Below, piece by piece: positions 1 to 64,000 of a stretch of DNA of 64,000 nucleotides; positions within the stretch are counted from its first letter, which is position 1; every line of letters starts with the position of its first letter. Location of the stretch: IMG/VR virus record IMGVR_UViG_3300017754_001832; one strand, given 5' to 3'. The position numbers and the translations under genes were made by a program. The notes under the pieces are model-generated. The model ran no database searches and was not told the origin of the DNA. It saw only the letters and a program-made list of their open reading frames with translations. Source of the stretch: a virus.

Positions 1-183
1 ACCCCCGGCACGCCACGCCTGAAGACGGGGCCCAGGGCGACCGGGCTGCCGGGCCGCCGGCCGCCCCCACGTCTGCACCCCTGCCCCACAACTCAGACGC
101 ACATAGCTTGTTAGTTGAGTGATACCCTGCACCCCACCCACCCCCACCCCCTGCACCCCCACCCCCTGCACCCACCCCACCCA

Positions 184-232
184 CCCCCTGTAGGGGATAG
201 CCTGCACCCACCCCCTGTAGGGGATAGCCTGC
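184..232 (+). repeat. Tandem direct repeat, 2 x 22 bp CCCCCTGTAGGGGATAGCCTGC with a 27-bp period
   Basis: Identical copies at 184-205 and 211-232. Each contains the short inverted repeat CCCCT-GT-AGGGG. Confidence 0.85.
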
Positions 233-252
233 CCCACCCTGCCCCCCATCAA

Positions 253-269
253 CCCCCCCCCCCCCCCCC
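253..269 (+). repeat. Homopolymer C17 tract
   Basis: 17 consecutive C counted across 253-269. Confidence 0.9.
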
Positions 270-952
270 ACCCCCTGCACCCCCACCCCCTGCACCCCGA
301 TCCGGACGGCGCCGCCCCTCCCGTTGATCTCCGCCAAGGGCCTGCCCCATGGCGCCGCGTTCGCGCCATTCTGGCGACGTTCGCAATTGCCTGGCTTTTG
401 TTAACTGCCCCTTCATGGGGCTATGCCTGCACCCACCCACTGCACCCACCCCACCCATGGCGGGCCTGCACCCTGACTGCAGTCAGCACGTCACCCCATG
501 GGGGCACGCTCTACAGGGGGCAGGGTGCAGGGGCAGGCCGCCGCTCTGGCGTGGCGTGGATCAACCCCGCCCCATGGCATGGCCCTTGCTCCCTTCTCCC
601 TGTCTGCACCCACTGCCTGACTCGTGGTTCCCCACCACACTAGAGATAGGCAGGGACAAGCAGTCACCCCCGCAAGGCCCGCCCCTCACTAGGGCGGGCC
701 TTGTTCGTTGTGGCCTGCCCCTGCCCCACGTGGCCCGCTCTGGCGCGGCCTGCCCCTGCACCCCCGCCACGGGGCAGGCCCGATGCACGCTTGCCCTAAC
801 GCCGCGTTTCGCCGGGCTCGCCACTTTACCCGGCGGGCCTGGCTTTTCGTTAAGTGTAGAAAAGTGGCCGCAACTCAAAAGTTTCTTGTCTTGTTTACTT
901 GATCTTAAGGGGGGCTCGCGTAGTCTCTTCTTATCAGCAACGGAGTCGCCCG

Positions 953-1114
953 ATGAAAACCGCCCCCACCTTCGGAAAGAAAAAAGCCCCCGCCCCCGTC
1001 GCCACGGCTCGCCAGATTGCCGAGTCCGTCGCCCGTGAGTGGGTCGGGCACAAGGGCCCGCTTGATGCGGCCACGCTGCGCACCGTTGCGCGTCTGGCGT
1101 CGGAGTCGCTCTAA
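953..1114 (+). CDS. Hypothetical protein (53 aa)
   Basis: ATG 953 follows GGAG at 943-946. It is the tail of ORF 899..1114 and the first gene of the + strand block. Confidence 0.5.
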   Translation: MKTAPTFGKKKAPAPVATARQIAESVAREWVGHKGPLDAATLRTVARLASESL

Positions 1115-1248
1115 TGCTCACGCGCCGCGAAGTCTTCGTTATGCACCTTCAAATAGCTCTGGAAATGTCGCCGGTTATCGTGCTGGCGATTGTCCCGATG
1201 ATCCTAATGGCGTCGGGCCTCTGCTACCTCATGAACGCGGGAGTCTGA
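1114..1248 (+). CDS. Small membrane protein (44 aa), not in the ORF track
   Basis: Hand translation gives MLTRREVFVMHLQIALEMSPVIVLAIVPMILMASGLCYLMNAGV. TAATG overlap with the upstream gene. Ends in the junction GGGAGTCTGATATG. Confidence 0.45.
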   Translation: MLTRREVFVMHLQIALEMSPVIVLAIVPMILMASGLCYLMNAGV

Positions 1249-1249
1249 T

Positions 1250-1378
1250 ATGGCGCCGCGTACCGTCATCGGGACTCTTTGGCTTCTCGCGTTGCTCGCC
1301 ATCGGCGGAGTCGTTCTCGCCATCGGTTACGGCTTCGTGGGTCTTTTCAATCTCTGCAACAAACAAACGGGAGTCTGA
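1250..1378 (+). CDS. Small membrane protein (42 aa), not in the ORF track
   Basis: Hand translation gives MAPRTVIGTLWLLALLAIGGVVLAIGYGFVGLFNLCNKQTGV. It has the same GGGAGTCTGATATG junction at both ends. Confidence 0.45.
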   Translation: MAPRTVIGTLWLLALLAIGGVVLAIGYGFVGLFNLCNKQTGV

Positions 1379-1379
1379 T

Positions 1380-1562
1380 ATGCGCTGGAATGATTGCTTC
1401 GAGTCGGATGAAGTCACCACGGCCAAACGCAAGGCCCGCGAAGAGGTGGCGGCCATATTCGCCGACCTTGAGTCCGACATGCTCGAAACGTTGAACGAGA
1501 TTCGCGGCGCCCTTGGAAAGCATGCGCTGCAATCGCTCGCCGACATCCGCGACGCGGCCTAG
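1380..1562 (+). CDS. Hypothetical protein (60 aa)
   Basis: ATG 1380 follows GGGAG. It is the tail of ORF 1017..1562 (MRWNDCFESDEV...). Confidence 0.55.
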   Translation: MRWNDCFESDEVTTAKRKAREEVAAIFADLESDMLETLNEIRGALGKHALQSLADIRDAA

Positions 1563-1565
1563 CCC

Positions 1566-1907
1566 ATGTCATCCGTTACCTTGTGGAGCAAAAACGGAGT
1601 CGCCGCTCGCTGGAATAAGGGCGCCGCTCACACTGTAGAAACGGCCACTAGCTCCCGCGCATATCCGAACGAAGAGGCCGCGATAAGAGCGGCCAAACGC
1701 AAGGCGGCCAAGGCCGCGAAACAGGAAAGGACTCCGCCCATGTTCAAGCTCGAATATCGCGACCTCAACGCGGCCAACGTCAACTGGCGTTCATGGTCTA
1801 GCATGACATGGGACTCGCGTGAGGCCGCCGAACGTTTCAAGAAACAGGCGGAGATTGCATCGGCGCGCGACTCCCTTGCTCACGTCTACCGAGTCGTGCC
1901 CGCTTAA
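1566..1907 (+). CDS. Hypothetical protein (113 aa)
   Basis: ORF track. Protein-like composition. Tightly packed after the upstream gene. Confidence 0.6.
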   Translation: MSSVTLWSKNGVAARWNKGAAHTVETATSSRAYPNEEAAIRAAKRKAAKAAKQERTPPMFKLEYRDLNAANVNWRSWSSMTWDSREAAERFKKQAEIASARDSLAHVYRVVPA

Positions 1908-1952
1908 TCGCCCCCACATCGCCCCACATTCGCAAGTCAAAGGATTCCCAAC

Positions 1953-3200
1953 ATGTCTAACCGCCCTTTCCCGCTCATGCTCGAAGCCTTCCCCGCGTTC
2001 GATCAATCCACGCTCCCGCCTATCCCGTTGCAGTGGGTTGACATGTCATGGCGCGGCGCCCGCTTCTCTGACTCGTGCCCGCAATTCGGCGCCACGCCAG
2101 AGGCCCTAGCGGGAACGGGAGTCGTGGTTGTCATCAATTGGGAAGACCGTTGCGGATGCGGACAAGACTATGTCGCAGTGCTGTATGATTGCGCTGGCGA
2201 GTGCGTCGAAGAGTGGGGCGGGGATGATTGGACCGAATGCCTTCACGCGGTCTCACGGCTTCGCAGGAAATGGGCGCCACTGCTTGCCGCGAACATTCGC
2301 GAAGCGGAGGAGGCCGAACGCAAGGCCGCCGCGCAACGTGAGGCAATCGCCAGAGCGGAGAAGGCCGCCGCAACGCCGCGCGCTCTTGTGGAGTTTCCCG
2401 ACTATCCCGCCGACTCGCTCCCGCCCCTGCCTACTGACACGCTCTGGCATGACGAGTCGTGGCATAATGACATGTGCCCCTGCTATCACTCCGCCGACGG
2501 ATTCGGCGTGTGGATTGACTGGCCCGAGTCGAAGGATCGGGAGTTGATCGGCTCTAAGCGTTTCTGTGTTTTCGACTATGAAGAAAACGCGCGCGGCATG
2601 AGCAAGGCCCGCGACTCGTTTGAGTGTGACACATGGGAGGAGGTTCTAGCCTTCATCAACGCCGCGCGCGAAAGTCTCGGCGCCGACATCGCCAAGGGAT
2701 TCGGCGATGACATACAAGAGGCCGCCGCGTGGATTGCAGCGATGCACAAGGCGGGCAAGGCGTTCCATTGGGAAGACTCGCCCTATGACATAATCGAAAC
2801 AGTGAGCGGAAAACGCACGTTCACGGATGCGGAGTCTATCATCGTGAACGCATGCCGACTCCGTCTCTATGACTTCACGTGGCCCGCCGACTCGTGCCCG
2901 TGTGGCGTGTCGCTGGCGCTCATGTCAAAGGAAACGATAGACGGCATGTGCGCCGAATATACGAAGCTACTCGAACGCTTCGAGTTGCCTAGCATGTCGG
3001 CGGACGAATTATATTTTGAGATCGGCGCCGTTATTGAGGGACTCGAGTCTGCCTTCATCACGCCAGAGCGCGCGGCCAAGGGCGGACTAGAAGAGGCGAT
3101 GAAGCACGTCCGCAGTTTTTCCGTTGATTGGGAAGACCGAGTCGACTCGTTTCAAACCGTGAAAGACGCATTCCCCGCGCTTCGTTCGCTGATCTACTGA
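1953..3200 (+). CDS. Hypothetical protein (415 aa), rich in Trp, Cys and Asp/Glu-Ser
   Basis: ORF track. RBS AAGGATTC lies upstream of the ATG. Many in-frame GAS-TCN codon pairs. Confidence 0.75.
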   Translation: MSNRPFPLMLEAFPAFDQSTLPPIPLQWVDMSWRGARFSDSCPQFGATPEALAGTGVVVVINWEDRCGCGQDYVAVLYDCAGECVEEWGGDDWTECLHAVSRLRRKWAPLLAANIREAEEAERKAAAQREAIARAEKAAATPRALVEFPDYPADSLPPLPTDTLWHDESWHNDMCPCYHSADGFGVWIDWPESKDRELIGSKRFCVFDYEENARGMSKARDSFECDTWEEVLAFINAARESLGADIAKGFGDDIQEAAAWIAAMHKAGKAFHWEDSPYDIIETVSGKRTFTDAESIIVNACRLRLYDFTWPADSCPCGVSLALMSKETIDGMCAEYTKLLERFELPSMSADELYFEIGAVIEGLESAFITPERAAKGGLEEAMKHVRSFSVDWEDRVDSFQTVKDAFPALRSLIY

Positions 3201-3238
3201 GACCCTAGACTGCAGTCATCAACACAAGGAATCCGAAC

Positions 3239-3700
3239 ATGACTCACACTCCCGCCGCGCCAGAGATTGTCGCCGCGCGTCGACTCGTTCGCGACGCATG
3301 CCACGAACTAGGCGCCCTTCCGAATCACGTCTCGCACTGGAATCCGATCCGACTCGCCATGGCCGCCGACAACGTGCGAGCGGGCCTCACAACGCTAGGC
3401 CACAAGCTGGCGCCGAACGAAGAGGCCGCCTATTGGCGCCAGTGCGCAGAGCATGCGGAGGAACGCGCGGCGCTTCTCTCCCTCTTCACGGCTCGCCTAT
3501 TGGCGGAGACTCATGATTGGGCGTGGAGCCTTTGCGGCGAACGTGAAGGACTCGACTCGTTGCGCGCGGATTGCCTCACGGCTCTACAGGCTCACGCCGA
3601 ATCAGGCGGCGCCACAACGGGCGATTTTCTGGCGTTGCTGGAGTCGCTCAAGTCTGAGTCCCTGCCCCACTTGAAACAGGCGGCCAATGCGAGCCGCTAA
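3239..3700 (+). CDS. Hypothetical protein (153 aa)
   Basis: ORF track. RBS AAGGAATC upstream. Confidence 0.7.
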   Translation: MTHTPAAPEIVAARRLVRDACHELGALPNHVSHWNPIRLAMAADNVRAGLTTLGHKLAPNEEAAYWRQCAEHAEERAALLSLFTARLLAETHDWAWSLCGEREGLDSLRADCLTALQAHAESGGATTGDFLALLESLKSESLPHLKQAANASR

Positions 3701-3788
3701 ACTGATAATCCCCGCCGCTCTGTTTCTCGTTTGCGTCGCAGTGCAATGCACTGCGGCGCCTTCCCTGTTTCAATAGAAGGAGTCGCAC

Positions 3789-4019
3789 GTGAAGAATCGT
3801 TACGCTTATACGTTCGATGACGCGGGCCTAAACACAATCGGCGCCGCGTTGCATGTCTACATGACGCGGCCACACTTCGCGGAATTTCCAGACGAAGCCA
3901 AGCAACGCGCGCGGCGGATATACGCCAACGTCTCAGACGTTCGGCGGCCTTCGTTCCTTATCCCTCAACCCGACTCATGCGGATTCAATCTCGCATCCGT
4001 CGCCAGCTTCTCAGAATAG
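3789..4019 (+). CDS. Hypothetical protein (76 aa), GTG start
   Basis: ORF track. Preceded by AGGAGTCGCACGTG, the same string as the next gene. Confidence 0.6.
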   Translation: MKNRYAYTFDDAGLNTIGAALHVYMTRPHFAEFPDEAKQRARRIYANVSDVRRPSFLIPQPDSCGFNLASVASFSE

Positions 4020-4028
4020 GAGTCGCAC

Positions 4029-4424
4029 GTGCTTTCAATTGTTGCCCCTAAGAAGGTCCGAGTCTCGAAGGAAGGAGTCGCCGCATTCAATGCGCAGTGG
4101 CCCTGTAGCGAGTTGGACTCAGGCCGCGCTTATTGGTTCGAGTTTGACTCGGATGCAAACCTAATCGACTCAGACGTGCCCGAACATTCCGACGGCGCCG
4201 CCGCGCTCGCCATGTCGCAGGATTGCGAGCGTTGGCTATTCAACGAAGAGTGGCCCGATTGGGCGCCGGAAGACGCGCCGACTCCGATTGCTGAAACTGC
4301 GGCGGAGGAAGGTGCAAGGCATGCGCTCGAAGCTCTGGCCTATCTCGACTCCGACATCACGCCAGAGCAACGCGCGGCGCTCGCATCGCTCAAACAATGG
4401 GCCGAGTCGATCATCCGCGAATAG
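4029..4424 (+). CDS. Hypothetical acidic protein (131 aa), GTG start
   Basis: ORF track. Preceded by AGGAGTCGCACGTG. Asp/Glu-rich. Confidence 0.65.
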   Translation: MLSIVAPKKVRVSKEGVAAFNAQWPCSELDSGRAYWFEFDSDANLIDSDVPEHSDGAAALAMSQDCERWLFNEEWPDWAPEDAPTPIAETAAEEGARHALEALAYLDSDITPEQRAALASLKQWAESIIRE

Positions 4425-4429
4425 TCGAA

Positions 4430-4463
4430 ACGTCAAAACCTGGAAATTGCGAAAGAAGGAATC
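4430..4463 (+). promoter_or_regulatory. Conserved intergenic element, copy 1 (ACGTCAAAACCTGGAAATTGCGAAAGAAGGAATC)
   Basis: Near-identical to 5102-5135 and related to 6026-6061. Ends in an RBS-like AAGGAATC 5 nt before the ATG. Confidence 0.6.
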
Positions 4464-4468
4464 AACGC

Positions 4469-5101
4469 ATGACTCGTTATATCAAACTCTCCGCCGAAAC
4501 ATACGCGCGACTCAACTATGCACTAGCAGACGCCAGCGACGCGCGCCGCTCTGAGATCAACGCGACGCGAGACTCTGAGATCATCACAAGCAACGAGTCG
4601 GCGATTGCCGCTAACAACGTGGCCGCCGATCAACTGACTCAAGCGTGGAACGCGGGCAATCGACTCCCGACTCAATGCGCCACGCTCGAAGCGGAAAAAG
4701 AAACGCGCGAACGCATGCCCGGCGAACGCACGAATCGCGACCGCTCTAACCGCGCGGCGGATGCACTGCGCAAATACAACGGGAGCGACTCACGTGAAGA
4801 CGGAGTCGAAGGCGACTCGGAAATGCTCGCCGACATGCTAGGCGATTTGCGCCATTGGGCGCGGCTTCGCGGCGTTGACTTCGACGCATGCGCGGCGCGC
4901 GGCTTCGCAATGTCAGAGATGGAAAGAGTCGAAGACTTCGACGAAGAAGAAGAAGAAGACGAAGAGAATCCGCAACGCCGCGCGCTTCGCGAGATGATCC
5001 GACTCGCGTCTTCTCTTCGCGCCGCGAAGAACGAACGCGACCGCAAGCAATGGCGCGAATCGCTTTTCGCTTTCACTGAGACCGCGCGCGACACGCTCTA
5101 A
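4469..5101 (+). CDS. Hypothetical protein (210 aa) with an acidic EEEEEDEE tract
   Basis: Internal ATG of ORF 4397..5101, chosen because it follows AAGGAATC (MTRYIKLS...). Confidence 0.65.
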   Translation: MTRYIKLSAETYARLNYALADASDARRSEINATRDSEIITSNESAIAANNVAADQLTQAWNAGNRLPTQCATLEAEKETRERMPGERTNRDRSNRAADALRKYNGSDSREDGVEGDSEMLADMLGDLRHWARLRGVDFDACAARGFAMSEMERVEDFDEEEEEDEENPQRRALREMIRLASSLRAAKNERDRKQWRESLFAFTETARDTL

Positions 5102-5135
5102 ACGCCAAAACCTGGAAATTGCGAAAGAAGGAATC
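5102..5135 (+). promoter_or_regulatory. Conserved intergenic element, copy 2
   Basis: ACGCCAAAACCTGGAAATTGCGAAAGAAGGAATC, one mismatch to copy 1. Confidence 0.6.
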
Positions 5136-5140
5136 GAGCA

Positions 5141-6016
5141 ATGAAACTGCACCCCGAAGAACGCAAGGCCCGCGATGAAGTGGCCGTGTATGGATTGCGC
5201 CAGCGACTCAAACGCCACAAAGAAAAGACGGAAGGCGCAATTGAAAAGCGCCGCGCCGCGCTCGCGCCCTATGTGAAGGACTCCGCATTGTTGGAGTCGC
5301 GCGTCGCCGATCCGTCGGACTCGTATCTCGCCAGCTTGTGGCCGCTAGACTGGCGCGAATCCGCGCGGCTCGAAGCGCGGCGCCGGTTTGCGTTCGGCGA
5401 GTCCACGCCGACTCCAATGCCCGCCGACGGGCAACGCTTCGTTGAGAATATCGACTCGGCGTTCCGTAGCTGGCGCTATGTTCGCGACATCACACGCGGC
5501 CACTATATGCGCAGCGTCGATTCCGATTGGTATTGCGACTCGGACGGCCATAGGGTGGGGCGGGCAATCGTGGCCCGTCTCTCACATGGCCGATTCATCG
5601 GCGGAGTCAAATTTGAAGAACGCTCTTACAAGGACTCGGGCGCCTTGTTTGACTTTCGCGACATCACAAGCGGAGAAGAGACAGAGGCCGCAATCTCCGC
5701 CGCGCGCTTGTGCGAGCGTGTCGCCGAAAAAGAGCGCGACTATAACGAAGCGTGGCAAGCTGGCGCGGAATGCGTCGCGCTTCGCGAAGAGGTGGAGTCG
5801 ACGCGCGGCGAATTGCTGGAGTCGTTGGCTGAAATGCGCGCGGCTCGCAAGGCTCTGAAACAATCCGGAGTCGAGCAACTGCCTAGCGTCTGCAACGCCA
5901 TGCGCTCGCACGTTCGCGCGGGCCTTCGTGGAATTGCCCGCGCCAGAAAACGAGTCGAGGAACTACGGGAACGCTTCGAGCGTGAACCGGGATTCGCCGA
6001 CTCGTTCAATAGCTAG
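5141..6016 (+). CDS. Hypothetical protein (291 aa)
   Basis: ORF track. Follows element copy 2. Confidence 0.7.
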   Translation: MKLHPEERKARDEVAVYGLRQRLKRHKEKTEGAIEKRRAALAPYVKDSALLESRVADPSDSYLASLWPLDWRESARLEARRRFAFGESTPTPMPADGQRFVENIDSAFRSWRYVRDITRGHYMRSVDSDWYCDSDGHRVGRAIVARLSHGRFIGGVKFEERSYKDSGALFDFRDITSGEETEAAISAARLCERVAEKERDYNEAWQAGAECVALREEVESTRGELLESLAEMRAARKALKQSGVEQLPSVCNAMRSHVRAGLRGIARARKRVEELRERFEREPGFADSFNS

Positions 6017-6025
6017 AACTACACA

Positions 6026-6061
6026 ACGTCAAAAACCTGGAAACGAAGAGAAGAGAGAATC
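6026..6061 (+). promoter_or_regulatory. Conserved intergenic element, copy 3 (degenerate)
   Basis: ACGTCAAAAACCTGGAAACGAAGAGAAGAGAGAATC. The core CAAAAACCTGG also recurs at 7881-7891. Confidence 0.45.
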
Positions 6062-6064
6062 ACA

Positions 6065-7657
6065 ATGGGTTACGGTAACGGGACTCGCACTAGCCATTTT
6101 GCGTCATCGGCGAATCGCTATCGCGACGGCGCCAAGGTCGCGCAATCTTTCCACAACGCGCAATGCGGCCACGTCTGGCGCCAAGGCGTTCAAGACTTCG
6201 GACGATCAAGCAACGGGAATCTATTCTTTCACCACGCGCGACTCTATTCCTATGGGCGTCACTTCGTCGTCGCTATCCTGACTCCGGATGGCCGCGCGCT
6301 TGTGAACGCCGACTCGTCAAGCGTCACCACGTCAGGCCATCAAACCGACGCGCGACGCGCGCTAGGGTGGGGCGGTTACGCCAGCGTGCCCGACCTTACC
6401 GCGCTAGTCGAAAAGACTCCTTTTGGCCTATGGTGCGACTATCACACGCGCGCGGCCGGCGGCGACAAGATCGACTCGGGCAATCTGGAGTCGCTCAAAC
6501 GCGGCGCCCGCGTGGCCGTGGTGGAATATGTCACGCGCGAAGCGTACCGACTCGAAGACGAAGGAGTCGGCGTTGCGTTGCTGGCGCTTGTCGGAGTCGA
6601 AGACGCGCCGACTCGTTTCGCTCGCATGCTCGCCACGTCGAAGAAGAAACAGGAGTCGATAAAGGCAGACGCAGAGAAGAAGCGCCGCGACTATTACCTA
6701 GGCGTTGCGTCTCGCGTCGCGAACATGAGCGAGACAGAGCGCGCGGAATATCTGGCGAGTCGACTCCCGCGTTCCGTTGTGACCTCAGAGCATGAGATAG
6801 CGAAAGAACGAGTCAAGCTCCACCGGGCGCGCGGTTACGCCAAGGCCGCGAAGCGGACAAAGCAGGCCGCCGCAGTCTCGGCAATGATTCGCGACATCGA
6901 CTCCGCGCTCAAGAAAAAGCGCGCGGGCCTTGATCGCTGGCAAGCCCGGCGCGGACTCGCAAACGCAATTGGCGCATATCGTGAAGGCTTGGCCCGCATT
7001 GCGCGCGGCGGAGTCTATCCGGATGGCCCATGGGACTCCGCATGGCGCGCGGAGTCGTTCGTCGAAGCCGTGGCCTATGTCGCGCGCAACGTCAAAACGC
7101 TGCGGCCTGAGAATCGCGAGACCCTGGAAAACGCGGCGCGACTCCTCACGCAAGGACTCGCCGCGTGGAAAGAACGGGAACGCGAAGAGGCAGACGAACG
7201 CGAACGAGTCCGCGTGGCGGAACGTTTCGCCAAGCAGGCAGACGCTCGCCGGGCTTGGCTTGCTGGCGAGCGTGTGGAGTCCTACTTGCTCCACGGACTC
7301 ACGGATGAAACAGGCGGCGCCCTGCTTCGAGCAATCGGAGTCGAGCGTGACGAGTCGGGCGCCATTATCGCGGGAACGCTCGAAACGTCACAACGTGCGA
7401 GCGTGCCCCTGCCTCACGCTATCCGCGCTTTCCGCTTCCTGAAACGCTGCAAGGAGTCCGGTCGCGCGTGGCATAAGAACGGCCACGCAATCCGAGTCGG
7501 GCATTTCCAGATTGACTCCATTGAGCCGTCCGGAAATTTCCGCGCGGGATGCCACCGCATCAATTGGGCGGAGGTGGAGCGTCTGGCGCTGGCGCTTGGC
7601 GTGTTTGACGTGGCGAGCGATGACGGCGCCCTAGAGCCGTCGCACGTTGCGGCCTGA
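6065..7657 (+). CDS. Hypothetical protein (530 aa)
   Basis: ORF track. Protein-like composition. I did not recognise a family. Confidence 0.75.
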   Translation: MGYGNGTRTSHFASSANRYRDGAKVAQSFHNAQCGHVWRQGVQDFGRSSNGNLFFHHARLYSYGRHFVVAILTPDGRALVNADSSSVTTSGHQTDARRALGWGGYASVPDLTALVEKTPFGLWCDYHTRAAGGDKIDSGNLESLKRGARVAVVEYVTREAYRLEDEGVGVALLALVGVEDAPTRFARMLATSKKKQESIKADAEKKRRDYYLGVASRVANMSETERAEYLASRLPRSVVTSEHEIAKERVKLHRARGYAKAAKRTKQAAAVSAMIRDIDSALKKKRAGLDRWQARRGLANAIGAYREGLARIARGGVYPDGPWDSAWRAESFVEAVAYVARNVKTLRPENRETLENAARLLTQGLAAWKEREREEADERERVRVAERFAKQADARRAWLAGERVESYLLHGLTDETGGALLRAIGVERDESGAIIAGTLETSQRASVPLPHAIRAFRFLKRCKESGRAWHKNGHAIRVGHFQIDSIEPSGNFRAGCHRINWAEVERLALALGVFDVASDDGALEPSHVAA

Positions 7658-7667
7658 TAGGGGCAGG

Positions 7668-7823
7668 GTGCGAGTCTTGTGGCCGCTCTATGTGGCCGCC
7701 TTGCTCGCATCCCTCACGCTTGCCGCGTTGGCGCTGGCGTTGTGGGGCTGTCTCAAGTGGTGGCGTGAATTGATCGGCGCCGCGATTCTCTATTGGCTGA
7801 TATTGGGGCGGAGTAGACACTAG
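7668..7823 (+). CDS. Possible small membrane protein (51 aa), GTG start
   Basis: Hand translation gives VRVLWPLYVAALLASLTLAALALALWGCLKWWRELIGAAILYWLILGRSRH. Lies just before the terminator. Confidence 0.35.
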   Translation: MRVLWPLYVAALLASLTLAALALALWGCLKWWRELIGAAILYWLILGRSRH

Positions 7824-7840
7824 CCCCCGAAACGAACGAA

Positions 7841-7871
7841 GGCCCGCCGGATCATCCGGCGGGCCTTTTTC
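7841..7871. terminator. Rho-independent terminator between convergent genes
   Basis: Perfect 11-bp stem GGCCCGCCGGA/TCCGGCGGGCC, 3-nt loop, then TTTTT on the + strand. Confidence 0.8.
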
Positions 7872-7930
7872 ATTGCACCCCAAAAACCTGGCCCGCGTCT
7901 GCCCGGCGAAAAGAACGCGCGCGGCGGGCC

Positions 7931-8326
7931 TCAGACGGGGGCAGGATAGGCTTTCCAGCTTAGTTGCCAGTGCGGGCCATCCTGAAACGTGCGCCAATCT
8001 CCGCCCCACTCAATCGCGACTCCTTCGAGCCGCGCGGCTTCCTTCATCCCCTCCGCAATTTTCCGGATCACGGGCCAGCTATAATCAGGGGCGCCCGCAA
8101 TCCATCCGCAAACGTCTATTGCGTGGCCCGTGAGATGGCGGGAGCGGAGAGTCTTGCTTGCTCCCGCCGCGACTAGCTGGCGCTGGCGTGCGAGCGTCCT
8201 AAGCCCCTCTGTAACCCTGACATCTACGGCGCCCGTTTGCGCCAGATACCGAGTCAGGACTCGGACTAGGTCGGGATGCACCCCCGCCAGCTTTTCACGG
8301 GATGACTTGCCTAATTTGAACGCCAT
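7931..8326 (-). CDS. Peptidase M15 family endolysin (L-Ala-D-Glu or D-Ala-D-Ala peptidase type), 131 aa
   Basis: Internal ATG of ORF 7931..8650 (MAFKLGKSS...). Motifs SRHLTGHAIDV and GGDWRTFQDGPHWQL fit the M15 metal-binding pattern. Confidence 0.85.
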   Translation of the reverse strand: MAFKLGKSSREKLAGVHPDLVRVLTRYLAQTGAVDVRVTEGLRTLARQRQLVAAGASKTLRSRHLTGHAIDVCGWIAGAPDYSWPVIRKIAEGMKEAARLEGVAIEWGGDWRTFQDGPHWQLSWKAYPAPV

Positions 8327-8483
8327 GGCGTGGACTCCGGATACGGGCGCCGCCGGGTAAGGTGACGCTAGGTTATGCTCCGGACGAGCATATGGGGCGC
8401 CCGGCGCGTGCGCGCCTGGGTGCGCGCGTGCGCGTACACTACGGGAATGACTCGTGTAGTGCAACGCCAGGCCGGCCGGGCTC

Positions 8484-8574
8484 GGGAATTTTGGGACTTT
8501 GGATTCATTCTGGGAATTTTGGGGCGCCAGCGTCAATTTTTTACAGTTCCGAATCGAGCCGGGGAATTTTGGGG
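8484..8574 (+). repeat. Three direct copies of GGGAATTTTGGG(G/A), operator-like
   Basis: Copies at 8484-8496, 8512-8524 and 8562-8574, in the divergent region between the endolysin and the middle operon. Confidence 0.7.
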
Positions 8575-8614
8575 CTTTCGAGTCAAGTTTTGAAAATATC
8601 AAGTCAGCCCCCGC

Positions 8615-8643
8615 TTGACTTGCAGATCGGGGGTCGGCATAAA
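8615..8643 (+). promoter_or_regulatory. Sigma-70-like promoter, possibly giving a leaderless mRNA
   Basis: TTGACT (8615-8620), 17-nt spacer, CATAAA (8638-8643). The ATG at 8650 has no SD. Confidence 0.4.
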
Positions 8644-8649
8644 CGGCCA

Positions 8650-8850
8650 ATGGGAAAGCCAGTAACGCACTACGCCTACGTCCGGACGGGGATGTTCGGT
8701 TCGGACACCACGATCACGGGCTCTGCCTGCGGTCGGGAGACGGGCCTCGAAGTCGGCATCAACTCCGACGACGATCTCGACAAGGTCACGTGCAAGCTGT
8801 GCCTCAAACATCCTCGGTATCTCAAAGCGAAAGCAGCAGCAGCCAAATGA
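8650..8850 (+). CDS. Hypothetical small Cys-containing protein (66 aa)
   Basis: Internal ATG of ORF 8362..8850 (MGKPVTHYAY...). Contains C..C...CxxC. Confidence 0.5.
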   Translation: MGKPVTHYAYVRTGMFGSDTTITGSACGRETGLEVGINSDDDLDKVTCKLCLKHPRYLKAKAAAAK

Positions 8851-9275
8851 ACACCCCGATCCTGCCCACCAAGCGTCAACTCGACGAGCGCGACTTCTTC
8901 ATGCGCCGCCACGAGAACAACATCGAACACGCCTCGCCGGCTCTGCTCTCCACCATCGACCAGAACATGCCGCCGCCGGTCATCGTGAACTCCATCAAGA
9001 CGATGGACAACCTCATGGTGGGCCTCGGCCCTCGCATGATGCTGATGATGATGGCGGACACCTGCATGGGCCTCATCACCAACTCGCCGCCGGTAGATAA
9101 GCGGGCGATGGAGATCGAACTCGGCTCGTGGAACCGCGCGCTCTACATGCTGGCGAACCACCCGACGAAGTATCTGGAGATGGCGCAGGAGTTCGAGTTG
9201 CTGCGCGCCGTGAAGATGCGCGACGAGGTCGAGCCCGGCGACGTGGTTTCGGAAAAACCGAAAACGGATTCCTGA
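8847..9275 (+). CDS. Hypothetical protein (142 aa)
   Basis: ATGA overlap with the upstream gene (MNTPILPTKRQL...). Confidence 0.6.
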   Translation: MNTPILPTKRQLDERDFFMRRHENNIEHASPALLSTIDQNMPPPVIVNSIKTMDNLMVGLGPRMMLMMMADTCMGLITNSPPVDKRAMEIELGSWNRALYMLANHPTKYLEMAQEFELLRAVKMRDEVEPGDVVSEKPKTDS

Positions 9276-9318
9276 AAACGAATCTCTGAAAACGAATCTG
9301 ATTTTATGAATCTGATTC
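9268..9318 (+). repeat. Tandem CTGAAAACGAATCT x2 with five GANTC sites in an AT-rich spacer
   Basis: Repeat copies at 9272-9285 and 9286-9299. GANTC sites start at 9268, 9280, 9294, 9308 and 9314. Confidence 0.75.
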
Positions 9319-9359
9319 TACGAAGCGACGAAACGAAAAGCGACTGAGGGGAAGCGACT

Positions 9360-10148
9360 TTGGGTTATCTGTTTGACCGAGCGATCCGGATCAGCCACGA
9401 CACGGGCAAGCAGTGCCCGGTCGCCGAGGGACGTGCCGTCTACGTGATGGAGAACGCCGCTCGGGAAGCCGCCGCCCACATCTTCGCCGGCATGGCGTCC
9501 GAACAGTTGATCCGCTTCCTGTTCCTCCCGTTCCCCGAACTCTGCATGGAGTGGCGCCACGAGGACGAGCAGGTCTGCGTGCTGATCGAAGAGTCGAAGG
9601 CCACCAACTCGAAGACGGGCGAGGAGTTCGACTCGGTCACGGTCGCGATCCTCGTCGAGAACGAGGCAGGCCGTCAGTGGCAGGCGTCGATGTATTACGT
9701 CCGCGCGGTGAACAGCAACGGCAACATCCCGTGGGATGAATCGCCCGCAGCGAAAGCGATCCCCGAGAACAAGCGGATGTCGAGCGACGCGCACAAGAAC
9801 CTGATGGCAGAGATCATCGTCCAGGTCGCGCTCCTCAACGCGCCAAACCTCCGCACCGCCGAGGCGCGCGACATGAGCAAGCTCAACAAGGCTCGCGCGA
9901 AGAAGGGACAGCCCTTGCTGTGCGGCCACACCGTGATCCGCCCGGCCGCAGAGACCCGTGAGTGGCTGCGCGCAAACGCCGACGTGGACCGCAAGCCCGC
10001 CATGCAGCATTGGGTCAAAGGCCACCTCCACACCTACTGGACAGGCCCCAAGACCGAACAGCAGAAGCCCGTCATCAAGCTCCTGGCTCCGCACAAGCGC
10101 GGCAACCCGGAGCGGGGTGAGAAACCCCAAAGGTACATCGTCACATGA
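9360..10148 (+). CDS. Hypothetical protein (262 aa), TTG start
   Basis: ORF track. GAGGGG lies upstream. Composition is protein-like, unlike the antisense ORF 9318..10130. Confidence 0.65.
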   Translation: MGYLFDRAIRISHDTGKQCPVAEGRAVYVMENAAREAAAHIFAGMASEQLIRFLFLPFPELCMEWRHEDEQVCVLIEESKATNSKTGEEFDSVTVAILVENEAGRQWQASMYYVRAVNSNGNIPWDESPAAKAIPENKRMSSDAHKNLMAEIIVQVALLNAPNLRTAEARDMSKLNKARAKKGQPLLCGHTVIRPAAETREWLRANADVDRKPAMQHWVKGHLHTYWTGPKTEQQKPVIKLLAPHKRGNPERGEKPQRYIVT

Positions 10149-10828
10149 ACTCTTTTCAGAAACGTGCGGCAGCCGACAAGCGCAAGCCGCCCATCACAAC
10201 CAAGATGACGGCGGAGGAGTATCTGCGCCGTCAGAACGCCCGCCCTCCGTTGGAGCCGGTGTGCGAGGGGTTCCTGTTGACCGGCGTGGGATACTGCACG
10301 CTCCGCGAAGTCTGGGAGGGTCGGGGACTCAACAAGAAAGGTGCGTCTCTAACTGACAGAACAAAGGCCGTCCAAGCCTTGATCGCGAAGCACCCCGAGA
10401 TCACGCTAGCCTTGCTCACGATAGGAGCCCAAGTCGCCGTGGGCGAGATCAGGGCTACTGAATCGCAGAACAAGATGCGGGCCGCGATGAACCAGCCGGA
10501 ACGGGCCAAGCACCTGCACAATAAACGATCCGCGACTGTTAAACGGCGGCAGGCGGAGGACTCGGTCGCCCTCACGAAGATCGCAGCGTTCGACCGGATC
10601 GTTGAGATGCTTGACCACCAGAAGGTCGGCGACAAGATGCTCGGAGACTGCCGCAAGTCTGATCTTCTTCGCGAGGCCGTTCGTCTCGACACAATTTCAG
10701 ACGAGGCGAAACTGCGAGCATCCTTCTACCGCCAACTCGCCAAAATGATCGGAGACAAGACAGTTCGCGGCGCACAGGACCGTGGCGGCATCGTTGCCCT
10801 CCTGACCCACACCTTTCAGGACGCTTGA
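10145..10828 (+). CDS. Hypothetical protein (227 aa)
   Basis: ORF track. ATGA overlap with the upstream gene. Confidence 0.7.
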   Translation: MNSFQKRAAADKRKPPITTKMTAEEYLRRQNARPPLEPVCEGFLLTGVGYCTLREVWEGRGLNKKGASLTDRTKAVQALIAKHPEITLALLTIGAQVAVGEIRATESQNKMRAAMNQPERAKHLHNKRSATVKRRQAEDSVALTKIAAFDRIVEMLDHQKVGDKMLGDCRKSDLLREAVRLDTISDEAKLRASFYRQLAKMIGDKTVRGAQDRGGIVALLTHTFQDA

Positions 10829-10829
10829 C

Positions 10830-11084
10830 ATGAGCATTCGTTGGACCCTCTGGACTGCCGGCGCAGCCTACCGCCTTTGGGTGGGTCTGATGATCGGCGC
10901 CGCGATCATGGGTGGCTGCGCCTCGCCGCCCAAATACAATTGTGCGTACTGGACACAGTTCGAGCCTGACATGCAGGCGAAAAGGGAGTATTGCTTTCCC
11001 GACTGCCCGTCCTGCGGCCCTGTGATCCGCAGCCGGAACCCCTACGAAGGACTCAAGCGCGATGTCGAGCCACAAGGAACTTGA
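10830..11084 (+). CDS. Putative lipoprotein (84 aa)
   Basis: N-terminal hydrophobic segment ending in the lipobox-like IMGGC. Confidence 0.55.
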   Translation: MSIRWTLWTAGAAYRLWVGLMIGAAIMGGCASPPKYNCAYWTQFEPDMQAKREYCFPDCPSCGPVIRSRNPYEGLKRDVEPQGT

Positions 11085-11265
11085 TTGGATTATCGAGCGG
11101 GCGCCCGTCACGAAGGCTATTCGCCGGGCACAAGACCTCTCGATCAACTTCTACTACCGGGCCGACATCGGCATGTCGGAACTCATGGATGCCTGCCACA
11201 GCATCTTCTATGCGCGCCTGGTCGAGGTGGACACGAAGCACTACGGCTGCGTGCAGGAGATGTGA
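11062..11265 (+). CDS. Hypothetical protein (67 aa)
   Basis: ORF track. Confidence 0.5.
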   Translation: MSSHKELDWIIERAPVTKAIRRAQDLSINFYYRADIGMSELMDACHSIFYARLVEVDTKHYGCVQEM

Positions 11266-11474
11266 TGAGCTACGCCGCACAAGTCAGAACCATGACCGCG
11301 TCCGAGCGGTTCGAGCTAGTCAACGCACTGCTCGCGATCTCGATCCAGCGCCACGGCCCGTTGGTGATCTCCCGAGCGGATGTCGCTCTCGAACTCATGG
11401 GGGCCGCGCACAAGACGGTCTACATCAAAGACCTGCCCAACGGCGACTTCGAGGTGATGGTTCACAAGCAATGA
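11265..11474 (+). CDS. Hypothetical protein (69 aa)
   Basis: ATG overlaps the upstream TGA (MSYAAQVRTM...). Confidence 0.5.
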   Translation: MSYAAQVRTMTASERFELVNALLAISIQRHGPLVISRADVALELMGAAHKTVYIKDLPNGDFEVMVHKQ

Positions 11475-12088
11475 CCCGGCGCGAGCAGATCGAAGCGAAG
11501 ATCGCGGCCCGATCCCACTACGAGGATCGCGGATACGAGACGCCATGCCGTATCTGGGATGGCCCCAAGAGCGGCGACCCCGAGAAGACGCGGGGCCACG
11601 GCTACGGGCGCATGAACCTCGACGGCGCAACTGTTGCAGTTCACATCGCCGCGTGGGTCAACGTGAACGGCCTGATCCCGCCGCGAAAACAACTCGACCA
11701 TTTGTGCCATCAACGGGACTGCTGCGAGGAGCGACACTTGAAGCTGAAGACGCACAAGCAGAATCAGCGCAACAAGAAACCGAAGCTCTCCCTCGTCGAG
11801 GTTGACCTGGCCCACATCGAACAGCGCGTGGTCGCGGCGATGATGGATGCGAAGCCCCTGCACCGGATGCCCGGCCAGCACGAGCCGGTCGAATACGGCC
11901 ACACGATCACAGGCCGTATGCGCCGGGCCAACCCGAACCCGTGGGGTGGCTACAACGAGAACGTGCCGGCGCCTGACGGCTTCGACCCGACGAACCCGAG
12001 TGACTCCTCCTACAAGGACCAGGTCATCGGTCACGACATACCCGCAGACCGGCTTCCGCCGGCCGCGCCTATGGTGGAAGACGAATGA
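11471..12088 (+). CDS. HNH homing endonuclease (205 aa)
   Basis: ATGA overlap with the upstream gene. Motif LDHLCHQRDCCEERHL is typical of HNH_3-type nucleases. Confidence 0.8.
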   Translation: MTRREQIEAKIAARSHYEDRGYETPCRIWDGPKSGDPEKTRGHGYGRMNLDGATVAVHIAAWVNVNGLIPPRKQLDHLCHQRDCCEERHLKLKTHKQNQRNKKPKLSLVEVDLAHIEQRVVAAMMDAKPLHRMPGQHEPVEYGHTITGRMRRANPNPWGGYNENVPAPDGFDPTNPSDSSYKDQVIGHDIPADRLPPAAPMVEDE

Positions 12089-12372
12089 AAACGAAGAAGC
12101 CCAAAGAGCCGTTGCCTGTCCCTGAGAAGGCGACCTCCTGCATGATGACCTCGATCCCGAAGTCAGCCGGCGTGTTCTGGACGCCTGGCATCGGCTACCG
12201 CGAGAAGTATTACCAGCCGACCGCGCTGGTACTCTACTTCGACGGATTCGGCCTGCGCCGCGTCTACATCAACCAGAGGGGCCAACATTGCGTGAAGATC
12301 AATCGGCGCCATCGCCGAGTCGACATCGCAACCATGTCCCTCATCCAGCCAAAGGTGCCTGATGCGAATTGA
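12085..12372 (+). CDS. Hypothetical protein (95 aa)
   Basis: ORF track. ATGA overlap. Confidence 0.55.
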   Translation: MKTKKPKEPLPVPEKATSCMMTSIPKSAGVFWTPGIGYREKYYQPTALVLYFDGFGLRRVYINQRGQHCVKINRRHRRVDIATMSLIQPKVPDAN

Positions 12373-12568
12373 AGTCTTCAACGCCTCGAAGAAGCACATC
12401 TGGACGCTCGAAGTCGGCTTCCCTGTGCCTCGCATCGGCGAGACCATCACCTTCAGCGAGCCCTACCCGAACCGCAACCCGCATCGCGTGATCCACGTCC
12501 ACTATGTCGCCGTCTCTGGCATCGGACAGTCGCACGCGGAGATTTTAATCAACGAGGAAGCACCATGA
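12362..12568 (+). CDS. Hypothetical protein (68 aa)
   Basis: ORF track. Confidence 0.5.
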   Translation: MRIEVFNASKKHIWTLEVGFPVPRIGETITFSEPYPNRNPHRVIHVHYVAVSGIGQSHAEILINEEAP

Positions 12569-12903
12569 GAATTGCAACCAAGCTCGGCCTTGCGGAGTGG
12601 TTCGAGAAACAAGCTGCCGATGAGGAGCGAAGACTCGCTCAAGGCCATCCCTACGCGGACCTCTACCGGGACCGCGTGGAGCAGTATGTCCACAACTGCC
12701 GCACCGCCGCCTACGCGATCCGCAAGCTCACCACCGAGCAGGAGATCGACATGCTCGAATGGCAGGCCGGCGGGCCTGACGGATCGGGAATCGAGTCCTA
12801 CGACAACCCGATCAAGATCGTGCGCCCGGTCGCCGAGATCGAGCCGCCGACGAAGCGTTCGTGGATCGACAACTTCCGTGATCCGCTCTGGGACTACGGC
12901 TGA
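12565..12903 (+). CDS. Hypothetical protein (112 aa)
   Basis: ORF track. ATGA overlap. Confidence 0.6.
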   Translation: MRIATKLGLAEWFEKQAADEERRLAQGHPYADLYRDRVEQYVHNCRTAAYAIRKLTTEQEIDMLEWQAGGPDGSGIESYDNPIKIVRPVAEIEPPTKRSWIDNFRDPLWDYG

Positions 12904-13148
12904 TGCCGTATCGTCCATTGAAGGGGCGCCCCGACCCCGAAGAGATCGCGGAGGCCATCAGGTGGCTCCAGAAGAACGATGTCGATGACGATTCCGGCCG
13001 GGCGTGCGGGAAGGTCGCGGTCCTCCTCCAGAGCATCCGGAAGAAAGACCTCAAGAGGATCGAGGAGAGCATCACGCTCGACACGATCCGGGCCTCGGGG
13101 CTTGGCGAACTCCTCGGGGTGCTGGATTCCGAGGGAAAACTCGGGTAG
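12903..13148 (+). CDS. Hypothetical protein (81 aa)
   Basis: ORF track. Confidence 0.55.
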   Translation: MPYRPLKGRPDPEEIAEAIRWLQKNDVDDDSGRACGKVAVLLQSIRKKDLKRIEESITLDTIRASGLGELLGVLDSEGKLG

Positions 13149-13220
13149 GGGAAATTCAACCTTTTCTGACCCGCAAAAAATTATTGACGAATTGCCGATG
13201 GAAACGAGTCTCGAAACCTA

Positions 13221-13613
13221 ATGGCGGCCCGCTCTAAAACTCCCAAGCTCGACGCTGCCGTGGCCTGGCTCGCACAGGCGAAGAAGGGCGAGCGTATGGA
13301 GGTCTGGCGTGGTCATCTCGACCGTGCCTGCGCCACCCCCGAGTCCAACATGAGCAACGCGCAGCGGCGGACCCACCAAGCCGCCGCGCGCAAGGCCCGC
13401 AAGCTGGGGAAGAAGCGGCCCGACCCGCCCGATCCATACGCCAAGGTCCGCGAGGAAGCCCGACTCATGATCGAGTGGCTTGAGCGCAATGAGCTTCGCG
13501 GTCTGATCGAGATCAAGATCACGGTGATGGATGCGAAGCTGCACGACCGCATCTACGAAGTCGAGTGCGCGGTCCAACGCAACGGGCTTGCAGCGGTGAG
13601 GGCACGTCGATGA
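13221..13613 (+). CDS. Hypothetical protein (130 aa)
   Basis: ORF track. Confidence 0.6.
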   Translation: MAARSKTPKLDAAVAWLAQAKKGERMEVWRGHLDRACATPESNMSNAQRRTHQAAARKARKLGKKRPDPPDPYAKVREEARLMIEWLERNELRGLIEIKITVMDAKLHDRIYEVECAVQRNGLAAVRARR

Positions 13614-14728
13614 TCCCAGCATACTACAACGAGTTCGACGAGTTCGCTGCGCAGTGGCTCCGCAACCTCATCGCGGCAGACAAGATCGCGCCCGGCGAAG
13701 TCGACTCACGCGATCTCTGGGACGTTGCGCCCGATGATCTCAAGGGCTTCGGCCAAGTCCACCTCTGCGCCGGCATCGGCATCTGGTCGCACGTCATACG
13801 ACAACTAGGAGTCCCTGATGACTACCCAATCTGGTCCGCATCCTTCCCTTGCCAGCCTTTCAGCGCGGCAGGTCAAGGACTTGGGTTTGCTGACGAGCGG
13901 CACCTATGGCCCGCCGGGCTTCACGTCATTCGAGAGCGACGCCCTGTCCGCATCGTTGGCGAACAGTCTTCAGCGAAAGCTGGACTCGCTTGGATGGAGC
14001 TTGTTCAAGCTGATCTGGAAGCCGAGGGCTATGCCGTCGGGCGGACAGATATATGCGCTGCGGGGTTCGGCGAGGCCCCAGGAAGATCGTACCATATTCG
14101 TCAACGACTCTATTGGGGTGCTGCGCAGTTGGCCGACGCCGACAAGCCGCGATCACAAAGACGGCGCGTCAATCGGGACGGCGGAGACGAATGGCTTGCT
14201 CGGGCGGGTGGCTTGGCTAGCAGGCTGGCCGACAGCGGTAGCCTCCGACGAGAAGTGGCGCTACTCCAATCAGGACGCAGCACTTCGCAGGGCAGCGAGC
14301 GGCAAGCAGATGTGTCTGGAGTCGACGGCCCATCTCGCGGCGCCATTGAGTGGGTGGGCGAGCCCGACGGCATCCGACGGCTCCGGTGGACGAACGAAGA
14401 AAACCAAGGGCGGGGGCGGGGCCTACGTGGACGCACAGGCGAGGCTGGCGGGGTGGCCGACACCTCTGGCGGCGCCGACGGGCCCGGCGAGCCACGGGCA
14501 GAGCAGCGGCAAGTATCGGGAGAAGGTTCTGGAGCTAGTCGGCGATCCGTCGATCTCATCCTCTGCAACGACCCCGAAGGTCCGGTTTACAGGCCGGTTG
14601 AGGTCGGGACATTCCCGCTGGCTTCAACGGATACCCACCGAGTGGGCCAACTATCTGCCTACGGCAACGCGCTCGACACGGAAGCCGCCAAAGCCTTCTT
14701 CGGGGCGTGGATCGAGCACGCCCCGTAG
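13610..14728 (+). CDS. DNA (cytosine-5) methyltransferase (372 aa)
   Basis: ATGA overlap start (MIPAYYNEFD...). Motifs FPCQPFSAAG (motif IV), ADERHLWP, IVGEQ, HIRQRLYW and the C-terminal GTFPLA...RVG...YGNAL (motif X). Confidence 0.85.
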   Translation: MIPAYYNEFDEFAAQWLRNLIAADKIAPGEVDSRDLWDVAPDDLKGFGQVHLCAGIGIWSHVIRQLGVPDDYPIWSASFPCQPFSAAGQGLGFADERHLWPAGLHVIRERRPVRIVGEQSSAKAGLAWMELVQADLEAEGYAVGRTDICAAGFGEAPGRSYHIRQRLYWGAAQLADADKPRSQRRRVNRDGGDEWLARAGGLASRLADSGSLRREVALLQSGRSTSQGSERQADVSGVDGPSRGAIEWVGEPDGIRRLRWTNEENQGRGRGLRGRTGEAGGVADTSGGADGPGEPRAEQRQVSGEGSGASRRSVDLILCNDPEGPVYRPVEVGTFPLASTDTHRVGQLSAYGNALDTEAAKAFFGAWIEHAP

Positions 14729-14753
14729 GAAACTTGATCGGATTCTGGGTTGA
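13818..14753 (+). CDS. ORF in the +1 frame, fully overlapping the C5-MTase gene (311 aa). Carries GWPTPxxxD repeats and an SRWLxxxPxEW tail.
   Basis: Own SD (AGGAG, 13807-13811) 6 nt before ATG 13818. Host-gene GC3 falls from about 82% to about 54% exactly here. See findings. Confidence 0.5.
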   Translation: MTTQSGPHPSLASLSARQVKDLGLLTSGTYGPPGFTSFESDALSASLANSLQRKLDSLGWSLFKLIWKPRAMPSGGQIYALRGSARPQEDRTIFVNDSIGVLRSWPTPTSRDHKDGASIGTAETNGLLGRVAWLAGWPTAVASDEKWRYSNQDAALRRAASGKQMCLESTAHLAAPLSGWASPTASDGSGGRTKKTKGGGGAYVDAQARLAGWPTPLAAPTGPASHGQSSGKYREKVLELVGDPSISSSATTPKVRFTGRLRSGHSRWLQRIPTEWANYLPTATRSTRKPPKPSSGRGSSTPRRKLDRILG

Positions 14754-14819
14754 CTCCCTGATTATTGCCACCCCAAGCCCCGTGGTGTAAGGGTCTATGG
14801 CTAACCCGGAGGACGCAAC

Positions 14820-15158
14820 ATGAGCACGACCGTCGCAGTCTACGGCGAGGACAAACACGTTGGCGGTCTTCCCGTGGGCAACCCCGAGTTCCGATACGAC
14901 GACGTGCTCGGCGCACAGGACTCCAACAGCAACACATGGCCCACTGATTCGCTGGTGCGGATCACCACGCCGCGTCGCCTGACGCGCCTCGTCATTATCG
15001 AGACGGACACGCCGCTCGAAGTCGCTGTGACCTACATGAATGAGACGCCTGACTCGGTCGTCGCCATGCCTGTTCGACCTGCCACGGGTGGCCGCGTCGC
15101 CTACTCGCTCATCGTCGAAGGCGGCCGGGCTAAAGTCTGGACCCGGAGGATCGACTAA
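14820..15158 (+). CDS. Hypothetical protein (112 aa), probably virion-associated; carries DSNS
   Basis: GGAGG RBS. Contains QDSNSN. Translationally coupled to the fibre-like gene. Confidence 0.65.
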   Translation: MSTTVAVYGEDKHVGGLPVGNPEFRYDDVLGAQDSNSNTWPTDSLVRITTPRRLTRLVIIETDTPLEVAVTYMNETPDSVVAMPVRPATGGRVAYSLIVEGGRAKVWTRRID

Positions 15159-16618
15159 TGGGAGCGTTTAGCTACTCCTCTGCCGGCGCCGGAATCCTGC
15201 CCGAGGGCTCGGTGTCTGACGCCGAACTCGCGATCATGGTCGCGCTCTCGATCAAGGGCAACCCGACGAACGCCTCCGCTTCGCCGCAGGACATCGTGGC
15301 GTCTGCCAACGGGCAGTTCCTCGGACGCACCTCAGACGCGCTGTCTTTCCAGGCGATCACGGGCGCTCTCGTATCGAACACCCCCTCGGGAAACCTTGTC
15401 GGGGTTACGGTGCAGGCGGCAATCGACGAGCTTGAGGCGGGTAAGGCAAAGCTGGCATTCAACAACACCTATACTGCAAACACCCACACATACAACTTCA
15501 CGAGCAACGGCTCGCTCTCGCTCAACGGCGATGACGTGACTTGCACCATCACGCAGACGCGGTTCGGGAACAACGCTACCAGCCCGATCATCAACAGCCG
15601 CAAGGCGCGTGGCTCACAGACCACCCCTCTCGTTGTCGCCACGAACGACAGCGCGGGGGTTTACAACTTCACATTCTACGATGGGAGCGGGTACACCACT
15701 GGCGCGCGTCTGACATCCAACGTTATCGAAACTACGCCGTCTTCTACGGCAATGGCGACGCGACCGCGCTTCCTCGCTTGCGCGGTGGGCTCTACGACTC
15801 TCTCCGATCTTGTGGCGTGGGACCACACCAACGGGCAGACGATGTTCGGCACGTCCAACATCGTGATCGACGCCAACCGCATCCTGCGTCCACGCTCCTA
15901 CACGATCTCCACGCTCCCGACGATCACGACGACGGGCATCATCCATTGCTCGGACCTCGGCCCGACGGCGAGTTCGGCAGGCTCGGGCCTGCTCATGTCG
16001 AACGGAACCAATTGGGTTCGCGTATCGCAATCGGGCGTCGAGTCCATCGCCAGCGATGCGGCCTACGACGCGACCTGGCAGTATCTCACGAACGCCCCGA
16101 CCATCCGTGGCGCGGCTTCCATGACCGCAGACCGCACGTACACCCTTGGCACGACTAACGTCGTCGTGGGTGCCCGCGTTCGTGTGGCGAGGCTCAACAC
16201 GAGCGCGTTCAACTGGTCGATTGTCGGCCTGACGACGGCGGTCCTCGCGCGCTCGGGCGATTGGGTCGAGTTCGAGTATTCTCTCGCGGGGTGGATTCTC
16301 ACCGCGCACAACCTCTCGAAGCCGTCCGGTGTCGCCACGATCTCCACAGACGCAAACCACACCGCGACCTACAGCGTTTACGGCGGCGCCGATCACGTGC
16401 GCGGCAACGCCACCTTGACGGCGACCCGCACCTACACGCTTGGCACGACGGGTGCAAAGAACGGCGACCGAGTCACGATCACACGTCTCGGAACAGGCGC
16501 GTTCAATTGGGACATTGTCGGAAGCACCACGGTCTCCCTGACCGCCACGAAGCAGTGGGTCACATTTGAATACGACGGCAGTGCATGGAACATGGCTGCC
16601 GGCGGGACCATCCCCTAA
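15158..16618 (+). CDS. Tail-fibre-like protein (486 aa) with a duplicated C-terminal domain
   Basis: Ser/Thr/Gly/Asn-rich. Has TVQAAIDELE. Two repeats of about 95 aa (DRTYTLGTTN...WVEFEY and TRTYTLGTTG...WVTFEY). Confidence 0.6.
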   Translation: MGAFSYSSAGAGILPEGSVSDAELAIMVALSIKGNPTNASASPQDIVASANGQFLGRTSDALSFQAITGALVSNTPSGNLVGVTVQAAIDELEAGKAKLAFNNTYTANTHTYNFTSNGSLSLNGDDVTCTITQTRFGNNATSPIINSRKARGSQTTPLVVATNDSAGVYNFTFYDGSGYTTGARLTSNVIETTPSSTAMATRPRFLACAVGSTTLSDLVAWDHTNGQTMFGTSNIVIDANRILRPRSYTISTLPTITTTGIIHCSDLGPTASSAGSGLLMSNGTNWVRVSQSGVESIASDAAYDATWQYLTNAPTIRGAASMTADRTYTLGTTNVVVGARVRVARLNTSAFNWSIVGLTTAVLARSGDWVEFEYSLAGWILTAHNLSKPSGVATISTDANHTATYSVYGGADHVRGNATLTATRTYTLGTTGAKNGDRVTITRLGTGAFNWDIVGSTTVSLTATKQWVTFEYDGSAWNMAAGGTIP

Positions 16619-16631
16619 GAGGAATACGGAA

Positions 16632-17099
16632 ATGAAAATCGAGAACCGGGTCGTCTCTTTCTACGCCCAAATCCACGACGTGAACGCACCCGAGCGCGGC
16701 TTCGGCTACCACGTCAATTACGTCGAGGTGAAGACCTACGACGACGGCGAGGTGGTCATCAGCGGCGAACGGCAATGCAATGCCGCACGCGCTCTCGAAC
16801 TCGGCCTCGATCTTGGGCCGTCGCTCGCGGCGCTCAACCTCACGGCGCAAGCGGTCGCAGAGGAAAGCCACCAGCGCGCGGAGAAGGCGGAGGAGGCTGT
16901 TGCGGAGAAGCAGGCCGAGGTAGATCGCAATCAGGCGCTCGCCCTTGAGGCCATCCGGCAGCGCGATCTCGCCCTCGCCACGGTTAGCGCGGCACAGGTC
17001 GTCGCGGAAGTCTCAGCGGAGGCTGCGGTCGGGGCCCCTGCCGCCGAGGAGAAGTCCGAGTCCCTCATCAGCAAATTGACGCTGGGATTGTTTGGATAG
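16632..17099 (+). CDS. Hypothetical coiled-coil protein (155 aa)
   Basis: Internal ATG after GAGGAA (MKIENRVVSF...). Ala/Glu-rich C-terminal half. Confidence 0.6.
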   Translation: MKIENRVVSFYAQIHDVNAPERGFGYHVNYVEVKTYDDGEVVISGERQCNAARALELGLDLGPSLAALNLTAQAVAEESHQRAEKAEEAVAEKQAEVDRNQALALEAIRQRDLALATVSAAQVVAEVSAEAAVGAPAAEEKSESLISKLTLGLFG

Positions 17100-17210
17100 G
17101 CGCTTGACACAGGATTCATCTGAGTTCATGTTCGGCCCGTGGCGAGCAGGGTGAGAGTCCCCCGACCCGTGCAACCCACACCCTTTCCAGGGGTTGACCT
17201 CCCTAAACTC

Positions 17211-17245
17211 GGCCCGGCGGGAAACCGTCGGGCCTTCCCTTTTTA
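17211..17245 (+). terminator. Rho-independent terminator
   Basis: Stem GGCCCGGCGG/CCGTCGGGCC with one G-U pair, GAAA loop, then TTCCCTTTTT. Confidence 0.7.
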
Positions 17246-17267
17246 TGAGAGCCAGAGGGGATGACCG

Positions 17268-17510
17268 TTGCAAGACAAACCGCGCGATCCGCTGATGAGA
17301 CTCACCGATAACAAGGCGCGTCTTTCGCAGTTCAAGGTTGTTTCCGGCGGAGTCATCAAGCCTGCACCCAAGCCAACCCGGCCGCCGAGCAAGCTCCGCC
17401 GCCTGTTGTGGTGGGTGGGGTTCTTCATCCTCACCGTTTCTATTCCATGGTTCACAGGGCTCACGCTGATCTTCAGCGGGGCTTGGGACTTTCTAACCAG
17501 AGGGCACTAA
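17268..17510 (+). CDS. Membrane protein (80 aa), TTG start
   Basis: ORF track. C-terminal hydrophobic helix LLWWVGFFILTVSIPWFTGLTLIF. Confidence 0.5.
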   Translation: MQDKPRDPLMRLTDNKARLSQFKVVSGGVIKPAPKPTRPPSKLRRLLWWVGFFILTVSIPWFTGLTLIFSGAWDFLTRGH

Positions 17511-17513
17511 CCT

Positions 17514-17906
17514 ATGCACAGACCATCGACTGCACGACTCGCCATGCTCGGGGCGGCCTTCGGGTCGCTCATGGCTGCGGCGAAGAACGCATCCGCCGAG
17601 ATCAATCAGGCGGCAGAGGCGTTCAACCTCGAAGAGTTCCAATCGTCGCTCGCGGCGAAAGGCTACCCGGTCCACGCGCACCAGAAGTCGCACACGGCGT
17701 TCCTCAATCAGGAAAGCCGCCGGCCGTCAGAAGCGTACAAGGCGCGTCAGAAGATGCGGCGCCGGTATGACAACGGCCTGCCTGTTCCGCCGGATGTCGA
17801 GGCCGCGTACAAGCGGCACGAGGCAGAGCGTGCGGACATCGCCCGCCGTCGCGCCTTCTACGATCAGCACCCGTCGGTGCGCGCTCGCTTCGCGGTGTCC
17901 GCTTGA
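17514..17906 (+). CDS. Hypothetical secreted or membrane protein (130 aa)
   Basis: Signal-peptide-like N-terminus (ARLAMLGAAFGSLMAAA). Confidence 0.55.
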   Translation: MHRPSTARLAMLGAAFGSLMAAAKNASAEINQAAEAFNLEEFQSSLAAKGYPVHAHQKSHTAFLNQESRRPSEAYKARQKMRRRYDNGLPVPPDVEAAYKRHEAERADIARRRAFYDQHPSVRARFAVSA

Positions 17907-18436
17907 ACGAGCTTGCCATCATCGGGGGCATCGCCCTCGGCACCGCACTCCTGACAGCCATCGCTGCGTCACGAGTCGGCTTCCTGATCGGCAAGACACA
18001 CGGCTTCCTCGAAGGGCAGTCGTCGATCATCAACCCCATCATCGACCGCGTCGCCAAGGGCGAGGAAGAGATCACCGTCGGCATCTATCAGGCCACATCG
18101 CTGCGGACCTGGTACGGCCCGATGCCGGGCACGGTCCACGGGTTCAACCACCTCGCGTTCAAGCTCGCTGGCGAGACCGGCGAGTTCATGGAGCACGTCG
18201 GCAAGGCGCTGCGCGACGACCCCGGCACGCTCGAAGACTTCCACAATGGCTTCGTGAAGTTCACGCCAGAGCGTCGCAAGGCGCTGCTGAAGGAACTCGG
18301 CGATGTGCTCTGGTACATCACGGTCCTCGCGAAGGAACTCAACTCCAGCCTGATCGAGGTGATGGCGATGAACGTCATCAAGCTCCGTGACAGGCACGCA
18401 CGCGGCAAGATGAAAGGTTCGGGCGATGACAGGTAA
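17903..18436 (+). CDS. MazG-like nucleotide pyrophosphohydrolase with an N-terminal hydrophobic helix (177 aa)
   Basis: KLAGETGEFMEH and ELGDVLWYITVLA...NVIKLRDR match the MazG core. TTG start. The N-terminus reads IIGGIALGTALLTAIAA. Confidence 0.7.
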   Translation: MNELAIIGGIALGTALLTAIAASRVGFLIGKTHGFLEGQSSIINPIIDRVAKGEEEITVGIYQATSLRTWYGPMPGTVHGFNHLAFKLAGETGEFMEHVGKALRDDPGTLEDFHNGFVKFTPERRKALLKELGDVLWYITVLAKELNSSLIEVMAMNVIKLRDRHARGKMKGSGDDR

Positions 18437-18914
18437 GCTCGGAAACAAGGGCCACGAGGACATGCTCGGTACGCCGAAGGAACGGCTCACCTCGAAGGAC
18501 ACGAACCCGAAGGACGCCGTCGGCGTGGCGAAGGTTTCGGAGTCCTGCATCCCGCAAGGGGTCATCGGCGAACTCGCCATCGCCATGCAGGAGGGCGCTC
18601 GCAAGTACGGGCGCCACAACTACCGGATCGCCGGGGTTCGCGCCTCGGTCTACTTCGATGCTCTCATGCGCCACAGCAAGGCGTGGTGGGAGGGCGAGGA
18701 CAACGATCCGGAGTCGGGCGCGAGCCACATCACCAAGGCCATCGCGACCCTCGTGGTCCTCCGCGATGCCATGATGAACGGCAAGATGACCGACGACCGC
18801 CCGCCGCCGATGACCGACCCCGATTGGCAGCGAAAACTCAACGAACTTGCGAAAGGGCTCATCGAGAAGTATCCAGATGCCAAGCCCGCCTACACTCGCG
18901 AACCCCAGGAGTAG
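18426..18914 (+). CDS. Putative dATP/dGTP diphosphohydrolase-like protein (DUF5664-like), 162 aa
   Basis: EGARKYGRHNYR ... HITKAIATLVVLRD resembles that N-terminal domain family. This comes from memory of the family only. Confidence 0.45.
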   Translation: MTGKLGNKGHEDMLGTPKERLTSKDTNPKDAVGVAKVSESCIPQGVIGELAIAMQEGARKYGRHNYRIAGVRASVYFDALMRHSKAWWEGEDNDPESGASHITKAIATLVVLRDAMMNGKMTDDRPPPMTDPDWQRKLNELAKGLIEKYPDAKPAYTREPQE

Positions 18915-18919
18915 CCGTC

Positions 18920-20794
18920 ATGGCCGTCAAGCCCAAGTCACCGCAGATCACCAAAGCCCAACTCCAGAAGTGGGTGAACCTCGTAAACCGGCTTGACGGC
19001 AACGTCTCACGCGCGGCGGAAGAAGCAGGCATCTCCGCCCGCCAACTCAAGCGCCACCTCGACACCTGCAAGAAACGCGGCGTCGTTCCGCCGAAGCCCT
19101 TCAACCCCCAGAACGCCATCCGATCAACCGACATCGCCGACGACGAACTGCACGATGTCTGGAACGTCTACGAGCGATACGGATACGACGCACAAGCGAC
19201 CGCCGAAGCTCTCGGCATCCACGAGTCCTCCCTCCGCAACCGCATCAAGAAAGCGCAGCACAAGTTCGGCTACGTGAAGAAGTCCCTCGGGGTGACTCAC
19301 GCGCAGGCCGCCGCGCCGCTGCCGCTCCCCGACGCCGGCAAGATCAACTACTTCATGCTGACGACGGCGCAGAACAACACCAAGGTCCACGACGCAACGT
19401 GGGCTTCGGGCATCAACCTCGCGAAGCACTACGACGCCGAGATCAAGGTCTCGACCTTCACCTACATCGGCAACGAGGAAGGCTCGCAGAAGCGCGGGCA
19501 CGAGAAGTCGGGCGAGGCCATGGGCCGCAAGGTCGAGGACCGCTGGTATGATCCGCGCGTCGTCCCGTACATCTCCGACGAGTTCCAACAGCTTGCGCCG
19601 GGTCTCGTGTGGTGCGGCCACTCCAACACACTGCCGACCGCGTCCGACCCGCTCCGTGGCACGCAGTCTCTCAATGGCCGTGCGTCTGGTGTCTGGCCCC
19701 ACACGCGGATCGAGATGCGCCCGGTCGCCACGGCTGCCGGTGAAGCCACCAAGTTCAACTTCACGACCGGCGCCGTCACGCTGCGCAACTACATCCAGAA
19801 GCGGGCCGGCATCGCGGCGGAGTTCTACCACTGCTTCGGCTTCCTGCTCGTCGCCGTCGACTCGAACGGCAATTGGTGGTGCCGCCAACTCAACGCCGAT
19901 AGCGAAGGCAACATCTACGACCTCGACCTGCTCGCGACTCCCGAAGGCGTGTTCGAGTGGATCGACGAGAAGAAGGGCGGCCTCGAAGGTCTGGTCTATG
20001 GCGACATCCACCGCTCGAAGATCGACGAGACGATCCGCGATGCGACGTGGGGCCCCGGCGGCCTCGTGGACTTCCTCAAGCCCAAGGTGCAGGTCTTCCA
20101 CGACCTCCTCAACTTCAACCCGTCGCACCACTCGCGCAAAGACCCGCACGAGATGTATAAGCAGCGCAAGCGCGCTGAAGACCTGGTGTACGGCGAGATC
20201 GAGGGCGACGGCTCGTTCCTCGATTGGACGCACCGCCCGTGGTCGCGCGAAGTCGTGGTCGACTCCAACCACCACCGTCACCTCGACCGCTTCCTGAAGG
20301 AAGTCGATTGGCGTGACGACCTCAACAATGCGCGCGTCATCCTCGACATGAACCTCGCGTGGCTCGACGCCATCGACAAGGGCGAGGAAGAGGACTTCCT
20401 TGCCTACGAGTGGCAGATCAGGAAGATGGGCTACGGCAAGCACGCCCACTTCATGAACCTCACCAGCGAGAAGCCCGAGAAGCTGAGCCTCGTGCTCTGC
20501 AAGGGCAACGGCGGGGGTATCGAGGTCGGCGCGCACCACGGGGATCGCGGGCCGAACGGCGCACGCGGCACGCCGCAGAACCTATCGAAGATGGGCCGCA
20601 AGAATGTCATCGGCGACAAGCACTCGCCGGGCATCTGGGGTGGCACCTACGTTGCAGGCATGACCGGCAAGCCGCGTCAGGGCTACAACATCGGGCCGGG
20701 CTCGTGGGCTGCCGCGCACGTGCCGATTTACCCGAACGGAAAGCGGCAAGTCCTGTTGTTCTGGAAAGGCATGCCGCACGAACCGCGCGGTTAG
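18920..20794 (+). CDS. Large hypothetical protein (624 aa) with two N-terminal HTH-like segments and His-rich phosphoesterase-like motifs
   Basis: AGGAG RBS. NVSRAAEEAGISARQLKRHL and AEALGIHESSLRNRIKKA. YGDIH, FHDLLN and DSNHHRH appear in the order of calcineurin-like motifs. Confidence 0.7.
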   Translation: MAVKPKSPQITKAQLQKWVNLVNRLDGNVSRAAEEAGISARQLKRHLDTCKKRGVVPPKPFNPQNAIRSTDIADDELHDVWNVYERYGYDAQATAEALGIHESSLRNRIKKAQHKFGYVKKSLGVTHAQAAAPLPLPDAGKINYFMLTTAQNNTKVHDATWASGINLAKHYDAEIKVSTFTYIGNEEGSQKRGHEKSGEAMGRKVEDRWYDPRVVPYISDEFQQLAPGLVWCGHSNTLPTASDPLRGTQSLNGRASGVWPHTRIEMRPVATAAGEATKFNFTTGAVTLRNYIQKRAGIAAEFYHCFGFLLVAVDSNGNWWCRQLNADSEGNIYDLDLLATPEGVFEWIDEKKGGLEGLVYGDIHRSKIDETIRDATWGPGGLVDFLKPKVQVFHDLLNFNPSHHSRKDPHEMYKQRKRAEDLVYGEIEGDGSFLDWTHRPWSREVVVDSNHHRHLDRFLKEVDWRDDLNNARVILDMNLAWLDAIDKGEEEDFLAYEWQIRKMGYGKHAHFMNLTSEKPEKLSLVLCKGNGGGIEVGAHHGDRGPNGARGTPQNLSKMGRKNVIGDKHSPGIWGGTYVAGMTGKPRQGYNIGPGSWAAAHVPIYPNGKRQVLLFWKGMPHEPRG

Positions 20795-20802
20795 AGGGAA
20801 GC

Positions 20803-21288
20803 ATGAACCATATTGCAATGATCGTCGCCCATCAGTTCGTCACGAACAAAGAGCGCGTTGAATACGTCCGGAAGATCACCGCCGACTTCGAGGAGCGCAG
20901 GCCGCGCGGATACGCGGCGACCGGGTGCCTGCTTGAACCCGTCTACGGCGCCGCCATCGTGGCGTTCAACGACATCCCGACTGCAGTCGAGAGCGACTAC
21001 TCGTCGACTCCTCGCGGCGTTGAGCGGGCGCCGAAGTTCGCCGCGCTCGGGCACGCCGAGGTCAACGCCATCGCGTTCGCGGCCTACGCCGGCACTGCGA
21101 CGGCGGGCGCCACGATGTCGCTGGCCTGGTTCCCGTGCATCAACTGCGCGGCAGCCATCGTGAAGGCAGGCATCAAGCGTGTCGTCGCGACCGAGCCGAA
21201 CTACGACTACAAGCCCGAGCAATACGACTTCCGTGGCGCTCGAAAGATTCTGGAAGACGCAGGCGTCATCGTCTGCTTCGAGAAGTAG
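20803..21288 (+). CDS. dCMP/cytidine deaminase family zinc enzyme (161 aa)
   Basis: HAEVNAI and PCINCAAAIVKAGIKRVV (H-A-E ... P-C-x-x-C). TAGAGGGAA RBS. Confidence 0.8.
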   Translation: MNHIAMIVAHQFVTNKERVEYVRKITADFEERRPRGYAATGCLLEPVYGAAIVAFNDIPTAVESDYSSTPRGVERAPKFAALGHAEVNAIAFAAYAGTATAGATMSLAWFPCINCAAAIVKAGIKRVVATEPNYDYKPEQYDFRGARKILEDAGVIVCFEK

Positions 21289-21297
21289 GAGACTCCA

Positions 21298-21597
21298 ATG
21301 GCCTCGGGCCAATTCGTTTTGAACGGAACTGAGAAGCAAGCGGAGGTGTTCGATGTCATCCTCGGCGAGCGCGACTACCAAGACCAGCAGCAGGGCAACG
21401 CCAAACGTCACGAAGGGCAACCGCCGATGACGCCCGGTGAATACCTCCTGTGCATGGAGAAGTGCCTACAGGACGCCCGCACCGAATGGTACAAGCCCGA
21501 TGGCGGCAAGTCCTGCCTCGACTTCGTTCGCAAGGTCACGGCTCTTGGCGTAGGCTGCATGGAGCTTCACGGCGCTCCTCGTCGGGAGGGCTTCTGA
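21298..21597 (+). CDS. Hypothetical protein (99 aa), possibly all-alpha NTP-pyrophosphohydrolase-like
   Basis: ILGERDYQDQQQG ... TPGEYLLCMEKCL is weakly reminiscent of MazG-superfamily phage proteins. Confidence 0.5.
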   Translation: MASGQFVLNGTEKQAEVFDVILGERDYQDQQQGNAKRHEGQPPMTPGEYLLCMEKCLQDARTEWYKPDGGKSCLDFVRKVTALGVGCMELHGAPRREGF

Positions 21598-21878
21598 TGT
21601 CGGCCACCAAACCGAACGCAGGCAATCGAGGCATCAACGGCGATGCCAAAGAGAAGGTGAAGCGGTTCGTCTCCCGCATCCGCAAGCTCAAGGCCGAGCA
21701 GGCGGAGATCGGCGAAGAGGTGAAGAACATCTACGCCGAGTGCAAGTCCAACGGATACGACGCAGCGGCCATCCGCGAGTTGATCTCGGAGATGGAGAAG
21801 CGCGAGAAGAACCCTGAAAAGTGGGAAGCGAAAGAGGACATGAAAGATGTCCTCCGCGTCGCGCTGGGAATGGTCTGA
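21597..21878 (+). CDS. gapR: GapR-like DNA-binding protein (DUF2312), 93 aa
   Basis: KVKRFVSRIRKLKAEQAEIGEEVKNIYAECKSNGYDAAAIRELI aligns with the GapR core as I recall it (...RVERLEVEKAEIMEQIKEVYAEAKGNGFD...). Confidence 0.75.
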   Translation: MSATKPNAGNRGINGDAKEKVKRFVSRIRKLKAEQAEIGEEVKNIYAECKSNGYDAAAIRELISEMEKREKNPEKWEAKEDMKDVLRVALGMV

Positions 21879-22042
21879 TGCGCTGGGAAAGAATCTACCT
21901 GATTGCGTGCCCGACGGTCGGCCTCCACGCCGTGACACGTCGCGCACGCCTCGGGTGGGTCACGATCTACCGCGATCTCGACCGCAAGGTGAAACGCATG
22001 TGGACCGTCCTCAAACCTGAAACCTGCCCGAGAGAAGCATGA
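21878..22042 (+). CDS. Hypothetical protein (54 aa)
   Basis: ATG overlaps the upstream TGA. It is the tail of ORF 21821..22042. Confidence 0.35.
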   Translation: MRWERIYLIACPTVGLHAVTRRARLGWVTIYRDLDRKVKRMWTVLKPETCPREA

Positions 22043-22587
22043 TGGACTTCAACGTCGTCCAGTGGCTCGGCGAGAACGTCGCGAAGGTGCTGCCCTTCCG
22101 CACGATCTACTCGTATGAGCGCGGGGTCCGCTGGACGATGGGGAAGAACCCGAAGGAACTGAAGCCCGGCCTCCGCTGGTGCCTCTACTTCTTCCACCGC
22201 GTCGAGCAGTTCGCCGTCGTCGAGCAGATCATCAACCTGCCAACGCAGTCGGTCGTGACCGCTGACGGCCGGGCGGTCTGCTTCTCGGCCAACATCTCTA
22301 TCGTGATCGACGACGCGGTGAAACACTACTGCGACGTGCAGAACTTCGAGCAGTCGGTTCGCGATCTCGCCATGGGCCACCTGTTCGAGCGCGTCTCTCA
22401 GCAGCGGATGGAAGACCTCGTGAAGCGCGAGACGACGAAACGACTCGAGTCGTCGCTCGAAGGCACCCTGACGACCCGCCTCCGCGATTGGGGGACTCGA
22501 GTCGTCGGCGTGAACTTCACCGACTTCGTGCCTGTCCGAAACCAATTCCGGCTGTTCCAGGATCAGCCCACAACCAAGGTGCTTTAA
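22039..22587 (+). CDS. SPFH/band-7 domain protein (182 aa)
   Basis: General resemblance to the prohibitin/HflC-like fold (..RTIYSYERGVRWTMGK...LPTQSVVTADG..). Confidence 0.55.
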   Translation: MMDFNVVQWLGENVAKVLPFRTIYSYERGVRWTMGKNPKELKPGLRWCLYFFHRVEQFAVVEQIINLPTQSVVTADGRAVCFSANISIVIDDAVKHYCDVQNFEQSVRDLAMGHLFERVSQQRMEDLVKRETTKRLESSLEGTLTTRLRDWGTRVVGVNFTDFVPVRNQFRLFQDQPTTKVL

Positions 22588-22859
22588 TGGGCCTCGCCGA
22601 ACTCCTGAAGATCATGGACAGCGGAGGCGTGAGCCTCGTCCAGCTTCAGAGCTACAAGCCCACCACGGGCAAGTTCTACGCAGCCACCGTCGGGTGGTTC
22701 GTCAGCGGCGCGTGGCGTTCCTCGTGCGCCAACGGGCCGACACAGGAAGCCGCGCTGGAGCTTGCCATGCGGTCGACCGGGCTGTTCGAGGACTTCCCTG
22801 TGATCCGGATCGAAGCGCCTGCAAGGCGCCGCCGCAGCGCCGAGGACTTGCTGGCATGA
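22587..22859 (+). CDS. Hypothetical protein (90 aa), paralogue A
   Basis: Ends ...RRRSAEDLLA. Its 3' end GAGGACTTGCTGGCATGA is shared with the next gene. Confidence 0.55.
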   Translation: MGLAELLKIMDSGGVSLVQLQSYKPTTGKFYAATVGWFVSGAWRSSCANGPTQEAALELAMRSTGLFEDFPVIRIEAPARRRRSAEDLLA

Positions 22860-23128
22860 AGGACCACCTCACCCTCGAAGAACTCCTCGACAAGCTCGAC
22901 GAGGAAGGAGTCACGGTTGCCGAGGCAAAGAGCCGCCGCAACATCGGCCCCGGCCGGTGGCACGTCTACGTCGAGAACGACAAGGGCACGTTCGCCGGAG
23001 TCGGATCGAGCTTCCGCGAAGCCCTGACACAGGCCGCAGGGAATGCCGGCGCCATCACCGGCCGGCGCTCCATGATCGACGAGGACCGCCCGAAGAAGCG
23101 CAAACGCCGTGAGGACTTGCTGGCATGA
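22856..23128 (+). CDS. Hypothetical protein (90 aa), paralogue B
   Basis: Ends ...KRKRREDLLA. Same length and 3' end as the upstream gene. Confidence 0.55.
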   Translation: MKDHLTLEELLDKLDEEGVTVAEAKSRRNIGPGRWHVYVENDKGTFAGVGSSFREALTQAAGNAGAITGRRSMIDEDRPKKRKRREDLLA

Positions 23129-23343
23129 TTATCTGTCTCAGGAAGGATGTCGCGTGGCTACACATCCGAACCAACAGAGGCCGCGGATTCGCGCGCCGAG
23201 TGAAGCACTTCGGCAAAGTTTTCCGAGTCGAGAAATACACGTGGAGCCGGGCCACCGGAGGGCCTGCGGACTACGTCATTAAAGACATGTGGGCGGGACC
23301 GCTGGTCCTCATCCTCGAACACTGGAGACAGACCGATGCGTAA
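23125..23343 (+). CDS. Hypothetical protein (72 aa)
   Basis: ORF track. ATGA overlap. Confidence 0.5.
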   Translation: MIICLRKDVAWLHIRTNRGRGFARRVKHFGKVFRVEKYTWSRATGGPADYVIKDMWAGPLVLILEHWRQTDA

Positions 23344-23626
23344 GAAGAAGAAGCCCACGCTCAACGAGACCGAGCGCCTGGCTCGCGAGGACGCCGCGCT
23401 CGCCGTCATCAAGGCCAACCGCAAGCCTCTGCCGTTCGGCGAAGAGGTGATGCAGGGCTTCGAGGGCATGAGCCGCCATCGCATCAGCCAGTTCATGGCG
23501 CGTGAACGGATGCGCGCCGAGGCCGAGGAGAAGCGGGGCCGCACCGACCGCGCCAACGATGCCCGCTGGAATATGGCTCGCGCCAAGCAGGCGCTCAAGT
23601 TCATCGACGCACAGGCCGCAGCATGA
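23336..23626 (+). CDS. Hypothetical basic protein (96 aa)
   Basis: ORF track. Confidence 0.55.
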   Translation: MRKKKKPTLNETERLAREDAALAVIKANRKPLPFGEEVMQGFEGMSRHRISQFMARERMRAEAEEKRGRTDRANDARWNMARAKQALKFIDAQAAA

Positions 23627-24291
23627 AGATCGCAGCACTCCCGCCGGGTCCGTTCGGCCTTATCTACGCCGACCCGCCATGGCGCGTCGAGACCTACAGC
23701 GAGAAGGGCCGCAACCGGCTGCCCGACGGCGATGTGGGCCACTACCAGACGATGACGCTCGACGACATGAAGTCGATGCCGGTCGCCGATGTCGCGGCGA
23801 AGGACTGCATGCTGGTGATGTGGGTGATCGACACGCACATTCCGCAGGCGCTCGAACTCGGCGCGGCGTGGGGCTTCACCTACAAGACCACGGCGTTCTA
23901 TTGGGCCAAGCTCCGCAAGCTCGGCGCCGACGGGAAACCCGGCCGCGAAGCGAAGACTCCCGAGAAGGAGTTCCCCGCCGGCATGGGATACTGGACCCGG
24001 GCGAACCCGGAGCAGGCGTTCCTGTTCACCCGAGGCAAGCCGCAGCGGATCGACAAGGGCGTGCCCAAGCTGATCCCCTTCGACGACTACCCACAGGTGG
24101 TCGCGGCCAACCGGCGCGAGCACAGCCGCAAGCCCGACGAGGTCTACGACCGCGTCAACCGGCTGATCGGCGACGTGCCCAAGCTCGAACTGTTCGCCCG
24201 CACCTCCGCACCCGGCTGGACCGCATGGGGCAACGAGGTCGGGAAGTTCGATACGAAACCCCGCAGATCGAGGACCGATTTGCTGGGATAA
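23623..24291 (+). CDS. MT-A70 family N6-adenine DNA methyltransferase (222 aa)
   Basis: Catalytic IYADPPWR (DPPW) near the N-terminus. Conserved ...EHSRKPDEVY... near the C-terminus. Confidence 0.85.
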   Translation: MKIAALPPGPFGLIYADPPWRVETYSEKGRNRLPDGDVGHYQTMTLDDMKSMPVADVAAKDCMLVMWVIDTHIPQALELGAAWGFTYKTTAFYWAKLRKLGADGKPGREAKTPEKEFPAGMGYWTRANPEQAFLFTRGKPQRIDKGVPKLIPFDDYPQVVAANRREHSRKPDEVYDRVNRLIGDVPKLELFARTSAPGWTAWGNEVGKFDTKPRRSRTDLLG

Positions 24292-24409
24292 AGCTCACAG
24301 GCTTGAGGCTGGACCCGCCTCGGGCGATAAGGCCGGTACGTCGGAGCCTCCGGACTCCCACCCTCACCCACGGGCTTCTAATCGAGCCTGCACGTAATAG
24401 GAGAGTAGC

Positions 24410-25000
24410 ATGTCCCAGATCGGCGAAAGAGCCCCCGTCACCTTCGGGTACGTCGGGACGTGGTCGGGCAAGCAGGTTTGGCTTGATGCCGACAAATACA
24501 CCGACGAGTCGATCTGCCTGCGGGACATCCTGCACAGCCTGCCCCATGTGAACCGCTACATGGGCGGCACGCGGGCGCCGGTCTCCACGGGCCAGCACAC
24601 GGTCGCCTTCGCCAAGGCGGTCGAGCGCGCCGGCCTCGGGGAGATGCACGTCCGGTGGGCCCTGATCCACGACATGCCCGAGTACGTGATCGGCGACATC
24701 CCGCGCCCCTTCAAGAAACAGATGCCGATGATCCAGGCGCTCGACGACCGCATCCTGCTCACGCTCTCGCGCCGCTACGATCTGCCCGAGCAGATGCCCG
24801 ACATCCTCCACGAGTGGGACCAGCGCATGTGCAGGCACGAGATGGACGCTGCGGGCAATCCGGACTTGCCGCTCGAACTCCAGTGGTGGAAGCTGCTCGA
24901 CGCCGTGCCGACCGTCTACGACGTGGACCTTCGCCCGCGTTCGGCGGTCGCGGTGCGGATCGAGCTTCGCGCCATGTGCAAGCAGTATGGGATTGTGTGA
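24410..25000 (+). CDS. HD-domain phosphohydrolase (YfbR-like 5'-deoxynucleotidase type), 196 aa
   Basis: H...HD...D pattern: STGQHTVAF, ALIHDMPEYVIGDIP. AGGAGAG RBS. Confidence 0.7.
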   Translation: MSQIGERAPVTFGYVGTWSGKQVWLDADKYTDESICLRDILHSLPHVNRYMGGTRAPVSTGQHTVAFAKAVERAGLGEMHVRWALIHDMPEYVIGDIPRPFKKQMPMIQALDDRILLTLSRRYDLPEQMPDILHEWDQRMCRHEMDAAGNPDLPLELQWWKLLDAVPTVYDVDLRPRSAVAVRIELRAMCKQYGIV

Positions 25001-25260
25001 TGACCAAGACCTACTTCGGAGAGCGTAGACCGCGTGTGGCTGCGCTGATAATCGGCGTCGTGTGGGGAGCCATCATGGTCCTCTCGCTCGCTCTGGTCTT
25101 CGGATGTACCGCGACGCCGGCCGTCGTGATCGACGAGAGGCCGATTGTCATGATCGTCCGTCAGTATGTGCTTGTGCCGCTCGTGCAGCCGCCAGACCCT
25201 AGCTGCGGGGGCATCGAGAACTGCTGGTATGAGGAGCCCACTGAAGAGGGGCCGATCTGA
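25000..25260 (+). CDS. Putative lipoprotein (86 aa)
   Basis: Hydrophobic N-terminus ending in LVFGC (lipobox-like). ATG overlaps the upstream TGA. Confidence 0.5.
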   Translation: MTKTYFGERRPRVAALIIGVVWGAIMVLSLALVFGCTATPAVVIDERPIVMIVRQYVLVPLVQPPDPSCGGIENCWYEEPTEEGPI

Positions 25261-25270
25261 TGTTACGATT

Positions 25271-25305
25271 CGTCGGCAGTTGCGGATAAGTGCCGACGGT
25301 TTGTC
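25271..25305. terminator. Hairpin between convergent + and - strand blocks
   Basis: 8-bp stem CGTCGGCA/TGCCGACG, 12-nt loop, then GTTTGTC. Confidence 0.4.
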
Positions 25306-25639
25306 AGCCGCCGCGCGCCATGGCTGCGAAGGCTTCCTTGGCGGCGATCAGGATCACCGACACAACGAACGCCACCCCGGCCGCGACGGATGCCATGCTG
25401 GCCTTCCACGACGTGCGGGTGTGTTCGAGGCTCGTGACTCGTTTGGTGACGCTATCGTGCCGCGTCTGTGTTTCGAGGACGTGAGCGTCCTGCGTGGTCT
25501 TCATGTTCCCGACCCGCTCGACCAGCGTCGCGCCCTGAAGCCCCAAGGAATCCACCTTGAGGTCCACTGCGCTTAGCTGGCCTTCGATCCGTGCGAGAGC
25601 GGATGCGATCTGAGCGGCGTCGGTCACGTGAAGCTCCAT
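25304..25639 (-). CDS. Coiled-coil protein with a C-terminal transmembrane anchor (111 aa)
   Basis: ORF track. C-terminal VAAGVAFVVSVILIAA. Last gene of the late strand. Confidence 0.6.
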   Translation of the reverse strand: MELHVTDAAQIASALARIEGQLSAVDLKVDSLGLQGATLVERVGNMKTTQDAHVLETQTRHDSVTKRVTSLEHTRTSWKASMASVAAGVAFVVSVILIAAKEAFAAMARGG

Positions 25640-25842
25640 CAGCCTGCGGCGACGTTGACGAGGAGATCGCGGGCTTCCGCATACTTCGCGGAGTTCGCGG
25701 CGATCTGTTTGGCGAGCGCGTCTTTCAGGGCAGCTTCGTCGTCAGACGAGAGCGTGCCCTTGATCGACGCAACGAGGCTGGGGATCGCGGCTGCGATCTC
25801 CTGGCCGGCGGAGATCAGTGCGAGGATGGTCTTGAGGTCCAT
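25639..25842 (-). CDS. Hypothetical protein (67 aa)
   Basis: AGGAGG RBS. ATGA overlap downstream. Confidence 0.55.
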   Translation of the reverse strand: MDLKTILALISAGQEIAAAIPSLVASIKGTLSSDDEAALKDALAKQIAANSAKYAEARDLLVNVAAG

Positions 25843-25852
25843 GGTGATCCTC

Positions 25853-26215
25853 CTACAGGCCGGCGGCTTTGAGGGCCGCCGTCAGTTGGGCGAGCGCCGC
25901 GAACACCGCAGCCGTGGTGTCAGACGCTTCGAGAGCGGCGCCATCAGCGTAGAGCTTACGGGCCTTCTTCACAGCGGCTTCCACATTGTCGAGGAGCGGG
26001 ACGAGCTTCGCGGCTGCGTCTTGGTCGATGAGACCAGAGCGGCCGGCGATGATGACCCGGTCGAGCGCGAAGCCGTAGAGGTCTTCGAGCGTGAGCAGGG
26101 CCTTCTCGTCGTAGGTCGCGACCTGCTCGTTCTGAGTCAGGCCAGCGAGTTGCGCGCAACCTGCTGCCGAGAACGGCAGCAGGGCGAGCGCGAGGGCGAG
26201 CGCGATCTTTTTCAT
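25853..26215 (-). CDS. Lipoprotein (120 aa), possible outer-membrane spanin component
   Basis: Internal ATG (MKKIALALALALLPFSAAGC...), a classic lipobox. Ends with TAG. Confidence 0.6.
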   Translation of the reverse strand: MKKIALALALALLPFSAAGCAQLAGLTQNEQVATYDEKALLTLEDLYGFALDRVIIAGRSGLIDQDAAAKLVPLLDNVEAAVKKARKLYADGAALEASDTTAAVFAALAQLTAALKAAGL

Positions 26216-26226
26216 TGGGTGATGTC

Positions 26227-26439
26227 CTACTGCGGCTTCACGCCCATCGGCGTGGTCGTGACCGCGCGGAGGGCGACGTTGAGGGCAGCCCAGGCCGCGA
26301 TCAGCGCGTCTTCCGCGTTGTCGAGACCGAGGCCGAGGCCAGCGAGGGCTTTCACCGCCTCGTCGCCCCACAGCACGCCGGCCACAGCGATGGCGACGTT
26401 GAAGGCGACGGTGCGGTAGCCACGGAATTTCTTCAGCAT
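26227..26439 (-). CDS. Small membrane protein (70 aa), possible holin
   Basis: Two hydrophobic segments. GGAG RBS. Ends with TAG. Confidence 0.45.
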   Translation of the reverse strand: MLKKFRGYRTVAFNVAIAVAGVLWGDEAVKALAGLGLGLDNAEDALIAAWAALNVALRAVTTTPMGVKPQ

Positions 26440-26458
26440 GGTAGTTCTCCGGTTCGTC

Positions 26459-26509
26459 TGAGGTCACAGGTTGCGACCGCTTGAGACCACAAGCTGTGAC
26501 CTCAAGCGG
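26459..26509 (-). promoter_or_regulatory. Two mutually exclusive hairpins in an intergenic spacer
   Basis: Stem A pairs 26459-26469 with 26494-26504 (11 bp). Stem B pairs 26477-26485 with 26501-26509 (9 bp). They share 26501-26504. Confidence 0.4.
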
Positions 26510-26525
26510 ATTGAACGTCAACTCG

Positions 26526-26747
26526 TTAGCCCGGATCGCCCGTGAAGAACTGGCTGTTCGAGTCGTTGAGGCCGGTCTGGACCGCCAGCACGTCAGCTTC
26601 GAGAGCAGTGACGCGAGCGGCGACGGCGGCGAGCGCGGTGTCGATCAGGCCGAAGCCGGTGCGAACCGAGTTCTGGAGCGCGACATGCCCGTAGACGGAC
26701 AGCGGCAGGGAGTAGTTTGCGGTGACGGGCGGGGTGACGGCGGCCAT
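26526..26747 (-). CDS. Small fibre-associated protein (73 aa) carrying DSNS
   Basis: AGGAG RBS. Coiled-coil ALAAVAARVTALEADVLAVQ. Contains LNDSNSQ. Confidence 0.6.
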   Translation of the reverse strand: MAAVTPPVTANYSLPLSVYGHVALQNSVRTGFGLIDTALAAVAARVTALEADVLAVQTGLNDSNSQFFTGDPG

Positions 26748-26833
26748 GGGACTTCTCCTGAGTTTGGGCCGCTTTGTCGCGGCACCTTCGATGCCCCAAG
26801 AGATAGCGGATCAGAGGCCCGCAGTGCAACCCC

Positions 26834-27562
26834 TCAGTCGGGCAGCCGGAAACACTGCTCCAGCGGCTCATACGGAGCCTCTGGGATGCCCGGCTCGGTC
26901 GCCCGCACCACCGGAACCCCCAGCGTCGCGAGCTTCAGGACGACCTGCGTGAGGCTCGCGGCGAACTTCGGGTAGTTGGCGGCAAGGGTCTTGCGCTTGT
27001 GCTTGTCGTGCCACTGCGTCGCACCGTCCTTGCCCATCTGCATGTCGATCCCGAATAGGACTATTTTCCTAGCCCCGAGGTGATAGGCGAGGTTCACCGC
27101 CTGCGTCCCTGAGTCCCATCCGTGCAGGATCGAGGGCGTCGTCGAGAAGTTCCTCCGGTCACGCCAGTAGCGGAAGATGCGGGGGTGGTTCACGGTCGCC
27201 ACGTCCGAGGTCGCGGTCGAGATCGGGCCCTCGAACTTCGCGAGCACGTCCTTGCTGTTCCACTGCCACCACGAGGCGTCAGCGAAGTGCAGCCAATCGG
27301 CCCACGGCGCGATCTCGTAGCTCTGGTTCACGGCGATGCTTGCGCTCTGCTTCGCGACCGAGATGTCGAAGCCCTTCAGCGACGGCCCGCCGCCGATGAT
27401 CGACACGACCTGTCCCTCGAAGATGCGAGCGTGCGTGTGAGGCTGGATGCCTCGCGGCGCGTGCGGGTTGTGGCCTGGCTTGATCCGCCCGGCGAACGCC
27501 GCGTGCTTCTTCTCTGCCGCCGCGAGCGCCTTGCGCACTCGCCATGGAACGCCGTCCTTCAT
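26834..27562 (-). CDS. DUF115 / Maf-like (MptE-like fold) putative glycosyltransferase (242 aa)
   Basis: IIGGGPSL glycine loop, SIAVNQ, ARKIVLFGIDM. Same pattern as the 55645..56265 product. Lies next to the tail-fibre genes. Confidence 0.5.
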   Translation of the reverse strand: MKDGVPWRVRKALAAAEKKHAAFAGRIKPGHNPHAPRGIQPHTHARIFEGQVVSIIGGGPSLKGFDISVAKQSASIAVNQSYEIAPWADWLHFADASWWQWNSKDVLAKFEGPISTATSDVATVNHPRIFRYWRDRRNFSTTPSILHGWDSGTQAVNLAYHLGARKIVLFGIDMQMGKDGATQWHDKHKRKTLAANYPKFAASLTQVVLKLATLGVPVVRATEPGIPEAPYEPLEQCFRLPD

Positions 27563-28884
27563 TACGTCACCACAAAGATCAATCCGGAGTTGGTGGAGTC
27601 GACCGCGCCGCCGCCCGATCCATCTGTCATCGCGAGAGCCATGAACAGGAAGGCCGTGCCGGGCGCCGTCGTGAAGTCGAGATCGAAGCCGTCGCTCGTG
27701 AACGCATCGAACTCCGCAGCGAGGATTCCGTCAACGGTCGGGTCGCCGAGCGTGAGCAGGCTGCCGTCGCTGTTGCTGTAGTTGATCGAGTTCGACGGGT
27801 CCACGCCGTTCTGGCTCGCCAGCGAATACATGCCCGGCTCGGCTGCGGTGTAGACCGACATGTAGCTCGTGGCGTTGTTCGCGTCCGGACCCGATGGCGT
27901 GTTGATCGTGGTCGAGCCGCCGCCGGCCAGCACGAGGATGTCAGGCGTGAAGCCGACACCCGTGTAGCTCTGCACGCCGGTCGATGTCTTGGTGAGGAAG
28001 TCGTCGAGGTGGAAGTCCACGCCGGGCGCCTTGATCGCGAGCGCCGACATGATGATGCTGGAGTGCGAGGCCGACGGCGTGACGCTGTAGCCGCTCGCGT
28101 CGTAGTCGCCGATGGTGACTTGCGCACCAAGGGTCGGAGACGTGCCTCCATTGAGGAAGACCGCGATCCGGTTGTCGAGCATGCAGAAGTTCGAGCGGTT
28201 GACCGTGAGCGTGCCAGAGCCATCGCGCCGGCCAATGCAACGCTGCGTGTTCGAGCCGTCGTTGAGTCCGATGCCGAACGTGAACAGGCCGAAGCCGGCG
28301 CTGCTCGACGAGAGGCCAGTTGCCGATCTGGCGCAGTGCGCCGCGAACACGATGTCAGGCTCGAAGCCCGGCGCGGTCTGGTCGAGAGCAGACGTGCCCG
28401 TGCCGAGGTCGATATTATTGAGGTGCGCCTGGCAGTCCGATCCGCCGAACACGATGAGCGTGAACTGCCTCGTGTTGCCGAGCGAGATCGGCGCGTTGGT
28501 GAAGTCGAGGCTCACCTCGTCCACGTCGACTCCGGTGAGGTAGACTTCCCAATTCTGACTGAAGGTGCCGCCCGTGTAGACGAGCCGGTTCTCGTATCGC
28601 GTGTTGGATGATTGGACGGAGTTTCCGTCCTGAATAATCATCTTGTGCTCGGCATGTTTCGAGGAGTCGATTGCGCTGTTGCTATCGTCCACGGCCACCG
28701 CGAAGCCGACCGACATCTCAGGCCCGGTCGAAGTGGAGAGCGCCGTGCCTGCCGTCCCGTTGGCCGGGTCGTGCGAGTTCGAGATGAGGACCACCGCAAC
28801 AGGAATCTCGCCGCCCATATCCACGGCGAAGTCCACGACGCCTTTTGCGGCCTGCGTGAAGGTGACGACTGCGACCCTTGCCAT
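27562..28884 (-). CDS. Virion structural protein (440 aa), fibre or baseplate-associated
   Basis: Ser/Thr/Gly/Asp-rich. Internal duplication. Contains VDDSNSA. Position in the tail module. Confidence 0.7.
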   Translation of the reverse strand: MARVAVVTFTQAAKGVVDFAVDMGGEIPVAVVLISNSHDPANGTAGTALSTSTGPEMSVGFAVAVDDSNSAIDSSKHAEHKMIIQDGNSVQSSNTRYENRLVYTGGTFSQNWEVYLTGVDVDEVSLDFTNAPISLGNTRQFTLIVFGGSDCQAHLNNIDLGTGTSALDQTAPGFEPDIVFAAHCARSATGLSSSSAGFGLFTFGIGLNDGSNTQRCIGRRDGSGTLTVNRSNFCMLDNRIAVFLNGGTSPTLGAQVTIGDYDASGYSVTPSASHSSIIMSALAIKAPGVDFHLDDFLTKTSTGVQSYTGVGFTPDILVLAGGGSTTINTPSGPDANNATSYMSVYTAAEPGMYSLASQNGVDPSNSINYSNSDGSLLTLGDPTVDGILAAEFDAFTSDGFDLDFTTAPGTAFLFMALAMTDGSGGGAVDSTNSGLIFVVT

Positions 28885-29807
28885 TAGCCGATCCTCGAAC
28901 CCATGAGCGTGATCGAGATGCCGAGCAGCGCACCGAGCGATGCCGGCGCGACGATGCCAAGCCGATCACCAGCGGCGAACGAAGTGGCGCTGGCGAACGT
29001 GAAGACGCCCGTCTGCGATCCGCCGTCGAACGTCAGCGTGCCGATGCTCGATCCGTTCTTCTGGATGTCGAAGGCGATGCTGGCCGAGTTGGAGTCATCC
29101 GTGGTCGGGGTCTCCGCCCACGACTGCGATCCCGTGAGGTTGATCGGCAGGATGAACGGGCGGCTCGCCACGTAGGTCACGCGGCGGTTGGCGTCGCCCG
29201 ATCCACCGACGAAGAAGAACGCGGGGTCGAGGACGCGGAGTCGACCGTAGAGGTCGTCCAGTGCGCCCTGCACCGTGGTCTCATCAGAGTTCGAGTCGCC
29301 GCCGTCGCCCGAGTTGTAGGTCACGCTCGAAGCGTCAGGCGTGCCGCCGACCGAACGGATGCGCGCATAGAGATCGTCGAGCGCGTCGCCGACGTTCGTC
29401 TCTGCCGAGTTGGAGTCTCCCGTGTCGCCCGCATCGTATCCGATGTCCGTGGCGACCAGCGTGCCCGAGCCCGCGATAGCGACCCACGCGGCGCCGTTGA
29501 AACGGTACTTCGTGGAGTCACCGATGTTCCAGACCTCCCACCCTTCGAGCGGCGTGATGTAGGACCACGCGGCGCCGAAGTAGTAGATGATCGAGTTCGC
29601 GGCTCCAGAGTTGGAGTCTTCCGCAGACAGGATGTGACGGTCGCCCTCGGTCGGGGCGTCCGGAAGCTCCGTGACGAAGCTGAAGACCACCGGCTGCGTG
29701 AGCACGGAGAGCTTGGTGAGGTCGGCTGTATAGCCGGGCCCCCAGCCATCCTCGCCGATGCTGTAGCCGACTGATAGTCCAAGACCGGGTGCGCTGGATG
29801 CGGGCAT
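28884..29807 (-). CDS. Tail-fibre-like protein (307 aa) with four DSNS motifs
   Basis: Repeats GDSNSAETNVGDALDDLYARI and GDSNSDETTVQGALDDLYGRL, plus EDSNSG and DDSNSA. Confidence 0.7.
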   Translation of the reverse strand: MPASSAPGLGLSVGYSIGEDGWGPGYTADLTKLSVLTQPVVFSFVTELPDAPTEGDRHILSAEDSNSGAANSIIYYFGAAWSYITPLEGWEVWNIGDSTKYRFNGAAWVAIAGSGTLVATDIGYDAGDTGDSNSAETNVGDALDDLYARIRSVGGTPDASSVTYNSGDGGDSNSDETTVQGALDDLYGRLRVLDPAFFFVGGSGDANRRVTYVASRPFILPINLTGSQSWAETPTTDDSNSASIAFDIQKNGSSIGTLTFDGGSQTGVFTFASATSFAAGDRLGIVAPASLGALLGISITLMGSRIG

Positions 29808-29809
29808 GA

Positions 29810-32119
29810 TTAGGCTCCTCCGCCGAAGGTATATCCGAAGTTGAGGCCAAAGCCACCATAACCAACTCGGATCAGAAGGTCGTGGCCCTGAATGCTTTCA
29901 TTGCCGTCCGCGTCCACCGCCTTGACGTTGACGCGGATCAGGGTCTTGCCGGCGTAGTCGTAGGGGTTGAGCACGTAGCTCTCGCCCGTGATCCCTGCGT
30001 GCGTGGCGATCAGGACATCGCTCGCGCTGTAGATGCGGACAGTGGTCGTCACCCCGGCCGGCGGAGTGAGGCCGTCGTCATCCCACCCATAGACCGTGGT
30101 CTCTTCCATGTCGCGGTTGCGGAGCGCCCATGTGATGGTGATGTCGCCGTCTGCCTCGGCCACCGCGATCAGGTCGATCTCGCCGAACCCCGTCCCGTTG
30201 GCGCGCACCTTGGCGGGCCGGATCGGATCGGTCGGACGGTTGCTGACGGTGACAGGGATCGCCGTGGCGTCGTCGATGGCGAGCGTGCCGAGCGAGGTCT
30301 TGGGCAGCACCTTGTAGTTCACCGTCTGCCCGTCAGCGAGCGCCGTGGCGTCACCGAACTGCACCGTGGATGACAGGAACCAGATTTCCGTGCCGGCATC
30401 CCACGCCTTGGGAGTGGTGTCGAGCATGCCGCGCTTCACCGTCCACACGTTGTTCGAGTCGATCTCGGACAGGAAGGCGATCTCCTGCTCGTCCTCGTCG
30501 CCGCCGATCAGCACGAAGCCGTCGATCTCCGGGCCGGTGCCTGCCGTGGCGGTGCCGAACTCGATCTGCGATTCAGACTCCGCGTCGAGCGCGTCCACCA
30601 AGGTCGAGCGACCCGTGAGCATGCGCTCGCCGAGGTTGCCATACTCCACGGTGCCGCCGAGCGTCGTCTGCTCGCTCCAGAGTTCATAGCGCGAAGTGTC
30701 GCCATCCGTCTGCGTCGCCAGGATCGCGGCGAAGCTCTCGTCAGGATCAGGGAACGCGCCCGAAAACTGCGCGATGAAGAACGCGGGCATCGTGAAGGTC
30801 TTCGTGAACGGAGCCTCGGAAGGCGTCGCGCCGTCCGTGTGCAGCGTCTCGGGCGGAGCATAGTACGCACCAACGCGGAAGCCGAAGATGTCTTCTATCA
30901 GCGTGAGCCTGATCTTCGAGTCGGTCGTCTTGCCATAGTCCACGGAGCCGATGCGGAAGATCACGCTGTAGAGGCCGAGCGCCGCGTTCGAGACCTTGAT
31001 GACGCCGCCGGGCACGATCTGCGGATTGGTCGTGCGGAAGATTTCAAGCTCGCACGTCGCCAGCGGGGCAGACGCGGTCTGCGTGTCACGCACCGCCAGC
31101 TTCGTCGCCAGGTCCGCGCTGCGCACGCCATAGTAGTCGCGGTTGTCCGAGACCACGGCGCCCTGTGCGATCACGTTGCCGAGGTCTTGCCACGAGACGG
31201 TGGCCTTGTCCTCGTTGAGCGGGTTCGTGAAGCTGACGACGATCTCGTTGATCGTCTCGCCCCATGACTTCCGCTGGAAGTTGGTGAGCTTGGCGTTCGA
31301 CTCATCGAACTCCGGAAGCGTCGCGATGTCGTAGTCTGCACGCAGGAGCTTGATGTGGAACAGGCCGTCGGCCGGGTCCGTGTAAACGGTCGCCTGAATG
31401 TGGTCGAGGACTTCGCTGATGAAGCTCTCGGGAGTGTCCTGCTCGAACCACCCCATGCTCAAACCGAAGCCCTCGTCGGTGAGGGTCTGCGCCGCGTCGA
31501 TGAAGGATGCAGTGTGGATGCCCGCAGCAGAGCCGCCCATGAGGTTCGGGTCCACGAGCACGTCGTAGATGATATGGATCGGGTTGCAGTCGTCGCCGAT
31601 CATGGCGGTGTCTGCCGGCAGCACGCCAGCGGTGTATTCGGGCTCGCCCGTCACCTTGACCCACGCGGTCTTCAGGTAGGGGTTGTTGTATCCCCACACG
31701 AAGCCGGGAAGCGTGTAGCCCGGCGTGCCCGGCACGAGCGGGATGCCGTATGCGGTGCGAACGATCTCCGTGCCACCGACGAGGGTGGCGTTGCCGGTCA
31801 TGAAGACGGAGGCGAAGCCACGAAAGCCAGGGCAGGTGTCAGTCGTCCGACCAAGGCGGGCCGCCAACTCCTCGGGGATGGTCTGCGTTTCGTCGCCGGG
31901 CAGGAAGAACACGCTGCCTTCGACGCCGCCTTCTTTCTGGTTGCCGCCGAAGAGGTCGGGCTTGTTGAGGTCGATCACCTCCATGCTGGAGATGTCGCCT
32001 TCCCATGCCAGCTTCTCGCCGAAGTACAGGCCGCGCAGACGCACCGGCCCCAGACACACCCCGAAGTGCGTCGAGAGCCGGTACTCGGCAACCCTCATCT
32101 TCTGTGACTTACCGCCCAT
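29810..32119 (-). CDS. Host-specificity (lambda J / GTA g15-like) protein, main part (769 aa)
   Basis: Start MGGKSQKMRVAEYRLSTHFGVCLGPV... resembles the segment just after the GGGKGG loop of J/g15-like proteins. Size and position also fit. Confidence 0.75.
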   Translation of the reverse strand: MGGKSQKMRVAEYRLSTHFGVCLGPVRLRGLYFGEKLAWEGDISSMEVIDLNKPDLFGGNQKEGGVEGSVFFLPGDETQTIPEELAARLGRTTDTCPGFRGFASVFMTGNATLVGGTEIVRTAYGIPLVPGTPGYTLPGFVWGYNNPYLKTAWVKVTGEPEYTAGVLPADTAMIGDDCNPIHIIYDVLVDPNLMGGSAAGIHTASFIDAAQTLTDEGFGLSMGWFEQDTPESFISEVLDHIQATVYTDPADGLFHIKLLRADYDIATLPEFDESNAKLTNFQRKSWGETINEIVVSFTNPLNEDKATVSWQDLGNVIAQGAVVSDNRDYYGVRSADLATKLAVRDTQTASAPLATCELEIFRTTNPQIVPGGVIKVSNAALGLYSVIFRIGSVDYGKTTDSKIRLTLIEDIFGFRVGAYYAPPETLHTDGATPSEAPFTKTFTMPAFFIAQFSGAFPDPDESFAAILATQTDGDTSRYELWSEQTTLGGTVEYGNLGERMLTGRSTLVDALDAESESQIEFGTATAGTGPEIDGFVLIGGDEDEQEIAFLSEIDSNNVWTVKRGMLDTTPKAWDAGTEIWFLSSTVQFGDATALADGQTVNYKVLPKTSLGTLAIDDATAIPVTVSNRPTDPIRPAKVRANGTGFGEIDLIAVAEADGDITITWALRNRDMEETTVYGWDDDGLTPPAGVTTTVRIYSASDVLIATHAGITGESYVLNPYDYAGKTLIRVNVKAVDADGNESIQGHDLLIRVGYGGFGLNFGYTFGGGA

Positions 32120-32309
32120 TGCGAACCCTCTTCGCTTCGACAACCTTGCGCGCGAGTGCGTCACCCGCAGCGATCAAGTCAGCCGCAGGTAATCCTTCGC
32201 GCAAAAACGCCTTGAAGTCCAATCCGTGAAGCTCGAACCATTTGCGGGCGCCCTTCACGCAGAAGCCGGCAGCCCGAATGTCCGCAATGTGTATGCGTTC
32301 TTCGGACAT
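32109..32309 (-). CDS. Small protein (66 aa) inserted inside the host-specificity gene
   Basis: TAATG overlap upstream. The downstream ATG lies 8 nt before its stop. MSEERIHIADIRAAGFCVKGARKWFELHGLDF... Confidence 0.6.
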   Translation of the reverse strand: MSEERIHIADIRAAGFCVKGARKWFELHGLDFKAFLREGLPAADLIAAGDALARKVVEAKRVRNGR

Positions 32310-32557
32310 TACTTCTTCCCTCCGCCGGTCTTCACCTCGAACTCCCGCACGTTCTTATCGCCGTACCAGAGCAGGTTGATCCCCTTGACCGTGAGTGTGC
32401 CCCAGACGCGCGGCATCGGCTTCCCTGCCTCGGCGACGGGGTTCTCCAGGTCTTTCGCGGACTCTGTCTTCGGGCCCTTGGGCTTGGGCAGGATGAGTTG
32501 CGCCGCGACCGAGATCGCGATGGCGATGAGGATTTGAATGACCCACTGATATACCAT
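32309..32557 (-). CDS. Host-specificity protein, N-terminal fragment (82 aa)
   Basis: N-terminal TM helix, then PKPKGPK...PMPRVWGTLTVKGINLLWYGD...KTGGGKK, as in J/g15 N-termini. Confidence 0.65.
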   Translation of the reverse strand: MVYQWVIQILIAIAISVAAQLILPKPKGPKTESAKDLENPVAEAGKPMPRVWGTLTVKGINLLWYGDKNVREFEVKTGGGKK

Positions 32558-32560
32558 GCG

Positions 32561-33439
32561 TCACCCGTATGTGTTGACTTGGCCGCCGACCGGATTCGCA
32601 ACAGGAATCCAAGGGCAGCCGCCGAAGTTGTGGATGTTCGAGTGCAGGGCCGTGCAGTGATCCATCTGGTGATTGCACCCGAGGGAGATGCGAACGGCCT
32701 GCGTGGTGAGCAACGTCGTCGGGCCCGTCATGTAGACCGTGTAGCCGTTCGACGACTCCGCCACCTCAAGCACGGTCCTGATCTCGACGTTGCCGGCCGG
32801 CGTCGTCCATTCGATGACACCGCCCTTGAAGTTCTCGATCATGCTCTCCGGTGCGAAGCCATCGGGCAGCCCAAGCTCCACGGCGTTCTCGACTACGGAG
32901 TTCGGGATCACGGTGAAGGTGGCCGCCGCCTTGTTCGCGTTGCACGCCTTCGGCCCGGTCGTGTAGAGCGTGTGCGTGCAGGTGAGTTGGAAGTTCCGGC
33001 GGAGCGCCACGCGCCGCAGCGAGGTCGCCAGAGGTTCGCACGTGAGCACGCACTGATGCGACCCATCGCCTTCGTGCTTGCCGTTGAGCACCCTGCCAAT
33101 CCAGATCGAGCGCCACTCGGTGTCCGCCTCGGACAGGTGGCCGCGCATGATGGTCATGGAGATCGGATACGACGGAGGATATGCGCGATAGAGTTGCGCG
33201 ATAGCCGCCGTCGTGGGCACGCGGAGTTCGAGGCTCTTGCGGTCGAGCGTGCCGCTCGCGCTGATCTTCCCGGCGGAGACCGGAATCGGTTCGTAGGTCA
33301 CGCCATCCTTGACGATGGCCTGCTCCGCGTCCGTGTAGCCGTACACCGAGAGAGTCCCGACACCATACCTGAAGAGGATCAGGTTGACGGGCATCCCGTG
33401 CTCGCGGCTCTCGTCATACTCGTCATAGGCGTTCGTCAT
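32561..33439 (-). CDS. DUF2163 / BR0599-type distal tail protein (GTA g13-like), 292 aa
   Basis: Internal ATG with ATGA overlap. C-terminal CNHQMDHCTALHSNIHNFGGCPWIP matches the conserved Cys/NFGG signature. Confidence 0.75.
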   Translation of the reverse strand: MTNAYDEYDESREHGMPVNLILFRYGVGTLSVYGYTDAEQAIVKDGVTYEPIPVSAGKISASGTLDRKSLELRVPTTAAIAQLYRAYPPSYPISMTIMRGHLSEADTEWRSIWIGRVLNGKHEGDGSHQCVLTCEPLATSLRRVALRRNFQLTCTHTLYTTGPKACNANKAAATFTVIPNSVVENAVELGLPDGFAPESMIENFKGGVIEWTTPAGNVEIRTVLEVAESSNGYTVYMTGPTTLLTTQAVRISLGCNHQMDHCTALHSNIHNFGGCPWIPVANPVGGQVNTYG

Positions 33440-35211
33440 CAGACGATCTCCGAGTTCGATTGGTCGTCGCCATCCTTGGCGACCCACGGTTGAGTTTGCA
33501 CAGTGAAGCTGACCTGGCAAACTTCATCCGTCAGGAACTCGAAGGTCGCCTGATCGGTGGCGAAGCGCCACAGCGTCACCCAGCAAATCTTGTCGATGTC
33601 TGCGAGGTCGATGTCCTGCCCAATCGTCTCGGTGAGTTGGATGGTGCTCTGCCCTTCTCCGGTCGAGTCGAGTTCGGCGAAGATGTCCGCGATCTGCTTG
33701 TAGACGATGGTGCCGTCGAGCAGGACAATCGCGATGCCGGCGCCATAGCGCACCGGGTCTTCGGCGTAGGTGCCCGCGAAGTCGACTCCGTCCACCACAA
33801 TGATGTCGTCGCCCGAGAGCATGTCCTGCGCGGCGTCGATGTCATACTCCCACGTCGGCATGTAGAACTCGCGGCACTGGCCGGCGCAACGGAAGAAGAA
33901 CTTCCGCAGCATCTCCGATTGCTCGAAGTCGCGGCCTGTGTAGTTGAGCACGAGACGGCGCTGCTGGAAGTCCTGATCCGCGATGCGGTCCACACGACCG
34001 ACATCGAAGTTGATGAAGATCGTCGGGTGGAAGTCCAGCGTCTCGGGCGGGTCGGCCCAATTCGGCTTCTCCAGCCACAGTTCCCGGTTGTCGAACGTGT
34101 AGAGCGGCGAGGATGTGGGCTCGATTGCCTGCGTGCCCGGCCGCACGAAGAAGTTCGGCGTGATCGTCTGCACCGTGTTGGTGAGCATGTTGCCGCCCGT
34201 CTCGTCGCCAATGAAGGCCGAGAGCGCGGGGAATATCTTGGTGCCGACGGGCCACTCGATCTCGTCGTCCGACTTGAAGAGGACCAGAGGCGCGCTGTTG
34301 GAGTCCTCGCTCTGCAAGTCGATGCGGCGCAGAGACCAATTCGTTCCATCGTAGAGGATGACGTAGGCGTTGGTCTCCGCCAGCCACCACGGGATGTCGC
34401 CGTCGATGTACGCCTCAAGACCGTTCGCCGGGATCACGGCGGAGGTCGTGACATAGCGCGTCATCTCAGGAACGAAGAACCGACCGCGCTGGTTGCCGGT
34501 CATCAGGCGTTGATACTCGCGACGCTCTGCGCGCTTGAGCGCGATCTCGAACTCCAGAGACATACGCGGCGTCTGGCGATACTGGATGCGCTGCTCGCGC
34601 CCGTTCGCCGAGGAGATGACCTCGGTGCGGAACTCGTATTGGATCGTGTAGGACGACGACCAATTAGGACGGTATTCCCAGACCTGATCGGTGAGCGTCG
34701 GCGTGCGGAAGCCCGTCACGTCGAGCGTCAGGATGTCGCCGAGGTTGAAGGCCAGTGTGAAGGAGTCGGACAGGACCGTCGATCCATCGCCAAGCGCCGT
34801 GAACGCGAGGGTTTGAATCTGCAAGGCACTGAGGTTCACAGGAACCGAGCCATCGTAGGAGACCTCGGTCCCGATAGCCGGCGTCACCGTGTTGAGCACG
34901 GCGTCATCGAAGTAGGCGTTCCACACCTGCACGTTGATCGTCGTGTCCGCAGCGAAGGTGCCGTAGGCCAGTTCGCTCGGGATCAGGTAGAAGCGGAAGT
35001 AGAAGTCATCGAACATCGTGAACTGGCGCGAGCCGGTGCGCGTCTCGCCGAGTTCCTGCACCATGAAGTAGTTCGTCCCTGGTCCGAGGACAGAGGACGC
35101 CGTGTCCTCGCCATGGATGCGGGCGCCGGATTGCACGCCGCCAGCGACGCCGGTTGCAGCATTGCCCGGCGTCGTGAAGGTCTCCATGAGAGGCTGGATC
35201 GAGCTAGCCAT
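33439..35211 (-). CDS. Distal tail / baseplate protein (590 aa)
   Basis: Position between the tape-measure-proximal genes and DUF2163. Contains EDSNSA. C-terminus reads DDQSNSEIV. Confidence 0.7.
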   Translation of the reverse strand: MASSIQPLMETFTTPGNAATGVAGGVQSGARIHGEDTASSVLGPGTNYFMVQELGETRTGSRQFTMFDDFYFRFYLIPSELAYGTFAADTTINVQVWNAYFDDAVLNTVTPAIGTEVSYDGSVPVNLSALQIQTLAFTALGDGSTVLSDSFTLAFNLGDILTLDVTGFRTPTLTDQVWEYRPNWSSSYTIQYEFRTEVISSANGREQRIQYRQTPRMSLEFEIALKRAERREYQRLMTGNQRGRFFVPEMTRYVTTSAVIPANGLEAYIDGDIPWWLAETNAYVILYDGTNWSLRRIDLQSEDSNSAPLVLFKSDDEIEWPVGTKIFPALSAFIGDETGGNMLTNTVQTITPNFFVRPGTQAIEPTSSPLYTFDNRELWLEKPNWADPPETLDFHPTIFINFDVGRVDRIADQDFQQRRLVLNYTGRDFEQSEMLRKFFFRCAGQCREFYMPTWEYDIDAAQDMLSGDDIIVVDGVDFAGTYAEDPVRYGAGIAIVLLDGTIVYKQIADIFAELDSTGEGQSTIQLTETIGQDIDLADIDKICWVTLWRFATDQATFEFLTDEVCQVSFTVQTQPWVAKDGDDQSNSEIV

Positions 35212-36281
35212 TACGCACCCGCAGAGTTCGAGTCTTCCTCACCAACAGCGTAGGCGTAGCCCACCCACAGCGAGGTCTCGAACTCTGGCGGGTTCGAGCC
35301 GCTGCCGGTCGACTCGGGCATCGTGACTTCGGAGCGGCGCGCGTGCGAGGGGAAGACCCGCCACAGCATACCGCCGACGATGATCTCTGCACCCGGCTGG
35401 AGGTCTTGCATGTGGACGTGGCGAACGCCGGCCGGGCGACCGATCGGTCGGAACTCCACATCGCCGACGATGGGGTCCGCGTTGTAGAGGTTGATCGGCG
35501 AGAGCGTGTTGAGGCTCGCGAACGGCGAGCGACCGCGTGCCAGATAACCATCGTTGATCGCGTCGTTGTAGCCGCCGATCACACCGTTCACCGGGAAGCT
35601 CAGCAGGGGCGTGCTGCTCGTCGCAGTCGAGCCCACGAAGAAGCGCCACGGGTAGGCGTTGTCCGCGTGATCCACATGCACGCCGCCACTCTCCGCCGCA
35701 GCCCTGCGGCTCTGACGGCCCGAGAAGAGGTACTTCATGTCGAGGTCGTAGTAGACTCGAGTCGAAGAGGAGTTGCCGGGTCCATCGGTGGCCGAGATGC
35801 ACTCGCCGCCCTGATAGTCGCCGACCTTCTCCATGTTGCCGATATACATGTGCCGGTAGAGGTTCGAGCCATACTCCACGATGATCGCGATGTAGGGCTC
35901 GGGGGTGAGCGCCCCGATCAGGTGGACTTGCGTCGGCAGAACGACGGCCGGCGATCCTGCACCGACGACCGGCGACGCGAAGATCGCGGAGCCCGCCTGC
36001 AATGCGGTCACAGCGGAGTTCGATTCGGAGTCGTACTGATACGCCGCACAGGTGAGGGTGTGCGTGCTGCCGGCCACCGAGGCGGTGACTTGGAACGGGA
36101 TCGCATCGCTCGCCTCGAAGGCCGAGTTCGATCCGGAGTTCGAGTCGCCGCCCTGCGGCCTGCGGAGGATCGGTTGCGTGGGAGTGGTGAGGTCCGTCTC
36201 CCATCCGATCAATGCTGCGAACGTGCCGACCAGAGCCGGCACGTCCGTAATCGCGCTGATGGAGTTTACTTGGTATGTCAC
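35211..36281 (-). CDS. Virion structural protein (356 aa), GTG start
   Basis: GTGA overlap. Contains GDSNSGSNSA and DSESNSA. C-terminus EEDSNSAGA. Architecture resembles the 36278..37342 product. Confidence 0.7.
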   Translation of the reverse strand: MTYQVNSISAITDVPALVGTFAALIGWETDLTTPTQPILRRPQGGDSNSGSNSAFEASDAIPFQVTASVAGSTHTLTCAAYQYDSESNSAVTALQAGSAIFASPVVGAGSPAVVLPTQVHLIGALTPEPYIAIIVEYGSNLYRHMYIGNMEKVGDYQGGECISATDGPGNSSSTRVYYDLDMKYLFSGRQSRRAAAESGGVHVDHADNAYPWRFFVGSTATSSTPLLSFPVNGVIGGYNDAINDGYLARGRSPFASLNTLSPINLYNADPIVGDVEFRPIGRPAGVRHVHMQDLQPGAEIIVGGMLWRVFPSHARRSEVTMPESTGSGSNPPEFETSLWVGYAYAVGEEDSNSAGA

Positions 36282-37342
36282 GAGTTGGACTCCTCGTTCG
36301 CGATGAATGCACTGTTACTATCTTCTGGCCCGCGTGTCACGGCGAACCAATTTCCAAGTGCGGTGCGGAAGGTGTTCTGGAAGACGATGTGGACGGAGTT
36401 CTCCGCCTGGATCACATTCTCGATTGTCTGGCCTCGGCCGGGCACGCGGTAGACGCCATCCAGCACGCCGAAGGTCTGGTCGCTCGGGCTGGCCTGCGTG
36501 AGCGTGAAAGGGGTGAGCGTGAAGCTATCGCCATACGCCACCTGCTCACGCTTGCTCACGTCCTCGTAGCCGTACTCGCCGCTGCCCGAGTTCGATTGCA
36601 CAGAGTTGAGGACCGCGCCGAGCCCGAGGCCAACGCCGAAGAACGCCGGGCCGATGCAGGCCGGCGCCGACGTGTCATTCTTCGAGACCTTCAGCCAGTT
36701 GCCAGAGGGATCGAGCATCCACGCGCTCGGCATGTAGCCGCTCGACCCGGTCGACGAGTTGCTGTTGGAGAAGCAGAAGGCGGAGTGATCGTCGGAGACC
36801 GAGGAGTGCGAGGTCGACTCCGAGGAGCCGCCCGATCCACACGAGCCGCCGATGAACATCGGATAGGTGTAGACCGTGGGGTCCGCGTAGGGGAGGAAGA
36901 AGCCGGCATACATCGTCTCGTAGACCGTGCCGACCTGGACAACGATGATGAAGCGACGACCGTTCGCGATGAACCAATAGCGCATCGTGTTCGGGCGCGT
37001 GAACATCTTGACCGGATACGGGGTCATGTTGACGTGCAGGTCGTAGCTGGCAGCCGACTCCACGATGCCCGTGCAGCCGCGCATGTACCACGTGCTCACA
37101 TCGCCAGCGACGTTCGAGTCATCGCGCTTCATCGCCACATAGACAGACGCATCTGCCGCGAGGCCGGGGCCACGCAGCACGACGCCGAGAGCGGCGTCTG
37201 CGGAGTCGCTGTTGGAGTCGGAACCCCATGCGATCTCCCAATTCTGTCCGAGGGCCACGAGTTCCGCGTCCGTCGTGATGAACGAGATGAACTTGTCCCA
37301 AAGATCGGCGTGATTGGTCGCCGTGCCTGTCTGGTAAGCCAT
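36278..37342 (-). CDS. Virion structural protein (354 aa)
   Basis: Contains SDSNSD, QSNSG, SNSNS and EDSNSA. C-terminus EESNS. Lies directly downstream of the tape measure gene. Confidence 0.7.
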   Translation of the reverse strand: MAYQTGTATNHADLWDKFISFITTDAELVALGQNWEIAWGSDSNSDSADAALGVVLRGPGLAADASVYVAMKRDDSNVAGDVSTWYMRGCTGIVESAASYDLHVNMTPYPVKMFTRPNTMRYWFIANGRRFIIVVQVGTVYETMYAGFFLPYADPTVYTYPMFIGGSCGSGGSSESTSHSSVSDDHSAFCFSNSNSSTGSSGYMPSAWMLDPSGNWLKVSKNDTSAPACIGPAFFGVGLGLGAVLNSVQSNSGSGEYGYEDVSKREQVAYGDSFTLTPFTLTQASPSDQTFGVLDGVYRVPGRGQTIENVIQAENSVHIVFQNTFRTALGNWFAVTRGPEDSNSAFIANEESNS

Positions 37343-40300
37343 TAGCTGAGTGCTCCGTTCACGGCTGTTTTGTTATCGCGGATGTAGTTCATGAAGGCTT
37401 GCTGCCCCACCGGGCTGTTGAGGCCCGCTTGGATGAAGTCAGCCGCGTCCACGAAGTTGTTGATGACGGGTCGCTTGTCTCCACCACCACCGCCAATGCC
37501 CGCATTCTTGATGTGACGCGGGTTGTTCTCGGTGACGACCTCTTCGCCCTTCTGGAGGATCGCGGCGACCTCATTCTTGCGAAGGCCCGGCAGACCGCCA
37601 TTGTGGAAGCGGCCCGCGTTGCGGAACAGGGAGGCCGGCACGGTGCGCTTCTGGAGGCCCGCCCCCGCGATACCGCCACCGTGCGCGATGCCTGCCACTG
37701 CCGAGGCAGCAGCCGCAGCCGCGATAGCCGCAGCAGCCGCAGCACCCGCCGTCGTGATCGCGGCTGCCAGAGACAGGCCGGTGGCCGTCAGAGCAGCGCC
37801 CGCCGTCGTTCCCGCAGTGGTGATGCCGACCGCCGTCGTCGTTCCCGCCGTCGTGACCGAAGTTGCTGCGGTCACACCAGCAGTCGTCAGGGACGCGGAG
37901 ATCGTGGCAGCCGCAGCCGTTGCGGCCGGGTTGAGTGAAGCCACGCCGCTCGCCACGCCATCAAGCAGGCCGCCGATGGGCGTGTTCTGGAGCGCGTTGA
38001 GGACGGCCTGCTGCGCGATCATCTCTGCGATCTTCAGCAGGAAGTCCGCGCCAAACTGGAGGGCCGCGTCTCGGATGTTGCGGAAGACCTTCTCCCACCG
38101 CTCACCCTCGTCGATGCCTTTGCCGATAGCCGCGCCAGCCGCGAGGATGGCGTCAACAGCACCGCTGCCGAACGCATCACGCACCTGCTGCTTGATCTCC
38201 AGCAGCTTGATCTGTTGTTCCGAGAGTTCGACGTTGACCCGAGTCAGGGCCGCGATTGCCTTCTCGTCGCCGAGGGCACGCGCCAGAGCCAGCGCCTCTT
38301 CTTTCGCGGCGAGGATTTTGACTCGCATCTCTTCGAGCGCGGCAGTACGGCCTTGCGTCTCCTCGGCGGAGAGGGCGCCACCTTCGCTGAGTTTGTTGAA
38401 CTCCTCCAGAGCTTCCTGGCGCTGACGCTCCAGAGCGCGGACATCTTCGACCGCGTCCTTCAGCTTCTTCTCGGCACGCTCGCGTTCGATGATCTGCGAA
38501 GTGACGGCAGCCCATGCCTGTCCTTCTTTCGAGAGCAGGTCGATGTTCTGCTGGATCGCCAGACGTTCGACTTCCTGTTGGACAGTCGTCTCTTCGCCGA
38601 GCAACTTCCGCAGTTCCGCCTGCTGTTCCAGAACGGAGTTGTGGACGCGCTCTGCCTCGGTCGCGTCGAAGAGTGCGCCAACGCTGGCGCGCAACGCATC
38701 CTCTTGCGTCTGCGTGAACTTGAGGCCGTCCTCTTGCGCCTTTTGCTTCGCAGCGAAGATGGCCTTCTCGATCTCCTGATCGCGCAGCGACTTGCCGACG
38801 AGGGTTGCCTCGAAGCGACGGAGGTCGATGCTGCGCTGGAGTTCGTCGTTGAACTCTTTCTGCGGATCGCGAGGAGGCTTGTCACGCTTCGCGGCCTTGG
38901 CGTCTTCAGCCGCGAACTCTTTCTCAAGCTGAGCGCGGGCCGCCGCGATGAGTTCGAGACGGCGCTTCACTTCCGCCGGGTCTTGGATGCCGAGCAGGGA
39001 CTTGCCGCCAGCGTCGCTGAGCTTCTGCCGTTTGGCATCGCGCTCGCGCTGCTTGGCGATCTCGGGCAGGAACGACTCAACCTCAGACAGAGCAGCCGCC
39101 GCTTGGTCCGCGACACGGCGTTGCTCCGCGAGAGCGTCGGTGGTGCGCTTGATGGAGCCGGTCGTCGTGTCGTAGCTCAGACCGAGGCGCGCAATGGTGC
39201 GGTCGATGTCGATGGTCGAGTCGCCAAGCTGCTTCGTGATGATGGCCTGCCGACCCATCGCTTGCTCGACTTCGCTGGCCTTGTCGGTGACGCCGATGAG
39301 GCTCGATGCGAAACCCTGGATCGCATTCGCAGCGGGACCGTCCAGTGTGTCGCTGACCTTCCGGACTTCCGCCTGGAACTCGCTGATCGTCAGCTTGCCT
39401 TGGATGAACTTGCTCGCCAGAGCGCCGAGCTTCTGCGCGGCCTCTTCACCGACGACGCCGCTGTTCATGCGCGCGAAGTCTGCCACCACGTCGAACGCGG
39501 CCTTGCGCGATTCGTCGCGCAGCTTCACGTATTCGTTCGCGAGGTCGTCGAGGTTCTTGCGAGCGCGCAGTGCGTCAGTCGCAACGAGCGTTGCATTGAA
39601 CGCCCGGCCGGCGCGCTCTGCTTCGTTGGTTTCCGCCGTGTAGGAGTCGAGTTGGCGCGTGTGCTCGTCGAGCGCGGTGGTAGCGCCATCGACCTTGGTC
39701 GCCATGTCGAAGAACATGCCGCCGAGCAGGGATACCGCAGTGAACGCGAGAGCCAGAGGGCCGAGAGCCCTGATCGCCGTGATCGCGGCGGTGGCAAGAG
39801 AGCGAAGCGCGATGCCTGCGGCTGCGCTCGCTGCTGCGAACGTCTTGCTGGCCGTACCCGAGAAGATAAGAGCCCTGCCCATGGTGAGGGCCGAAGCTGC
39901 GGCGACTCGAACCGCAAGATTGAACCCTGCGACGGCGTTCTGCGCGGACACCATCGTCACGACCTGCGCACGCTCGGCAGCCGTCAGCGCCAGAACTTCC
40001 TTGGTGGTGAAAGCCGTGGCTGCCGCGTTTGCGCGCAAGCCCGCAGTGAACTCCGTGAAGAACTTCGCAACCTTGAGCGCGATGAGCCCGGCGAAGACAG
40101 GCTTCAACGCACTCGCGACCTTCACGACCTCGGTGATGGCCTTGACTGCGTTTCCAAGCAGGGCGCCGAGTTGCAGGAAGAAGTCGCGGCCTTCGCGCGA
40201 TTTGAATCCTTCGTTGAGTTGCTTCAGCGACTCTTGCAGCGCGTCAGCGAAGCCACCTTCCGCCACCTTCTGCTGCGCCTGAAGCAGGTTGTTCGAGAAG

Positions 40301-42327
40301 CGGTCGATCTCGGTCGTGACCGTGTTGAGCGCAGCCGGCAGCGCACCACCAAAGCGGCGCGTCAGTTCGTCGGCGAACTTGAGCAGGGTCTCTTCAGACG
40401 CCGCGACCTCGCCGCGCCGGATCATCTTGTCCAGTTCGGCAGTCGAGACACCGAGGGCGTCAGCGAAGATGTTGAACGCGCCGGGCAGTCGGTCGCCCAA
40501 CTGCCTGCGAAGTTCTTCCATCGACACCGTGCCCTTCGACACGATCTGTTGCAGGGCGAGGAAGGTGCCTTCGAGTTCTTCGGTCGAGACCTTGTTGACG
40601 CGCGCTGCCTCGGCAACGGACGTGAAGATTTTCCGAGTCGACTCGGCAGAGAAGTTCGCCGCGTTCGTCGCGATGGCGAAGCGGCCATACTCCTGCGACA
40701 AGACCTGGAAGCTCAGACCGAGGCGATCCGCTTCCTGCGAGATGAAGCGAAGCTCCTCACGCACGCGGTTCTGGTTGCCGTCGAACACCGCCGTCAGTCG
40801 AGACTGCGCAGCCTCCACGGAGCGGAGGGCGTTGATGACGCCACCAATGGCCGTGATGCCGGCGTAGAAGCCGACGAAGGCCGTGGTGAGGCCGAGCACC
40901 TGTCCGCGAAGGCGCTGGAAGATCGAGAGCGCGCGACGGCTCTGGTCGGTCGATTGAGCGATGCCGCCTGCCGCCTGGCGTGCTGCCGGCCCGAGCGCGG
41001 TGAACGCACCAGCGAGAGACCGCACGTCCTGCCCGAGGATGCTCGCCACGAGGGAGAGCCTGCGCTGAGCGTTGACCTGTTGGTCGATAGCCAGCGCGGC
41101 AGACACGGCCTGCTGACGCGACTCCTGATCCGCCGCGATCTTGGCCCGCTCGGCTGCCGCCGCTTCCTTCAGCTTCACGCTGAGCGCGGAGAGTGCCTGA
41201 GTCTGGTTGCGCCATTCCTGCCCGGCGCCTTGCGCGTTGATCCGCGCCGCCAGAAGCTCGGCAGCAAGAGCCGCCGTCGGTTGTGCGGTCGCCGCCATCT
41301 CGGCCTTGAGGCGCTTCAGTTCGGCGCTGGCCTGCTGGAACGCGGCGCGAGCCTCGTTGACGGCTTGCTCCTGCGCACGGAAGGCGTTGACAGGCGCGTT
41401 CGCTGCGGCCCCCGCAGCCGTGGAGGCCCGCACGGCGGCCTGCTGGCGTGCCAGTGCGTCGGACACCTTCTGGATCGCCACGGCCACACGCGCGCTCTCT
41501 GCGGCGATAGCCTCCTGCTTCAGTTCCACCTGCCCGAGAGCGGCTGCTGCCGAAGTCGCGGAGGTCTTCACCTCGGCGAGCGCGGCCTGCGCCTGCTTTA
41601 CGGCAGCCGTTTCTTCCCCGGCCGCTGATGTCAGCTTCGCGAATTGATCCGTGACGCGCGCCAGATCGCGCTCGGCGAGTCGGGCTTGGCCCGAGAGCGA
41701 GGAGAACGCCTGCCCGGCGATCCGGACGTTGGCCTGCTGTTGCTGCACCACGGAGTTCTGGCGCGTCTGCGCCTCGATCAGGGCGACGAGCGAGTTGGCT
41801 TGTTGACGGACTGCGTCGCGTGCCTGATCGCTCGCGCCCTTCTGCGCGCGGAGAGCGACGACGAGTTGCTGGTAGCGATCCTTCGCCTTCTCGACCTCGG
41901 CATTGAGGGAGGCTTGCTCGCCGCGTGCGGATGCCAGATCGGCCTGCGAACGCTTCAGCGCGGCGCCGGCCTGCCGCGTGGCCGAGTCAAGCTCGGCGAA
42001 TTTGTCCGCCGTGGCTCCTGCGCGCTGGCCCGTCTCCAGAAGGCGCTGCTGCGTCTGCGCAAGCTCGACCTCCATGCGCTCCACGTTCTTCGTGGTGCGG
42101 TCGAAGTTGGAGGCCAGACGGTTGAGGCTCGTGAGCCCGGCCGCGTTGGCTTGCAGACTCTTCAGTTCGGAGGAGAGCTTGCCGAGGGCCGTGTTCGCGA
42201 TAGCGCCAGACTTGCTGAGCCCGCTCTGCGCCTTCGCCAGGTCGTTGATTGAACCAACGATTCCATCGACCGCAGCCTTCGCTTGGTCGCGCGCCTTGAT
42301 AATAAGCTCGACCTCACGCTTCGCCAT
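37342..42327 (-). CDS. Tail tape measure protein (1661 aa)
   Basis: Very long Ala/Gln/Glu/Leu-rich coiled coil with hydrophobic stretches. Lies after the G/GT chaperone pair. Confidence 0.9.
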   Translation of the reverse strand: MAKREVELIIKARDQAKAAVDGIVGSINDLAKAQSGLSKSGAIANTALGKLSSELKSLQANAAGLTSLNRLASNFDRTTKNVERMEVELAQTQQRLLETGQRAGATADKFAELDSATRQAGAALKRSQADLASARGEQASLNAEVEKAKDRYQQLVVALRAQKGASDQARDAVRQQANSLVALIEAQTRQNSVVQQQQANVRIAGQAFSSLSGQARLAERDLARVTDQFAKLTSAAGEETAAVKQAQAALAEVKTSATSAAAALGQVELKQEAIAAESARVAVAIQKVSDALARQQAAVRASTAAGAAANAPVNAFRAQEQAVNEARAAFQQASAELKRLKAEMAATAQPTAALAAELLAARINAQGAGQEWRNQTQALSALSVKLKEAAAAERAKIAADQESRQQAVSAALAIDQQVNAQRRLSLVASILGQDVRSLAGAFTALGPAARQAAGGIAQSTDQSRRALSIFQRLRGQVLGLTTAFVGFYAGITAIGGVINALRSVEAAQSRLTAVFDGNQNRVREELRFISQEADRLGLSFQVLSQEYGRFAIATNAANFSAESTRKIFTSVAEAARVNKVSTEELEGTFLALQQIVSKGTVSMEELRRQLGDRLPGAFNIFADALGVSTAELDKMIRRGEVAASEETLLKFADELTRRFGGALPAALNTVTTEIDRFSNNLLQAQQKVAEGGFADALQESLKQLNEGFKSREGRDFFLQLGALLGNAVKAITEVVKVASALKPVFAGLIALKVAKFFTEFTAGLRANAAATAFTTKEVLALTAAERAQVVTMVSAQNAVAGFNLAVRVAAASALTMGRALIFSGTASKTFAAASAAAGIALRSLATAAITAIRALGPLALAFTAVSLLGGMFFDMATKVDGATTALDEHTRQLDSYTAETNEAERAGRAFNATLVATDALRARKNLDDLANEYVKLRDESRKAAFDVVADFARMNSGVVGEEAAQKLGALASKFIQGKLTISEFQAEVRKVSDTLDGPAANAIQGFASSLIGVTDKASEVEQAMGRQAIITKQLGDSTIDIDRTIARLGLSYDTTTGSIKRTTDALAEQRRVADQAAAALSEVESFLPEIAKQRERDAKRQKLSDAGGKSLLGIQDPAEVKRRLELIAAARAQLEKEFAAEDAKAAKRDKPPRDPQKEFNDELQRSIDLRRFEATLVGKSLRDQEIEKAIFAAKQKAQEDGLKFTQTQEDALRASVGALFDATEAERVHNSVLEQQAELRKLLGEETTVQQEVERLAIQQNIDLLSKEGQAWAAVTSQIIERERAEKKLKDAVEDVRALERQRQEALEEFNKLSEGGALSAEETQGRTAALEEMRVKILAAKEEALALARALGDEKAIAALTRVNVELSEQQIKLLEIKQQVRDAFGSGAVDAILAAGAAIGKGIDEGERWEKVFRNIRDAALQFGADFLLKIAEMIAQQAVLNALQNTPIGGLLDGVASGVASLNPAATAAAATISASLTTAGVTAATSVTTAGTTTAVGITTAGTTAGAALTATGLSLAAAITTAGAAAAAAIAAAAAASAVAGIAHGGGIAGAGLQKRTVPASLFRNAGRFHNGGLPGLRKNEVAAILQKGEEVVTENNPRHIKNAGIGGGGGDKRPVINNFVDAADFIQAGLNSPVGQQAFMNYIRDNKTAVNGALS

Positions 42328-42772
42328 AGCGGTTGCCCTTCGAGACGTTTTCCAGCGCCGGAAGGTACTGGAGGTTGTTCAAAACATGCAGCCCCGAGAC
42401 GTTTTTCCCACGCAACGGGACAATGTGATCTACGTGATACCCCAAAGGACAGGCTTCGTAAAATCGCTCTATGGCTTTTAGATCGGCCCACGCGGGGGTC
42501 TGCTGAGACAAGCACGCACGGCGCTTGGCTTCCTTGGCGTTTTTCTTTCCGGGGTTGTTCCTCGCCCATGCGGCGATGGCGGCCCGATCCTTGGCTTTTT
42601 GTTCTTCGGATCGAGCCGCTTTAGACGCACGGACGCGGTCGGGGTGTCGCTGCCTGTATCGTTTGGCAGCCTCTCGTTTAGCCTCCGGGTTGCGGGCGGC
42701 CCAACCGTCTGCGGGGTTGCGCCGTTTCCACTCGCGTTGGGCCGCCCGCTGTTTGCTGATGTCGCGCGCCAT
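42314..42772 (-). CDS. HNH endonuclease (152 aa)
   Basis: HVDHIVPLRGKNVSGLHVLNNLQYLPALENVSKGN. Basic repeat-rich N-terminus. Wedged between the chaperone and tape measure genes. Confidence 0.8.
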   Translation of the reverse strand: MARDISKQRAAQREWKRRNPADGWAARNPEAKREAAKRYRQRHPDRVRASKAARSEEQKAKDRAAIAAWARNNPGKKNAKEAKRRACLSQQTPAWADLKAIERFYEACPLGYHVDHIVPLRGKNVSGLHVLNNLQYLPALENVSKGNRYGEA

Positions 42773-43179
42773 TAGCCTAGGATGTCTTGGTCTGAGCGTC
42801 TTTTGACGGGAGGAGGCAGGCGCGGATCGCGGCGTCCCTTGGTCGGGATGATCGCGGGCTTCGCGGTCTGCGTCTTCGTCTCCGCCGGCTCTTGCCCCTT
42901 CGATCCTCCACCGAGGTCGTTGAGCATTTTCTGAAAGCCCTTGGCGCCCTTCTTATCCATCACGGAGATGATCGCGCCCTGAGTCAGGACGGCGTTCGTG
43001 ATGAGTGCATCGTTGATGCGCTTCGTCAGGCGAGCCGCCTCTTGCCATACGGCGTAGAGGGGCCACCTGTCCGCGTCAGGGAAGCCGTGGGCCTTCAGGA
43101 GGCCGACTGTATTCCAGACACCATCGAGCCAGACGCGGAGGTTCGCAGGGCGCTCACGAGACCGTTGACGCCCCCGAAC
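42772..43179 (-). CDS. T-like extension frame of the tail assembly chaperone, reached by a -1 frameshift
   Basis: The -1 frame is open across the G stop and reads ...NLRVWLDGVWNTVGLLKAHGFPDADRWPLYAVWQEAARLTKRIN...DQDILG. The candidate slip region TTCGGGGGC (43171-43179) is not a canonical heptamer. Confidence 0.55.
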   Translation of the reverse strand, partial: VRGRQRSRERPANLRVWLDGVWNTVGLLKAHGFPDADRWPLYAVWQEAARLTKRINDALITNAVLTQGAIISVMDKKGAKGFQKMLNDLGGGSKGQEPAETKTQTAKPAIIPTKGRRDPRLPPPVKRRSDQDILG

Positions 43180-43664
43180 AGGCTGGTCACGGTCTCGATC
43201 AACTCCCCCACACCGCCATGATCCTCCAGCGTCAGCCGGGCGACCTCTTGGATGATCTTGAGTTGGACAGGGACCGGGAGGCGCTTCGCCACCTCGAACG
43301 CCTTGGTCTGGTCTGCGTCGTCGGTGACGAGCACAACCATGTCGGCGATGAGGTCGGGGAACTGCTCGACGAGTTGCAGGAGGATCGGGCCGAGATCGAG
43401 CGCGCTCTCCTCGACCGTGGTCGGGTCAACACCCTTGGCTACCGCAGCGTCGTGGATCAGCGTGTCGGCGTGAACCTTGTTGGCGATGGTGCGCTCGAAG
43501 ATCATCACCATGGTCGGGCCGTGGACCCGCATGAGTTTGACGAGGTCGCCTGCGGACAGGCCGCGCACTTGGATGTTCTGCTCGGGCTTGTCGCCCTTGG
43601 CCTTGCGGATGGTGATCTCGGCGGTTTCAAAGCCGATGGACGAAAGCTGACTGACGGACTTCAT
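43095..43664 (-). CDS. Tail assembly chaperone (gpG-like), 189 aa
   Basis: Internal ATG after AGAAGAGGG (MKSVSQLSSIGFE...). Position between the major tail and tape measure genes. Confidence 0.7.
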   Translation of the reverse strand: MKSVSQLSSIGFETAEITIRKAKGDKPEQNIQVRGLSAGDLVKLMRVHGPTMVMIFERTIANKVHADTLIHDAAVAKGVDPTTVEESALDLGPILLQLVEQFPDLIADMVVLVTDDADQTKAFEVAKRLPVPVQLKIIQEVARLTLEDHGGVGELIETVTSLFGGVNGLVSALRTSASGSMVSGIQSAS

Positions 43665-43748
43665 ATTTACCCTCTTCTGAAACGAGCCGGGGCCCGTAGC
43701 ATCTTGTGCCACGGGCCCCGGAAGATTGCAACCCAACTTCTACCTGTC

Positions 43749-44588
43749 TTAGGCGTAGGCGGGTCGGCCAAGGGCGTAGATCGCCGCGTAGCTGGTGGGC
43801 TTCAGGATTTCGACCTGGAACGGGATGACGTTCCACTCGTCCGACTTCAGCGCGTAGTCTCCGTTCGGGGAGACCTTGATCCACGGGAAGAAGTAGTCGA
43901 TGTCGTCGCCGACCGGGTTGAAGGCGATGAACTGCATCGCGCCTTCGACCGGCTCCGAACCCGAGAGGATGCGGTTGTAGGTCGAGGGACGGATCGTGTA
44001 CGTGACCTGAAGGTCCGTGCCGTCCGCGATGCCACCGCCAACGATGACGTACAGGCGGCCCGTCTCCGGATCGACCGTGTAGTCCGTGCCGTAGACGAAC
44101 TCCGTGTTGCCCGCCGAGTTCGAGTCGTTCTCGACAACCGTGAAGGCGCCGCCCGAGTTCGAGTCGGTGTCGCCACCGGCCACGAGGCCCTTCGCGCCGG
44201 CAGGGCGCGTGGTCGAGATGCCAAGCTGGTAGTAGAGGCCCTGCTCGACATCGTTGACTTCTTCGGCGGTGATCGTCGCACCAGCTTCCGTCACGACTTC
44301 TTCCTCGCCGAAGAAGAAGATGGCGACGTTCTTGATGTCGATGTTGTCGGTCGTGAAGGTGCCCGAGCGGTTGACCTGGAGAGCAATGCTCTCGTCCTTC
44401 TCGCGGATGCCGTGATCCGAGTTGAAGTGGTCGAGAACCTCTTGCTCGATGGTGAGCGAGAACTCCGGTGTGTTCCCGATATACCGGAAACCCTTTGGGG
44501 TTTGGGTGCCCGTGACAAAGCGGGCGAAACTGATTTCGCCACGACCCAGCGTGTAGTTGTTAGTGACAATGCCTTCGGTGGCGGCCAT
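43749..44588 (-). CDS. Major tail (tube) protein, gpV position (279 aa)
   Basis: Internal ATG after AGGAG (MAATEGIVTNNY...). Lambda-order synteny. Contains TDSNSG and NDSNSA. Confidence 0.75.
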   Translation of the reverse strand: MAATEGIVTNNYTLGRGEISFARFVTGTQTPKGFRYIGNTPEFSLTIEQEVLDHFNSDHGIREKDESIALQVNRSGTFTTDNIDIKNVAIFFFGEEEVVTEAGATITAEEVNDVEQGLYYQLGISTTRPAGAKGLVAGGDTDSNSGGAFTVVENDSNSAGNTEFVYGTDYTVDPETGRLYVIVGGGIADGTDLQVTYTIRPSTYNRILSGSEPVEGAMQFIAFNPVGDDIDYFFPWIKVSPNGDYALKSDEWNVIPFQVEILKPTSYAAIYALGRPAYA

Positions 44589-44665
44589 GGTGGTATCTCC
44601 TGCTGGCGGTGGTCCGTGTTCCTTACGTGTTACAGCCTCGCTGGCGTTGAAAGTCAACGCCTCAC

Positions 44666-45220
44666 TTAGCTGTACGGATTCTCCAAGTCCTCGGCGATCT
44701 TCAGCCGTATCGCGAGCCAGAAGTACGCCTTGCCCGAGACTTCATCCGGAGGGCGGCAGACCGGGCTCCCGATCTGCATTGAGATGACCCCCGGCTTACC
44801 ATTGGCCCCGCGAACACTCAACAGGGCAGGCCCAACGCCGGCCGGCGAGCGGCCCTGATCCAGCCGCTTCTTCTCTTTCGCGAGGCAGCGGCACACGTCG
44901 GCCACCAGAAGGTAGGCCGGATCGGTGGGGTTCGCCTTGTCGTCTTTGCAGAACCCCTGGATCGAGATGTCCCAATCGCCGGTCGAGTAGGGGGAGGATG
45001 CCGCAGAGTCGACCTGATCGTTGGCGATAGGCGTCTCCAGAATGGCGATCATCGGCAGGGGGTCGTTCTCCCCGTAGATGTTGCGGCCACGGAAGACGCG
45101 GCCCGCCAGATCGTGGTGGTAGCCGGTCGGCCCCGAGTTGGAATCCTCGATAGCGATGGTCTCCAGAAGCTCAGTGAGCTTGCGCATGACGCGGAGGCGG
45201 AAGGGGTAGGTCTCGGTCAT
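44666..45220 (-). CDS. Tail terminator, gpU position (184 aa)
   Basis: Synteny. Contains IEDSNSG. Confidence 0.6.
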   Translation of the reverse strand: MTETYPFRLRVMRKLTELLETIAIEDSNSGPTGYHHDLAGRVFRGRNIYGENDPLPMIAILETPIANDQVDSAASSPYSTGDWDISIQGFCKDDKANPTDPAYLLVADVCRCLAKEKKRLDQGRSPAGVGPALLSVRGANGKPGVISMQIGSPVCRPPDEVSGKAYFWLAIRLKIAEDLENPYS

Positions 45221-45819
45221 CAGACGTTCTCCAGCCCGAGTTGTCTCAGGTATTCGGTTTCGAGCGCGTTGGCGATCTCGTCTTCCATGTCGGGCCAGAT
45301 GCCCTTGCGCCCGCTCGCGCCGATCAGGGCTTGTGCGACCGAAGGACCATAGAGGAGCCAGAGGCTCTTAGCCAGCCGGCGCGGTCTGTAGGCCCCCGAG
45401 GGCTTGCCCGGTGAGCGCACGGCCAGCATCGTCGACTCTCCGCCCGCCTTGCCTACGCCAAGCAGGAACGCGCCCGGCAGGGCTCGCTGGCCTCCGGGTT
45501 GGACCTCGACTTTGATCTTGCCCTTCTTCGCGTTCGTGTTGGTCACGAAGCGTGCGAGGCCCGTAGGCCGCGACGCGGCGGTGAGCTTGCCTTCGAGCTT
45601 CCCGGCGCCCGCTGAGAACTGCTCGATCTTGCCGTCCTGCCCCGTGAGGTAGCGGGCAGGAAAGGCCACCTGCTGCCGCAGCATGCGGCCCGAGCGGGCC
45701 CGTGCGTCACGCAGGGTGCGGTTGATCGCACGCTGTGCGGCGATCTGCGACTTCTTCGGGATGTCTTCGAGATCGCGGAGAGACTTGATGCCGAGGATCG
45801 TCACGGAGAGGTTGGACAT
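45220..45819 (-). CDS. Minor tail / tail completion protein, gpZ-like (199 aa)
   Basis: N-terminus SVTILGIKSLRDLEDIPKKSQIAAQRAINRT resembles the gpZ family. Synteny also fits. Confidence 0.65.
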   Translation of the reverse strand: MSNLSVTILGIKSLRDLEDIPKKSQIAAQRAINRTLRDARARSGRMLRQQVAFPARYLTGQDGKIEQFSAGAGKLEGKLTAASRPTGLARFVTNTNAKKGKIKVEVQPGGQRALPGAFLLGVGKAGGESTMLAVRSPGKPSGAYRPRRLAKSLWLLYGPSVAQALIGASGRKGIWPDMEDEIANALETEYLRQLGLENV

Positions 45820-46260
45820 TTACTCCTCCGGAGGAAGAGGCAGCCCGGCCGAGTCTGCGGAATCCTGGCGCGTGACGCGAGCCGTGATCGTTTCCTGATC
45901 GTGCGGCTCGACCACGTCGATGTAGTACGACTCGCCACTCGTGACGGAGATCACATCGCCGCGCGCCGGGCTGATGCCCGCGTCTTCGAGTTCGGTGCGC
46001 CAGAAGATAACCCTCGGGACCGAGTCGAACCGCTCTGCGCTGTTGAGTGATGTGCCGGCTTGATCGCCGAGCTTCATGCCCTTCTCGTGGATGCGAACTT
46101 CCACGACGGGCAGGCCGTGCATGTTGCCAGAGGTCGAGCCCGAGAACGACGTGCTGTTGGAGTCGTTCTCGGGTGATCCGCCGACGAGATAGACGGCGCG
46201 GACCTTCAAAGTCTGGTGGACCGTTTCGCGGGCCGCCCGTTTGATGTCGCGCCATCCCAT
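45820..46260 (-). CDS. Head-tail connector, gpFII position (146 aa)
   Basis: Synteny. Contains ENDSNST. Confidence 0.55.
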   Translation of the reverse strand: MGWRDIKRAARETVHQTLKVRAVYLVGGSPENDSNSTSFSGSTSGNMHGLPVVEVRIHEKGMKLGDQAGTSLNSAERFDSVPRVIFWRTELEDAGISPARGDVISVTSGESYYIDVVEPHDQETITARVTRQDSADSAGLPLPPEE

Positions 46261-46261
46261 C

Positions 46262-46657
46262 TCAGTCTACCTTCTTCGCTGCCCCATTGAGGCCGGCGCC
46301 GAGGTCGGTCAAGTCGCGACGACGGCGGGTGGTTGTGGTCTTCTGTTCTGCTGCGGCCTTGGCGTCTGCGCGAACCTTGTCCGCTGCTTCCTTCATGGCC
46401 TTCTTCACCGCGACCTTTTCCGCGAGGCCGGGGGTCTCGGCGTCGAGACGCATACGGCGGGTCTTCGGATTGACGCGGGGGAGTTTAGCGAGAAATTCCT
46501 TCGCCTCTTTCGAGTCTGCCATTGCGGCGAAACCCTGCGCGAGGAGCGACTCGGCTTCCTTGTCCACGATGTCGGCGATCTCTCCGCCGTAGAACTTCGT
46601 GGGTCCGTCTTTGCCCACCTCGGTCGAGGTGGTGCCAACGAATAGTGCGATCTGCAT
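46262..46657 (-). CDS. Hypothetical head-associated protein, gpFI position (131 aa)
   Basis: Synteny. Strong RBS within the shared 17-mer CAGCACTAGAGGGAACT. Confidence 0.55.
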   Translation of the reverse strand: MQIALFVGTTSTEVGKDGPTKFYGGEIADIVDKEAESLLAQGFAAMADSKEAKEFLAKLPRVNPKTRRMRLDAETPGLAEKVAVKKAMKEAADKVRADAKAAAEQKTTTTRRRRDLTDLGAGLNGAAKKVD

Positions 46658-46730
46658 GTAGTTCCCTCTAGTGCTGATGGACTAAGGGGGCGGCCCGAGA
46701 GCCACCCCCTGTCCGGTTGACCAACTCGGG

Positions 46731-47801
46731 TTAGGAGTTGGAGTCTTCTTCCACGACCCGAGCATGGAAGCTGCGGTTCGGGAACGGCGAGATGGCGAGC
46801 GGCGCCGACTGCGTCATGATGTTCATCGCGGACGGGTCTTGCTCGACCCACATCTTCGTGAACACCGGCTGAGCGATCAGGTTCTCGATCTCCAGGATCG
46901 CGCCGTAGGCCGACACGCCACCGTAATCGGCAGCCGTGATGACCAGGTCACGCGGGTTCATGATGTCCACGTGGTTGCCGCTGTTGTCCTCGTAGAAGTC
47001 CTCGTAGAGGACCAGCGTGAGGCCCGGCAGCGAGCCGACCACGGTCCACGGAGCATCCGGCGTGCGCGCTTGGATCAGCGAACGCGCGATGGAGTTGCCC
47101 TCGCCGCCACGGACGTTGGTGTCCATGAGTTCGAGCAGCTTCGTGTTCGAGCGCATGACGCGCCAGACTTCACGACCCATCGTGACAACCGAGCCGCGTC
47201 CGCCGAAGTCAGCGTTCGCCATCGCGTCGGTGTATTCCTGGAGTTGCGCCACGATGTCCGTGGTGGAGTCCCAGAGGCCGGTCGTCTTGATGTCCGTGAG
47301 CGCGGTGTCGCGGCCATAGTCAACTTCGACGGTCGGGCCGTCCTGATACTCGACCAGCACCTTGCCGTAGGTCACGGCTTGGAAAGCCATGATCTCCTGG
47401 CGCCGCTCGATGATCTTGCGGTGATGCTCAAGGATCGCGGCGATCTCCGCGTCGCGGTTCTGAGCCGGCGAGCGAGGCGAGTCGTCGTAGAGGTTGCCGG
47501 GGCGGCGCGTGAACTGCTCGCCGGGGATCACCGGGTCTTTCAGCTTGATATAGGCCGGGCTGAAGGACGCGGCGGTCGAGCCACGGCGCCGGTAGGACGG
47601 GCGGCCGGGGTTCTGCGGCAGAGAGAACGTCGCGACCTCGCGGTTGCCGACGATCTTTTCCCAGATGATCGCTTGCTTGTCCGACTGGAAGATGTTGGAC
47701 GAGAAGCCGCCGAGATTCCGCCAGTAGTTGCTGACGGTTTCGAGGCGCTGGTCGCGGAATACGCCCAGCAGCGCACGGGGGGAGAGAACTTCGAGAGACA
47801 T
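46731..47801 (-). CDS. Major capsid protein, lambda gpE family (356 aa)
   Basis: Size, position after the decoration protein and general gpE-like sequence. C-terminus VVEEDSNS. A hairpin follows the gene. Confidence 0.8.
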   Translation of the reverse strand: MSLEVLSPRALLGVFRDQRLETVSNYWRNLGGFSSNIFQSDKQAIIWEKIVGNREVATFSLPQNPGRPSYRRRGSTAASFSPAYIKLKDPVIPGEQFTRRPGNLYDDSPRSPAQNRDAEIAAILEHHRKIIERRQEIMAFQAVTYGKVLVEYQDGPTVEVDYGRDTALTDIKTTGLWDSTTDIVAQLQEYTDAMANADFGGRGSVVTMGREVWRVMRSNTKLLELMDTNVRGGEGNSIARSLIQARTPDAPWTVVGSLPGLTLVLYEDFYEDNSGNHVDIMNPRDLVITAADYGGVSAYGAILEIENLIAQPVFTKMWVEQDPSAMNIMTQSAPLAISPFPNRSFHARVVEEDSNS

Positions 47802-47840
47802 TGGGGCGGCCCTTTCTTATCGGCTGCTGGACGGCGGGGG

Positions 47841-48290
47841 TTAGGACGGGGTGCCGGGGGTTGCGGTTGCGATCTGATCGACGCCGAGGGGCGTGCGGTC
47901 GAGAGCGCGGCGGAGGAGGGCGAGAGACCACGAAGCATCTTTCGCGATGACATCGTAGTTGAAGACGCCGTCCGTGTAGTAGGACACGTCCGTCACGTCG
48001 GCGCCGACTTCCGAGTTGGAGTCGCTGCCGCCCGAGTTGGAGTCATCGACCGCCACGACGGCGGAGGTGATGCCAACCGGCTCTTGCGAGCCGTCGGTGG
48101 CCGTCTGGACGGACGGAACGATCAGGCCCGTGCCGGTGACGCGGCCAACGAGCGTGTTGACGGGGATGTCAACAGTCGTCTTGCCACGGCCAACCATGGT
48201 GGGGGCCTTGAACCACAGACCGTTCGTCTGCGTGAAGGTGTCCGAGCTTTGAACCGGGACGCCGGGCGGGTTTGAAGTGAGGGCGGTCAT
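47841..48290 (-). CDS. Head decoration protein, gpD-like (149 aa)
   Basis: Position between the protease and the capsid gene. Contains DDSNSGGSDSNSE. Confidence 0.7.
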   Translation of the reverse strand: MTALTSNPPGVPVQSSDTFTQTNGLWFKAPTMVGRGKTTVDIPVNTLVGRVTGTGLIVPSVQTATDGSQEPVGITSAVVAVDDSNSGGSDSNSEVGADVTDVSYYTDGVFNYDVIAKDASWSLALLRRALDRTPLGVDQIATATPGTPS

Positions 48291-48327
48291 GTGACTTACT
48301 CCGTGGGGGTCTCAGGGGCTCGGCGGC

Positions 48328-49644
48328 TTAGTGCTTCGCGGTTGACTTGGGCTCGCCGAAGCGAGCGGCGAGGACGCGGGCCGCAGCAGCCGCATCTTTC
48401 TGTTCGGCGGTCATCTGCTCCTGCGTTTCCGAAGCAGCAGCGCCAGGGCCTTTGCCGGCGTCCGCCATGAGCTTGTCGAAGGCCGGGTTGCCGCTGTTGG
48501 TCGCGGTGTCGGCTTTCGGCTCGACCTTGGCCTCTTCCGGCATCTTGCCGAGGAACGCCTTGGCCTGATCGACCGTCATGTCCGTGTCCATGGCGCACGC
48601 TTCAGCGGCGGCCGGGCGGGTCTTGGCTTCGTCCAGACCCTTGATCGCGACGATGCGCTGCTTGGCTTCGGCACGGGCGGTCGCGGCGGCAGCCGCAATG
48701 GCGGCATCGTGATCGGCCTGCGGGACGGTCTTGGCTTCGGTTGACATCCTAGTATCTCCTGTGTCGCCCATGAGGTGGGCCGCAAATTCACTCATCGCCT
48801 CATCGAAGGCGCCAATGGCGTCGGCGAGTTGTTCCGTTACAGCCTCACTGGCGGTGAAAGTCAACGCCTCAGTCTTGCGGACTTTTGCGTCGCTGATTCC
48901 ACGGTTGCGGGACACCTGCGAACAGAACACGCCGTAGGTCTCGTCGATGCGGGATTGGATGCGGTCTTTCGCACCTTCCGAGAGGGCCTGGTACGGGTTG
49001 CCGTCCACCTTGTGTTTACCCGCGTAAATGAAGGTGATCTCGACGCCTTCCATCTCCATCGCCTTGGCGAAGTTGATGTGCATCGTGACCACGCCAATCG
49101 AGCCCACGCCACCCGTGCGGGAGACCGTGATCCGCTCTGCGGCGGAGGCCACCGCGTAGCCGGCGGAATAGGCGTGCTCGTGCGAGAAGGCGCGGATCGG
49201 CTTGACCGAGCGCGCGGCGTAGATGCGGTCGCAAAGCTCGAAGCACCCCGCGACGTGGCCGCCGGGGGTGTCGCAGACGAGGGCGATGCCCTTCACTTCG
49301 GGATCGGCGAGGCCGCGTTCGAGGGCCTTCTGGATGTAGTAGTATCCGGTGGCATACGAGCCAGCGGCATACGGGAAGTTGTGGAGCAGCGCACCCTTGA
49401 CGGGGATGTGCAGGATGCCCGCCTTGACGGTGTAGGGCTTGTACGCGGACTGCCAATCACCGGCTTGCGGCCAGTAGTCGTCGTGCATCATGTCGCCGTT
49501 GGCCGCAGCCATCAGCGCCGGGAAGTGGGTGTCTGCCGCTAGAGCGCGAATGCAGGCCGTGATGCGGTTCGACTGATCCGGAGCGACGAGGATCGGATCG
49601 AAGTCACCGCCGACGAGCGTGGAGAGTGCGAGGGGCTGGCTCAT
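48328..49644 (-). CDS. S49 family head maturation protease / scaffold, gpC-like (438 aa)
   Basis: GIALVCDTPGGHVAG and HAYSAGYAVASAA (ClpP/SppA-type Ser). Ala/Glu-rich C-terminal scaffold-like half. Confidence 0.85.
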   Translation of the reverse strand: MSQPLALSTLVGGDFDPILVAPDQSNRITACIRALAADTHFPALMAAANGDMMHDDYWPQAGDWQSAYKPYTVKAGILHIPVKGALLHNFPYAAGSYATGYYYIQKALERGLADPEVKGIALVCDTPGGHVAGCFELCDRIYAARSVKPIRAFSHEHAYSAGYAVASAAERITVSRTGGVGSIGVVTMHINFAKAMEMEGVEITFIYAGKHKVDGNPYQALSEGAKDRIQSRIDETYGVFCSQVSRNRGISDAKVRKTEALTFTASEAVTEQLADAIGAFDEAMSEFAAHLMGDTGDTRMSTEAKTVPQADHDAAIAAAAATARAEAKQRIVAIKGLDEAKTRPAAAEACAMDTDMTVDQAKAFLGKMPEEAKVEPKADTATNSGNPAFDKLMADAGKGPGAAASETQEQMTAEQKDAAAAARVLAARFGEPKSTAKH

Positions 49645-51350
49645 TCGGTTACGTCCTTCTTCTTCTCTTTCTTCGCCGGGTCCGTTTCGTTCGAGTCACG
49701 CGCGTCGCCGCTGATGGCGTTCTGCATGTTCGGGTCTTGGTCTATCGGCATCAGATCGTATTCCTTGAGAAGTTCCTTCTCGCGTTTTTTCTGCTTTAGC
49801 ACGCGGCGCCAATCGGCGCCATATGTGCGCGCAAGCTCGCGCTCCAGCGTCGAGAGGTTGTTGTTGATCTTCAGGACCGAGGCTTGCGTTTCCTTCAGTT
49901 CGTCGATCTGGTCGCGGCCAACGCCGAGCCATTCGCACTGCGTGTAGGCATCGCGGTTCATGCCCTCGTAGAAGTCGGGCTTGCCCTTCATGGTCTCCAG
50001 AAGGCCCTTGCCGACGGCCTCCTCGAACCACAGGCGGTAGATGTAGGTCGCGAAGCGATCCGCCACCATCCGCTTGCGCGAGGACATCGTCTTGTCGGTC
50101 TGGTTGAGCGCGGCGCGCAGCGACGAGTAATTCGACTGCGACGTGTCGCGGCTGAGTTCTTCGTAGGACACGCCGAGGTTCGCCGCGATGTAGCGGAGCA
50201 GGGACGACTCGAACTCGGTGCCGAGCGGGCCACCCTTGCCGGCCGGGCGCAGTTCGAGCTTCTGGCCGGGGAACAGGTGCGGGATGCGAACGCCGTCGAT
50301 GGAGAGCGAGCGCGATCCACCGGAGTATTCGTTGACCGCGCCGAGGTAGTTCTCGGCCCACGTCACGAGGTTGTCGTCGTCGCCAGTTCCCAGAGCCTCA
50401 TACGCCTGGCTCGGAAGCTCGGCTTCGATGGAAGCCGCGAACGTCGCGTTGACGACCGCGTTCTGGAGGTTGATGTCGCGCCACTTCTTCGTGATCCGCA
50501 TCTCTTTGAGTGCGGACACGAGATCGGAGATGCCGCGCGTCTAGTCGATGCGCTGTTGCTCCATGATGTGGATGATGCGCTGGCGGCCCCATGCGGTGCG
50601 GGCCGGATAGTTCGACCACTTCGAGGCATCCTCGGGCCGGGACATCGCAACGTCTGACGGGTGCGCGTCGCGAATCCAATAGCTGATCGGAGCGCCATAG
50701 TAGTCACGCTCGACGCCGGCACGCAGGCGGCCCTGCGGCAGCCCACCATACGGGTTCGAGAGACGGTCGCTCTCGATCATCTGGATCGCGGTCTGATAGG
50801 GCCGCGCCATCGACGAGCGCATGTATTCGGCGGAGGCGAGGACTTCGCCGCTCGCGAGGTAGACGCCGACCGCAAGGCGCACGAGGCCCGTCAGCGTGTT
50901 GTGGCGCGAAGCGTCGGGCCAGTTGTCGGGGCTCTCTGCCCACAGACCGAACTTGCTCTCGACCTCTTCCTGAAATTCCTCTTCCCACTTCTCGTCCTTG
51001 ATGCCGAGAGCGAGCGCGTTCGGCTTGGCCGAAAGCATGAACATCGAGCCGACCACGCCGTCCCGGTGGAGGCGTTCGCCGGCTTGCACGTAAGCGTCGT
51101 TCCGCAGCACGTCGCGTGCCCGGCCGGTGGCTTCGTCCCGTTCGTCGAGGATGTCCGCGTCGGCGGAACGCAGGGCGGGCGACCAGAGGGCCAGGTCGCG
51201 GTTCGTCTTCGACGCGCCTTCATGCGCGCCGCCTACAAGGGCGAGGTCTCGGCCCGGCCGCACGCGAGAGGGTTGCGCGTTTGACCGGGACCGATCCTCT
51301 CCCGAGGGAGCTTCGATTCCGAGGATGTCTTCAATGCTGCGACGAGTCAT
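49641..51350 (-). CDS. Portal protein, lambda gpB family, interrupted by an in-frame TAG at 50541-50543
   Basis: The two track ORFs 49641..50519 and 50541..51359 share a frame, with 7 sense codons plus one TAG between them. SYEELSRDTSQSNYSSLRAAL is portal-like. ATGA start at 51350. Confidence 0.8.
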
Positions 51351-51583
51351 CCCATCCACACCTTGATCGGGCCAGAGCGCGTAGACACTTCGGCGAGTTG
51401 ATCCGTGAGTTCCTGAATGTAGGCTTTCAGCGCCGCACGGTTGGCCGGCGTGTATTCCACCCGCTCACCGTTCTGATCGACGACCACACGCGGCGCTCCG
51501 CCGACGACGAGGTTGTGATACGCGGTCTCGGCAGCGGTCTTGCGCGCCGTCAGAGTCGCTATTTGTGCGGATGTAAGCGCCAT
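51347..51583 (-). CDS. Head-tail joining protein, gpW-like (78 aa)
   Basis: Internal ATG after GAGGG (MALTSAQIATL...). Position between terminase and portal. Confidence 0.65.
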   Translation of the reverse strand: MALTSAQIATLTARKTAAETAYHNLVVGGAPRVVVDQNGERVEYTPANRAALKAYIQELTDQLAEVSTRSGPIKVWMG

Positions 51584-51645
51584 ATCTGAGCCCTCGGCAT
51601 GATTGCAAGCAATAACCTTGAGCCGCCCGGAATGCAACCGGACGG

Positions 51646-53721
51646 TCAAGCCATGGATTCTCCCAAGGCGGAGAGCTTCTTACGGGGCTTTGCCTTGCTC
51701 ACAAAGCCACCTGCGGCGGGGCCCGAGATCACGAGATCGTTGTGGTCCCATTCCTTGGCCCAACCCGGCGGTGTGTCCCAATCCATCGTCTCGCCACGGA
51801 TGCGCGCGTCGATCTGGAGAGACACGACGTAGTAGAGCAAGTCCCACGCTTCGTTGCGGCGACCCTTGCCGGTCGTCTCCCACCCTTTCGGTGTGCGGAC
51901 CTCGGCGGTCAACTGCGTGTAGAGCCAATCCTCGGCCCAACGAGGGAAGTGAACCATGCCGCCGCCGGGCTCGGTCCTGCCGAGCATCGCGTAGGCCGTG
52001 TCCTTCTGGAGGTTCGAGTTGATGAAGCCCACAGGGATGTCGCCGCGTGCGCCGGCCTTGCGATCCTTGCGCTGCGAATCCGGGTGATGGATTTTGTATC
52101 GCTGCGCAGTCTTCGACGGCTCGCCCTTCAGCAGTTGGAACCGTTTGTGGTGGCCGCCCGGGTGAGTGTCGCGGAGCCAGCGCCAGAAGTTGTAGGCGTT
52201 CGTCGTGACGCCTTCCTTACCGCCCGAGTCGCAGCCCACGAGCTTGATCTGCATGTGGCGGCCCGAACCATCGGCGAGCGGGTACGTGCGCTCGATCACC
52301 TGATCGACGAGCAGGTGCCAATCTTCAGGATACGCGGCGGGGTCGATGGGCTCGGGGTCGCCGTCCACGTCGAGTCGGAGCGACTTGCGAATCTTGAACA
52401 TGTCCACGTGCCAGACATCGCCACCAACGCCGAAGCCGTAGACATGCACGACGAAGGTCGAGCGCATGCCGGCCTGCACGTCGATGGTCGCCATCATGTA
52501 GCGGACACCGTGAGGCACGACCGGCTCGCGTTGTGAGCCACCCCAATCCTCGGCGCGTGCCTTCAGTTCCTCGGGCAGGCGCTCGGACATCAGCGCCTTC
52601 GGGATGTACGCCTCGCCCTGGTCCACGTTGACGGTGGACTTCAGTGATTGCTCGGAGCCGGTCTTCTCGTATTCCTCGCTCGCCTTCAGGAAGTTGAAGA
52701 CGAGGGTCTGCCATGTCGCGAACGCGGCGGCCGGGCCCTTGAGCCAGAAGCTCGCGATCTCGCTTCGCACCGGAGTCCCCGTGATGCGACCGTCCTGCTG
52801 CCAGACCTGCCCGTCGCGAATCCATTTGCCGCCGAGGTTGAGACGGTGCTTCTGCGAGTGCTGGATGTGCGTCAGGCAGTGCGGGCACTCCATGGTGGCG
52901 CGCTCGGACTTGAACACGTCGTCGCCTTCCTCGGGCCACTGAAGCAGGCTGAAGGACGGCTCGAACTTGCCACGGCAATCAGGGCACTCCCAGAACCAGC
53001 GGCGCCGGTCGCCACGGTTGAACAGCGAGAGGATGCCCTTGGTCGGCGGAGCTTCGTGCTTGCTGCTGGCGATCCACTTCGGGTTGTCCACCGTGAAGCC
53101 CGGCGAGGACTCCGCCACGGTCATGCCGAAGCGGCGGAACGTCGTCGCGCGTTTGCGTGCCAGATCGAAGGGCGAGCCTTCGCCGTCGATGTCCTCGGGC
53201 ATGCGGTCGTAGTCAGTGAGCCACAGGCGCGGGATCGGCTTACCCGAGAGTTCGGAGATCGCAGGGTGGCCGAGGGTGAGCAGCATCCCACTGCGGAACT
53301 GCGTGTCGAACACGTTCTCGTCGAGCGTCCTCTCGCGAAGCTGCGGCACGTCGCGATAGAGACGCGAGAGACGACGGAGCGAGAAGTCGCGGGCTGCCGT
53401 GTTCGTCGGGTTGATGATGAACATGTCTGCCGGATCGCAGATCGCGGAGTACGTGACCCAACTCAGGAATGGGTCGGTCTTACTGGCCTGCGCCGGGCCG
53501 ACAAACACTGCACCCGTGTATTCGTGGGAAGTCAGCGTGTCCTGAAACTCGACGCTGTAGGGCGCGATGCTGCGGATGTACGGGCCGACGTAGTTGCCGG
53601 GGTTGTCCATCCAGCGATACTTCTCGGCGGCCTCGGTGACAGACAGGCGCTCGGGCGGGCGCACGGTCTCAGCCGCAGAAGCGACCATGTCTTCGAGACA
53701 GAGGAACTTAGGCCCCTTCAT
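51646..53721 (-). CDS. terL: Terminase large subunit, lambda gpA family (691 aa)
   Basis: Walker A-like VFVGPAQASKTD. Size and synteny fit. Zinc-finger-like CPDCRGKF...CPHC. Confidence 0.9.
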   Translation of the reverse strand: MKGPKFLCLEDMVASAAETVRPPERLSVTEAAEKYRWMDNPGNYVGPYIRSIAPYSVEFQDTLTSHEYTGAVFVGPAQASKTDPFLSWVTYSAICDPADMFIINPTNTAARDFSLRRLSRLYRDVPQLRERTLDENVFDTQFRSGMLLTLGHPAISELSGKPIPRLWLTDYDRMPEDIDGEGSPFDLARKRATTFRRFGMTVAESSPGFTVDNPKWIASSKHEAPPTKGILSLFNRGDRRRWFWECPDCRGKFEPSFSLLQWPEEGDDVFKSERATMECPHCLTHIQHSQKHRLNLGGKWIRDGQVWQQDGRITGTPVRSEIASFWLKGPAAAFATWQTLVFNFLKASEEYEKTGSEQSLKSTVNVDQGEAYIPKALMSERLPEELKARAEDWGGSQREPVVPHGVRYMMATIDVQAGMRSTFVVHVYGFGVGGDVWHVDMFKIRKSLRLDVDGDPEPIDPAAYPEDWHLLVDQVIERTYPLADGSGRHMQIKLVGCDSGGKEGVTTNAYNFWRWLRDTHPGGHHKRFQLLKGEPSKTAQRYKIHHPDSQRKDRKAGARGDIPVGFINSNLQKDTAYAMLGRTEPGGGMVHFPRWAEDWLYTQLTAEVRTPKGWETTGKGRRNEAWDLLYYVVSLQIDARIRGETMDWDTPPGWAKEWDHNDLVISGPAAGGFVSKAKPRKKLSALGESMA

Positions 53722-54337
53722 CTTCGTCCACCTCTATCGAGGGGTCGGGCCCGTGGTCGAGCGCGCTCAGCGTGTTCTGATGCTTCGGCATCTCGACAAG
53801 AGCCCGGTAGAGGTCTTCACGGAGCGCGTCGACTCTGGCGATCAGGGCGAGGTACTGCTCGCGCGGCATCCCCGCTTCACGCTCCACGTCGTCGGCCCAC
53901 ACCTGCGTCGTCTGCTTGATCCGCTTGAACGCCTCGGCGAGGACCGAGAGCACGCTCTCGGTCGGCCAGAGTTCGCCGGCTGCCTGCTGATACTTGAGCC
54001 GTTTGTTTTCCGCGTCCCAGAACTCTTTGCGGAGCATCGGGGGAAGTTCCGTCGGGTTCATGGTCTTGATGTAGTCGCGGATGTCGAAGCGCGGCTTGAT
54101 GAGGTAGGAGAGCGCCAGCAGCGGGTCGTAGAGTTCGGAGCCCGACATCTTCCCGATGGCAGGGCAATCGCTCAGCCGTTTCTTGACGGTCTTGCGATCC
54201 ATGCGCGTGAAACCGCCAAGCCACGTGAGCGAGACCCCCTTGCGGAGCTTCGCCCAATCGGTCTCGACCGTTTCGCGCTCGACCTCCTCGGCTTCGTTGC
54301 CGAGCAGATCGTCGAGGTTGCGGCGGCTGCGCGCCAT
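53708..54337 (-). CDS. terS: Putative terminase small subunit (209 aa)
   Basis: Lies directly upstream of and overlapping terL. N-terminal HTH-like segment. Confidence 0.55.
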   Translation of the reverse strand: MARSRRNLDDLLGNEAEEVERETVETDWAKLRKGVSLTWLGGFTRMDRKTVKKRLSDCPAIGKMSGSELYDPLLALSYLIKPRFDIRDYIKTMNPTELPPMLRKEFWDAENKRLKYQQAAGELWPTESVLSVLAEAFKRIKQTTQVWADDVEREAGMPREQYLALIARVDALREDLYRALVEMPKHQNTLSALDHGPDPSIEVDEDEGA

Positions 54338-54909
54338 CAGACTTCACCCTTCATGTATCGGAGCACGGCTTCGATCTCCTCGACGGTGCCGTTGCCCTTT
54401 AACTCGTTAGCACGCCACGAGATTACACGCACGTTGCCTTTAACGTATCCGAGGGCGGGCACGATCTTGTCAAGACTCGGGCTGGTTGGGCAGTTACGCC
54501 CTCCGCCTACTTTTAGTTCGAGCCCAAGGACCGGACACCTCTCAGGGAGCACAATGTCTGAAGGCTCGATGTCGAAAGGAAGACCCGCTTCCTCCGCACG
54601 AGCCTTGGCCCCGCGCCACGTCACCTTCGCCCACTGTTCCGGCCTTCGGTATAACGAGTTCAACTGTTTCTTGACCTTCTCGCGAAAAGCAGGATCGGCT
54701 TCATACTTCTTAACGTGCCAATCGGCCCTACGGGTGTTATCTTTCTTGCGTTGAATTGGGTCAGCCTTCCGGCTGCGATCAACGGCTTTCTGTTTCTCTT
54801 GGCGGCTTGCCCACGCGGCAGGGTCCGCTTTGATAGCGGCGTACCTTTCCCTGTCTCGATCCGCGTCTCGCTTCGTTCGGGTTCTCACCGCCAGTGTTCC
54901 TTTATCCAT
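54337..54909 (-). CDS. HNH endonuclease, endonuclease VII-like (190 aa)
   Basis: CPVLGLEL...SPSLDKIVPALGYVKGNVRVISWRANELKGN. Next to the terminase genes, as in HNH-assisted packaging systems. Confidence 0.8.
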   Translation of the reverse strand: MDKGTLAVRTRTKRDADRDRERYAAIKADPAAWASRQEKQKAVDRSRKADPIQRKKDNTRRADWHVKKYEADPAFREKVKKQLNSLYRRPEQWAKVTWRGAKARAEEAGLPFDIEPSDIVLPERCPVLGLELKVGGGRNCPTSPSLDKIVPALGYVKGNVRVISWRANELKGNGTVEEIEAVLRYMKGEV

Positions 54910-55658
54910 GGGCTGATCGCCTGCCGCTCAGGCTTCCAGGGGCTATGGGGTCCGTTGCACTGCACGACTCGTGCCCCTGCCGGCAGGGGTCCACCCGTGG
55001 GCTCGTGCTTCAGTTGATCGACGAGATTGCGCTGGCGCCACGAGGCGTAGTGCCAGAGGTTACGCGGGCAGATGTCGTCGCGATAGCAGTAGAGGCCGTC
55101 CTCGCGAGTGATCTTCGTGATCTTGTGGTTGGCCTTGATCGCCAGCCACGCCTGATCGCTGCCGCCGTAGCGCAGGCCGCGACCCTTGACGTTGTTCTGC
55201 CAGAGGTTGCGGTCGAACTCGGTGAAGACCTCGGGAGCGACGCCGTGGTCCGCGATGACGATGGAGCCGTTCACCGGCTGCGGGCCAAGCTCGACGCCCG
55301 ACATGAGGAACGGCTCGGTGCGACCGAAGATCGGACTGCAGTCGTCAACGAGGACCATGTCGAGATCGAACCACGACCAGCGCGGCTCGGGGATGATGTT
55401 GCGGAACGAGTTGTCGAAGCACTTCAGACGAACGAGGCACTTGCCGCCTTGATCGGCGAGGTCATTCCACAGCGGCACGACCTGGTCGCCCTCTGCCTTG
55501 AAACGCTCGCGAGTCTTCTTCGAGTCGGAGATCACCACGATCCGGTACGGGATGTGGAGGTTCCGACCGAGCATGTTCTTCATTATCCGGATGTAGTCGT
55601 CGGAGAACTTGTCTCCCCACGACCACAGGATGATCGGCAGCACGTTAGGCGATGTCAT
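54885..55658 (-). CDS. Putative GT-A glycosyltransferase (257 aa)
   Basis: Internal ATG (MTSPNVLPIILWSWGDKF...). DxD-like WFDLDMVLVDD. GGSDQAWL. Confidence 0.45.
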   Translation of the reverse strand: MTSPNVLPIILWSWGDKFSDDYIRIMKNMLGRNLHIPYRIVVISDSKKTRERFKAEGDQVVPLWNDLADQGGKCLVRLKCFDNSFRNIIPEPRWSWFDLDMVLVDDCSPIFGRTEPFLMSGVELGPQPVNGSIVIADHGVAPEVFTEFDRNLWQNNVKGRGLRYGGSDQAWLAIKANHKITKITREDGLYCYRDDICPRNLWHYASWRQRNLVDQLKHEPTGGPLPAGARVVQCNGPHSPWKPERQAISPWIKEHWR

Positions 55659-56265
55659 GTTCTTGTCCCTCTGGGAGATATGGGTAGGCTTTGAGCGCGG
55701 AGTCGGGATTGAGGTTGTAGACAGCAACCCCACGTTTTTTGAGATCGGCAGGCTGGCGCGCGAGGCCCCACTGCTGGCGTTTGTAGCGATCATTCCAATC
55801 CTCAGTCAGCGTGCCCGTGAAGTGGCGTTCCTTGTTCGGGCCGGGCTTCACGTCCACGCCCACCAGAAGGATGCGGCGCGATCCACGGAGCACCGCGTAG
55901 TTGATGGCGAGCGCGGTCGTCGTGAATGTTCCGCGTAGTTCGGCCGGGTTCTTCGAGAGCCCGCCGCCGGCCACCTTCGGGATGAACCGGATGCGGTCGT
56001 CGTGAAGCTCGGGCGGCAGGGGCTTCGGGTCCGTGTAGAGGATCAGCGGCCCCTTGTAGCCAGACAGGTCTGGCGTGCGGCGCGCGTACCGATGATCGCC
56101 GATCATCAGCACCTCGGCGTGAGGCACCTTCAGGTAGCCGTCCTTGACCGCTATCGTCTTCAGGCCCGCGATGCGCTCGAAGTTGAACGAGTTCACCGAC
56201 GGGCCCGAGGCGACGATAGCGACCGTGCAGCCAGCCCAATCACGAGGGACGACGTGAGACTTCAT
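55645..56265 (-). CDS. DUF115 / Maf-like putative glycosyltransferase (206 aa)
   Basis: IVASGPSV glycine loop, TIAVKDG, SRRILLVGVDV. Parallels the 26834..27562 product. Confidence 0.5.
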   Translation of the reverse strand: MKSHVVPRDWAGCTVAIVASGPSVNSFNFERIAGLKTIAVKDGYLKVPHAEVLMIGDHRYARRTPDLSGYKGPLILYTDPKPLPPELHDDRIRFIPKVAGGGLSKNPAELRGTFTTTALAINYAVLRGSRRILLVGVDVKPGPNKERHFTGTLTEDWNDRYKRQQWGLARQPADLKKRGVAVYNLNPDSALKAYPYLPEGQEHDIA

Positions 56266-56831
56266 TCGTCAGTCGAACCGATGCCATCATTCTTGAACGG
56301 GCGCACGAGCACCGCGAGTTCAACGCCGATGCGCTTGGGCTTGATCGGATCAACCTCGACCACCTCGGCGAAGTGCTTCTTCAGGCGCTCCATCCACCAC
56401 TTCGTCGGCTTGACGATGAGGTGCGCGTTGCGACCGTCGGCGAGGGTCTTGTTCGCCAGGCGTTGCGAGATCACCAGCAGGCCGCGCACCTTAACGAGCG
56501 AGGCGATGTGCTCCAGCACGTTGTCGAGCATGTCCGGTTCTACGTGCTCCAGAACGTCGTTGCAGGTGACGAAGTCTGCCGGCTTCGGCATCTGCGGCGC
56601 GGTGACGGGGTCATAGCCCTGTGTCGCCACCATAGGCGCGCGGGCCGCGATCTCAGCGAGCAGGTTGCCCTTGCCGCAGCCGTAGTCGAGATACGAGAGG
56701 GCGCCGGCACCCGTCATGTAGTCGAGCACGCGGTCGGCCCACGCATCGCCCTTGCCGCCGTACTTCGCCTTGCGGCCATGAAGCTCAGCGTTGAGCGCGC
56801 GATACTGTTCGGAGATGAGTGGCTTGGTCAT
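56262..56831 (-). CDS. Class I SAM-dependent methyltransferase (189 aa)
   Basis: Motif I LDYGCGKG. Has DVLEHVEPDML. ATGA overlaps at both ends. Confidence 0.75.
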   Translation of the reverse strand: MTKPLISEQYRALNAELHGRKAKYGGKGDAWADRVLDYMTGAGALSYLDYGCGKGNLLAEIAARAPMVATQGYDPVTAPQMPKPADFVTCNDVLEHVEPDMLDNVLEHIASLVKVRGLLVISQRLANKTLADGRNAHLIVKPTKWWMERLKKHFAEVVEVDPIKPKRIGVELAVLVRPFKNDGIGSTDE

Positions 56832-57367
56832 TTGATCCTCGTGATGAGCACAGCAAGTTCGGATGCGGCTTTCGTCTCGTCGAGGATAGGAACCTCTTCG
56901 ATTCTGTAGGGGCCTGCGAAAGCGACGGCGATGGTCTGGAGCCACCACTCGCGCGGCTTCACCAGCGGGTGCGTGTCGCGCTTCTTCGGCGAGCGGTTGC
57001 GCAGCGAGATCGTGATGAGGGCGCCGTTGCGAGCGCAGCGGCGGATGTCGGTGAGGACCGCGTCATACATGCCGACCTCTACGTGCTCCATCACGTCGAT
57101 GCAGGTCACGAAGTCGGCGGGCATCGGCGTGATGTCGCCGAACGCAGGCTCATACGACGTGCCGGTGAAGTGCAGGCCGTCGGGGTGTTCGAGAACGTGG
57201 TACGCGAGGGCGCTTCGACCAGCGCCGTAGTCGAGGATCGACTCCGAGGCCGTCTGGTGCATGTAGGCCACGACACGGTCGGCCCATCGGTGCCCGATGA
57301 TGCCGAAGTTCGGGTCGCGGTCGTGCAGCGCCTTCAGACGCTTGCGGTGCTCGACGGTGATGGTCAT
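56828..57367 (-). CDS. Class I SAM-dependent methyltransferase, paralogue (179 aa)
   Basis: LDYGAGRS and DVMEHVEVGMY. Same architecture as the neighbouring gene. Confidence 0.7.
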   Translation of the reverse strand: MTITVEHRKRLKALHDRDPNFGIIGHRWADRVVAYMHQTASESILDYGAGRSALAYHVLEHPDGLHFTGTSYEPAFGDITPMPADFVTCIDVMEHVEVGMYDAVLTDIRRCARNGALITISLRNRSPKKRDTHPLVKPREWWLQTIAVAFAGPYRIEEVPILDETKAASELAVLITRIK

Positions 57368-58077
57368 TGCTTGTTCGCTCGCTGCGCTTCGATCTCTGCC
57401 GCCGCGTGGACCCACAGGTCTGCGAAGCGAACGCTCTTGTGGTTGTAGAACCACGGGCCACCGTTGGTGTAGTGGATGCCGGCCGGCGGCTGCGCGCTCT
57501 CCCACTCATACTCGCCTTCGAGCCAGTTCCACGTCTGCGGAACGCCGAGGATTTGATGTTCCGCGATCCAGTTGAAGCGGTGCAGGTCGGCGGCCTTGGC
57601 GCTGTTCACATACTCCGGTGTCAGTTGCCGACACTGCGGGTTGTTGAACAGCATCAGCGACGACCAATTCTTGCGGGGGTACGCGACCTGGGGCTGCCCA
57701 TCCATCTTGAAGGCGGCCTTGGGCGTGTAGTCGTGCTTCACGAGGGCGACGCCGTACTGCACCGGCTGCACCTTGTCCTGCTCGCCACGGACGAAGTCGA
57801 GGAGGCTCTTGATGTCGCGGGTGAAGAGGAAGTCGCAATCCACGAAGAGGGCCGTGCCCTTGTAGCCGCACAGGTAGGGCACGAGGAAGCGGGTGTGGGC
57901 GAACTCGGTCGAGGCGGGCTCGTCTGCCGGGCGGGTGTAGATACCCCGCTCCCGCAGCTTGTCCTGCTTCAGGCCGACGATGGCGAGCGGGATGGATGTG
58001 TGGGCGCGGAGCGAGGCAGCGCAGACCTCGAACGCGGCGTGTTCTCTGGCGTCGTAGCCGATGAAGACGTGTAGCAT
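57364..58077 (-). CDS. GT8-like glycosyltransferase (237 aa)
   Basis: Internal ATG (MLHVFIGYDARE...). DxD ALFVDCDFLF. KNWSSLMLFN. Confidence 0.6.
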   Translation of the reverse strand: MLHVFIGYDAREHAAFEVCAASLRAHTSIPLAIVGLKQDKLRERGIYTRPADEPASTEFAHTRFLVPYLCGYKGTALFVDCDFLFTRDIKSLLDFVRGEQDKVQPVQYGVALVKHDYTPKAAFKMDGQPQVAYPRKNWSSLMLFNNPQCRQLTPEYVNSAKAADLHRFNWIAEHQILGVPQTWNWLEGEYEWESAQPPAGIHYTNGGPWFYNHKSVRFADLWVHAAAEIEAQRANKQ

Positions 58078-58112
58078 GTCAGTTCCCTCTAGTGCTGCCT
58101 TATAGCGCGGCC

Positions 58113-59564
58113 CTACCGCAATCGCAACTCTCGGTCGATGTCTTCTTTCGTGATCCGGACCCGGCTCCTCAGATCGTCCTCTTCGGCCTGTTTTACGGCC
58201 TGGTTGTAGATCACGTCCTCGTCCCGCGTGCCCCGTGCGAGGATGTGGCGGATGTAGACGTGCGGGGCCTCTTGGCCGGGCCGAGGCAGACGCATGTTCA
58301 ACTGCCGGTAGGTCTCGCCCGATTCCTGTAGGCCGTACCAGATCAGGTTGTGGCCGCCGTACTGCATGTTGGTCCCGTGCGAGATGTTGCCGGGGTGGAC
58401 TGCGAGGTTCCTGATCTTGCCTGCGTTCCAATCTTTGATCGCGTTCTTCCCGTACTCGTCGAAGAAGACGACCTTCTTCCCGAACCGCTTCCTGATCGCT
58501 TCCTTGTCGAACTTGTAGCTCCACGCGATCAGGGCGTGGTGCCCGTCGAGATCGCGGATCATGTCTTCAAGCACGTTGAGTTTGTAGTCGTGAACGAAGA
58601 TCGCGTTTCCACGTTCGCGGTACATCGACCCGTTGGCCCACTGAAGCTGCTTGCTCGTGAGCACTGCGGCGTTGATCGCTTCGATGTCGCGCTTCTCATC
58701 GTAGTTCTCACGGGAGAATTTTTTATACTCGCGCATGAGCGACGGCGGGAAGTCTACCCACCGTGTCGTGAAGGGGTGCGTGATGACCGGCGGGAGCTTG
58801 ATGTGGTCCTCGGCGCGCAGCGAGATCATCAGGTCGGAGCACCTATCCATGATCTCGTCTTTGGCGCCGGGTCGAGGCTTCAGCGTGAAGCCGTTGTAGC
58901 TCTTGGAGAACCACCGCTCCTCGAAGTCGGATTTCTTGATGCCGAGTCGCTCGCCGCCGTCGAGCACGTACATGAGACCCCACATGTCGTGGACGCCTTC
59001 GGGAGACGGTGTGCCGCTCATCTCGATCACGCGCTCGCACATCTTGCGCGCACGCGCGAGGATGCCGAAGCGTGATAGCGGCTTCGAGCCTTTGCCGCCG
59101 CCGGCTCGTGTGGTGCGCTTGCGGCCTTCCTTCAGCATGGACGCTTCGTCGATGACGAGCGTGTTCCAGAACCACCCGTCTTCGCCGCCGATCACCTCCC
59201 AGAGCCACGCGAGGTTTTCCTTGTTGATGATGTGCAGGTCCACGTCCTTGTCGAGCGCGGCGAGACGTTCGGCCGGGGTGCCACACATCACCGCGTAGGT
59301 GATGCCGCGAAGGTGTCGCCATGTGGCGATCTCGGTCGGCCACGTATCGGTGGCGACGAGCAGCGGCGCGATGACGAGGCCGCGAAAACGCTTGCGGCGC
59401 TGCTGCTTCCGCTTCTCTTTGTCCTCGGCGACGAAGTCCAGCACGGCCTCGGTCTTGCCCAACGACATGTCGATGGCAAGCAGGGCCGAATCCATATCGT
59501 GACACTTCATGGTCGCGAAAAGCTGGTATCCACGTCGCTCGAAGTCAAAGCGGGTCTTAGGCAT
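58113..59564 (-). CDS. SNF2-family helicase (483 aa)
   Basis: Motif I-like MSLGKTE, DEAx box VIDEASMLK, and C-terminal helicase motifs. Confidence 0.85.
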   Translation of the reverse strand: MPKTRFDFERRGYQLFATMKCHDMDSALLAIDMSLGKTEAVLDFVAEDKEKRKQQRRKRFRGLVIAPLLVATDTWPTEIATWRHLRGITYAVMCGTPAERLAALDKDVDLHIINKENLAWLWEVIGGEDGWFWNTLVIDEASMLKEGRKRTTRAGGGKGSKPLSRFGILARARKMCERVIEMSGTPSPEGVHDMWGLMYVLDGGERLGIKKSDFEERWFSKSYNGFTLKPRPGAKDEIMDRCSDLMISLRAEDHIKLPPVITHPFTTRWVDFPPSLMREYKKFSRENYDEKRDIEAINAAVLTSKQLQWANGSMYRERGNAIFVHDYKLNVLEDMIRDLDGHHALIAWSYKFDKEAIRKRFGKKVVFFDEYGKNAIKDWNAGKIRNLAVHPGNISHGTNMQYGGHNLIWYGLQESGETYRQLNMRLPRPGQEAPHVYIRHILARGTRDEDVIYNQAVKQAEEDDLRSRVRITKEDIDRELRLR

Positions 59565-59859
59565 AGGGGCCGAGCTTCAGTGCTTTGCGGGCCTGGTCGT
59601 GCGTGTCGCAGACGTAGACGTGATGGCCTGCGGCCTTGAGTTCGCGGTGACGCTTCAACTGCCGGCCATCCGGCGGCTCGCCGACCTTTTTGTATTCGAT
59701 GATGACCGGCTGCGGGTGATCCTTGCGGAAGTGCCAACGGTCGGGGCAGCCCCCGATGCCGATGATCTGCATCTTCCACACGAGCCAGCCGGCACGCTCA
59801 GCTTCCCCGTCGGGGCCGCTGATGTCGAGTTCGAGCACGATTTCTTTGGGCGTCGCCAT
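59557..59859 (-). CDS. VRR-NUC domain nuclease (100 aa)
   Basis: Internal ATG (MATPKEIV...). GCPDRWHF...VIIEYKK (D...E-x-K). Confidence 0.7.
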   Translation of the reverse strand: MATPKEIVLELDISGPDGEAERAGWLVWKMQIIGIGGCPDRWHFRKDHPQPVIIEYKKVGEPPDGRQLKRHRELKAAGHHVYVCDTHDQARKALKLGPYA

Positions 59860-59861
59860 TA

Positions 59862-62003
59862 TCAGTCCTTGATCCAAACCTTGCCAATGCTCCCCTTGGC
59901 ATACAGGGGTAGTTCTTTCTCGGTGGCCCACGGCATGGGCTCACGCAAGCATTCTTCCATCGTCTTCAGCACCCACTCTGCCTTGCTCTCCTGCGCGATG
60001 GCAACGGGTTCGTCGTGGACGTGGAGGACGAGGCGACCGACGTTGCGCGGCACGCGCTTGCGGAAGCGCATCATCGAAGTCGCGAGGATGTCGCGCGAGA
60101 TGGCTTGGTCCGCGTTTTCCGTCAGTTTGCCGGGGTGCGTCTGGATGCGGACCCACTTGTTCTTGTCGTTGAGACCTTCGTAGGTCAGCGAAACTTTCTC
60201 TTTGGTCTTCTTCTTATTCGGTTCCTTGCACAGGAACTCGGGCAGGTACTTTTTCTGCTTCTCGCACCAGATCAGTTCCACGTCTTCGAGACGCGGGCGC
60301 ATGTAGCTCAAGCAGCGGCCCGAGGGCAGCCACATCTGGAGGAAGGGGCCGCTGCGGGCGAAGCGAACCGGGCCTGCCCACGCTTCCTTGTCCGTTTTCA
60401 TCGTGAGCTTGGCGGCCTTCTCGATCTCCCACCAATACGCGACGGCGTCCTCGTAGGTGTCGCGCCAGACACGCACCGAGTCGATGGCTTCCTGCGCGGT
60501 GAGCTTCACACCCATGTTCCACGCATAGCCGAGCAGGCCCGTGGCCTCCATCTCGCCGGTCTTGTGGTTCTCTTTCTCCTCACCAGCAGACAGCATGTAG
60601 CCGCAGCCAAGCACGCCCGGCTTCGCGACGGTACGCTTCTTCTTGTTGCCGGCGGCGACCTCCGCCGCGATTGCCTCGTAGGTGTCACCGTACATCTTCG
60701 TCGCGAAGTCGATGTAGGGATCGAGGTTGTTGCGGAAGACGTTGAGAATCTTCTGGTCGCCCGAGAGATAGCCGAGGACGCGGTTCTCGATAGCGTTCAA
60801 GTCAGCGGAGACCATGACCATGCCCTTCGGCGCCTGCACCGTCGGACGGATGCAGGTGGAGAGCATGTCGATGGGGCCGGGCTTCTGCACGTCCTTCCAC
60901 GACTTGTCGTAGACCAACTCAAGAGCTTCCGGTGTCAGGTGCTCCAGATGCTCGACGCAGACCTCTTGCAGCTTCTCCAGAGCCGGATGCGGCCGGGCTA
61001 GGTTCTGCGGCTGGATGAGTCGACCGGACCAACGCCAGGTGCGCTGCGCGCCCGCGAACTGCAAGCAGCCTTGAATGATGTCGTGGTCGAGATCGACCGC
61101 GCGCTCCATGGCGTAGTATTTGTCGGTCGAGGTCTTGGCGATCTCGGCGCGCATCGCGAGCACTTCCCGCACGGTGTCAGAGAGGCGCGTGTCCTCGGCG
61201 GCCTTCTTCACGTGCGCGGCCTGCATGTCACTGAAGCGATAGCCGTTGTCGTTGAGCCATTCGAGAAGCTGCGGGTTCGAGCGGGGGTTATCGACCCCGG
61301 TCAACTGCTTGATCCGCGCGTATCGCTTCGCCCTGATGTGCTCGACGAACTTGATGGCGTTCGTCACGACATTCATGTTGATCGGGATGCCGTCGTTGTT
61401 GATCTCGTAATCGAGGCACCACAAGTCCCACTCATGCTGCGGCAAGTCCCATTTGCGGATGCGGTTGTAGATGCCACGCTCCGCCGCGATGTCGGCGCGG
61501 TTGTATCCCTTGAACTCGTCCCACTCCTCGGGATCGGTGAGGTAGTCGGACCAGACCCACGGCTTGTGCTTGGTCGGCTTGCGAGGCTTGCAGAAACGGT
61601 TGATGAGCGCCTTGCCGCGCTGCTCTTTCTGGAGATCGAGCGGGAGGTCGAAGATCGGCCCGGCCATGCCGAGGCCGGTCGGCGCGGAGAGGCACATCGC
61701 CTGCGTCTGCGTGCAGCGCCACTCGTCGGGGAATATCTCGACGCCGCAGACCTCGCGCCAGACCGACATCTCCATTGATGCGTTCCACGAGCGTTTCTGC
61801 ACTTCGGGATCGCGGATCGCGTCACGCAGATCGCCGGGCATCTTCTCGCCCTCCGCCGGCACCCACTGTTCGATGGGGCCGTTGTCGAAGGCGTAGGCGA
61901 GCATCAGGACTTTGGTGGAGGGATCGCGCGCATAGCGGCGGGCGCCGACTTTCTTGATGTCGGAACGAGACTTGGTCTCGAAGTCATTGAAGAAGATCGT
62001 CAC
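59862..62003 (-). CDS. Family A DNA polymerase with 3'-5' exonuclease domain
   Basis: Exo I FFNDFETKS, motif A VSADLNAIENRVL, motif B RTVAKPGVLGCGYM, motif C LHVHDEPV. The GTG at 62003 is preferred (GTGA coupling); the track start is 62063. Confidence 0.85.
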   Translation of the reverse strand: MTIFFNDFETKSRSDIKKVGARRYARDPSTKVLMLAYAFDNGPIEQWVPAEGEKMPGDLRDAIRDPEVQKRSWNASMEMSVWREVCGVEIFPDEWRCTQTQAMCLSAPTGLGMAGPIFDLPLDLQKEQRGKALINRFCKPRKPTKHKPWVWSDYLTDPEEWDEFKGYNRADIAAERGIYNRIRKWDLPQHEWDLWCLDYEINNDGIPINMNVVTNAIKFVEHIRAKRYARIKQLTGVDNPRSNPQLLEWLNDNGYRFSDMQAAHVKKAAEDTRLSDTVREVLAMRAEIAKTSTDKYYAMERAVDLDHDIIQGCLQFAGAQRTWRWSGRLIQPQNLARPHPALEKLQEVCVEHLEHLTPEALELVYDKSWKDVQKPGPIDMLSTCIRPTVQAPKGMVMVSADLNAIENRVLGYLSGDQKILNVFRNNLDPYIDFATKMYGDTYEAIAAEVAAGNKKKRTVAKPGVLGCGYMLSAGEEKENHKTGEMEATGLLGYAWNMGVKLTAQEAIDSVRVWRDTYEDAVAYWWEIEKAAKLTMKTDKEAWAGPVRFARSGPFLQMWLPSGRCLSYMRPRLEDVELIWCEKQKKYLPEFLCKEPNKKKTKEKVSLTYEGLNDKNKWVRIQTHPGKLTENADQAISRDILATSMMRFRKRVPRNVGRLVLHVHDEPVAIAQESKAEWVLKTMEECLREPMPWATEKELPLYAKGSIGKVWIKD

Positions 62004-62143
62004 CGAGGACGGCCTCGTTTCGCTTCGGATTCGGGGGTGAGGGGTCTCACGTTGATCTCCCAATGCCGCAAGCGCCAGGCGGAGTACGCCTCGCGCTTCT
62101 CGGCATCAGTCGCCCCCTCCGGTAGTGAGGTCGGAGGGGGCAC
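62000..62143 (-). CDS. Possible small protein (47 aa), GTG start
   Basis: Hand translation gives VPPPTSLPEGATDAEKREAYSAWRLRHWEINVRPLTPESEAKRGRPR. GTGA overlap with the polymerase start. Spans a perfect 10-bp hairpin. Confidence 0.3.
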   Translation of the reverse strand: MPPPTSLPEGATDAEKREAYSAWRLRHWEINVRPLTPESEAKRGRPR

Positions 62144-62171
62144 TGAGTCGTCAACGTAGAACGGTTTGGGC

Positions 62172-63038
62172 TCAGAAGGGGATGTCATCGTCATCCCGAT
62201 TGCGGCTGCGGCGCGAACGCGGGGCGTCCTCGTCGTCATCGCGGTTGCGGCGCGAACGAGGAGCTTCCTCCTCGGCGTCGCGGTTACGGCGCGAACGAGG
62301 AGCTTCCTCCTCGGCGTCGAAGCGTTCGCGGCGACCGCGCGGAGCGTCGTCCTCATCGCGGTCGCGGTTGCGGCCACGCGGGGCGTCATCTTCGTCACGG
62401 CCACGGCGCGAGCGCGGGGCGTCGTCTTCATCACGATCACGGCCACGACCACGCATCGGGACATGGCTGCCCTCGTCGTCGTCTTCGTGTGCCTTGAACT
62501 TGCTGAGATCGGCGGCGCCTTTGCCGAACGCTTCGCCCTTGCGGAAATACTGGACGATCTCCAGCGAGGCGTTCACCTGGTCGTTCCACTCGTCGTAGGC
62601 GTAGATGCGAACGAGAGCGTTGACGTAGCACCCGCCGTAGGGCTTTCCGTCCTTCTCTTCCGCACGAGTCATGTCGGCGAGGAAGACCTGCGGCGCACTC
62701 TTGGCCGGCGCGGCGGCTTTCAGCAGCATGCAGCCCTGAAGCTCGTCCTTGTCGGTGTCATCACCATCCACGAGGCAGAGGTTCTGCTCCTGGATTTTCG
62801 GGGGGTTCTTGCCCCACTTGTCGGCGATCACGTCGTCGATTGCGTCCTCGATCTCCTCGATCAGCTTCTTGTGCTTCTTCTTGTCGAGGATGAAGCCGCA
62901 GGTGTAGCGCGGCTTGGAGTTCGGGTCGGCCTTGCCCTTCCGCTGGAAGGTGGTCGGCTCGAACAGGTGGGGGTGGGAGCAGCGAACGTCTTCGAGATAG
63001 ACTTCGACGTTCAAGTTTTTCTGACCTTTGGCGGCCAT
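62172..63038 (-). CDS. DUF2815-type ssDNA-binding protein with a repeat linker and DDDIPF tip (288 aa)
   Basis: N-terminus VYLEDVRCSHPHLFEPTTF...KPRYTCGFILDKKK fits DUF2815. The C-terminus ends DDDDIPF. Confidence 0.75.
   Translation of the reverse strand: MAAKGQKNLNVEVYLEDVRCSHPHLFEPTTFQRKGKADPNSKPRYTCGFILDKKKHKKLIEEIEDAIDDVIADKWGKNPPKIQEQNLCLVDGDDTDKDELQGCMLLKAAAPAKSAPQVFLADMTRAEEKDGKPYGGCYVNALVRIYAYDEWNDQVNASLEIVQYFRKGEAFGKGAADLSKFKAHEDDDEGSHVPMRGRGRDRDEDDAPRSRRGRDEDDAPRGRNRDRDEDDAPRGRRERFDAEEEAPRSRRNRDAEEEAPRSRRNRDDDEDAPRSRRSRNRDDDDIPF
62185..62460 (-). repeat. In-frame tandem repeats encoding about 6 copies of an acidic-APR(S/G)RR unit in the SSB tail
   Basis: A 31-nt string is exactly repeated at 62250-62280 and 62289-62319 (39-bp period). 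Peptide repeats RDEDDAPRSRRG and DAEEEAPRSRRNR. Confidence 0.85.
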
Positions 63039-63121
63039 GGGGTAGTCCTTTCACGGTTTCAACGGTTTCACAGATCAACGCCTTTCGGCGTGCGTGACAA
63101 TCGACCTACAGCTTTCTCAAG

Positions 63122-64000
63122 TCAACCCTCCTCTTCCTCATCTTCAAAATGCTCGGTGAAACGCTCGCGCATCGTCGCCATTGGTTTGCGCGGATCGGTG
63201 AGGGGCACCAGCACAGGTTTTCCCGGTGCTTGCACGACGTGCGGCTTCAGCTTGTCCTTGCCGCCCTTGCCGAGAACTTTCTGCGCGGTCGCAGGCGAGA
63301 TCAGCTTCTTCGGTTGGAATAGCTCGACATGCTCGGGCAGCGTGTCCTCCAGCCATTCTTCAGCGGCTTTCTCATCTGCCCACTGACGGATGCCGAGACG
63401 GCCCTCGACGACCTTCTTCCCGCCGCCATCCTTGCCCGCCATGCAGTCGTTGATGTGCGCTGCGTGCAGGCGCTTGAGCCACTGCGTGAGGGCGGGCGCC
63501 ATATCGAGGATGCGGGCGCGGTGTTCGGGGTCGAGCGTTTCGAGCGGCGGTAGCTCGGGCTCTTTGTGCGTGCGGCCTTGGAACTGCTTCAGCTTGAGCC
63601 GGGCCTTGTTGAGGTTCCACTCGTCGTATTCGCGGCAGTGGCCGTTGACCGCTGCCTTGCAGTATCCGCACTGCTTGTCGCCCGGCGTGCGCGGTGCGTC
63701 GGCGTCATAGGTCAAGGCACCCTTGTCCTTCACCTCGGCCATGAAGTCCATGAGTTCGTCGTAGGTGCAATACATCTCACCGCCGCCGCCCTCGTTGCGC
63801 GGCTGGTCGATGACGATGCGGAACAGCGGATCGGGCGCGTCCTTCGGCCAGATTTTCTTGGCGTACTGATCCCAGAAGCCGCCGGCATAGATGCGAAGCT
63901 GGCGGTTGCCCTCCGCGCGCACAGGCAGGCCCGCGCCATACTTCAGATCGCGGATCGTGATGAGGCCGCGCTTGACGTTGATGATGCCCACGTCGAGCGT
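63122..64000 (-). CDS. DUF2800 / PD-(D/E)XK Cas4-like nuclease, 5' end outside the window
   Basis: DLKYGAG...NRQLRIYAGG and the Cys cluster CGYCKAAVNGHCREY. The ORF runs off the window edge. Confidence 0.7.
   Translation of the reverse strand, partial: TLDVGIINVKRGLITIRDLKYGAGLPVRAEGNRQLRIYAGGFWDQYAKKIWPKDAPDPLFRIVIDQPRNEGGGGEMYCTYDELMDFMAEVKDKGALTYDADAPRTPGDKQCGYCKAAVNGHCREYDEWNLNKARLKLKQFQGRTHKEPELPPLETLDPEHRARILDMAPALTQWLKRLHAAHINDCMAGKDGGGKKVVEGRLGIRQWADEKAAEEWLEDTLPEHVELFQPKKLISPATAQKVLGKGGKDKLKPHVVQAPGKPVLVPLTDPRKPMATMRERFTEHFEDEEEEG

What the first reader, a model, noticed from the sequence alone, without database searches (positions are those of the whole stretch)
32109..32557. J-like host-specificity gene is split at its GGGKGG loop by a 66-codon inserted gene
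The 82-aa ORF (32309..32557) has the TM helix and the PK.KGP...P.VWG... N-terminus typical of lambda J / GTA g15-like proteins. It stops at ...EVKTGGGKK. The large ORF resumes at 32119 with MGGKSQKMRVAEYRLS.... In unsplit relatives, as I recall them, this is one continuous ...GGGKGG...EFSYSVS... segment.

Between the two parts lies a translationally coupled small gene (32109..32309). It has a TAATG overlap upstream, and the downstream ATG sits inside its last codons. This looks like a small-ORF insertion that converted one tail protein into two, or a module for regulated assembly.
Basis: partly seen in the sequence, partly recalled or inferred. Interest (0 to 1): 0.5.

Follow-up and report, generated by a model that had tools for sequence, protein, structure and literature searches.

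The report
Chi-type split tail-tip plug gene trio
The "split" tail gene is real, but it is the standard three-gene layout (small plug protein, small helper gene, large tail-tip protein) already annotated in many phages such as Chi and YuA, so this is an ordinary new member and not a fresh insertion.

Summary
On the minus strand, an 82-aa ORF (S1, 32309-32557) ends ...GGGKK. It overlaps by TAATG a 66-aa ORF (S2, 32109-32309). The ATG of a 769-aa Phage-tail_3 protein (Big, 29810-32119) lies inside the last codons of S2. S1+Big is collinear with single-chain homologues (Burkholderia KL1, Brevundimonas Fanboy, Xanthomonas AhaSv).

The layout is neither new nor recent:
- The same hub > S1 > S2 > Big trio is annotated in phage Chi (chi_068/069/070), Yuavirus, Vojvodinavirus, Pamexvirus-like, Nipunavirus, Mardecavirus and Rhodobacter phages.
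- All 120 closest homologues of Big (38-100% identity) start at the junction.
- Chi's S1 is a separate chain in the solved tail tip (PDB 8VJH chain U).
- An S1 profile also weakly matches the plug domain of lambda gpI, not lambda J.

S2 (phrog_1196) is a conserved small helical protein with no fold match. It was found only in split loci and is absent from PDB. I infer that it is an assembly helper for the free hydrophobic plug. Whether the split arose by insertion or the fused forms by deletion is unresolved.

Side observation: an [D/E]DSNS motif recurs across virion proteins, and a sialyltransferase-like gene sits nearby.

The parts
32309..32557 (-). S1: 82-aa tail-tip plug / 'insertion' protein. 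It has an N-terminal hydrophobic helix followed by the PKPKGP...AEAGKPMP.VWGT...NLLWYGD motif. It is the counterpart of Chi gp68.
   Evidence: - phrog_1180 E 9.4e-20, and phrog_1101 positions 3-79.
- PDB 8VJH chain U 'Tail assembly protein 1': E 0.006 alone, 1e-23 with the family profile.
- Lambda gpI residues 141-199: E 0.012-0.1.
- 1102 cluster representatives at E<=1e-3 in a search of 1.84 billion proteins.
32109..32309 (-). S2: 66-aa basic, all-helical protein of unknown function (phrog_1196). It lies between S1 and Big and is translationally coupled to both.
   Evidence: - phrog_1196 E 1.3e-25, also hit by all 6 tested orthologues.
- No Pfam or NCBIfam family.
- AlphaFold2 model: pLDDT 85, five helices.
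- pN/pS 0.30.
- GGAGGG Shine-Dalgarno sequence 9 nt upstream, made of the Gly-Gly-Lys codons of S1.
29810..32119 (-). Big: 769-aa central tail-tip hub/fibre protein (J-like, 'baseplate hub 2'/megatron-type). It starts exactly where fused homologues continue after the plug domain.
   Evidence: - Pfam Phage-tail_3 E 5e-8.
- phrog_1101 positions 76-816 (E 3e-182) and phrog_6284 positions 1-716.
- PDB 8VJH chain A (Chi, 1296 aa): its residues 1-723 align to Big residues 2-721, E 4e-63. Also JBD30 8RK3, E 4e-54.
32561..33439 (-). Baseplate hub 1 protein (gpL/g13-like, with an Fe-S-type BR0599 domain), directly upstream of S1. The probable start is the ATG at 33439, because relatives have 293 aa.
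   Evidence: - Pfam Phage_BR0599 E 4e-11 and Phage_phiJL001_Gp84_N.
- TIGR02218, E 2e-13 but below its curated score cut-off (50.5 bits vs 80.5).
- phrog_778.
- Gene calls in relatives.
33439..35211 (-). 590-aa distal-tail (Dit/g12-like) protein, upstream of the hub.
   Evidence: phrog_1082 E 1e-90 and a weak DUF2460 match. Same position as chi_066.
28884..29807 (-). 307-aa DUF2793 tail-fibre protein, downstream of Big.
   Evidence: Pfam DUF2793 E 9e-11 and phrog_7049.

Best explanation
The window carries the tail-tip module of a Chi/YuA-type siphophage, probably infecting an alphaproteobacterium. The gene order is Dit, hub 1, S1, S2, Big, fibre.

**S1.** In this lineage the membrane-active plug is made as its own 82-aa polypeptide. 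It is not the N-terminus of the J-like hub protein. The plug is called 'insertion protein' in lambda and T1, and 'iris/penetration domain' in RcGTA and R4C. By homology with Chi gp68 and lambda gpI, three S1 copies should sit in the lumen of the tip cone. [quoted passage not shown] At infection they would be released toward the outer membrane.

**Coupling.** S1, S2 and Big are translated as a coupled unit. The S1 stop overlaps the S2 start, and the Big start lies inside the S2 end. Each gene has its own Shine-Dalgarno sequence. This fits the 3:3 stoichiometry of S1 and Big.

**S2.** It is a conserved 66-aa helical protein, seen here only where the plug is unlinked from the hub protein. I infer that it is a non-virion assembly helper. 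It would keep the free hydrophobic S1 soluble or deliver it to Big, a job that covalent linkage does in fused homologues and that the removable N-terminal domain of gpI may do in lambda.

**Shown and inferred.** Shown: the anatomy, the homologies, the wide distribution and the split/S2 co-occurrence. Inferred: S1's position and role in this particular phage (high confidence) and S2's role (about 0.35).
For: **Anatomy and coupling.**

**S1 and Big against solved structures.**
- S1 and Big match Chi tail-tip chains U and A in PDB 8VJH.
- chi_068 is identical to 8vjh_U.
- 8VJH is the Chi tail tip, and Chi, lambda and T1 share a trimeric insertion protein under the tape-measure C-terminus (PMC11945409).
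- Lambda gpI residues 135-223 form the hydrophobic plug tripod that binds gpJ by beta-augmentation (PMC10721106).
- The S1 profile hits gpI residues 141-199.
- RcGTA and R4C carry the equivalent iris/penetration domain at the N-terminus of the megatron protein (PMC7296036, PMC10276861).

**Distribution of the trio.**
- Found in 13 of 13 known or metagenomic split loci analysed together, with S2 always between S1 and Big.
- Found in further loci.
- The 4 fused loci have hub followed directly by the fused gene, with no S2 within the 3-5 kb flanks held.
- All 120 nearest homologues of Big start at the junction and lack an S1 domain.
- Of the 150 best S1 profile hits, about 127 are stand-alone and 18 are long proteins matched at their N-terminus.

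**S2.**
- Under purifying selection.
- Chi's S2 (chi_069) is in no PDB entry.
Against: **S2's role is inference only.**
- There is no fold or family match.
- No natural S1-S2 fusion was found among 150 S1 homologues.
- No complex model could be run.
- Virion proteomics of the related phage AXL1 failed to detect even S1 (gp41), so non-detection of a small protein is uninformative (PMC9206674).
- The Chi structure paper could not be read. I do not know what its authors say about gp69.

**Other limits.**
- The gpI match is marginal (E 0.012-0.1).
- Fused genomes were searched for S2 only within 3-5 kb flanks.
Confidence: 0.8

Rival explanations
1. One reading: a small mobile ORF inserted in frame into a once-continuous J-like gene in this lineage and converted one protein into two.
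For: - S1+Big is collinear with fused proteins.
- S1 and Big share a reading frame in about 11 of 17 split loci, and the insert is 195 nt here.
- The junction carries a short duplicated Gly-Gly-Lys segment (GGC GGA GGG AAG ... GGC GGT AAG).
- In a midpoint-rooted NJ tree the two basal clades are all fused.
- S2 has lower GC3 than its neighbours in this window, 0.67 against 0.87.
Against: - It is not recent or lineage-specific. Homologous S2 sits at the same place in Chi, YuA, FP1, SSP002, Rhodobacter phages and others.
- All 120 nearest homologues of Big, down to 38% identity, are split.
- The tree backbone support is 0-34%, so the direction is open.
- The GC3 dip is not seen in other lineages.
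- Lambda and T1 also encode the plug separately.
- A single in-frame deletion of S2 would equally produce the fused forms.
Confidence: 0.3
2. The three-gene state is ancestral for this family. The single-chain proteins (KL1, Fanboy, AhaSv, P0087 and others) arose repeatedly by in-frame deletion of S2.
For: - S2 is one homologous family at one position across distant lineages.
- Fused and split forms are interleaved on the tree. Fused P0160 is sister to MP1412 (63% support), and fused P0087 lies inside the 100%-supported clade that holds the window.
- P0087's junction reads '...YEFDRKI SKKEKQHIVEY...', which looks like the window-type S1 end joined to the window-type Big start.
- The shared frame makes a one-step fusion possible.
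- Lambda and T1 keep the plug separate.
Against: - Internal supports are low, so the nested positions are not secure.
- RcGTA and R4C, which are distant relatives, are fused.
- Modular exchange between phages could spread either state.
Confidence: 0.35
3. Recoding: S1-S2 or S1-Big fusion proteins are made by programmed frameshifting, readthrough or bypassing, as in the G/GT tail chaperones. This is what the RefSeq label 'tail assembly chaperone (x2)' implies.
For: - S2 is in the -1 frame relative to S1 in 12 of 13 loci, the same geometry as G/GT.
- S1 and Big are in frame in most loci.
- S1 ends in Lys codons.
Against: - No X XXY YYZ slippery heptamer is present at the S1 end in the window, FP1, MP1412, RcMaeve, RcThunderbird or Chi (sequences).
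- S2 has its own ATG and Shine-Dalgarno sequence everywhere.
- Three in-frame stops separate S1 and Big.
- The Chi structure has a 76-aa chain U and a chain A that starts at residue 1 of chi_070.
- The canonical chaperone position, between the major tail protein and the tape measure, is occupied by other genes at 42772-43736.
Confidence: 0.03
4. Artefact or pseudogene: a nonsense or frameshift error broke a J-like gene.
For: None beyond the appearance of a split.
Against: - The identical layout occurs in independent assemblies and isolates.
- S2 is a conserved protein under purifying selection.
Confidence: 0.01

Closest known systems
Salmonella phage Chi tail tip: chi_067 (BH1P), chi_068 (tail assembly protein 1, PDB 8VJH chain U), chi_069, chi_070 (BH2P / minor tail protein, chain A)
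   Same: - Same gene order and sizes: 272 / 76 / 79 / 1296 aa in Chi against about 292 / 82 / 66 / 769 aa here.
- Same start/stop overlaps, and S1 and Big in the same frame.
- All three proteins are homologous.
- The large protein starts at the same junction.
   Different: - Only 18-32% identity.
- Chi's large protein has a longer C-terminal part.
- Different host group. The nearest named relatives of the window's Big protein are from Sphingomonas, Rhizobium, Sulfitobacter and Paraburkholderia.
- Virion location is shown for Chi only.
Lambda gpI (tail tip assembly / 'insertion' protein) upstream of gpJ; T1 gp34
   Same: - Separately encoded plug protein next to the J-like gene.
- A hydrophobic segment followed by APK..P and G..PV.(F/Y)G motifs.
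- The profile match covers gpI residues 141-199.
- It forms a trimeric plug under the tape-measure C-terminus.
   Different: - gpI has an extra N-terminal domain of about 130 residues, and lambda has gpK. Neither is present here.
- Lambda has no S2-like gene.
- Sequence similarity is marginal (E 0.012-0.1).
Single-chain phrog_1101-type tail proteins (Burkholderia KL1 gp26, Xanthomonas AhaSv, Brevundimonas Fanboy; Shigella Sf11 gp14) and RcGTA g15 / R4C megatron with an N-terminal iris/penetration domain
   Same: - Same domains in the same order. S1+Big aligns end to end with them.
- Same upstream hub gene.
   Different: - One polypeptide, no S2 gene.
- For RcGTA and R4C the equivalence is structural and positional, taken from the literature. 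No sequence match was obtained here.
Lambda gpG/gpGT-type tail assembly chaperones (the label RefSeq and PHROGs give to S1 and S2)
   Same: Two small consecutive ORFs, the second in the -1 frame.
   Different: - Wrong position: downstream of the tape measure and hub, not between the tail tube and tape measure.
- No slippery site, and separate initiation.
- S1 is a virion component in Chi.
- The label is not supported for S1 and is untested for S2.

Membership tests
Chi/YuA-type tail-tip trio (phrog_1180 + phrog_1196 + phrog_1101/6284) | Small protein with an N-terminal hydrophobic helix that belongs to phrog_1180 | tested here: met
   E 9.4e-20 over the full length. Profile match to Chi gp68, E 1e-23.
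Chi/YuA-type tail-tip trio (phrog_1180 + phrog_1196 + phrog_1101/6284) | Second small protein that belongs to phrog_1196, placed between S1 and the large protein | tested here: met
   E 1.3e-25. Position confirmed here and in all other split loci examined where S2 could be scored.
Chi/YuA-type tail-tip trio (phrog_1180 + phrog_1196 + phrog_1101/6284) | Large Phage-tail_3 protein that begins at the plug/hub junction | tested here: met
   phrog_6284 positions 1-716 and phrog_1101 from position 76. 8VJH chain A residue 1 aligns to Big residue 2.
Chi/YuA-type tail-tip trio (phrog_1180 + phrog_1196 + phrog_1101/6284) | Order Dit > hub (BR0599) > S1 > S2 > Big, with overlapping stops and starts | tested here: met
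Chi/YuA-type tail-tip trio (phrog_1180 + phrog_1196 + phrog_1101/6284) | S1 present in the virion as a separate chain in the tip lumen | not testable with these tools
   Shown only for Chi (PDB 8VJH chain U). It needs proteomics or cryo-EM of this phage.
Lambda gpI-type insertion (plug) protein | Hydrophobic segment followed by strands, with sequence similarity to gpI residues 135-223 | tested here: inconclusive
   Profile A5 against PDB: gpI 90-aa chain E 0.012, full-length gpI E 0.1, aligned over residues 141-199. The motifs agree but the score is marginal.
Lambda gpI-type insertion (plug) protein | N-terminal extra domain, and a partner gpK (JAB/NlpC-P60) gene between L and I | tested here: not met
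   S1 is only 82 aa. No gene lies between the hub and S1, and no peptidase family was found among the proteins of this module that were scanned.
gpG/gpGT-type tail assembly chaperone | Located between the major tail protein and the tape measure, with a -1 slippery site giving a fusion product | tested here: not met
   S1 and S2 lie downstream of the tape measure (37342-42327). No slippery heptamer is present. Other genes occupy the canonical slot.
   The S1 profile search of all PDB chains at E<=10 returned Chi gp68 and lambda gpI, but neither gpJ nor RcGTA megatron. The functional equivalence to the g15 iris/penetration domain rests on the literature.

The most novel reading that the evidence does not exclude
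S2 (phrog_1196) is a dedicated trans-acting holdase or adaptor that is needed only when the membrane-active plug is not covalently tied to the hub protein. Phages have switched repeatedly between the 'plug fused' and 'plug free + S2' states by in-frame gain or loss of the S2 cassette. If so, this would be a compact natural example of a gene split stabilised by a small accessory gene. It could also be a way to let the plug leave the tip independently during outer-membrane penetration.
Probability: 0.3. Interest if true: 0.4.

Novelty: new member of a known kind. Interest (0 to 1): 0.25.

Why it matters
Mostly it corrects annotation:
- The two small genes that RefSeq and PHROGs call 'tail assembly chaperones' are different things.
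- One is the tail-tip plug, equivalent to lambda gpI's C-terminal domain and to the iris/penetration domain.
- The other is an uncharacterised helical protein tied to the unlinked state of that plug.

For phage structural biology, the strict split/S2 co-occurrence gives a testable lead on how a hydrophobic, membrane-active plug is kept out of the producer cell's membrane and loaded into the tail tip. For this window itself the locus is ordinary.

Tried and rejected

2. Single-protein and close-alignment scans of IMG/VR gave only 7 true loci. Two more (L027, L028) are false: a carbamoyltransferase that contains 'KWFELHGL'.
3. The Chi structure paper (PMC11246221) is not held, so the role its authors give to gp68 and gp69 was taken second-hand from PMC11945409.

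**Tests of S2 that came back empty**
6. Pfam and NCBIfam gave nothing except a chance-level DUF7394 hit in 1 of 6 orthologues.
7. No natural S1-S2 fusion (Rosetta-stone evidence) was found among the 150 best S1 hits.
8. S2's low GC3 as a sign of foreign origin: it is seen in this window and more weakly in a few other lineages, but in most lineages it is absent or reversed.

**Evolutionary tests that were inconclusive**
9. Same-frame S1/Big as a sign of recoding or insertion: about 11 of 17 loci share the frame. This is explained by shared ancestry plus overlapping-gene constraints and carries little weight.
10. The programmed-frameshift reading was rejected by inspecting the S1 3' ends.
11. 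The NJ tree of the 405-column core (56 taxa, 100 bootstraps) could not polarise split against fused, because backbone support is 0-34%.

**Proteomics literature**
12. It is uninformative for such small proteins (AXL1).
Full report
**1.

On the minus strand the window has a compact run of tail genes.
- S1: ATG 32557 to TAA 32311-32309, 82 aa, ending ...EFEVKTGGGKK. Residues 5-23 (WVIQILIAIAISVAAQLIL) are hydrophobic.
- S2: ATG 32309 to TAA 32111-32109, 66 aa. Its ATG shares one base with the S1 stop (TAATG).
- Big: ATG 32119 to 29810, 769 aa, MGGKSQKMRVAEYRLS... Its start lies 11 nt inside the end of S2.

A GGAGGG sequence sits 9 nt upstream of the S2 start, and AGAGGG sits 6 nt upstream of the Big start. 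S1 and Big are in the same frame, separated by three stops. S2 is in the -1 frame. The database gene calls for identical proteins use the same boundaries (P0001, P0012, P0168).

**2. What the three proteins are**

- Big carries Pfam Phage-tail_3. It matches phrog_1101 at profile positions 76-816 and phrog_6284 from position 1.
- S1 matches the stand-alone family phrog_1180 (E 9e-20). It also matches positions 3-79 of phrog_1101, the same profile that Big joins at position 76.
- S2 matches phrog_1196 (E 1e-25) and nothing in Pfam or NCBIfam.
- The upstream genes are a BR0599/Gp84_N hub and a DUF2460-like distal tail protein. The downstream gene is a DUF2793 fibre.
- The tape measure is at 37342-42327.

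**3. Solved structures**

Big aligns from its residue 2 to residue 1 of PDB 8VJH chain A ('Minor tail protein', 1296 aa; E 4e-63). S1 matches 8VJH chain U ('Tail assembly protein 1', 76 aa).

8VJH is the tail tip of Salmonella phage Chi (PMC11945409). In the Chi genome the genes are chi_067 hub, chi_068 (76 aa, identical to chain U), chi_069 (79 aa) and chi_070 (1296 aa). Chi's S2 (chi_069) is in no PDB entry.

A profile of 43 S1 sequences hits Chi gp68 at E 1e-23. Its next hit is lambda 'tail tip assembly protein I' residues 141-199 (E 0.012 for the 90-residue chain, 0.1 for full-length gpI). The hydrophobic segment, the APK..P motif and the G..PV.(F/Y)G motif are aligned.

The literature describes this element as follows.
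- Lambda gpI 135-223 is a trimeric 'insertion protein'. It plugs the tip lumen under the tape-measure C-terminus and binds gpJ by beta-augmentation. Its N-terminal part is hydrophobic and may enter the outer membrane (PMC10721106).
- T1 gp34 and Chi have the same element (PMC11945409).
- RcGTA and R4C carry an equivalent iris/penetration domain at the N-terminus of the megatron protein.

So S1 is the tail-tip plug. Its nearest lambda counterpart is gpI, not J.

**4. Split against fused**

Three annotated phages encode a single protein whose first 75-85 residues are the S1 domain. They are Burkholderia KL1 (803 aa), Brevundimonas Fanboy (678 aa) and Xanthomonas AhaSv (826 aa). In each, the gene follows the hub gene directly.

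MAFFT alignments show S1+Big collinear with these and with 18 further long proteins. The break lies in a short variable Gly/Lys/Ser linker.

**5. The arrangement is widespread and old**

The trio is annotated in:
- Bordetella FP1, Pseudomonas MP1412/YuA, and Rhodobacter RcMaeve and RcThunderbird;
- Chi;
- Vibrio SSP002, Loktanella pCB2051-A, Synechococcus S-ESS1, Pseudomonas JG054, Xanthomonas Xoo-sp2 and Vibrio AQKL99, where S2 is unannotated but present;
- a Rhizobium prophage and metagenomic contigs.

tblastn with S1 finds 345 phage records. A profile search of 1.84 billion cluster representatives finds 1102 hits at E<=1e-3. Among the best 150, about 127 are stand-alone small proteins and 18 are long proteins matched at their N-terminus.

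All 120 best homologues of Big (38-100% identity) begin MG(G)K... at the junction, and none contains an S1 domain.

In FP1 and MP1412 the annotated starts of the large gene are probably too far downstream. GTG codons that give VGGSSKKVTVGYKYY... overlap the S2 end, as in all the other loci.

**6. Direction of change**

I built an NJ tree of a 405-column core from 56 proteins, with 100 bootstraps. Fused and split forms are interleaved. With midpoint rooting the basal clades are fused. The 100%-supported clade that contains the window holds 31 split and 4 fused proteins. Backbone and internal supports are only 0-43%, so neither 'insertion' nor 'repeated deletion of S2' can be preferred.

- Points for deletion: S2 is one homologous family at one position in all split lineages. 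Fused P0087 has window-type sequence on both sides of its junction and no S2 next to it.
- Points for insertion: the short duplicated Gly-Gly-Lys segment at the junction, and the fused state of RcGTA and R4C.
- The shared frame of S1 and Big (about 11 of 17 loci) fits either direction and is largely inherited.

**7. S2**

- All six tested orthologues are phrog_1196.
- Invariant residues in that set are R12, C17, G20, G29, F35, G39 and P41.
- pN/pS is 0.30, like its neighbours.
- The AlphaFold2 model is a confident five-helix bundle (pLDDT 85) with no significant structural neighbour.
- In every split locus where S2 could be scored it sits between S1 and Big. In the four fused loci it is absent from the 3-5 kb flanks held.

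From this co-occurrence, and from its absence in the deposited Chi tip model, I infer a non-virion helper for the free hydrophobic plug (probability about 0.35). The alternatives are an unresolved or ejected lumen protein, or a factor that acts on the tape-measure C-terminus. There is no direct evidence, and virion proteomics in a related phage missed even S1.

**8. Rejected readings**

- G/GT-like frameshifting: no slippery heptamer, own start codons, separate chains in Chi, and the canonical chaperone slot is used by other genes.
- Sequencing artefact: the layout is conserved across independent assemblies.

**9. Verdict**

This is a correct observation of an already annotated, structurally exemplified gene arrangement, so it is a new member of a known kind. 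The open residue of interest is the uncharacterised S2 family and the polarity of the split.

**10. Seen in passing**

The motif [D/E][D/E]SNS recurs about 25 times in at least 10 virion proteins of this phage. Codon choice varies, so selection acts on the peptide, not the DNA. Carriers include the major head protein, the head decoration protein, the major tail protein, phrog_687 proteins, the Dit-like protein and the fibres. The motif is conserved in close relatives but absent from the other phages examined.

The last gene of the tail module (26834-27562) matches phrog_4603 'alpha-2,3-sialyltransferase' (E 7.5e-33). It also has a sub-threshold MptE-like/DUF115 match. This suggests virion glycosylation at that motif.

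Noticed in passing
window, minus strand. Examples: 29093, 29294, 29414, 29615 (307-aa fibre); 28683; 33459 and 34302 (590 aa); 35231, 36023, 36131, 36143 (356 aa); 36289, 36319, 37216 (354 aa); 44123, 44162 (major tail protein); 45142; 46161; 46742 (C-end of the major head protein); 48020, 48041 (head decoration): A short peptide motif [D/E][D/E]-S-N-S-[A/G] recurs about 25 times in the true frames of at least 10 different virion proteins, several times at the very C-terminus (EEDSNS*). Codons vary, so the peptide is what is selected, not the DNA. From composition I would expect well under one occurrence (a rough mental estimate, not computed). The motif is conserved at the same places in close metagenomic relatives (L010-L012) and absent from all the other phages examined. 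It may be an acceptor motif for a post-translational modification.
   Followed up: partly
window 26834-27562 (-): The 242-aa protein at the end of the tail module matches phrog_4603 'alpha-2,3-sialyltransferase' (E 7.5e-33). It also has a sub-threshold Pfam MptE-like/DUF115 match, the domain of Maf-type flagellin glycosyltransferases. Together with the DSNS motif this suggests a glycosylated virion. No sugar-biosynthesis genes were recognised among the 10 other proteins scanned.
   Followed up: partly
window 42314-42772 (-): A 152-aa ORF directly upstream of the tape-measure gene matches phrog_1035 'endonuclease VII' (E 9e-11) and phrog_26577. It may be a nuclease gene lodged between the chaperone-position genes (42772-43736) and the tape measure.
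   Followed up: no
L001 (Bordetella FP1) 4155 vs 4212; L002 (Pseudomonas MP1412) 4424 vs 4523: The RefSeq starts of the large tail protein are probably 19 and 33 codons too far downstream. Upstream GTG codons restore the conserved N-terminus (V)GGSSKKVTVGYKYYLG and the usual overlap with the end of the S2 gene. In Vibrio AQKL99 (L018) the S2 gene (about 2703-2891) is not annotated at all.
   Followed up: partly
proteins P0020, P0022, P0035, P0055, P0100, P0143; P0030, P0092, P0112, P0136: Some stand-alone S1 homologues have 40-80 extra N-terminal residues with further hydrophobic segments. Others have Pro-rich C-terminal tails. These are either variant plug proteins or mis-called starts.
   Followed up: no
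window 32109-32309 (-): S2 has a much lower GC3 (0.67) than S1 and Big (0.87) in this window. The difference is reduced in the closest relative (0.75 against 0.82-0.85). Other lineages are mixed: a smaller dip in L022, pCB2051-A and the Rhizobium prophage, none or the reverse elsewhere. Unexplained.
   Followed up: partly
window 1-7700 (+): The leftmost genes have a lower GC3 (0.63-0.72) than the rest of the genome (about 0.8-0.9). The two largest (415 and 530 aa) have no Pfam match. This may be a foreign or fast-evolving early region.
   Followed up: no
window 23623-24291 (+), 22039-22587 (+): An MT-A70 family DNA methyltransferase (E 4e-25) and an SPFH/Band 7 protein (E 3e-14) are encoded in the plus-strand block.
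   Followed up: no

What the first reader, a model, noticed from the sequence alone, without database searches (positions are those of the whole stretch)
33439..47801. Four structural proteins end in acidic (D/E/Q)-S-N-S tails
The C-termini are:
- ...VVEEDSNS (major capsid, stop at 46731)
- ...IANEESNS (stop at 36278)
- ...GEEDSNSAGA (stop at 35211)
- ...GDDQSNSEIV (stop at 33439)

Four unrelated proteins share a terminal tag of the same type. This looks like an appended recognition peptide rather than part of a fold. It parallels the reported glycosylation of C-terminal extensions on mycobacteriophage capsid and tail proteins. That parallel is from memory and concerns different chemistry and hosts.
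Basis: partly seen in the sequence, partly recalled or inferred. Interest (0 to 1): 0.6.

Follow-up and report, generated by a model that had tools for sequence, protein, structure and literature searches.

The report
Conserved DSNS tag on phage virion proteins
An uncultured group of tailed phages carries the four-residue peptide Asp-Ser-Asn-Ser on loops and tail ends of nearly every outward-facing virion protein, and only these phages carry an inserted block of sugar-transferase genes, so the peptide is probably a built-in tag for coating the virus with sugars.

Summary
All four C-terminal tails are real, but they are a small part of a larger pattern. D-S-N-S is the commonest tetrapeptide in the window's proteome: 19 copies against 0.15 expected, and 21 [D/E]SNS in 12 proteins. 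All 12 are virion or fibre-associated proteins. Serine codons vary between TCN and AGY, so the signal is at the peptide level.

The trait is all-or-none across relatives. One monophyletic clade of metagenomic siphophages has 4-18 motifs per ~20 kb locus, and about 75 related loci have 0-1. The motif is invariant while its flanks vary freely. It sits in hypervariable loops or in 5-20-residue C-terminal extensions that motif-free homologues lack.

Best reading: DSNS is a portable sequon for phage-encoded virion glycosylation. This is inferred, not shown chemically. The association rests on a single evolutionary gain, and no known sequon matches.

The parts
47841..48290 (-). Head decoration protein (149 aa). 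Two DSNS in one loop: motifs at 48033-48044 and 48012-48023.
   Evidence: phrog_49 head decoration. Motifs. Orthologues in the clade carry 1-2 copies.
46731..47801 (-). Major capsid protein (356 aa, lambda gpE-like). Appended C-terminal EEDSNS tail, motif at 46734-46745.
   Evidence: phrog_29. Motif-free homologues end at ...RARVVA*, and 10 of 11 clade orthologues carry the DSNS tail. Codons vary at this orthologous site.
45820..46260 (-). 146-aa head-tail protein. One DSNS at 46153-46164.
   Evidence: phrog_4858. Motif. 7 of 10 orthologues carry one copy.
44666..45220 (-). Tail terminator (184 aa). One DSNS at 45134-45145.
   Evidence: phrog_5078. 9 of 10 orthologues carry one copy.
43749..44588 (-). 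Major tail tube protein (279 aa from the ATG used in public gene calls). Two DSNS at 44154-44165 and 44115-44126, in a hypervariable loop.
   Evidence: phrog_807. Homologous to YSD1_22, PDB 6xgr, E=9e-76. 39 of 120 homologues have 1-3 DSNS in this loop and 81 have none. The loop is coil and has the lowest pLDDT in the model.
36278..37342 (-). 354-aa distal tail/structural protein. DSNS at 37208-37219 and 36311-36322, and a C-terminal ESNS at 36281-36292. Three further SNS lack the acidic residue.
   Evidence: phrog_687. Motifs. The C-terminal extension is absent from motif-free homologues.
35211..36281 (-). 356-aa structural protein, a distant paralogue of the previous one. DSNS at 36135-36146, ESNS at 36015-36026, and a C-terminal EEDSNSAGA at 35223-35234.
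   Evidence: phrog_687. Motifs. Tail comparison.
33439..35211 (-). 590-aa tail protein. Internal DSNS at 34294-34305 and a C-terminal DDQSNSEIV at 33451-33462.
   Evidence: phrog_1082. Motifs. Motif-free homologues end about 15 residues earlier.
28884..29807 (-). 307-aa tail fibre protein (DUF2793). Four DSNS at 29607-29618, 29406-29417, 29286-29297 and 29085-29096.
   Evidence: PF10983 and phrog_7049. Orthologues carry 5-7 copies.
27562..28884 (-). 440-aa fibre-like protein. One DSNS at 28675-28686 and three further SNS.
   Evidence: Motifs. Orthologues carry 1-3 copies.
26526..26747 (-). 73-aa protein downstream of DUF115-1. One DSNS at 26553-26564.
   Evidence: Motifs. Homologues in L014, L017 and L018.
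14820..15158 (+). 112-aa protein. This is the only DSNS (14919-14930) outside the minus-strand structural module. It is followed by a 486-aa fibre-like ORF at 15158-16618.
   Evidence: Its homologue in L015 lies directly after the DUF115-1 gene and also carries DSNS.
26834..27562 (-). DUF115-1: a 242-aa Maf-like / sialyltransferase-like glycosyltransferase core (GGGPSL motif), directly downstream of the fibre genes.
   Evidence: - PF01973 E=1.2e-5, below the curated cut-off.
- phrog_4603 E=7.5e-33.
- Model pLDDT 95.8.
- Also present in the motif-free sister clade.
57364..58080 (-). Cassette gene 1: GT8-like GT-A glycosyltransferase (238 aa) with an invariant D-C-D.
   Evidence: - phrog_28018 E=3e-58.
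- Glyco_transf_8 E=0.004, sub-threshold.
- WbbM E=0.25.
- Homologues are annotated as nucleotide-diphospho-sugar transferase or galT-like in other phages.
- Invariant D81 C82 D83.
56828..57370 (-). Cassette gene 2: SAM-dependent methyltransferase (about 180 aa).
   Evidence: Methyltransf_23. phrog_24759.
56262..56831 (-). Cassette gene 3: SAM-dependent methyltransferase (about 189 aa).
   Evidence: Methyltransf_23 E=1.7e-14. phrog_24759 E=1.7e-24.
55645..56265 (-). Cassette gene 4: DUF115-2, a 206-aa paralogue of DUF115-1.
   Evidence: phrog_4603 E=3.5e-13. BLASTP against DUF115-1 gives E=4e-12 with the G-P-S and G-x-D positions aligned.
54885..55658 (-). Cassette gene 5: 'GT-e', a 257-aa putative GT-A glycosyltransferase with an invariant D-x-D (D98, D100).
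   Evidence: phrog_1962 glycosyltransferase E=0.003. Alignment A2. The only PDB profile hit is weak: Skp1 alpha-galactosyltransferase 6mw5, E=0.67. The homologue in 'Tetraselmis viridis virus S20' is annotated as a glycosyltransferase.

Best explanation
DSNS, more fully [E/D]-D-S-N-S-[A/G/T], is a short portable recognition peptide (a sequon).

**Proposed mechanism**
- This phage clade has placed the peptide on flexible surface loops and appended C-terminal tails of its outward-facing virion proteins. These are the capsid, decoration, head-tail, terminator, tube, distal tail and fibre proteins.
- Late in infection, soluble phage-encoded enzymes would recognise the peptide in the cytoplasm and build a small, probably methylated glycan on it.
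- The candidate enzymes are the cassette between the helicase and small-terminase genes (GT8-like transferase, one or two methyltransferases, Maf-like DUF115-2, GT-e) and the Maf-like DUF115-1 next to the fibre genes.
- The most likely attachment is O-linkage to one of the two serines. A CMP-activated ulosonic acid (pseudaminic or legionaminic acid, or Kdo) from the host is a candidate sugar.
- The assembled particle would then carry hundreds to thousands of glycans.

**Shown**
- The motif's enrichment, its peptide-level conservation, and its location in loops and extensions.
- Its restriction to one clade and to a fixed subset of virion proteins.
- Co-inheritance with the cassette.
- The Maf-like fold of DUF115-1.

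**Inferred**
- That the motif is modified at all, that the modification is a glycan, which enzyme reads the motif, which residue is the acceptor, which sugars are used, and what the coat does.
For: **The motif is real and selected**
- 131-fold enrichment, and 21 copies against at most 5 in shuffles.
- Codons vary while the peptide is fixed. This includes TCN/AGY serine switches at the orthologous capsid tail.
- Across 158 non-redundant clade sites: DSNS 123, against DTNS 1, DSNT 4, DSDS 0 and ESNS 6.

**Placement fits an accessible tag**
- Tail-tube motifs lie in a hypervariable insertion that is coil with the lowest pLDDT.
- The capsid, 354-aa, 356-aa and 590-aa proteins carry them on extensions absent from motif-free homologues.

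**A fixed subset of proteins carries it across the clade**
- Present: decoration, capsid, 146-aa protein, terminator, tube, distal tail and fibres.
- Absent from portal, gpW, protease, large terminase, tape measure, chaperone and the enzymes themselves; one small-terminase orthologue carries a single copy.

**The trait is all-or-none and monophyletic**
- In the tube-anchored IMG/VR scan, 7 loci carry 7-14 motifs and 73 loci carry 0-1.
- It forms a single clade in a tree built with the loop masked.

**Synteny**
- In 7 distinct motif-bearing genomes the five-gene cassette, or the visible part of it next to the small terminase, lies between the SNF2 helicase and the small terminase.
- In 14 motif-free loci the helicase gene abuts the small-terminase gene within about 100-500 bp, and no cassette gene is found.

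**Enzyme identity**
- DUF115-2 is its paralogue.
- Mafs are cytoplasmic protein sialyltransferases acting on serine and threonine (bioRxiv 10.1101/2023.12.03.569772). They can also use CMP-Kdo and CMP-Neu5Ac (PMC11339370).

**Context**
- Similar gene sets (DUF115, GT and methyltransferase) sit inside or next to virion modules in unrelated phages: CcrColossus gp126-131 and 'Tetraselmis viridis virus S20'.
- Precedent: phage-encoded glycosylation of mycobacteriophage capsids (Freeman 2023, as summarised in PMC11256854).
Against: - There is no chemical evidence of any modification.
- The motif-cassette link rests on one evolutionary gain in one clade, so it could be hitch-hiking.
- Homologous enzymes occur elsewhere without any DSNS enrichment:
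  - CcrColossus
  - S20
  - Pseudomonas phage 5399
  - more distant GT-e-bearing contigs
  - the motif-free sister clade, which keeps a DUF115-1 orthologue
- Canonical Mafs have no defined sequon and need a TPR domain or the GlfM adaptor to bind their substrate (PMC11339370; bioRxiv 10.1101/2023.12.03.569772).
- The family assignments of the GT8-like and GT-e proteins are sub-threshold.
- No nucleotide-sugar synthesis gene was recognised in the window.
- DSNS fits no known sequon.
Confidence: 0.6

Rival explanations
1. DSNS is a sequon for a covalent modification other than glycosylation. Candidates are serine phosphorylation, asparagine or serine methylation by the two cassette methyltransferases, ADP-ribosylation, or an Asn-based cross-link or succinimide.
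For: - The evidence for a selected, accessible, clade-specific peptide does not say what the chemistry is.
- Two SAM-dependent methyltransferases belong to the clade-specific cassette.
- Asn-Ser is a chemically reactive dipeptide (general knowledge).
Against: - Three or four of the clade-specific genes look like glycosyltransferases.
- No kinase, ADP-ribosyltransferase or transglutaminase was recognised.
- The same methyltransferase family travels with GT genes in other phages, as expected for sugar methylation.
- A cross-link is implausible for a motif that forms the very last residues of a protein and sits on a dozen different proteins.
Confidence: 0.12
2. DSNS is not modified. It acts non-covalently: as a binding site for ions, host surface polysaccharide or flagella, or as a docking peptide for an accessory protein. 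The cassette then has another target, such as the host envelope or phage DNA.
For: - The motif sits on the exposed proteins that would touch the environment or the host.
- Homologous cassettes in other phages are not accompanied by DSNS.
- Relatives of the tail tube belong to flagellotropic phages such as YSD1.
Against: - Four fully invariant residues, intolerant even of Ser to Thr, on flexible loops and free C-termini would be unusual for a low-affinity surface contact.
- The same peptide on capsid, connector, tube and fibres argues against a single docking partner.
- The cassette enzymes are soluble and lie at the head of the late structural operon.
- No base-hydroxymethylase for DNA glycosylation was recognised.
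Confidence: 0.15
3. The pattern is compositional, a DNA-level repeat, or a chance or annotation artefact.
For: Low-complexity DSNSDSNS tandem repeats exist in unrelated low-GC viral contigs.
Against: - 131-fold enrichment, and shuffles never exceed 5 against 21 observed.
- Six different serine codons are used.
- The copies are dispersed as single copies over 12 genes, not arranged in tandem.
- They are conserved at orthologous positions across genomes with only about 50% protein identity.
Confidence: 0.01

Closest known systems
Virion glycosylation in mycobacteriophages (Che8 and Rita; Freeman et al. 2023, as summarised in PMC11256854 and PMC13313380)
   Same: - Phage-encoded glycosyltransferases and methyltransferases.
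- Capsid proteins as targets, and tail-tube proteins as recalled from memory.
- C-terminal extensions as attachment regions (from memory).
- A glycan coat over the particle.
   Different: - Here the hosts are probably Proteobacteria, and the enzymes are Maf-like plus GT-A-like rather than (as far as I know) homologues of the Che8 enzymes.
- The target would be one strict tetrapeptide, present on about a dozen virion proteins and mostly in internal loops.
- Nothing here has been shown chemically.
Maf (DUF115 / MAF_flag10) flagellin nonulosonic-acid O-glycosyltransferases
   Same: - A G-G-P-S nucleotide-binding motif and conserved aspartates.
- A cytoplasmic enzyme acting on a surface-structure subunit before assembly.
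   Different: - The phage proteins are bare 206-242-aa catalytic cores with no TPR domain or recognisable GlfM partner.
- Mafs act on flagellin only and have no defined sequon (PMC11339370).
- Here a four-residue peptide would replace domain-level substrate recognition.
Chlorovirus PBCV-1 capsid protein Vp54 glycosylation (PMC5408694)
   Same: Virus-encoded, cytoplasmic, stepwise glycosylation of a capsid protein at sites outside the N-X-S/T sequon.
   Different: - A eukaryotic giant virus with N-linked glucose on asparagine.
- Essentially one protein is targeted.
- No short invariant tag is shared among many structural proteins.
Sequon-directed bacterial glycosylation (PglB, D/E-X-N-X-S/T)
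   Same: A short, portable acceptor peptide with an acidic residue two positions before an asparagine.
   Different: - The +2 Ser/Thr requirement is not met, and the motif can end the protein at +1.
- PglB is a periplasmic membrane oligosaccharyltransferase, whereas virion proteins are cytoplasmic and no such enzyme is encoded.
DUF115, GT and methyltransferase gene sets in Caulobacter phage CcrColossus (gp126, 129-131) and 'Tetraselmis viridis virus S20'
   Same: Homologous enzymes at 27-47% identity, clustered inside or beside virion structural modules.
   Different: Those phages show no DSNS enrichment, nor any other enriched tetrapeptide that I could see. Their targets are unknown.

Membership tests
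Phage virion glycosylation system (mycobacteriophage Che8 type) | The phage encodes its own glycosyltransferases, often with methyltransferases. | tested here: met
   - DUF115-2 is its paralogue.
- There are two Methyltransf_23 proteins.
- The GT8-like and GT-e assignments are only sub-threshold.
Phage virion glycosylation system (mycobacteriophage Che8 type) | Glycans are covalently attached to capsid and tail subunits. | not testable with these tools
   This needs mass spectrometry or glycan staining of virions or co-expressed proteins.
Phage virion glycosylation system (mycobacteriophage Che8 type) | The attachment region is an extension appended to the structural fold. | tested here: met
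   C-terminal extensions and loop insertions carrying the motif are absent from motif-free homologues. That they are the attachment sites is inferred.
Phage virion glycosylation system (mycobacteriophage Che8 type) | The enzymes are homologous to the Che8 glycosyltransferases. | not tested
   The Che8 paper was not held. No comparison with Che8 proteins was made.
Maf / DUF115 (PF01973) protein nonulosonic-acid glycosyltransferases | DUF115 catalytic domain with a sialyltransferase-like fold. | tested here: met
   - In my own scan the Pfam PF01973 score was 25.6 bits, below the 34.6-bit cut-off.
- The database's precomputed annotation lists PF01973.
Maf / DUF115 (PF01973) protein nonulosonic-acid glycosyltransferases | Conserved nucleotide-binding G-x-G-P-S motif and a catalytic aspartate. 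| tested here: met
   G57-G58-G59-P60-S61-L62, D95 and D173 are invariant or nearly so in 50 homologues, and they align in DUF115-2. Equivalence to the catalytic Asp of Shewanella Maf-1/2 (bioRxiv 10.1101/2023.12.03.569772) is inferred, not mapped.
Maf / DUF115 (PF01973) protein nonulosonic-acid glycosyltransferases | A substrate-binding module: a C-terminal TPR domain or the GlfM adaptor. | tested here: not met
   The proteins are 242 and 206 aa, the catalytic core only. No TPR was found by Pfam. GlfM was not specifically searched for.
Maf / DUF115 (PF01973) protein nonulosonic-acid glycosyltransferases | The acceptor is flagellin and the donor is CMP-Pse or CMP-Leg. | not testable with these tools
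   The window has no flagellin. The donor is unknown, and no nonulosonate synthesis genes were recognised.
PglB-type N-glycosylation sequon D/E-X-N-X-S/T | Ser or Thr at +2 from the asparagine. | tested here: not met
   The position after the second serine is A 44, G 23, T 16, D 13, P 11... of 158 sites. In several proteins the motif ends the chain at +1.
PglB-type N-glycosylation sequon D/E-X-N-X-S/T | An acidic residue at -2 from the asparagine. | tested here: met
   Asp in 116 and Glu in 6 of 158 sites.
N-X-S/T sequon (eukaryotic OST, bacterial NGT) | Asn followed by any residue and then Ser or Thr. | tested here: not met
   Same counts as above.
Glycosyltransferase family 8 (for the 57364-58080 product) | A match to Glyco_transf_8 and a DxD motif. 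| tested here: inconclusive
   - PF01501 E=0.0038, 17.3 bits against a 24.3-bit cut-off.
- WbbM GT8 domain E=0.25.
- An invariant D-C-D is present.
- No structure model was made.

The most novel reading that the evidence does not exclude
DSNS is a minimal four-residue sequon read directly by a stripped-down Maf-like (or GT8-like) cytoplasmic glycosyltransferase. One small phage enzyme set could then O-glycosylate any protein that displays the tag on a loop or terminus, possibly with a sialic-acid-like sugar. This would be the first defined short sequon for Maf-type protein glycosylation and a ready-made cytoplasmic glyco-tag.
Probability: 0.3. Interest if true: 0.85.

Novelty: new variant of a known kind. 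Interest (0 to 1): 0.72.

Why it matters
**What is new.** Virion glycosylation by phage-encoded enzymes is so far documented only for actinobacteriophages. Flagellin-type (Maf) glycosyltransferases are thought to lack a sequon. Two full-text literature searches for DSNS found nothing relevant.

**If the inference holds, this clade would show three things.**
- Environmental phages of probably Gram-negative hosts also sugar-coat their particles.
- A phage can retarget a dozen unrelated structural proteins by sprinkling one tetrapeptide on their exposed loops and ends.
- A four-residue tag suffices for cytoplasmic protein glycosylation, which would be directly useful for glyco-engineering.

**It is easy to test.** The cassette is about 3.2 kb, and any DSNS-tagged reporter should work as a substrate.

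**Practical use now.** The motif gives a simple sequence signature for predicting which virion proteins, and which of their loops, face outward.

Tried and rejected
1. **DNA repeat, restriction site or methylation site.** Rejected because codons vary.
2. **Near-identical cultured phage.** None found. The best isolate matches are 38% for the capsid and 50% for the tube.
3. **Independent confirmation in other phages with homologous enzymes.** All tests were negative, so DSNS is specific to this clade and not to the enzyme families in general:
   - 'Tetraselmis viridis virus S20'
   - CcrColossus
   - Pseudomonas phage 5399
   - distant GT-e-bearing contigs
4. **DUF115-1 as the motif-specific enzyme.** Weakened, because the motif-free sister clade has an orthologue at the same position.
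5. **Other lineages with dispersed DSNS.** A degenerate DNA pattern scan of IMG/VR found only this clade plus unrelated low-complexity tandem repeats.
6. **Host identification.** The representative-genome scan returned only motif-free relatives in Alpha- and Betaproteobacteria. No tRNA genes were found.
7. **PDB sequence and profile searches for GT-e and the GT8-like protein.** Only sub-threshold hits.
8. **Literature.** Nothing on a DSNS sequon. The Freeman 2023 paper was not held.
9. **Small-terminase homologue search to reach the sister clade's junction.** It did not return sister-clade proteins. Only the last 90 residues of a different 285-aa gene upstream of its small terminase could be read.

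Full report
**1. Checking the observation**

They are part of a much larger pattern.

- A six-frame scan shows [D/E]-S-N-S repeatedly in the minus-strand structural module between 26.5 and 48.3 kb.
- With a curated gene list of 67 proteins and 18,063 residues, DSNS is the most frequent tetrapeptide of the proteome. There are 19 copies against 0.145 expected.
- [DE]SNS occurs 21 times, against a mean of 0.33 and a maximum of 5 in 5,000 within-protein shuffles.
- Twelve proteins carry it:

| Protein | Copies of [DE]SNS |
|---|---|
| Head decoration protein | 2 |
| Major capsid protein | 1 |
| 146-aa head-tail protein | 1 |
| Tail terminator | 1 |
| Tail tube | 2 |
| 354-aa structural protein | 3 |
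| 356-aa structural protein | 3 |
| 590-aa tail protein | 1, plus the QSNS tail |
| 307-aa DUF2793 fibre | 4 |
| 440-aa fibre-like protein | 1 |
| 73-aa protein | 1 |
| 112-aa plus-strand protein next to a fibre-like ORF | 1 |

- The serine codons are TCC, TCG, TCT, TCA, AGC and AGT. The signal is therefore in the peptide, not the DNA.

**2. What kind of genome this is**

- The window is most of a siphophage genome of about 68 kb at 63% GC. It has a lambda-gpE-type capsid, a decoration protein, an S49 protease, a gpA-type terminase and a Chi/YSD1-type tail tube.
- No cultured phage is close. There is no megablast hit, and the best protein matches are 38% for the capsid and 50% for the tube.
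- The same phage occurs in JGI sample 3300022407 and in Logan assemblies.

**3. The motif in relatives**

- Of the 120 best tail-tube homologues, 39 have one to three DSNS and 81 have none.
- In the alignment the motifs sit in a hypervariable insertion between two conserved blocks. The four residues are fixed while the neighbours change freely, for example GDTDSNSGGA, LTEDSNSDGV and PYNDSNSITP. Motif-free proteins have a shorter loop.
- With that loop masked, the motif-bearing tubes form one monophyletic clade. Its sister clade lacks the motif.
- In an AlphaFold model the loop is coil and is the least confident part of the protein.
- Around the tube gene in IMG/VR, 7 loci carry 7-14 motifs and 73 carry 0-1. 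Other motif-bearing loci carry up to 18.
- Across 158 non-redundant SNS sites in the clade, Asp precedes in 116. The position before that is Glu or Asp in 80. The position after is mostly Ala, Gly or Thr.
- Near variants are almost unused: DSNS 123, DTNS 1, DSNT 4, DSDS 0, ESNS 6.
- The same set of proteins carries the motif in every genome. Portal, gpW, protease, large terminase, tape measure, chaperone, the BR0599-like protein and all the enzymes never do, and the small terminase does in only one orthologue.

**4. The C-terminal tails are appended**

- Motif-free capsid proteins all stop at the conserved ...RARVVA. Motif-bearing ones continue ...RARVVEEDSNS(xx).
- The 354-aa, 356-aa and 590-aa proteins likewise carry 5-20 extra residues with one or two motifs.
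- At the orthologous capsid tail the codons differ between genomes (TCC, TCG, AGC and others) while the peptide stays the same.

**5. Candidate enzymes**

*DUF115-1*
- Directly after the fibre genes lies a 242-aa protein, DUF115-1. It has a GGGPSL motif and matches PF01973 below threshold and phrog_4603 'alpha-2,3-sialyltransferase' at E=7.5e-33.
- With 50 homologues it models at pLDDT 95.8.

*The cassette*
- Between the SNF2 helicase and the small terminase lie five translationally coupled genes:
  - a GT8-like GT-A protein with an invariant D-C-D
  - two SAM-dependent methyltransferases
  - a DUF115 paralogue (E=4e-12 against DUF115-1)
  - a 257-aa protein with an invariant D-x-D and a weak match to a phage glycosyltransferase family

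*Background on Mafs*
- Mafs are cytoplasmic protein sialyltransferases for serine and threonine (bioRxiv 10.1101/2023.12.03.569772). They can also transfer Kdo or Neu5Ac (PMC11339370).

**6. Association between motif and cassette**

- In seven distinct motif-bearing genomes the cassette, or the visible part of it next to the small terminase, lies at this position. These are the window, four long IMG/VR contigs, an NCBI metagenome contig and a Logan contig.
- In 14 motif-free loci the helicase gene abuts the small-terminase gene within about 100-500 bp, and no cassette gene is found.
- The motif-free sister clade keeps an orthologue of DUF115-1 after its fibre genes. It has a different 285-aa gene upstream of its small terminase. 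The motif therefore tracks the cassette, not DUF115-1.
- This is one evolutionary gain, so statistically it counts as a single event.

**7. Tests that could have generalised the link, and did not**

- Homologous gene sets (DUF115, GT and methyltransferase) lie next to virion genes in Caulobacter phage CcrColossus and 'Tetraselmis viridis virus S20'. Neither shows DSNS enrichment.
- Pseudomonas phage 5399 does not either, nor do contigs with distant GT-e homologues.
- A pattern scan of IMG/VR for paired DSNS found the dispersed, multi-gene pattern only in this clade. Other hits were low-complexity tandem repeats in low-GC contigs.

**8. Interpretation**

- The best-supported reading is that DSNS is a portable sequon. 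It is displayed on accessible loops and tails of outward-facing virion proteins, and the clade-specific enzymes recognise it and glycosylate the particle before or during assembly.
- O-linkage to a serine by a Maf-like enzyme is the most economical guess. N-linkage cannot be excluded, because chlorovirus capsids carry N-glycans outside N-X-S/T (PMC5408694).
- DSNS fits none of the known sequons. PglB's D/E-X-N-X-S/T fails at +2, and the motif can end the chain at +1.
- Canonical Mafs have no sequon and need a TPR domain or GlfM to bind flagellin (PMC11339370; bioRxiv 10.1101/2023.12.03.569772). The phage proteins are bare catalytic cores. This is compatible with the tag replacing domain-level recognition, but it is equally a reason for caution.
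- Rivals are a different covalent modification, a non-covalent role with the cassette acting on something else, and artefact. The last is excluded.

**9. Novelty and verdict**

- Phage virion glycosylation is known in mycobacteriophages (Freeman 2023, via PMC11256854 and PMC13313380).
- I found no precedent for a strict four-residue tag spread over a dozen virion proteins, together with a Maf-like/GT-A/methyltransferase cassette, in phages related to those of Proteobacteria. I rate it a new variant of a known kind.
- Confidence that the motif is a real, selected feature of exposed virion proteins is about 0.95.
- Confidence that it is a glycosylation sequon served by the cassette is about 0.6.

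Noticed in passing
window 50541-50543 (minus strand): The portal gene is interrupted by an in-frame TAG. The 99.986%-identical Logan contig (L116) has CAG (Gln) there and an uninterrupted 569-aa portal. This is an amber variant, a sequencing error or a polymorphism.
   Followed up: partly
window 54337-54909 (minus strand): An HNH/endonuclease VII-like gene (phrog_3322, E=6e-33) sits between the last cassette gene and the small terminase in this phage. It has no tblastn match in any other locus searched, so it looks like a recent insertion.
   Followed up: partly
window 42314-42772 (minus strand): A 152-aa ORF lies upstream of the tape-measure gene. Its sequence looks HNH-like (...[25 protein letters not shown]...). 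No Pfam family is on record for the identical gene in L116.
   Followed up: no
L119, L120, L124 (sister clade of the motif-bearing phages): The closest motif-free relatives keep an orthologue of DUF115-1 (37-39% identity) after their fibre genes. Upstream of the small terminase they have a different 285-aa gene whose C-terminus (NSLVDAVMNGVPIYAG) is reminiscent of GT-B glycosyltransferases. They may modify virions in a different, sequon-less way.
   Followed up: partly
L015 9113-9221: One motif-bearing phage has a 694-aa fibre protein with four tandem 9-residue repeats, GGFDSNSNS. The motif has been amplified within a fibre.
   Followed up: no
P0018 / L017 (IMGVR 3300031991_000011): In one clade member the tail-tube motifs have degenerated (PDTSNS, DRDNSN), while its other virion proteins keep 12 [DE]SNS copies and it keeps DUF115-1 and GT-e.
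   Followed up: partly
window 14820-16618 (plus strand): A DSNS-bearing 112-aa ORF and a 486-aa Ser/Thr/Asn/Gly-rich fibre-like ORF lie in the early-gene arm on the opposite strand from the structural module. The 112-aa protein's homologue in L015 lies in the fibre module. This may be a displaced or second fibre cassette.
   Followed up: partly
L148, L150, L177, L203, L204 and others (low-GC IMG/VR contigs, including giant-virus MAGs): These contigs contain long tandem low-complexity repeats encoding DSNSDSNS... or NADSNSNADS... within single ORFs. They are unrelated to the dispersed motif studied here.
   Followed up: no
P0070, P0072, P0083, P0085, P0102; L112, L113: About 380-aa variants of the same tail-tube family carry a C-terminal extension of about 100 residues, as in YSD1_22 (381 aa). 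None of the five listed has a DSNS motif.
   Followed up: no
window 17903-18436, 23623-24291, 24410-25000 (plus strand): The early arm encodes a MazG-like pyrophosphohydrolase and an MT-A70 family methyltransferase, and has a sub-threshold match to HD-domain/YfbR-like 5'-deoxynucleotidases (E=2e-4). Most other early genes have no family match.
   Followed up: no

Follow-up and report, generated by a model that had tools for sequence, protein, structure and literature searches.

Classical amber (sus) mutants of phage portal genes are known, for example in gene B of lambda. In-frame TAG codons are also found in phages using genetic code 15, such as crAss-like and other gut phages, in which TAG is recoded to Gln. 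A TAG at a Gln position of a late structural gene has been reported as the signature of such phages (10.1101/2021.08.26.457843; PMC9523058), and the decoding of TAG as Gln in code-15 phages has been validated (PMC9523058). According to the first of these sources, recoding is associated with low GC (10.1101/2021.08.26.457843). Here, a TAG codon interrupting the portal gene of the virus record IMGVR_UViG_3300017754_001832 was analysed within a stretch of 64,000 nucleotides, referred to below as the window. The TAG is very probably a non-programmed single-base substitution (Gln270>amber) private to one contig, the normal gene being a 569-codon portal gene with CAG at this codon.

The amber codon in a lambda-type portal gene

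The portal gene is located on the minus strand at positions 49641..51350 and comprises 569 codons followed by TGA. A minus-strand TAG at 50543..50541 breaks it at codon 270, and the open reading frames on either side, 50541..51359 and 49641..50519, lie in a common reading frame. The minus-strand DNA reads ...ATG GAG CAA CAG CGC ATC GAC TAG ACG CGC GGC ATC TCC..., with the changed base at 50543 (T on the minus strand, A on the plus strand), and translation across the site gives ...IMEQQRID*TRGISDLVSALKEM..., in which the motif TRGIS follows the stop. Under the standard code, an N-terminal fragment of 269 aa is expected from 50541..51350 (minus strand; P0143), while the C-terminal remnant of 286 aa was called by JGI from an internal ATG (MRITKKW...) at 49641..50501 (minus strand; P0122). 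Both fragments are recorded only from JGI/IMG, on a contig of 68,473 nt.

With the stop masked, a single PF05136 (Phage_portal_2) match spans the TAG, covering residues 50-425 with an E value of 2.3e-81 and a score of 274 bits against a cut-off of 32.9, which places the protein in the lambda family of portals. In addition, the joined portal aligns end to end with the portal of structure 8vhx (E 3e-150) and with lambda gpB of structure 8k38 (E 1.9e-75). The uninterrupted protein itself is on record as P0001 (569 aa), which is 100% identical to the read-through product of the window apart from Q270, and the portal gene of the window differs from this intact allele at one of its 1,710 nt, showing no further decay. 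A sequence-only reading of the window had proposed that an in-frame TAG interrupts the portal and that both open reading frames belong to it, and the frame together with the Pfam match across the stop bears this out.

The same reading had pointed to a conserved Gln in a Q-x-R-G motif at this position. Both 8vhx and lambda gpB 8k38 carry Q-T-R-G where the window has stop-T-R-G, the codon-270 column is Gln in all 120 of the best database homologues (54-100% identity), and a Gln codon occupies the position in 48 of 48 related loci retrieved from genome contigs with an alignment as query, as CAG in 41 and CAA in 7; a single portal protein used as query against these contigs returned no match. The full-length frame fails at codon 270 in the window and is intact in three relatives (L001, L002 and L057), all of which carry CAG, in agreement with the further claim that TAG lies a single C-to-T step from the expected codon.

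Two other interpretations of the interrupted frame were considered and rejected. A functional split portal is unlikely because all relatives encode one chain and the break falls inside the Pfam domain, and insertion of pyrrolysine or selenocysteine at the TAG is unlikely because the column is an invariant Gln and the near-identical sibling has CAG. As a separate observation, the amber change newly creates a CTAG palindrome (50541..50544), a tetranucleotide that is scarce in the window with 41 sites observed versus 95 expected (ratio 0.43); GTAC is low too (0.53).

Genome organisation and physical ends

The window consists of phage DNA from end to end, with a GC content of ~63% and a lambda-like head and tail module on the minus strand from 25 to 62 kb. 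The order of this module is a DUF1441 small terminase-like gene, a GpA-type TerL, gpW, the portal, an S49 protease/scaffold, a decoration-like gene, Phage_cap_E and the tail genes, which include a tape measure of 1661 aa. Upstream of the portal, the large terminase gene (GpA_ATPase and GpA_nuclease domains) is found at 51646..53721, and the end of the gpW-like head-completion gene at 51347..51583, mapped to the window from L001 9768..10004, overlaps the portal start. On the other side, the S49 protease/scaffold gene (48328..49644) overlaps the portal stop and is followed by the major capsid protein gene (Phage_cap_E, 46731..47801), both of which, like the others, are encoded on the minus strand. 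In the 99.99%-identical locus L001, gene calls and Pfam labels give the head-module order TerL-gpW-portal-protease/scaffold-major capsid protein.

The same minus-strand interval also encodes a replication module comprising DNA polymerase A, an SNF2 helicase and an ssDNA-binding protein, and a prim-pol/VapE gene is found in a relative's counterpart of the last ~4.5 kb of the source contig. Among cultured phages, the closest at the DNA level are siphoviruses of ~59-70 kb infecting Achromobacter, Ruegeria and Rhizobium, with ~66% identity. In IMG/VR, the closest relative is IMGVR_UViG_3300017780_003691 (69,747 nt); it begins within ~10 nt of the window start and extends ~4.49 kb past the counterpart of window position 64000, and no terminal overlap is seen. 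Taken as a whole, the source contig (~68.5 kb) looks like a complete linear siphovirus genome and not a prophage. Positions 1..120 of the window and 1..120 of the retrieved sequence L007 start homologously, and the contig ends (L003) match as well, which suggests fixed physical genome ends lying far from the terminase genes at 51.6-54.3 kb. Ends in such a position are not what is usually seen with a terminase of the lambda GpA type.

These features bear on whether the interrupted gene might be a long-standing pseudogene of a prophage that is cryptic or in decay. Alphaproteobacterial chromosomal prophages do contain members of this portal family, for example in Bradyrhizobium, Mesorhizobium and Sphingomonas, and a precedent for an in-frame stop is offered by a locus of Aeromonas popoffii CIP 105493 (NZ_CDBI01000063.1). 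Against this, the Pfam and PHROG labels across the window, which do not cover every small open reading frame, include no host gene and no integrase, the phage encodes replication proteins of its own, both contig ends fall where those of the relative do, and one disabling lesion only is seen, the portal being otherwise unchanged over its length. A defective or cryptic prophage, as one of the readings offered from the sequence, is thus left unsupported by DNA that is all of phage origin with fixed ends, no integrase found and a single lesion, and we consider an old prophage pseudogene very improbable. In the A. popoffii locus, the stop lies in frame within the tblastn alignment of the portal homologue, which may be a pseudogene and serve as a baseline case.

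Outside the head and tail module, two regions stand apart. The left 8.4 kb (window 1..8400) holds 26 of the 41 CTAG sites of the window and has a weaker GC3 coding bias, and its plus-strand open reading frames match only PHROGs of unknown function. A blastn comparison of 1..8400 with the same region of the closest IMG/VR relative gave no similarity, and for the 530-aa protein at the left end, no relatives were found in viral contigs. The region looks like a fast-evolving or exchanged early-gene module. The second region, 17903..25000, contains a plus-strand cluster of nucleotide-metabolism and modification genes, including MazG (17903..18436), a protein with a dATP/dGTP diphosphohydrolase N-terminal domain (PF18909; 18426..18914), an MT-A70 methyltransferase (23623..24291) and a dNMP-phosphatase-like gene (24410..25000). 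The same interval encodes a 624-703-aa protein matching phrog_1745 ‘DNA transfer protein’, a dCMP deaminase, a GapR-like DNA-binding protein and a Band_7 protein. Such a gene set hints at DNA with a modified base or at altered dNTP pools. A Z-genome (diaminopurine), considered on the basis of the MazG and dATP/dGTP-diphosphohydrolase genes, finds no support, as no PurZ-type protein (PF00709) appears among the precomputed or scanned Pfam labels.

Private substitutions and possible decoding of the TAG

The intact portal P0001 is encoded by the Logan contig SRR10520207_102533 (48,396 nt), which was compared with window 13882..61350 (47,469 nt) in three overlapping pieces (L056, L004 and L001). 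The two sequences differ at four positions only, one of them codon 270, where the Logan contig has CAG. The same codon is found at 99.99% (L001), 96.8% (L057) and 88% (L002) nucleotide identity, and over 547 portal codons, L057 (JGI 3300022407) differs from the window by 47 synonymous changes, the sole non-synonymous one being CAG versus TAG. The presence of CAG in related genomes, which the sequence-only reading had named as the finding that would make the TAG a simple error, is therefore documented in all three.

Exact protein look-ups confine the window alleles to the JGI contig of 68,473 nt, of which the window accordingly represents the first 64 kb, and trace the ancestral alleles to the Logan contig alone; proteins identical in both assemblies are recorded from both sources. 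A sister sample, assembled as Logan SRR10520208 and as IMG 3300017780, shows no difference between the two over 16.8 kb (100% identity). On the simplest reading, SRR10520207 and the JGI metagenome of the window would represent one sample assembled twice, disagreeing at four sites. Exact look-ups of two portal fragments and of the tape-measure, 784-aa and 354-aa proteins returned nothing on record; the 784-aa protein has its start called differently elsewhere (769 aa), the 354-aa protein carries one of the four differences, and for the tape measure, the miss occurs although window and Logan contig share the same DNA there. Likewise, the GTG start of the minus-strand gene 35211..36281 is given as Val in the JGI record and as Met in Logan (P0147 versus P0144), and identical genes therefore look different in exact-match look-ups. 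A search of the viral contig collection for the exact 33-mer over the site gave 0 matches for both alleles, and a degenerate TAG-specific motif pattern gave 0 matches in the JGI metagenome contigs, the source contig evidently lying outside the searched collections.

All four differences alter a protein. On the minus strand, these are CAG>TAG (Q270*) at 50543 in the portal, with CAG in L001, L002 and L057; GTT>ATT (V316I) at 48699 in the S49 protease/scaffold gene, with Val in the outgroups L002 and P0139; and GGC>AGC (G254S) at 36583 in a 354-aa tail-region gene (36278..37342), with G at this base in the outgroup L006 (GCC). The fourth, AAC>CAC (N143H), lies on the plus strand at 24836 in the dNMP-phosphatase-like gene, with AAC in the outgroup L005. 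The outgroups side with the Logan contig at all four sites, and every change is therefore derived in the window; for the portal, the result is a single CAG>TAG transition in an essential gene, its polarity fixed by three outgroups.

Three of the four belong to the G:C>A:T class. In the absence of selection, this class of change would be expected to split in these genes into 43% synonymous, 53% missense and 3.8% nonsense. Under this model, the probability of four non-synonymous changes out of four is ~0.14, and under the regime of fixed divergence it is ~0.012, both being weak statistics with n=4; the 4:0 one-sidedness toward the window is likewise weak, with four sites only. Between L001 and L002, ten genes show 468 synonymous and 233 non-synonymous codon differences and 0 nonsense, and for the portal taken by itself the counts are 85 synonymous and 19 non-synonymous, its two halves both being conserved. 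Because the fixed divergence of the lineage is mostly synonymous and without nonsense, the four private changes look, by sequence comparison, unfiltered by selection. No common deaminase or methylation context was seen at the three G:C>A:T sites, whose flanks are CCA, ACG and CCG.

The unselected-looking changes and the lack of further portal decay argue that the TAG is either very young or not real, and neither an old pseudogene nor a maintained trait. At roughly even odds or slightly better, the TAG is a consensus-level artefact or an unfixed minority variant taken up by the JGI assembly. A polymorphism or processing difference fits assemblies that disagree at four sites only, with every derived allele on the JGI side. 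A routine pipeline artefact is made less likely by the perfect agreement of JGI and Logan assemblies over 16.8 kb in the sister sample, by the number of consensus errors it would require, four per 47 kb being high for Illumina data, and by the G:C>A:T bias, which is that of a natural mutation or damage spectrum. A somewhat less favoured but still substantial possibility is that the TAG is a genuine, very young loss-of-function allele carried only by co-infecting CAG siblings. Such siblings are documented in SRR10520207, an SRA run adjacent in number to the run of the JGI sample with the related phage. A real allele at high frequency is harder to accommodate, as a lethal point mutation would have no route to rise in a lytic population.

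If the TAG is real, the consequences for the particle can be outlined. Under the standard code, translation would end after residue 269, and the C-terminal half of the portal domain, which holds the most conserved portal stretch (...LGTEFESSLLRYIAANLGVSYEELSRD..., with invariant columns), would be missing. With this half lost, a TAG genome would be unable to build its own proheads and would presumably depend, for packaging, on proheads whose portal protein comes from a co-infecting wild-type genome. The sequence itself offers no provision for decoding the TAG.

Decoding of the TAG as Gln, locally or throughout the genome as in genetic code 15, was nevertheless weighed, since a TAG at a Gln position of a late structural gene is the signature outlined above. 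All six frames were scanned for stops with coding-like composition to either side, and among the in-frame TAGs of the 64 kb so found, that of the portal alone lies on the coding strand of a real gene. The other TAG matches lie antisense to known genes, and the TGA and TAA matches are ordinary gene boundaries sharing a frame. TAG also serves as a terminator, as the sequence-only reading had pointed out for the genes ending at 25853 and 26227 and for several plus-strand genes; the genes ending at 25853, 26227 and 58113 make up 3 of 39 called minus-strand genes, and several coding-like plus-strand open reading frames end in TAG as well. The relatives all carry CAG or CAA, the codon change not being common to close relatives, and the GC content is the opposite of the low-GC setting of recoded phages. 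Recoding is thus effectively excluded, and local recoding, which had been listed among the possible readings, is contradicted by the lack of a second in-frame TAG and by the use of TAG as terminator. Two pairs of neighbouring tail and head genes on the minus strand share one frame across a single stop, a TGA at 32561..32563 and a TAA at 45820..45822; these are probably coincidence and not readthrough, because relatives call separate genes.

A lethal-looking amber could also be circulating in natural virions, through a host suppressor tRNA, through leaky Gln readthrough by a near-cognate tRNA-Gln reading UAG (followed by A), or through complementation by siblings. Because the TAG exactly replaces a Gln codon, insertion of Gln would yield the wild-type protein; the contig resembles a complete linear genome with ends as in the relative, which fits packaged DNA; and no other damage is seen in the portal gene. 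Leakiness can occur in amber mutants of low-copy proteins, and 12 portal subunits are needed per virion. On the other side, the allele is found on one contig only and the near-identical sibling has CAG. ARAGORN identified no tRNA in the window or in the fetched parts of relatives (L001-L006), which include the relative's counterpart of the ~4.5-kb end; the source contig's own last 4.47 kb lies outside this search. A phage-encoded suppressor tRNA with a CUA anticodon, for which a search had been proposed, was accordingly not found in the sequences covered. Moreover, the TAG is accompanied by three other private changes that look unselected, which points to noise or a very recent mutation and not to a maintained allele. 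A viable, circulating amber is improbable on these grounds, though less so than a prophage pseudogene or recoding. Of the four readings that had been listed without a choice between them, error is retained, with a very recent null allele beside it, local recoding is contradicted and a defective prophage is left unsupported.

Implications and comparison with known systems

The case calls for caution, as a late phage gene in which TAG exactly replaces an invariant Gln codon takes on the appearance of code-15 recoding, and it is the near-identical sibling assembly that exposes this TAG as a private one-base change. It also illustrates that a public metagenome contig can hold several unselected protein-altering differences compared with an assembly probably of the same sample. 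Gene calls are affected as well, the portal being stored as the two fragments P0143 and P0122. Should the allele be real and frequent in the reads, it would constitute a small natural case of a defective genome kept by complementation or suppression, and a circulating amber would represent a naturally occurring ‘sus’ mutant captured in a metagenome.

With respect to family, the Q-T-R-G motif and gene order, the locus resembles the lambda gpB-type portals (PF05136; 8k38 and 8vhx), from which it differs in that the frame is broken at the invariant Gln. The code-15 phages, i.e., crAss-like, Lak and related phages, likewise have TAG in a late structural gene where homologues have Gln. The window differs from them in having one such site and not many, in retaining TAG as a terminator, in its high GC, in having close relatives with CAG and in that no suppressor tRNA was found. 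The lambda B amber alleles resemble the change itself, as C>T turns CAG to TAG in an essential portal gene with the rest intact, and the wild-type protein would be regained through a suppressor that inserts Gln. However, those alleles are laboratory mutants selected on suppressor hosts, whereas the present one belongs to a metagenome-assembled contig and is known from the assembly only. Among known systems, a classical amber mutation thus lies closest, with code-15 recoding a superficial parallel whose hallmarks fail here.
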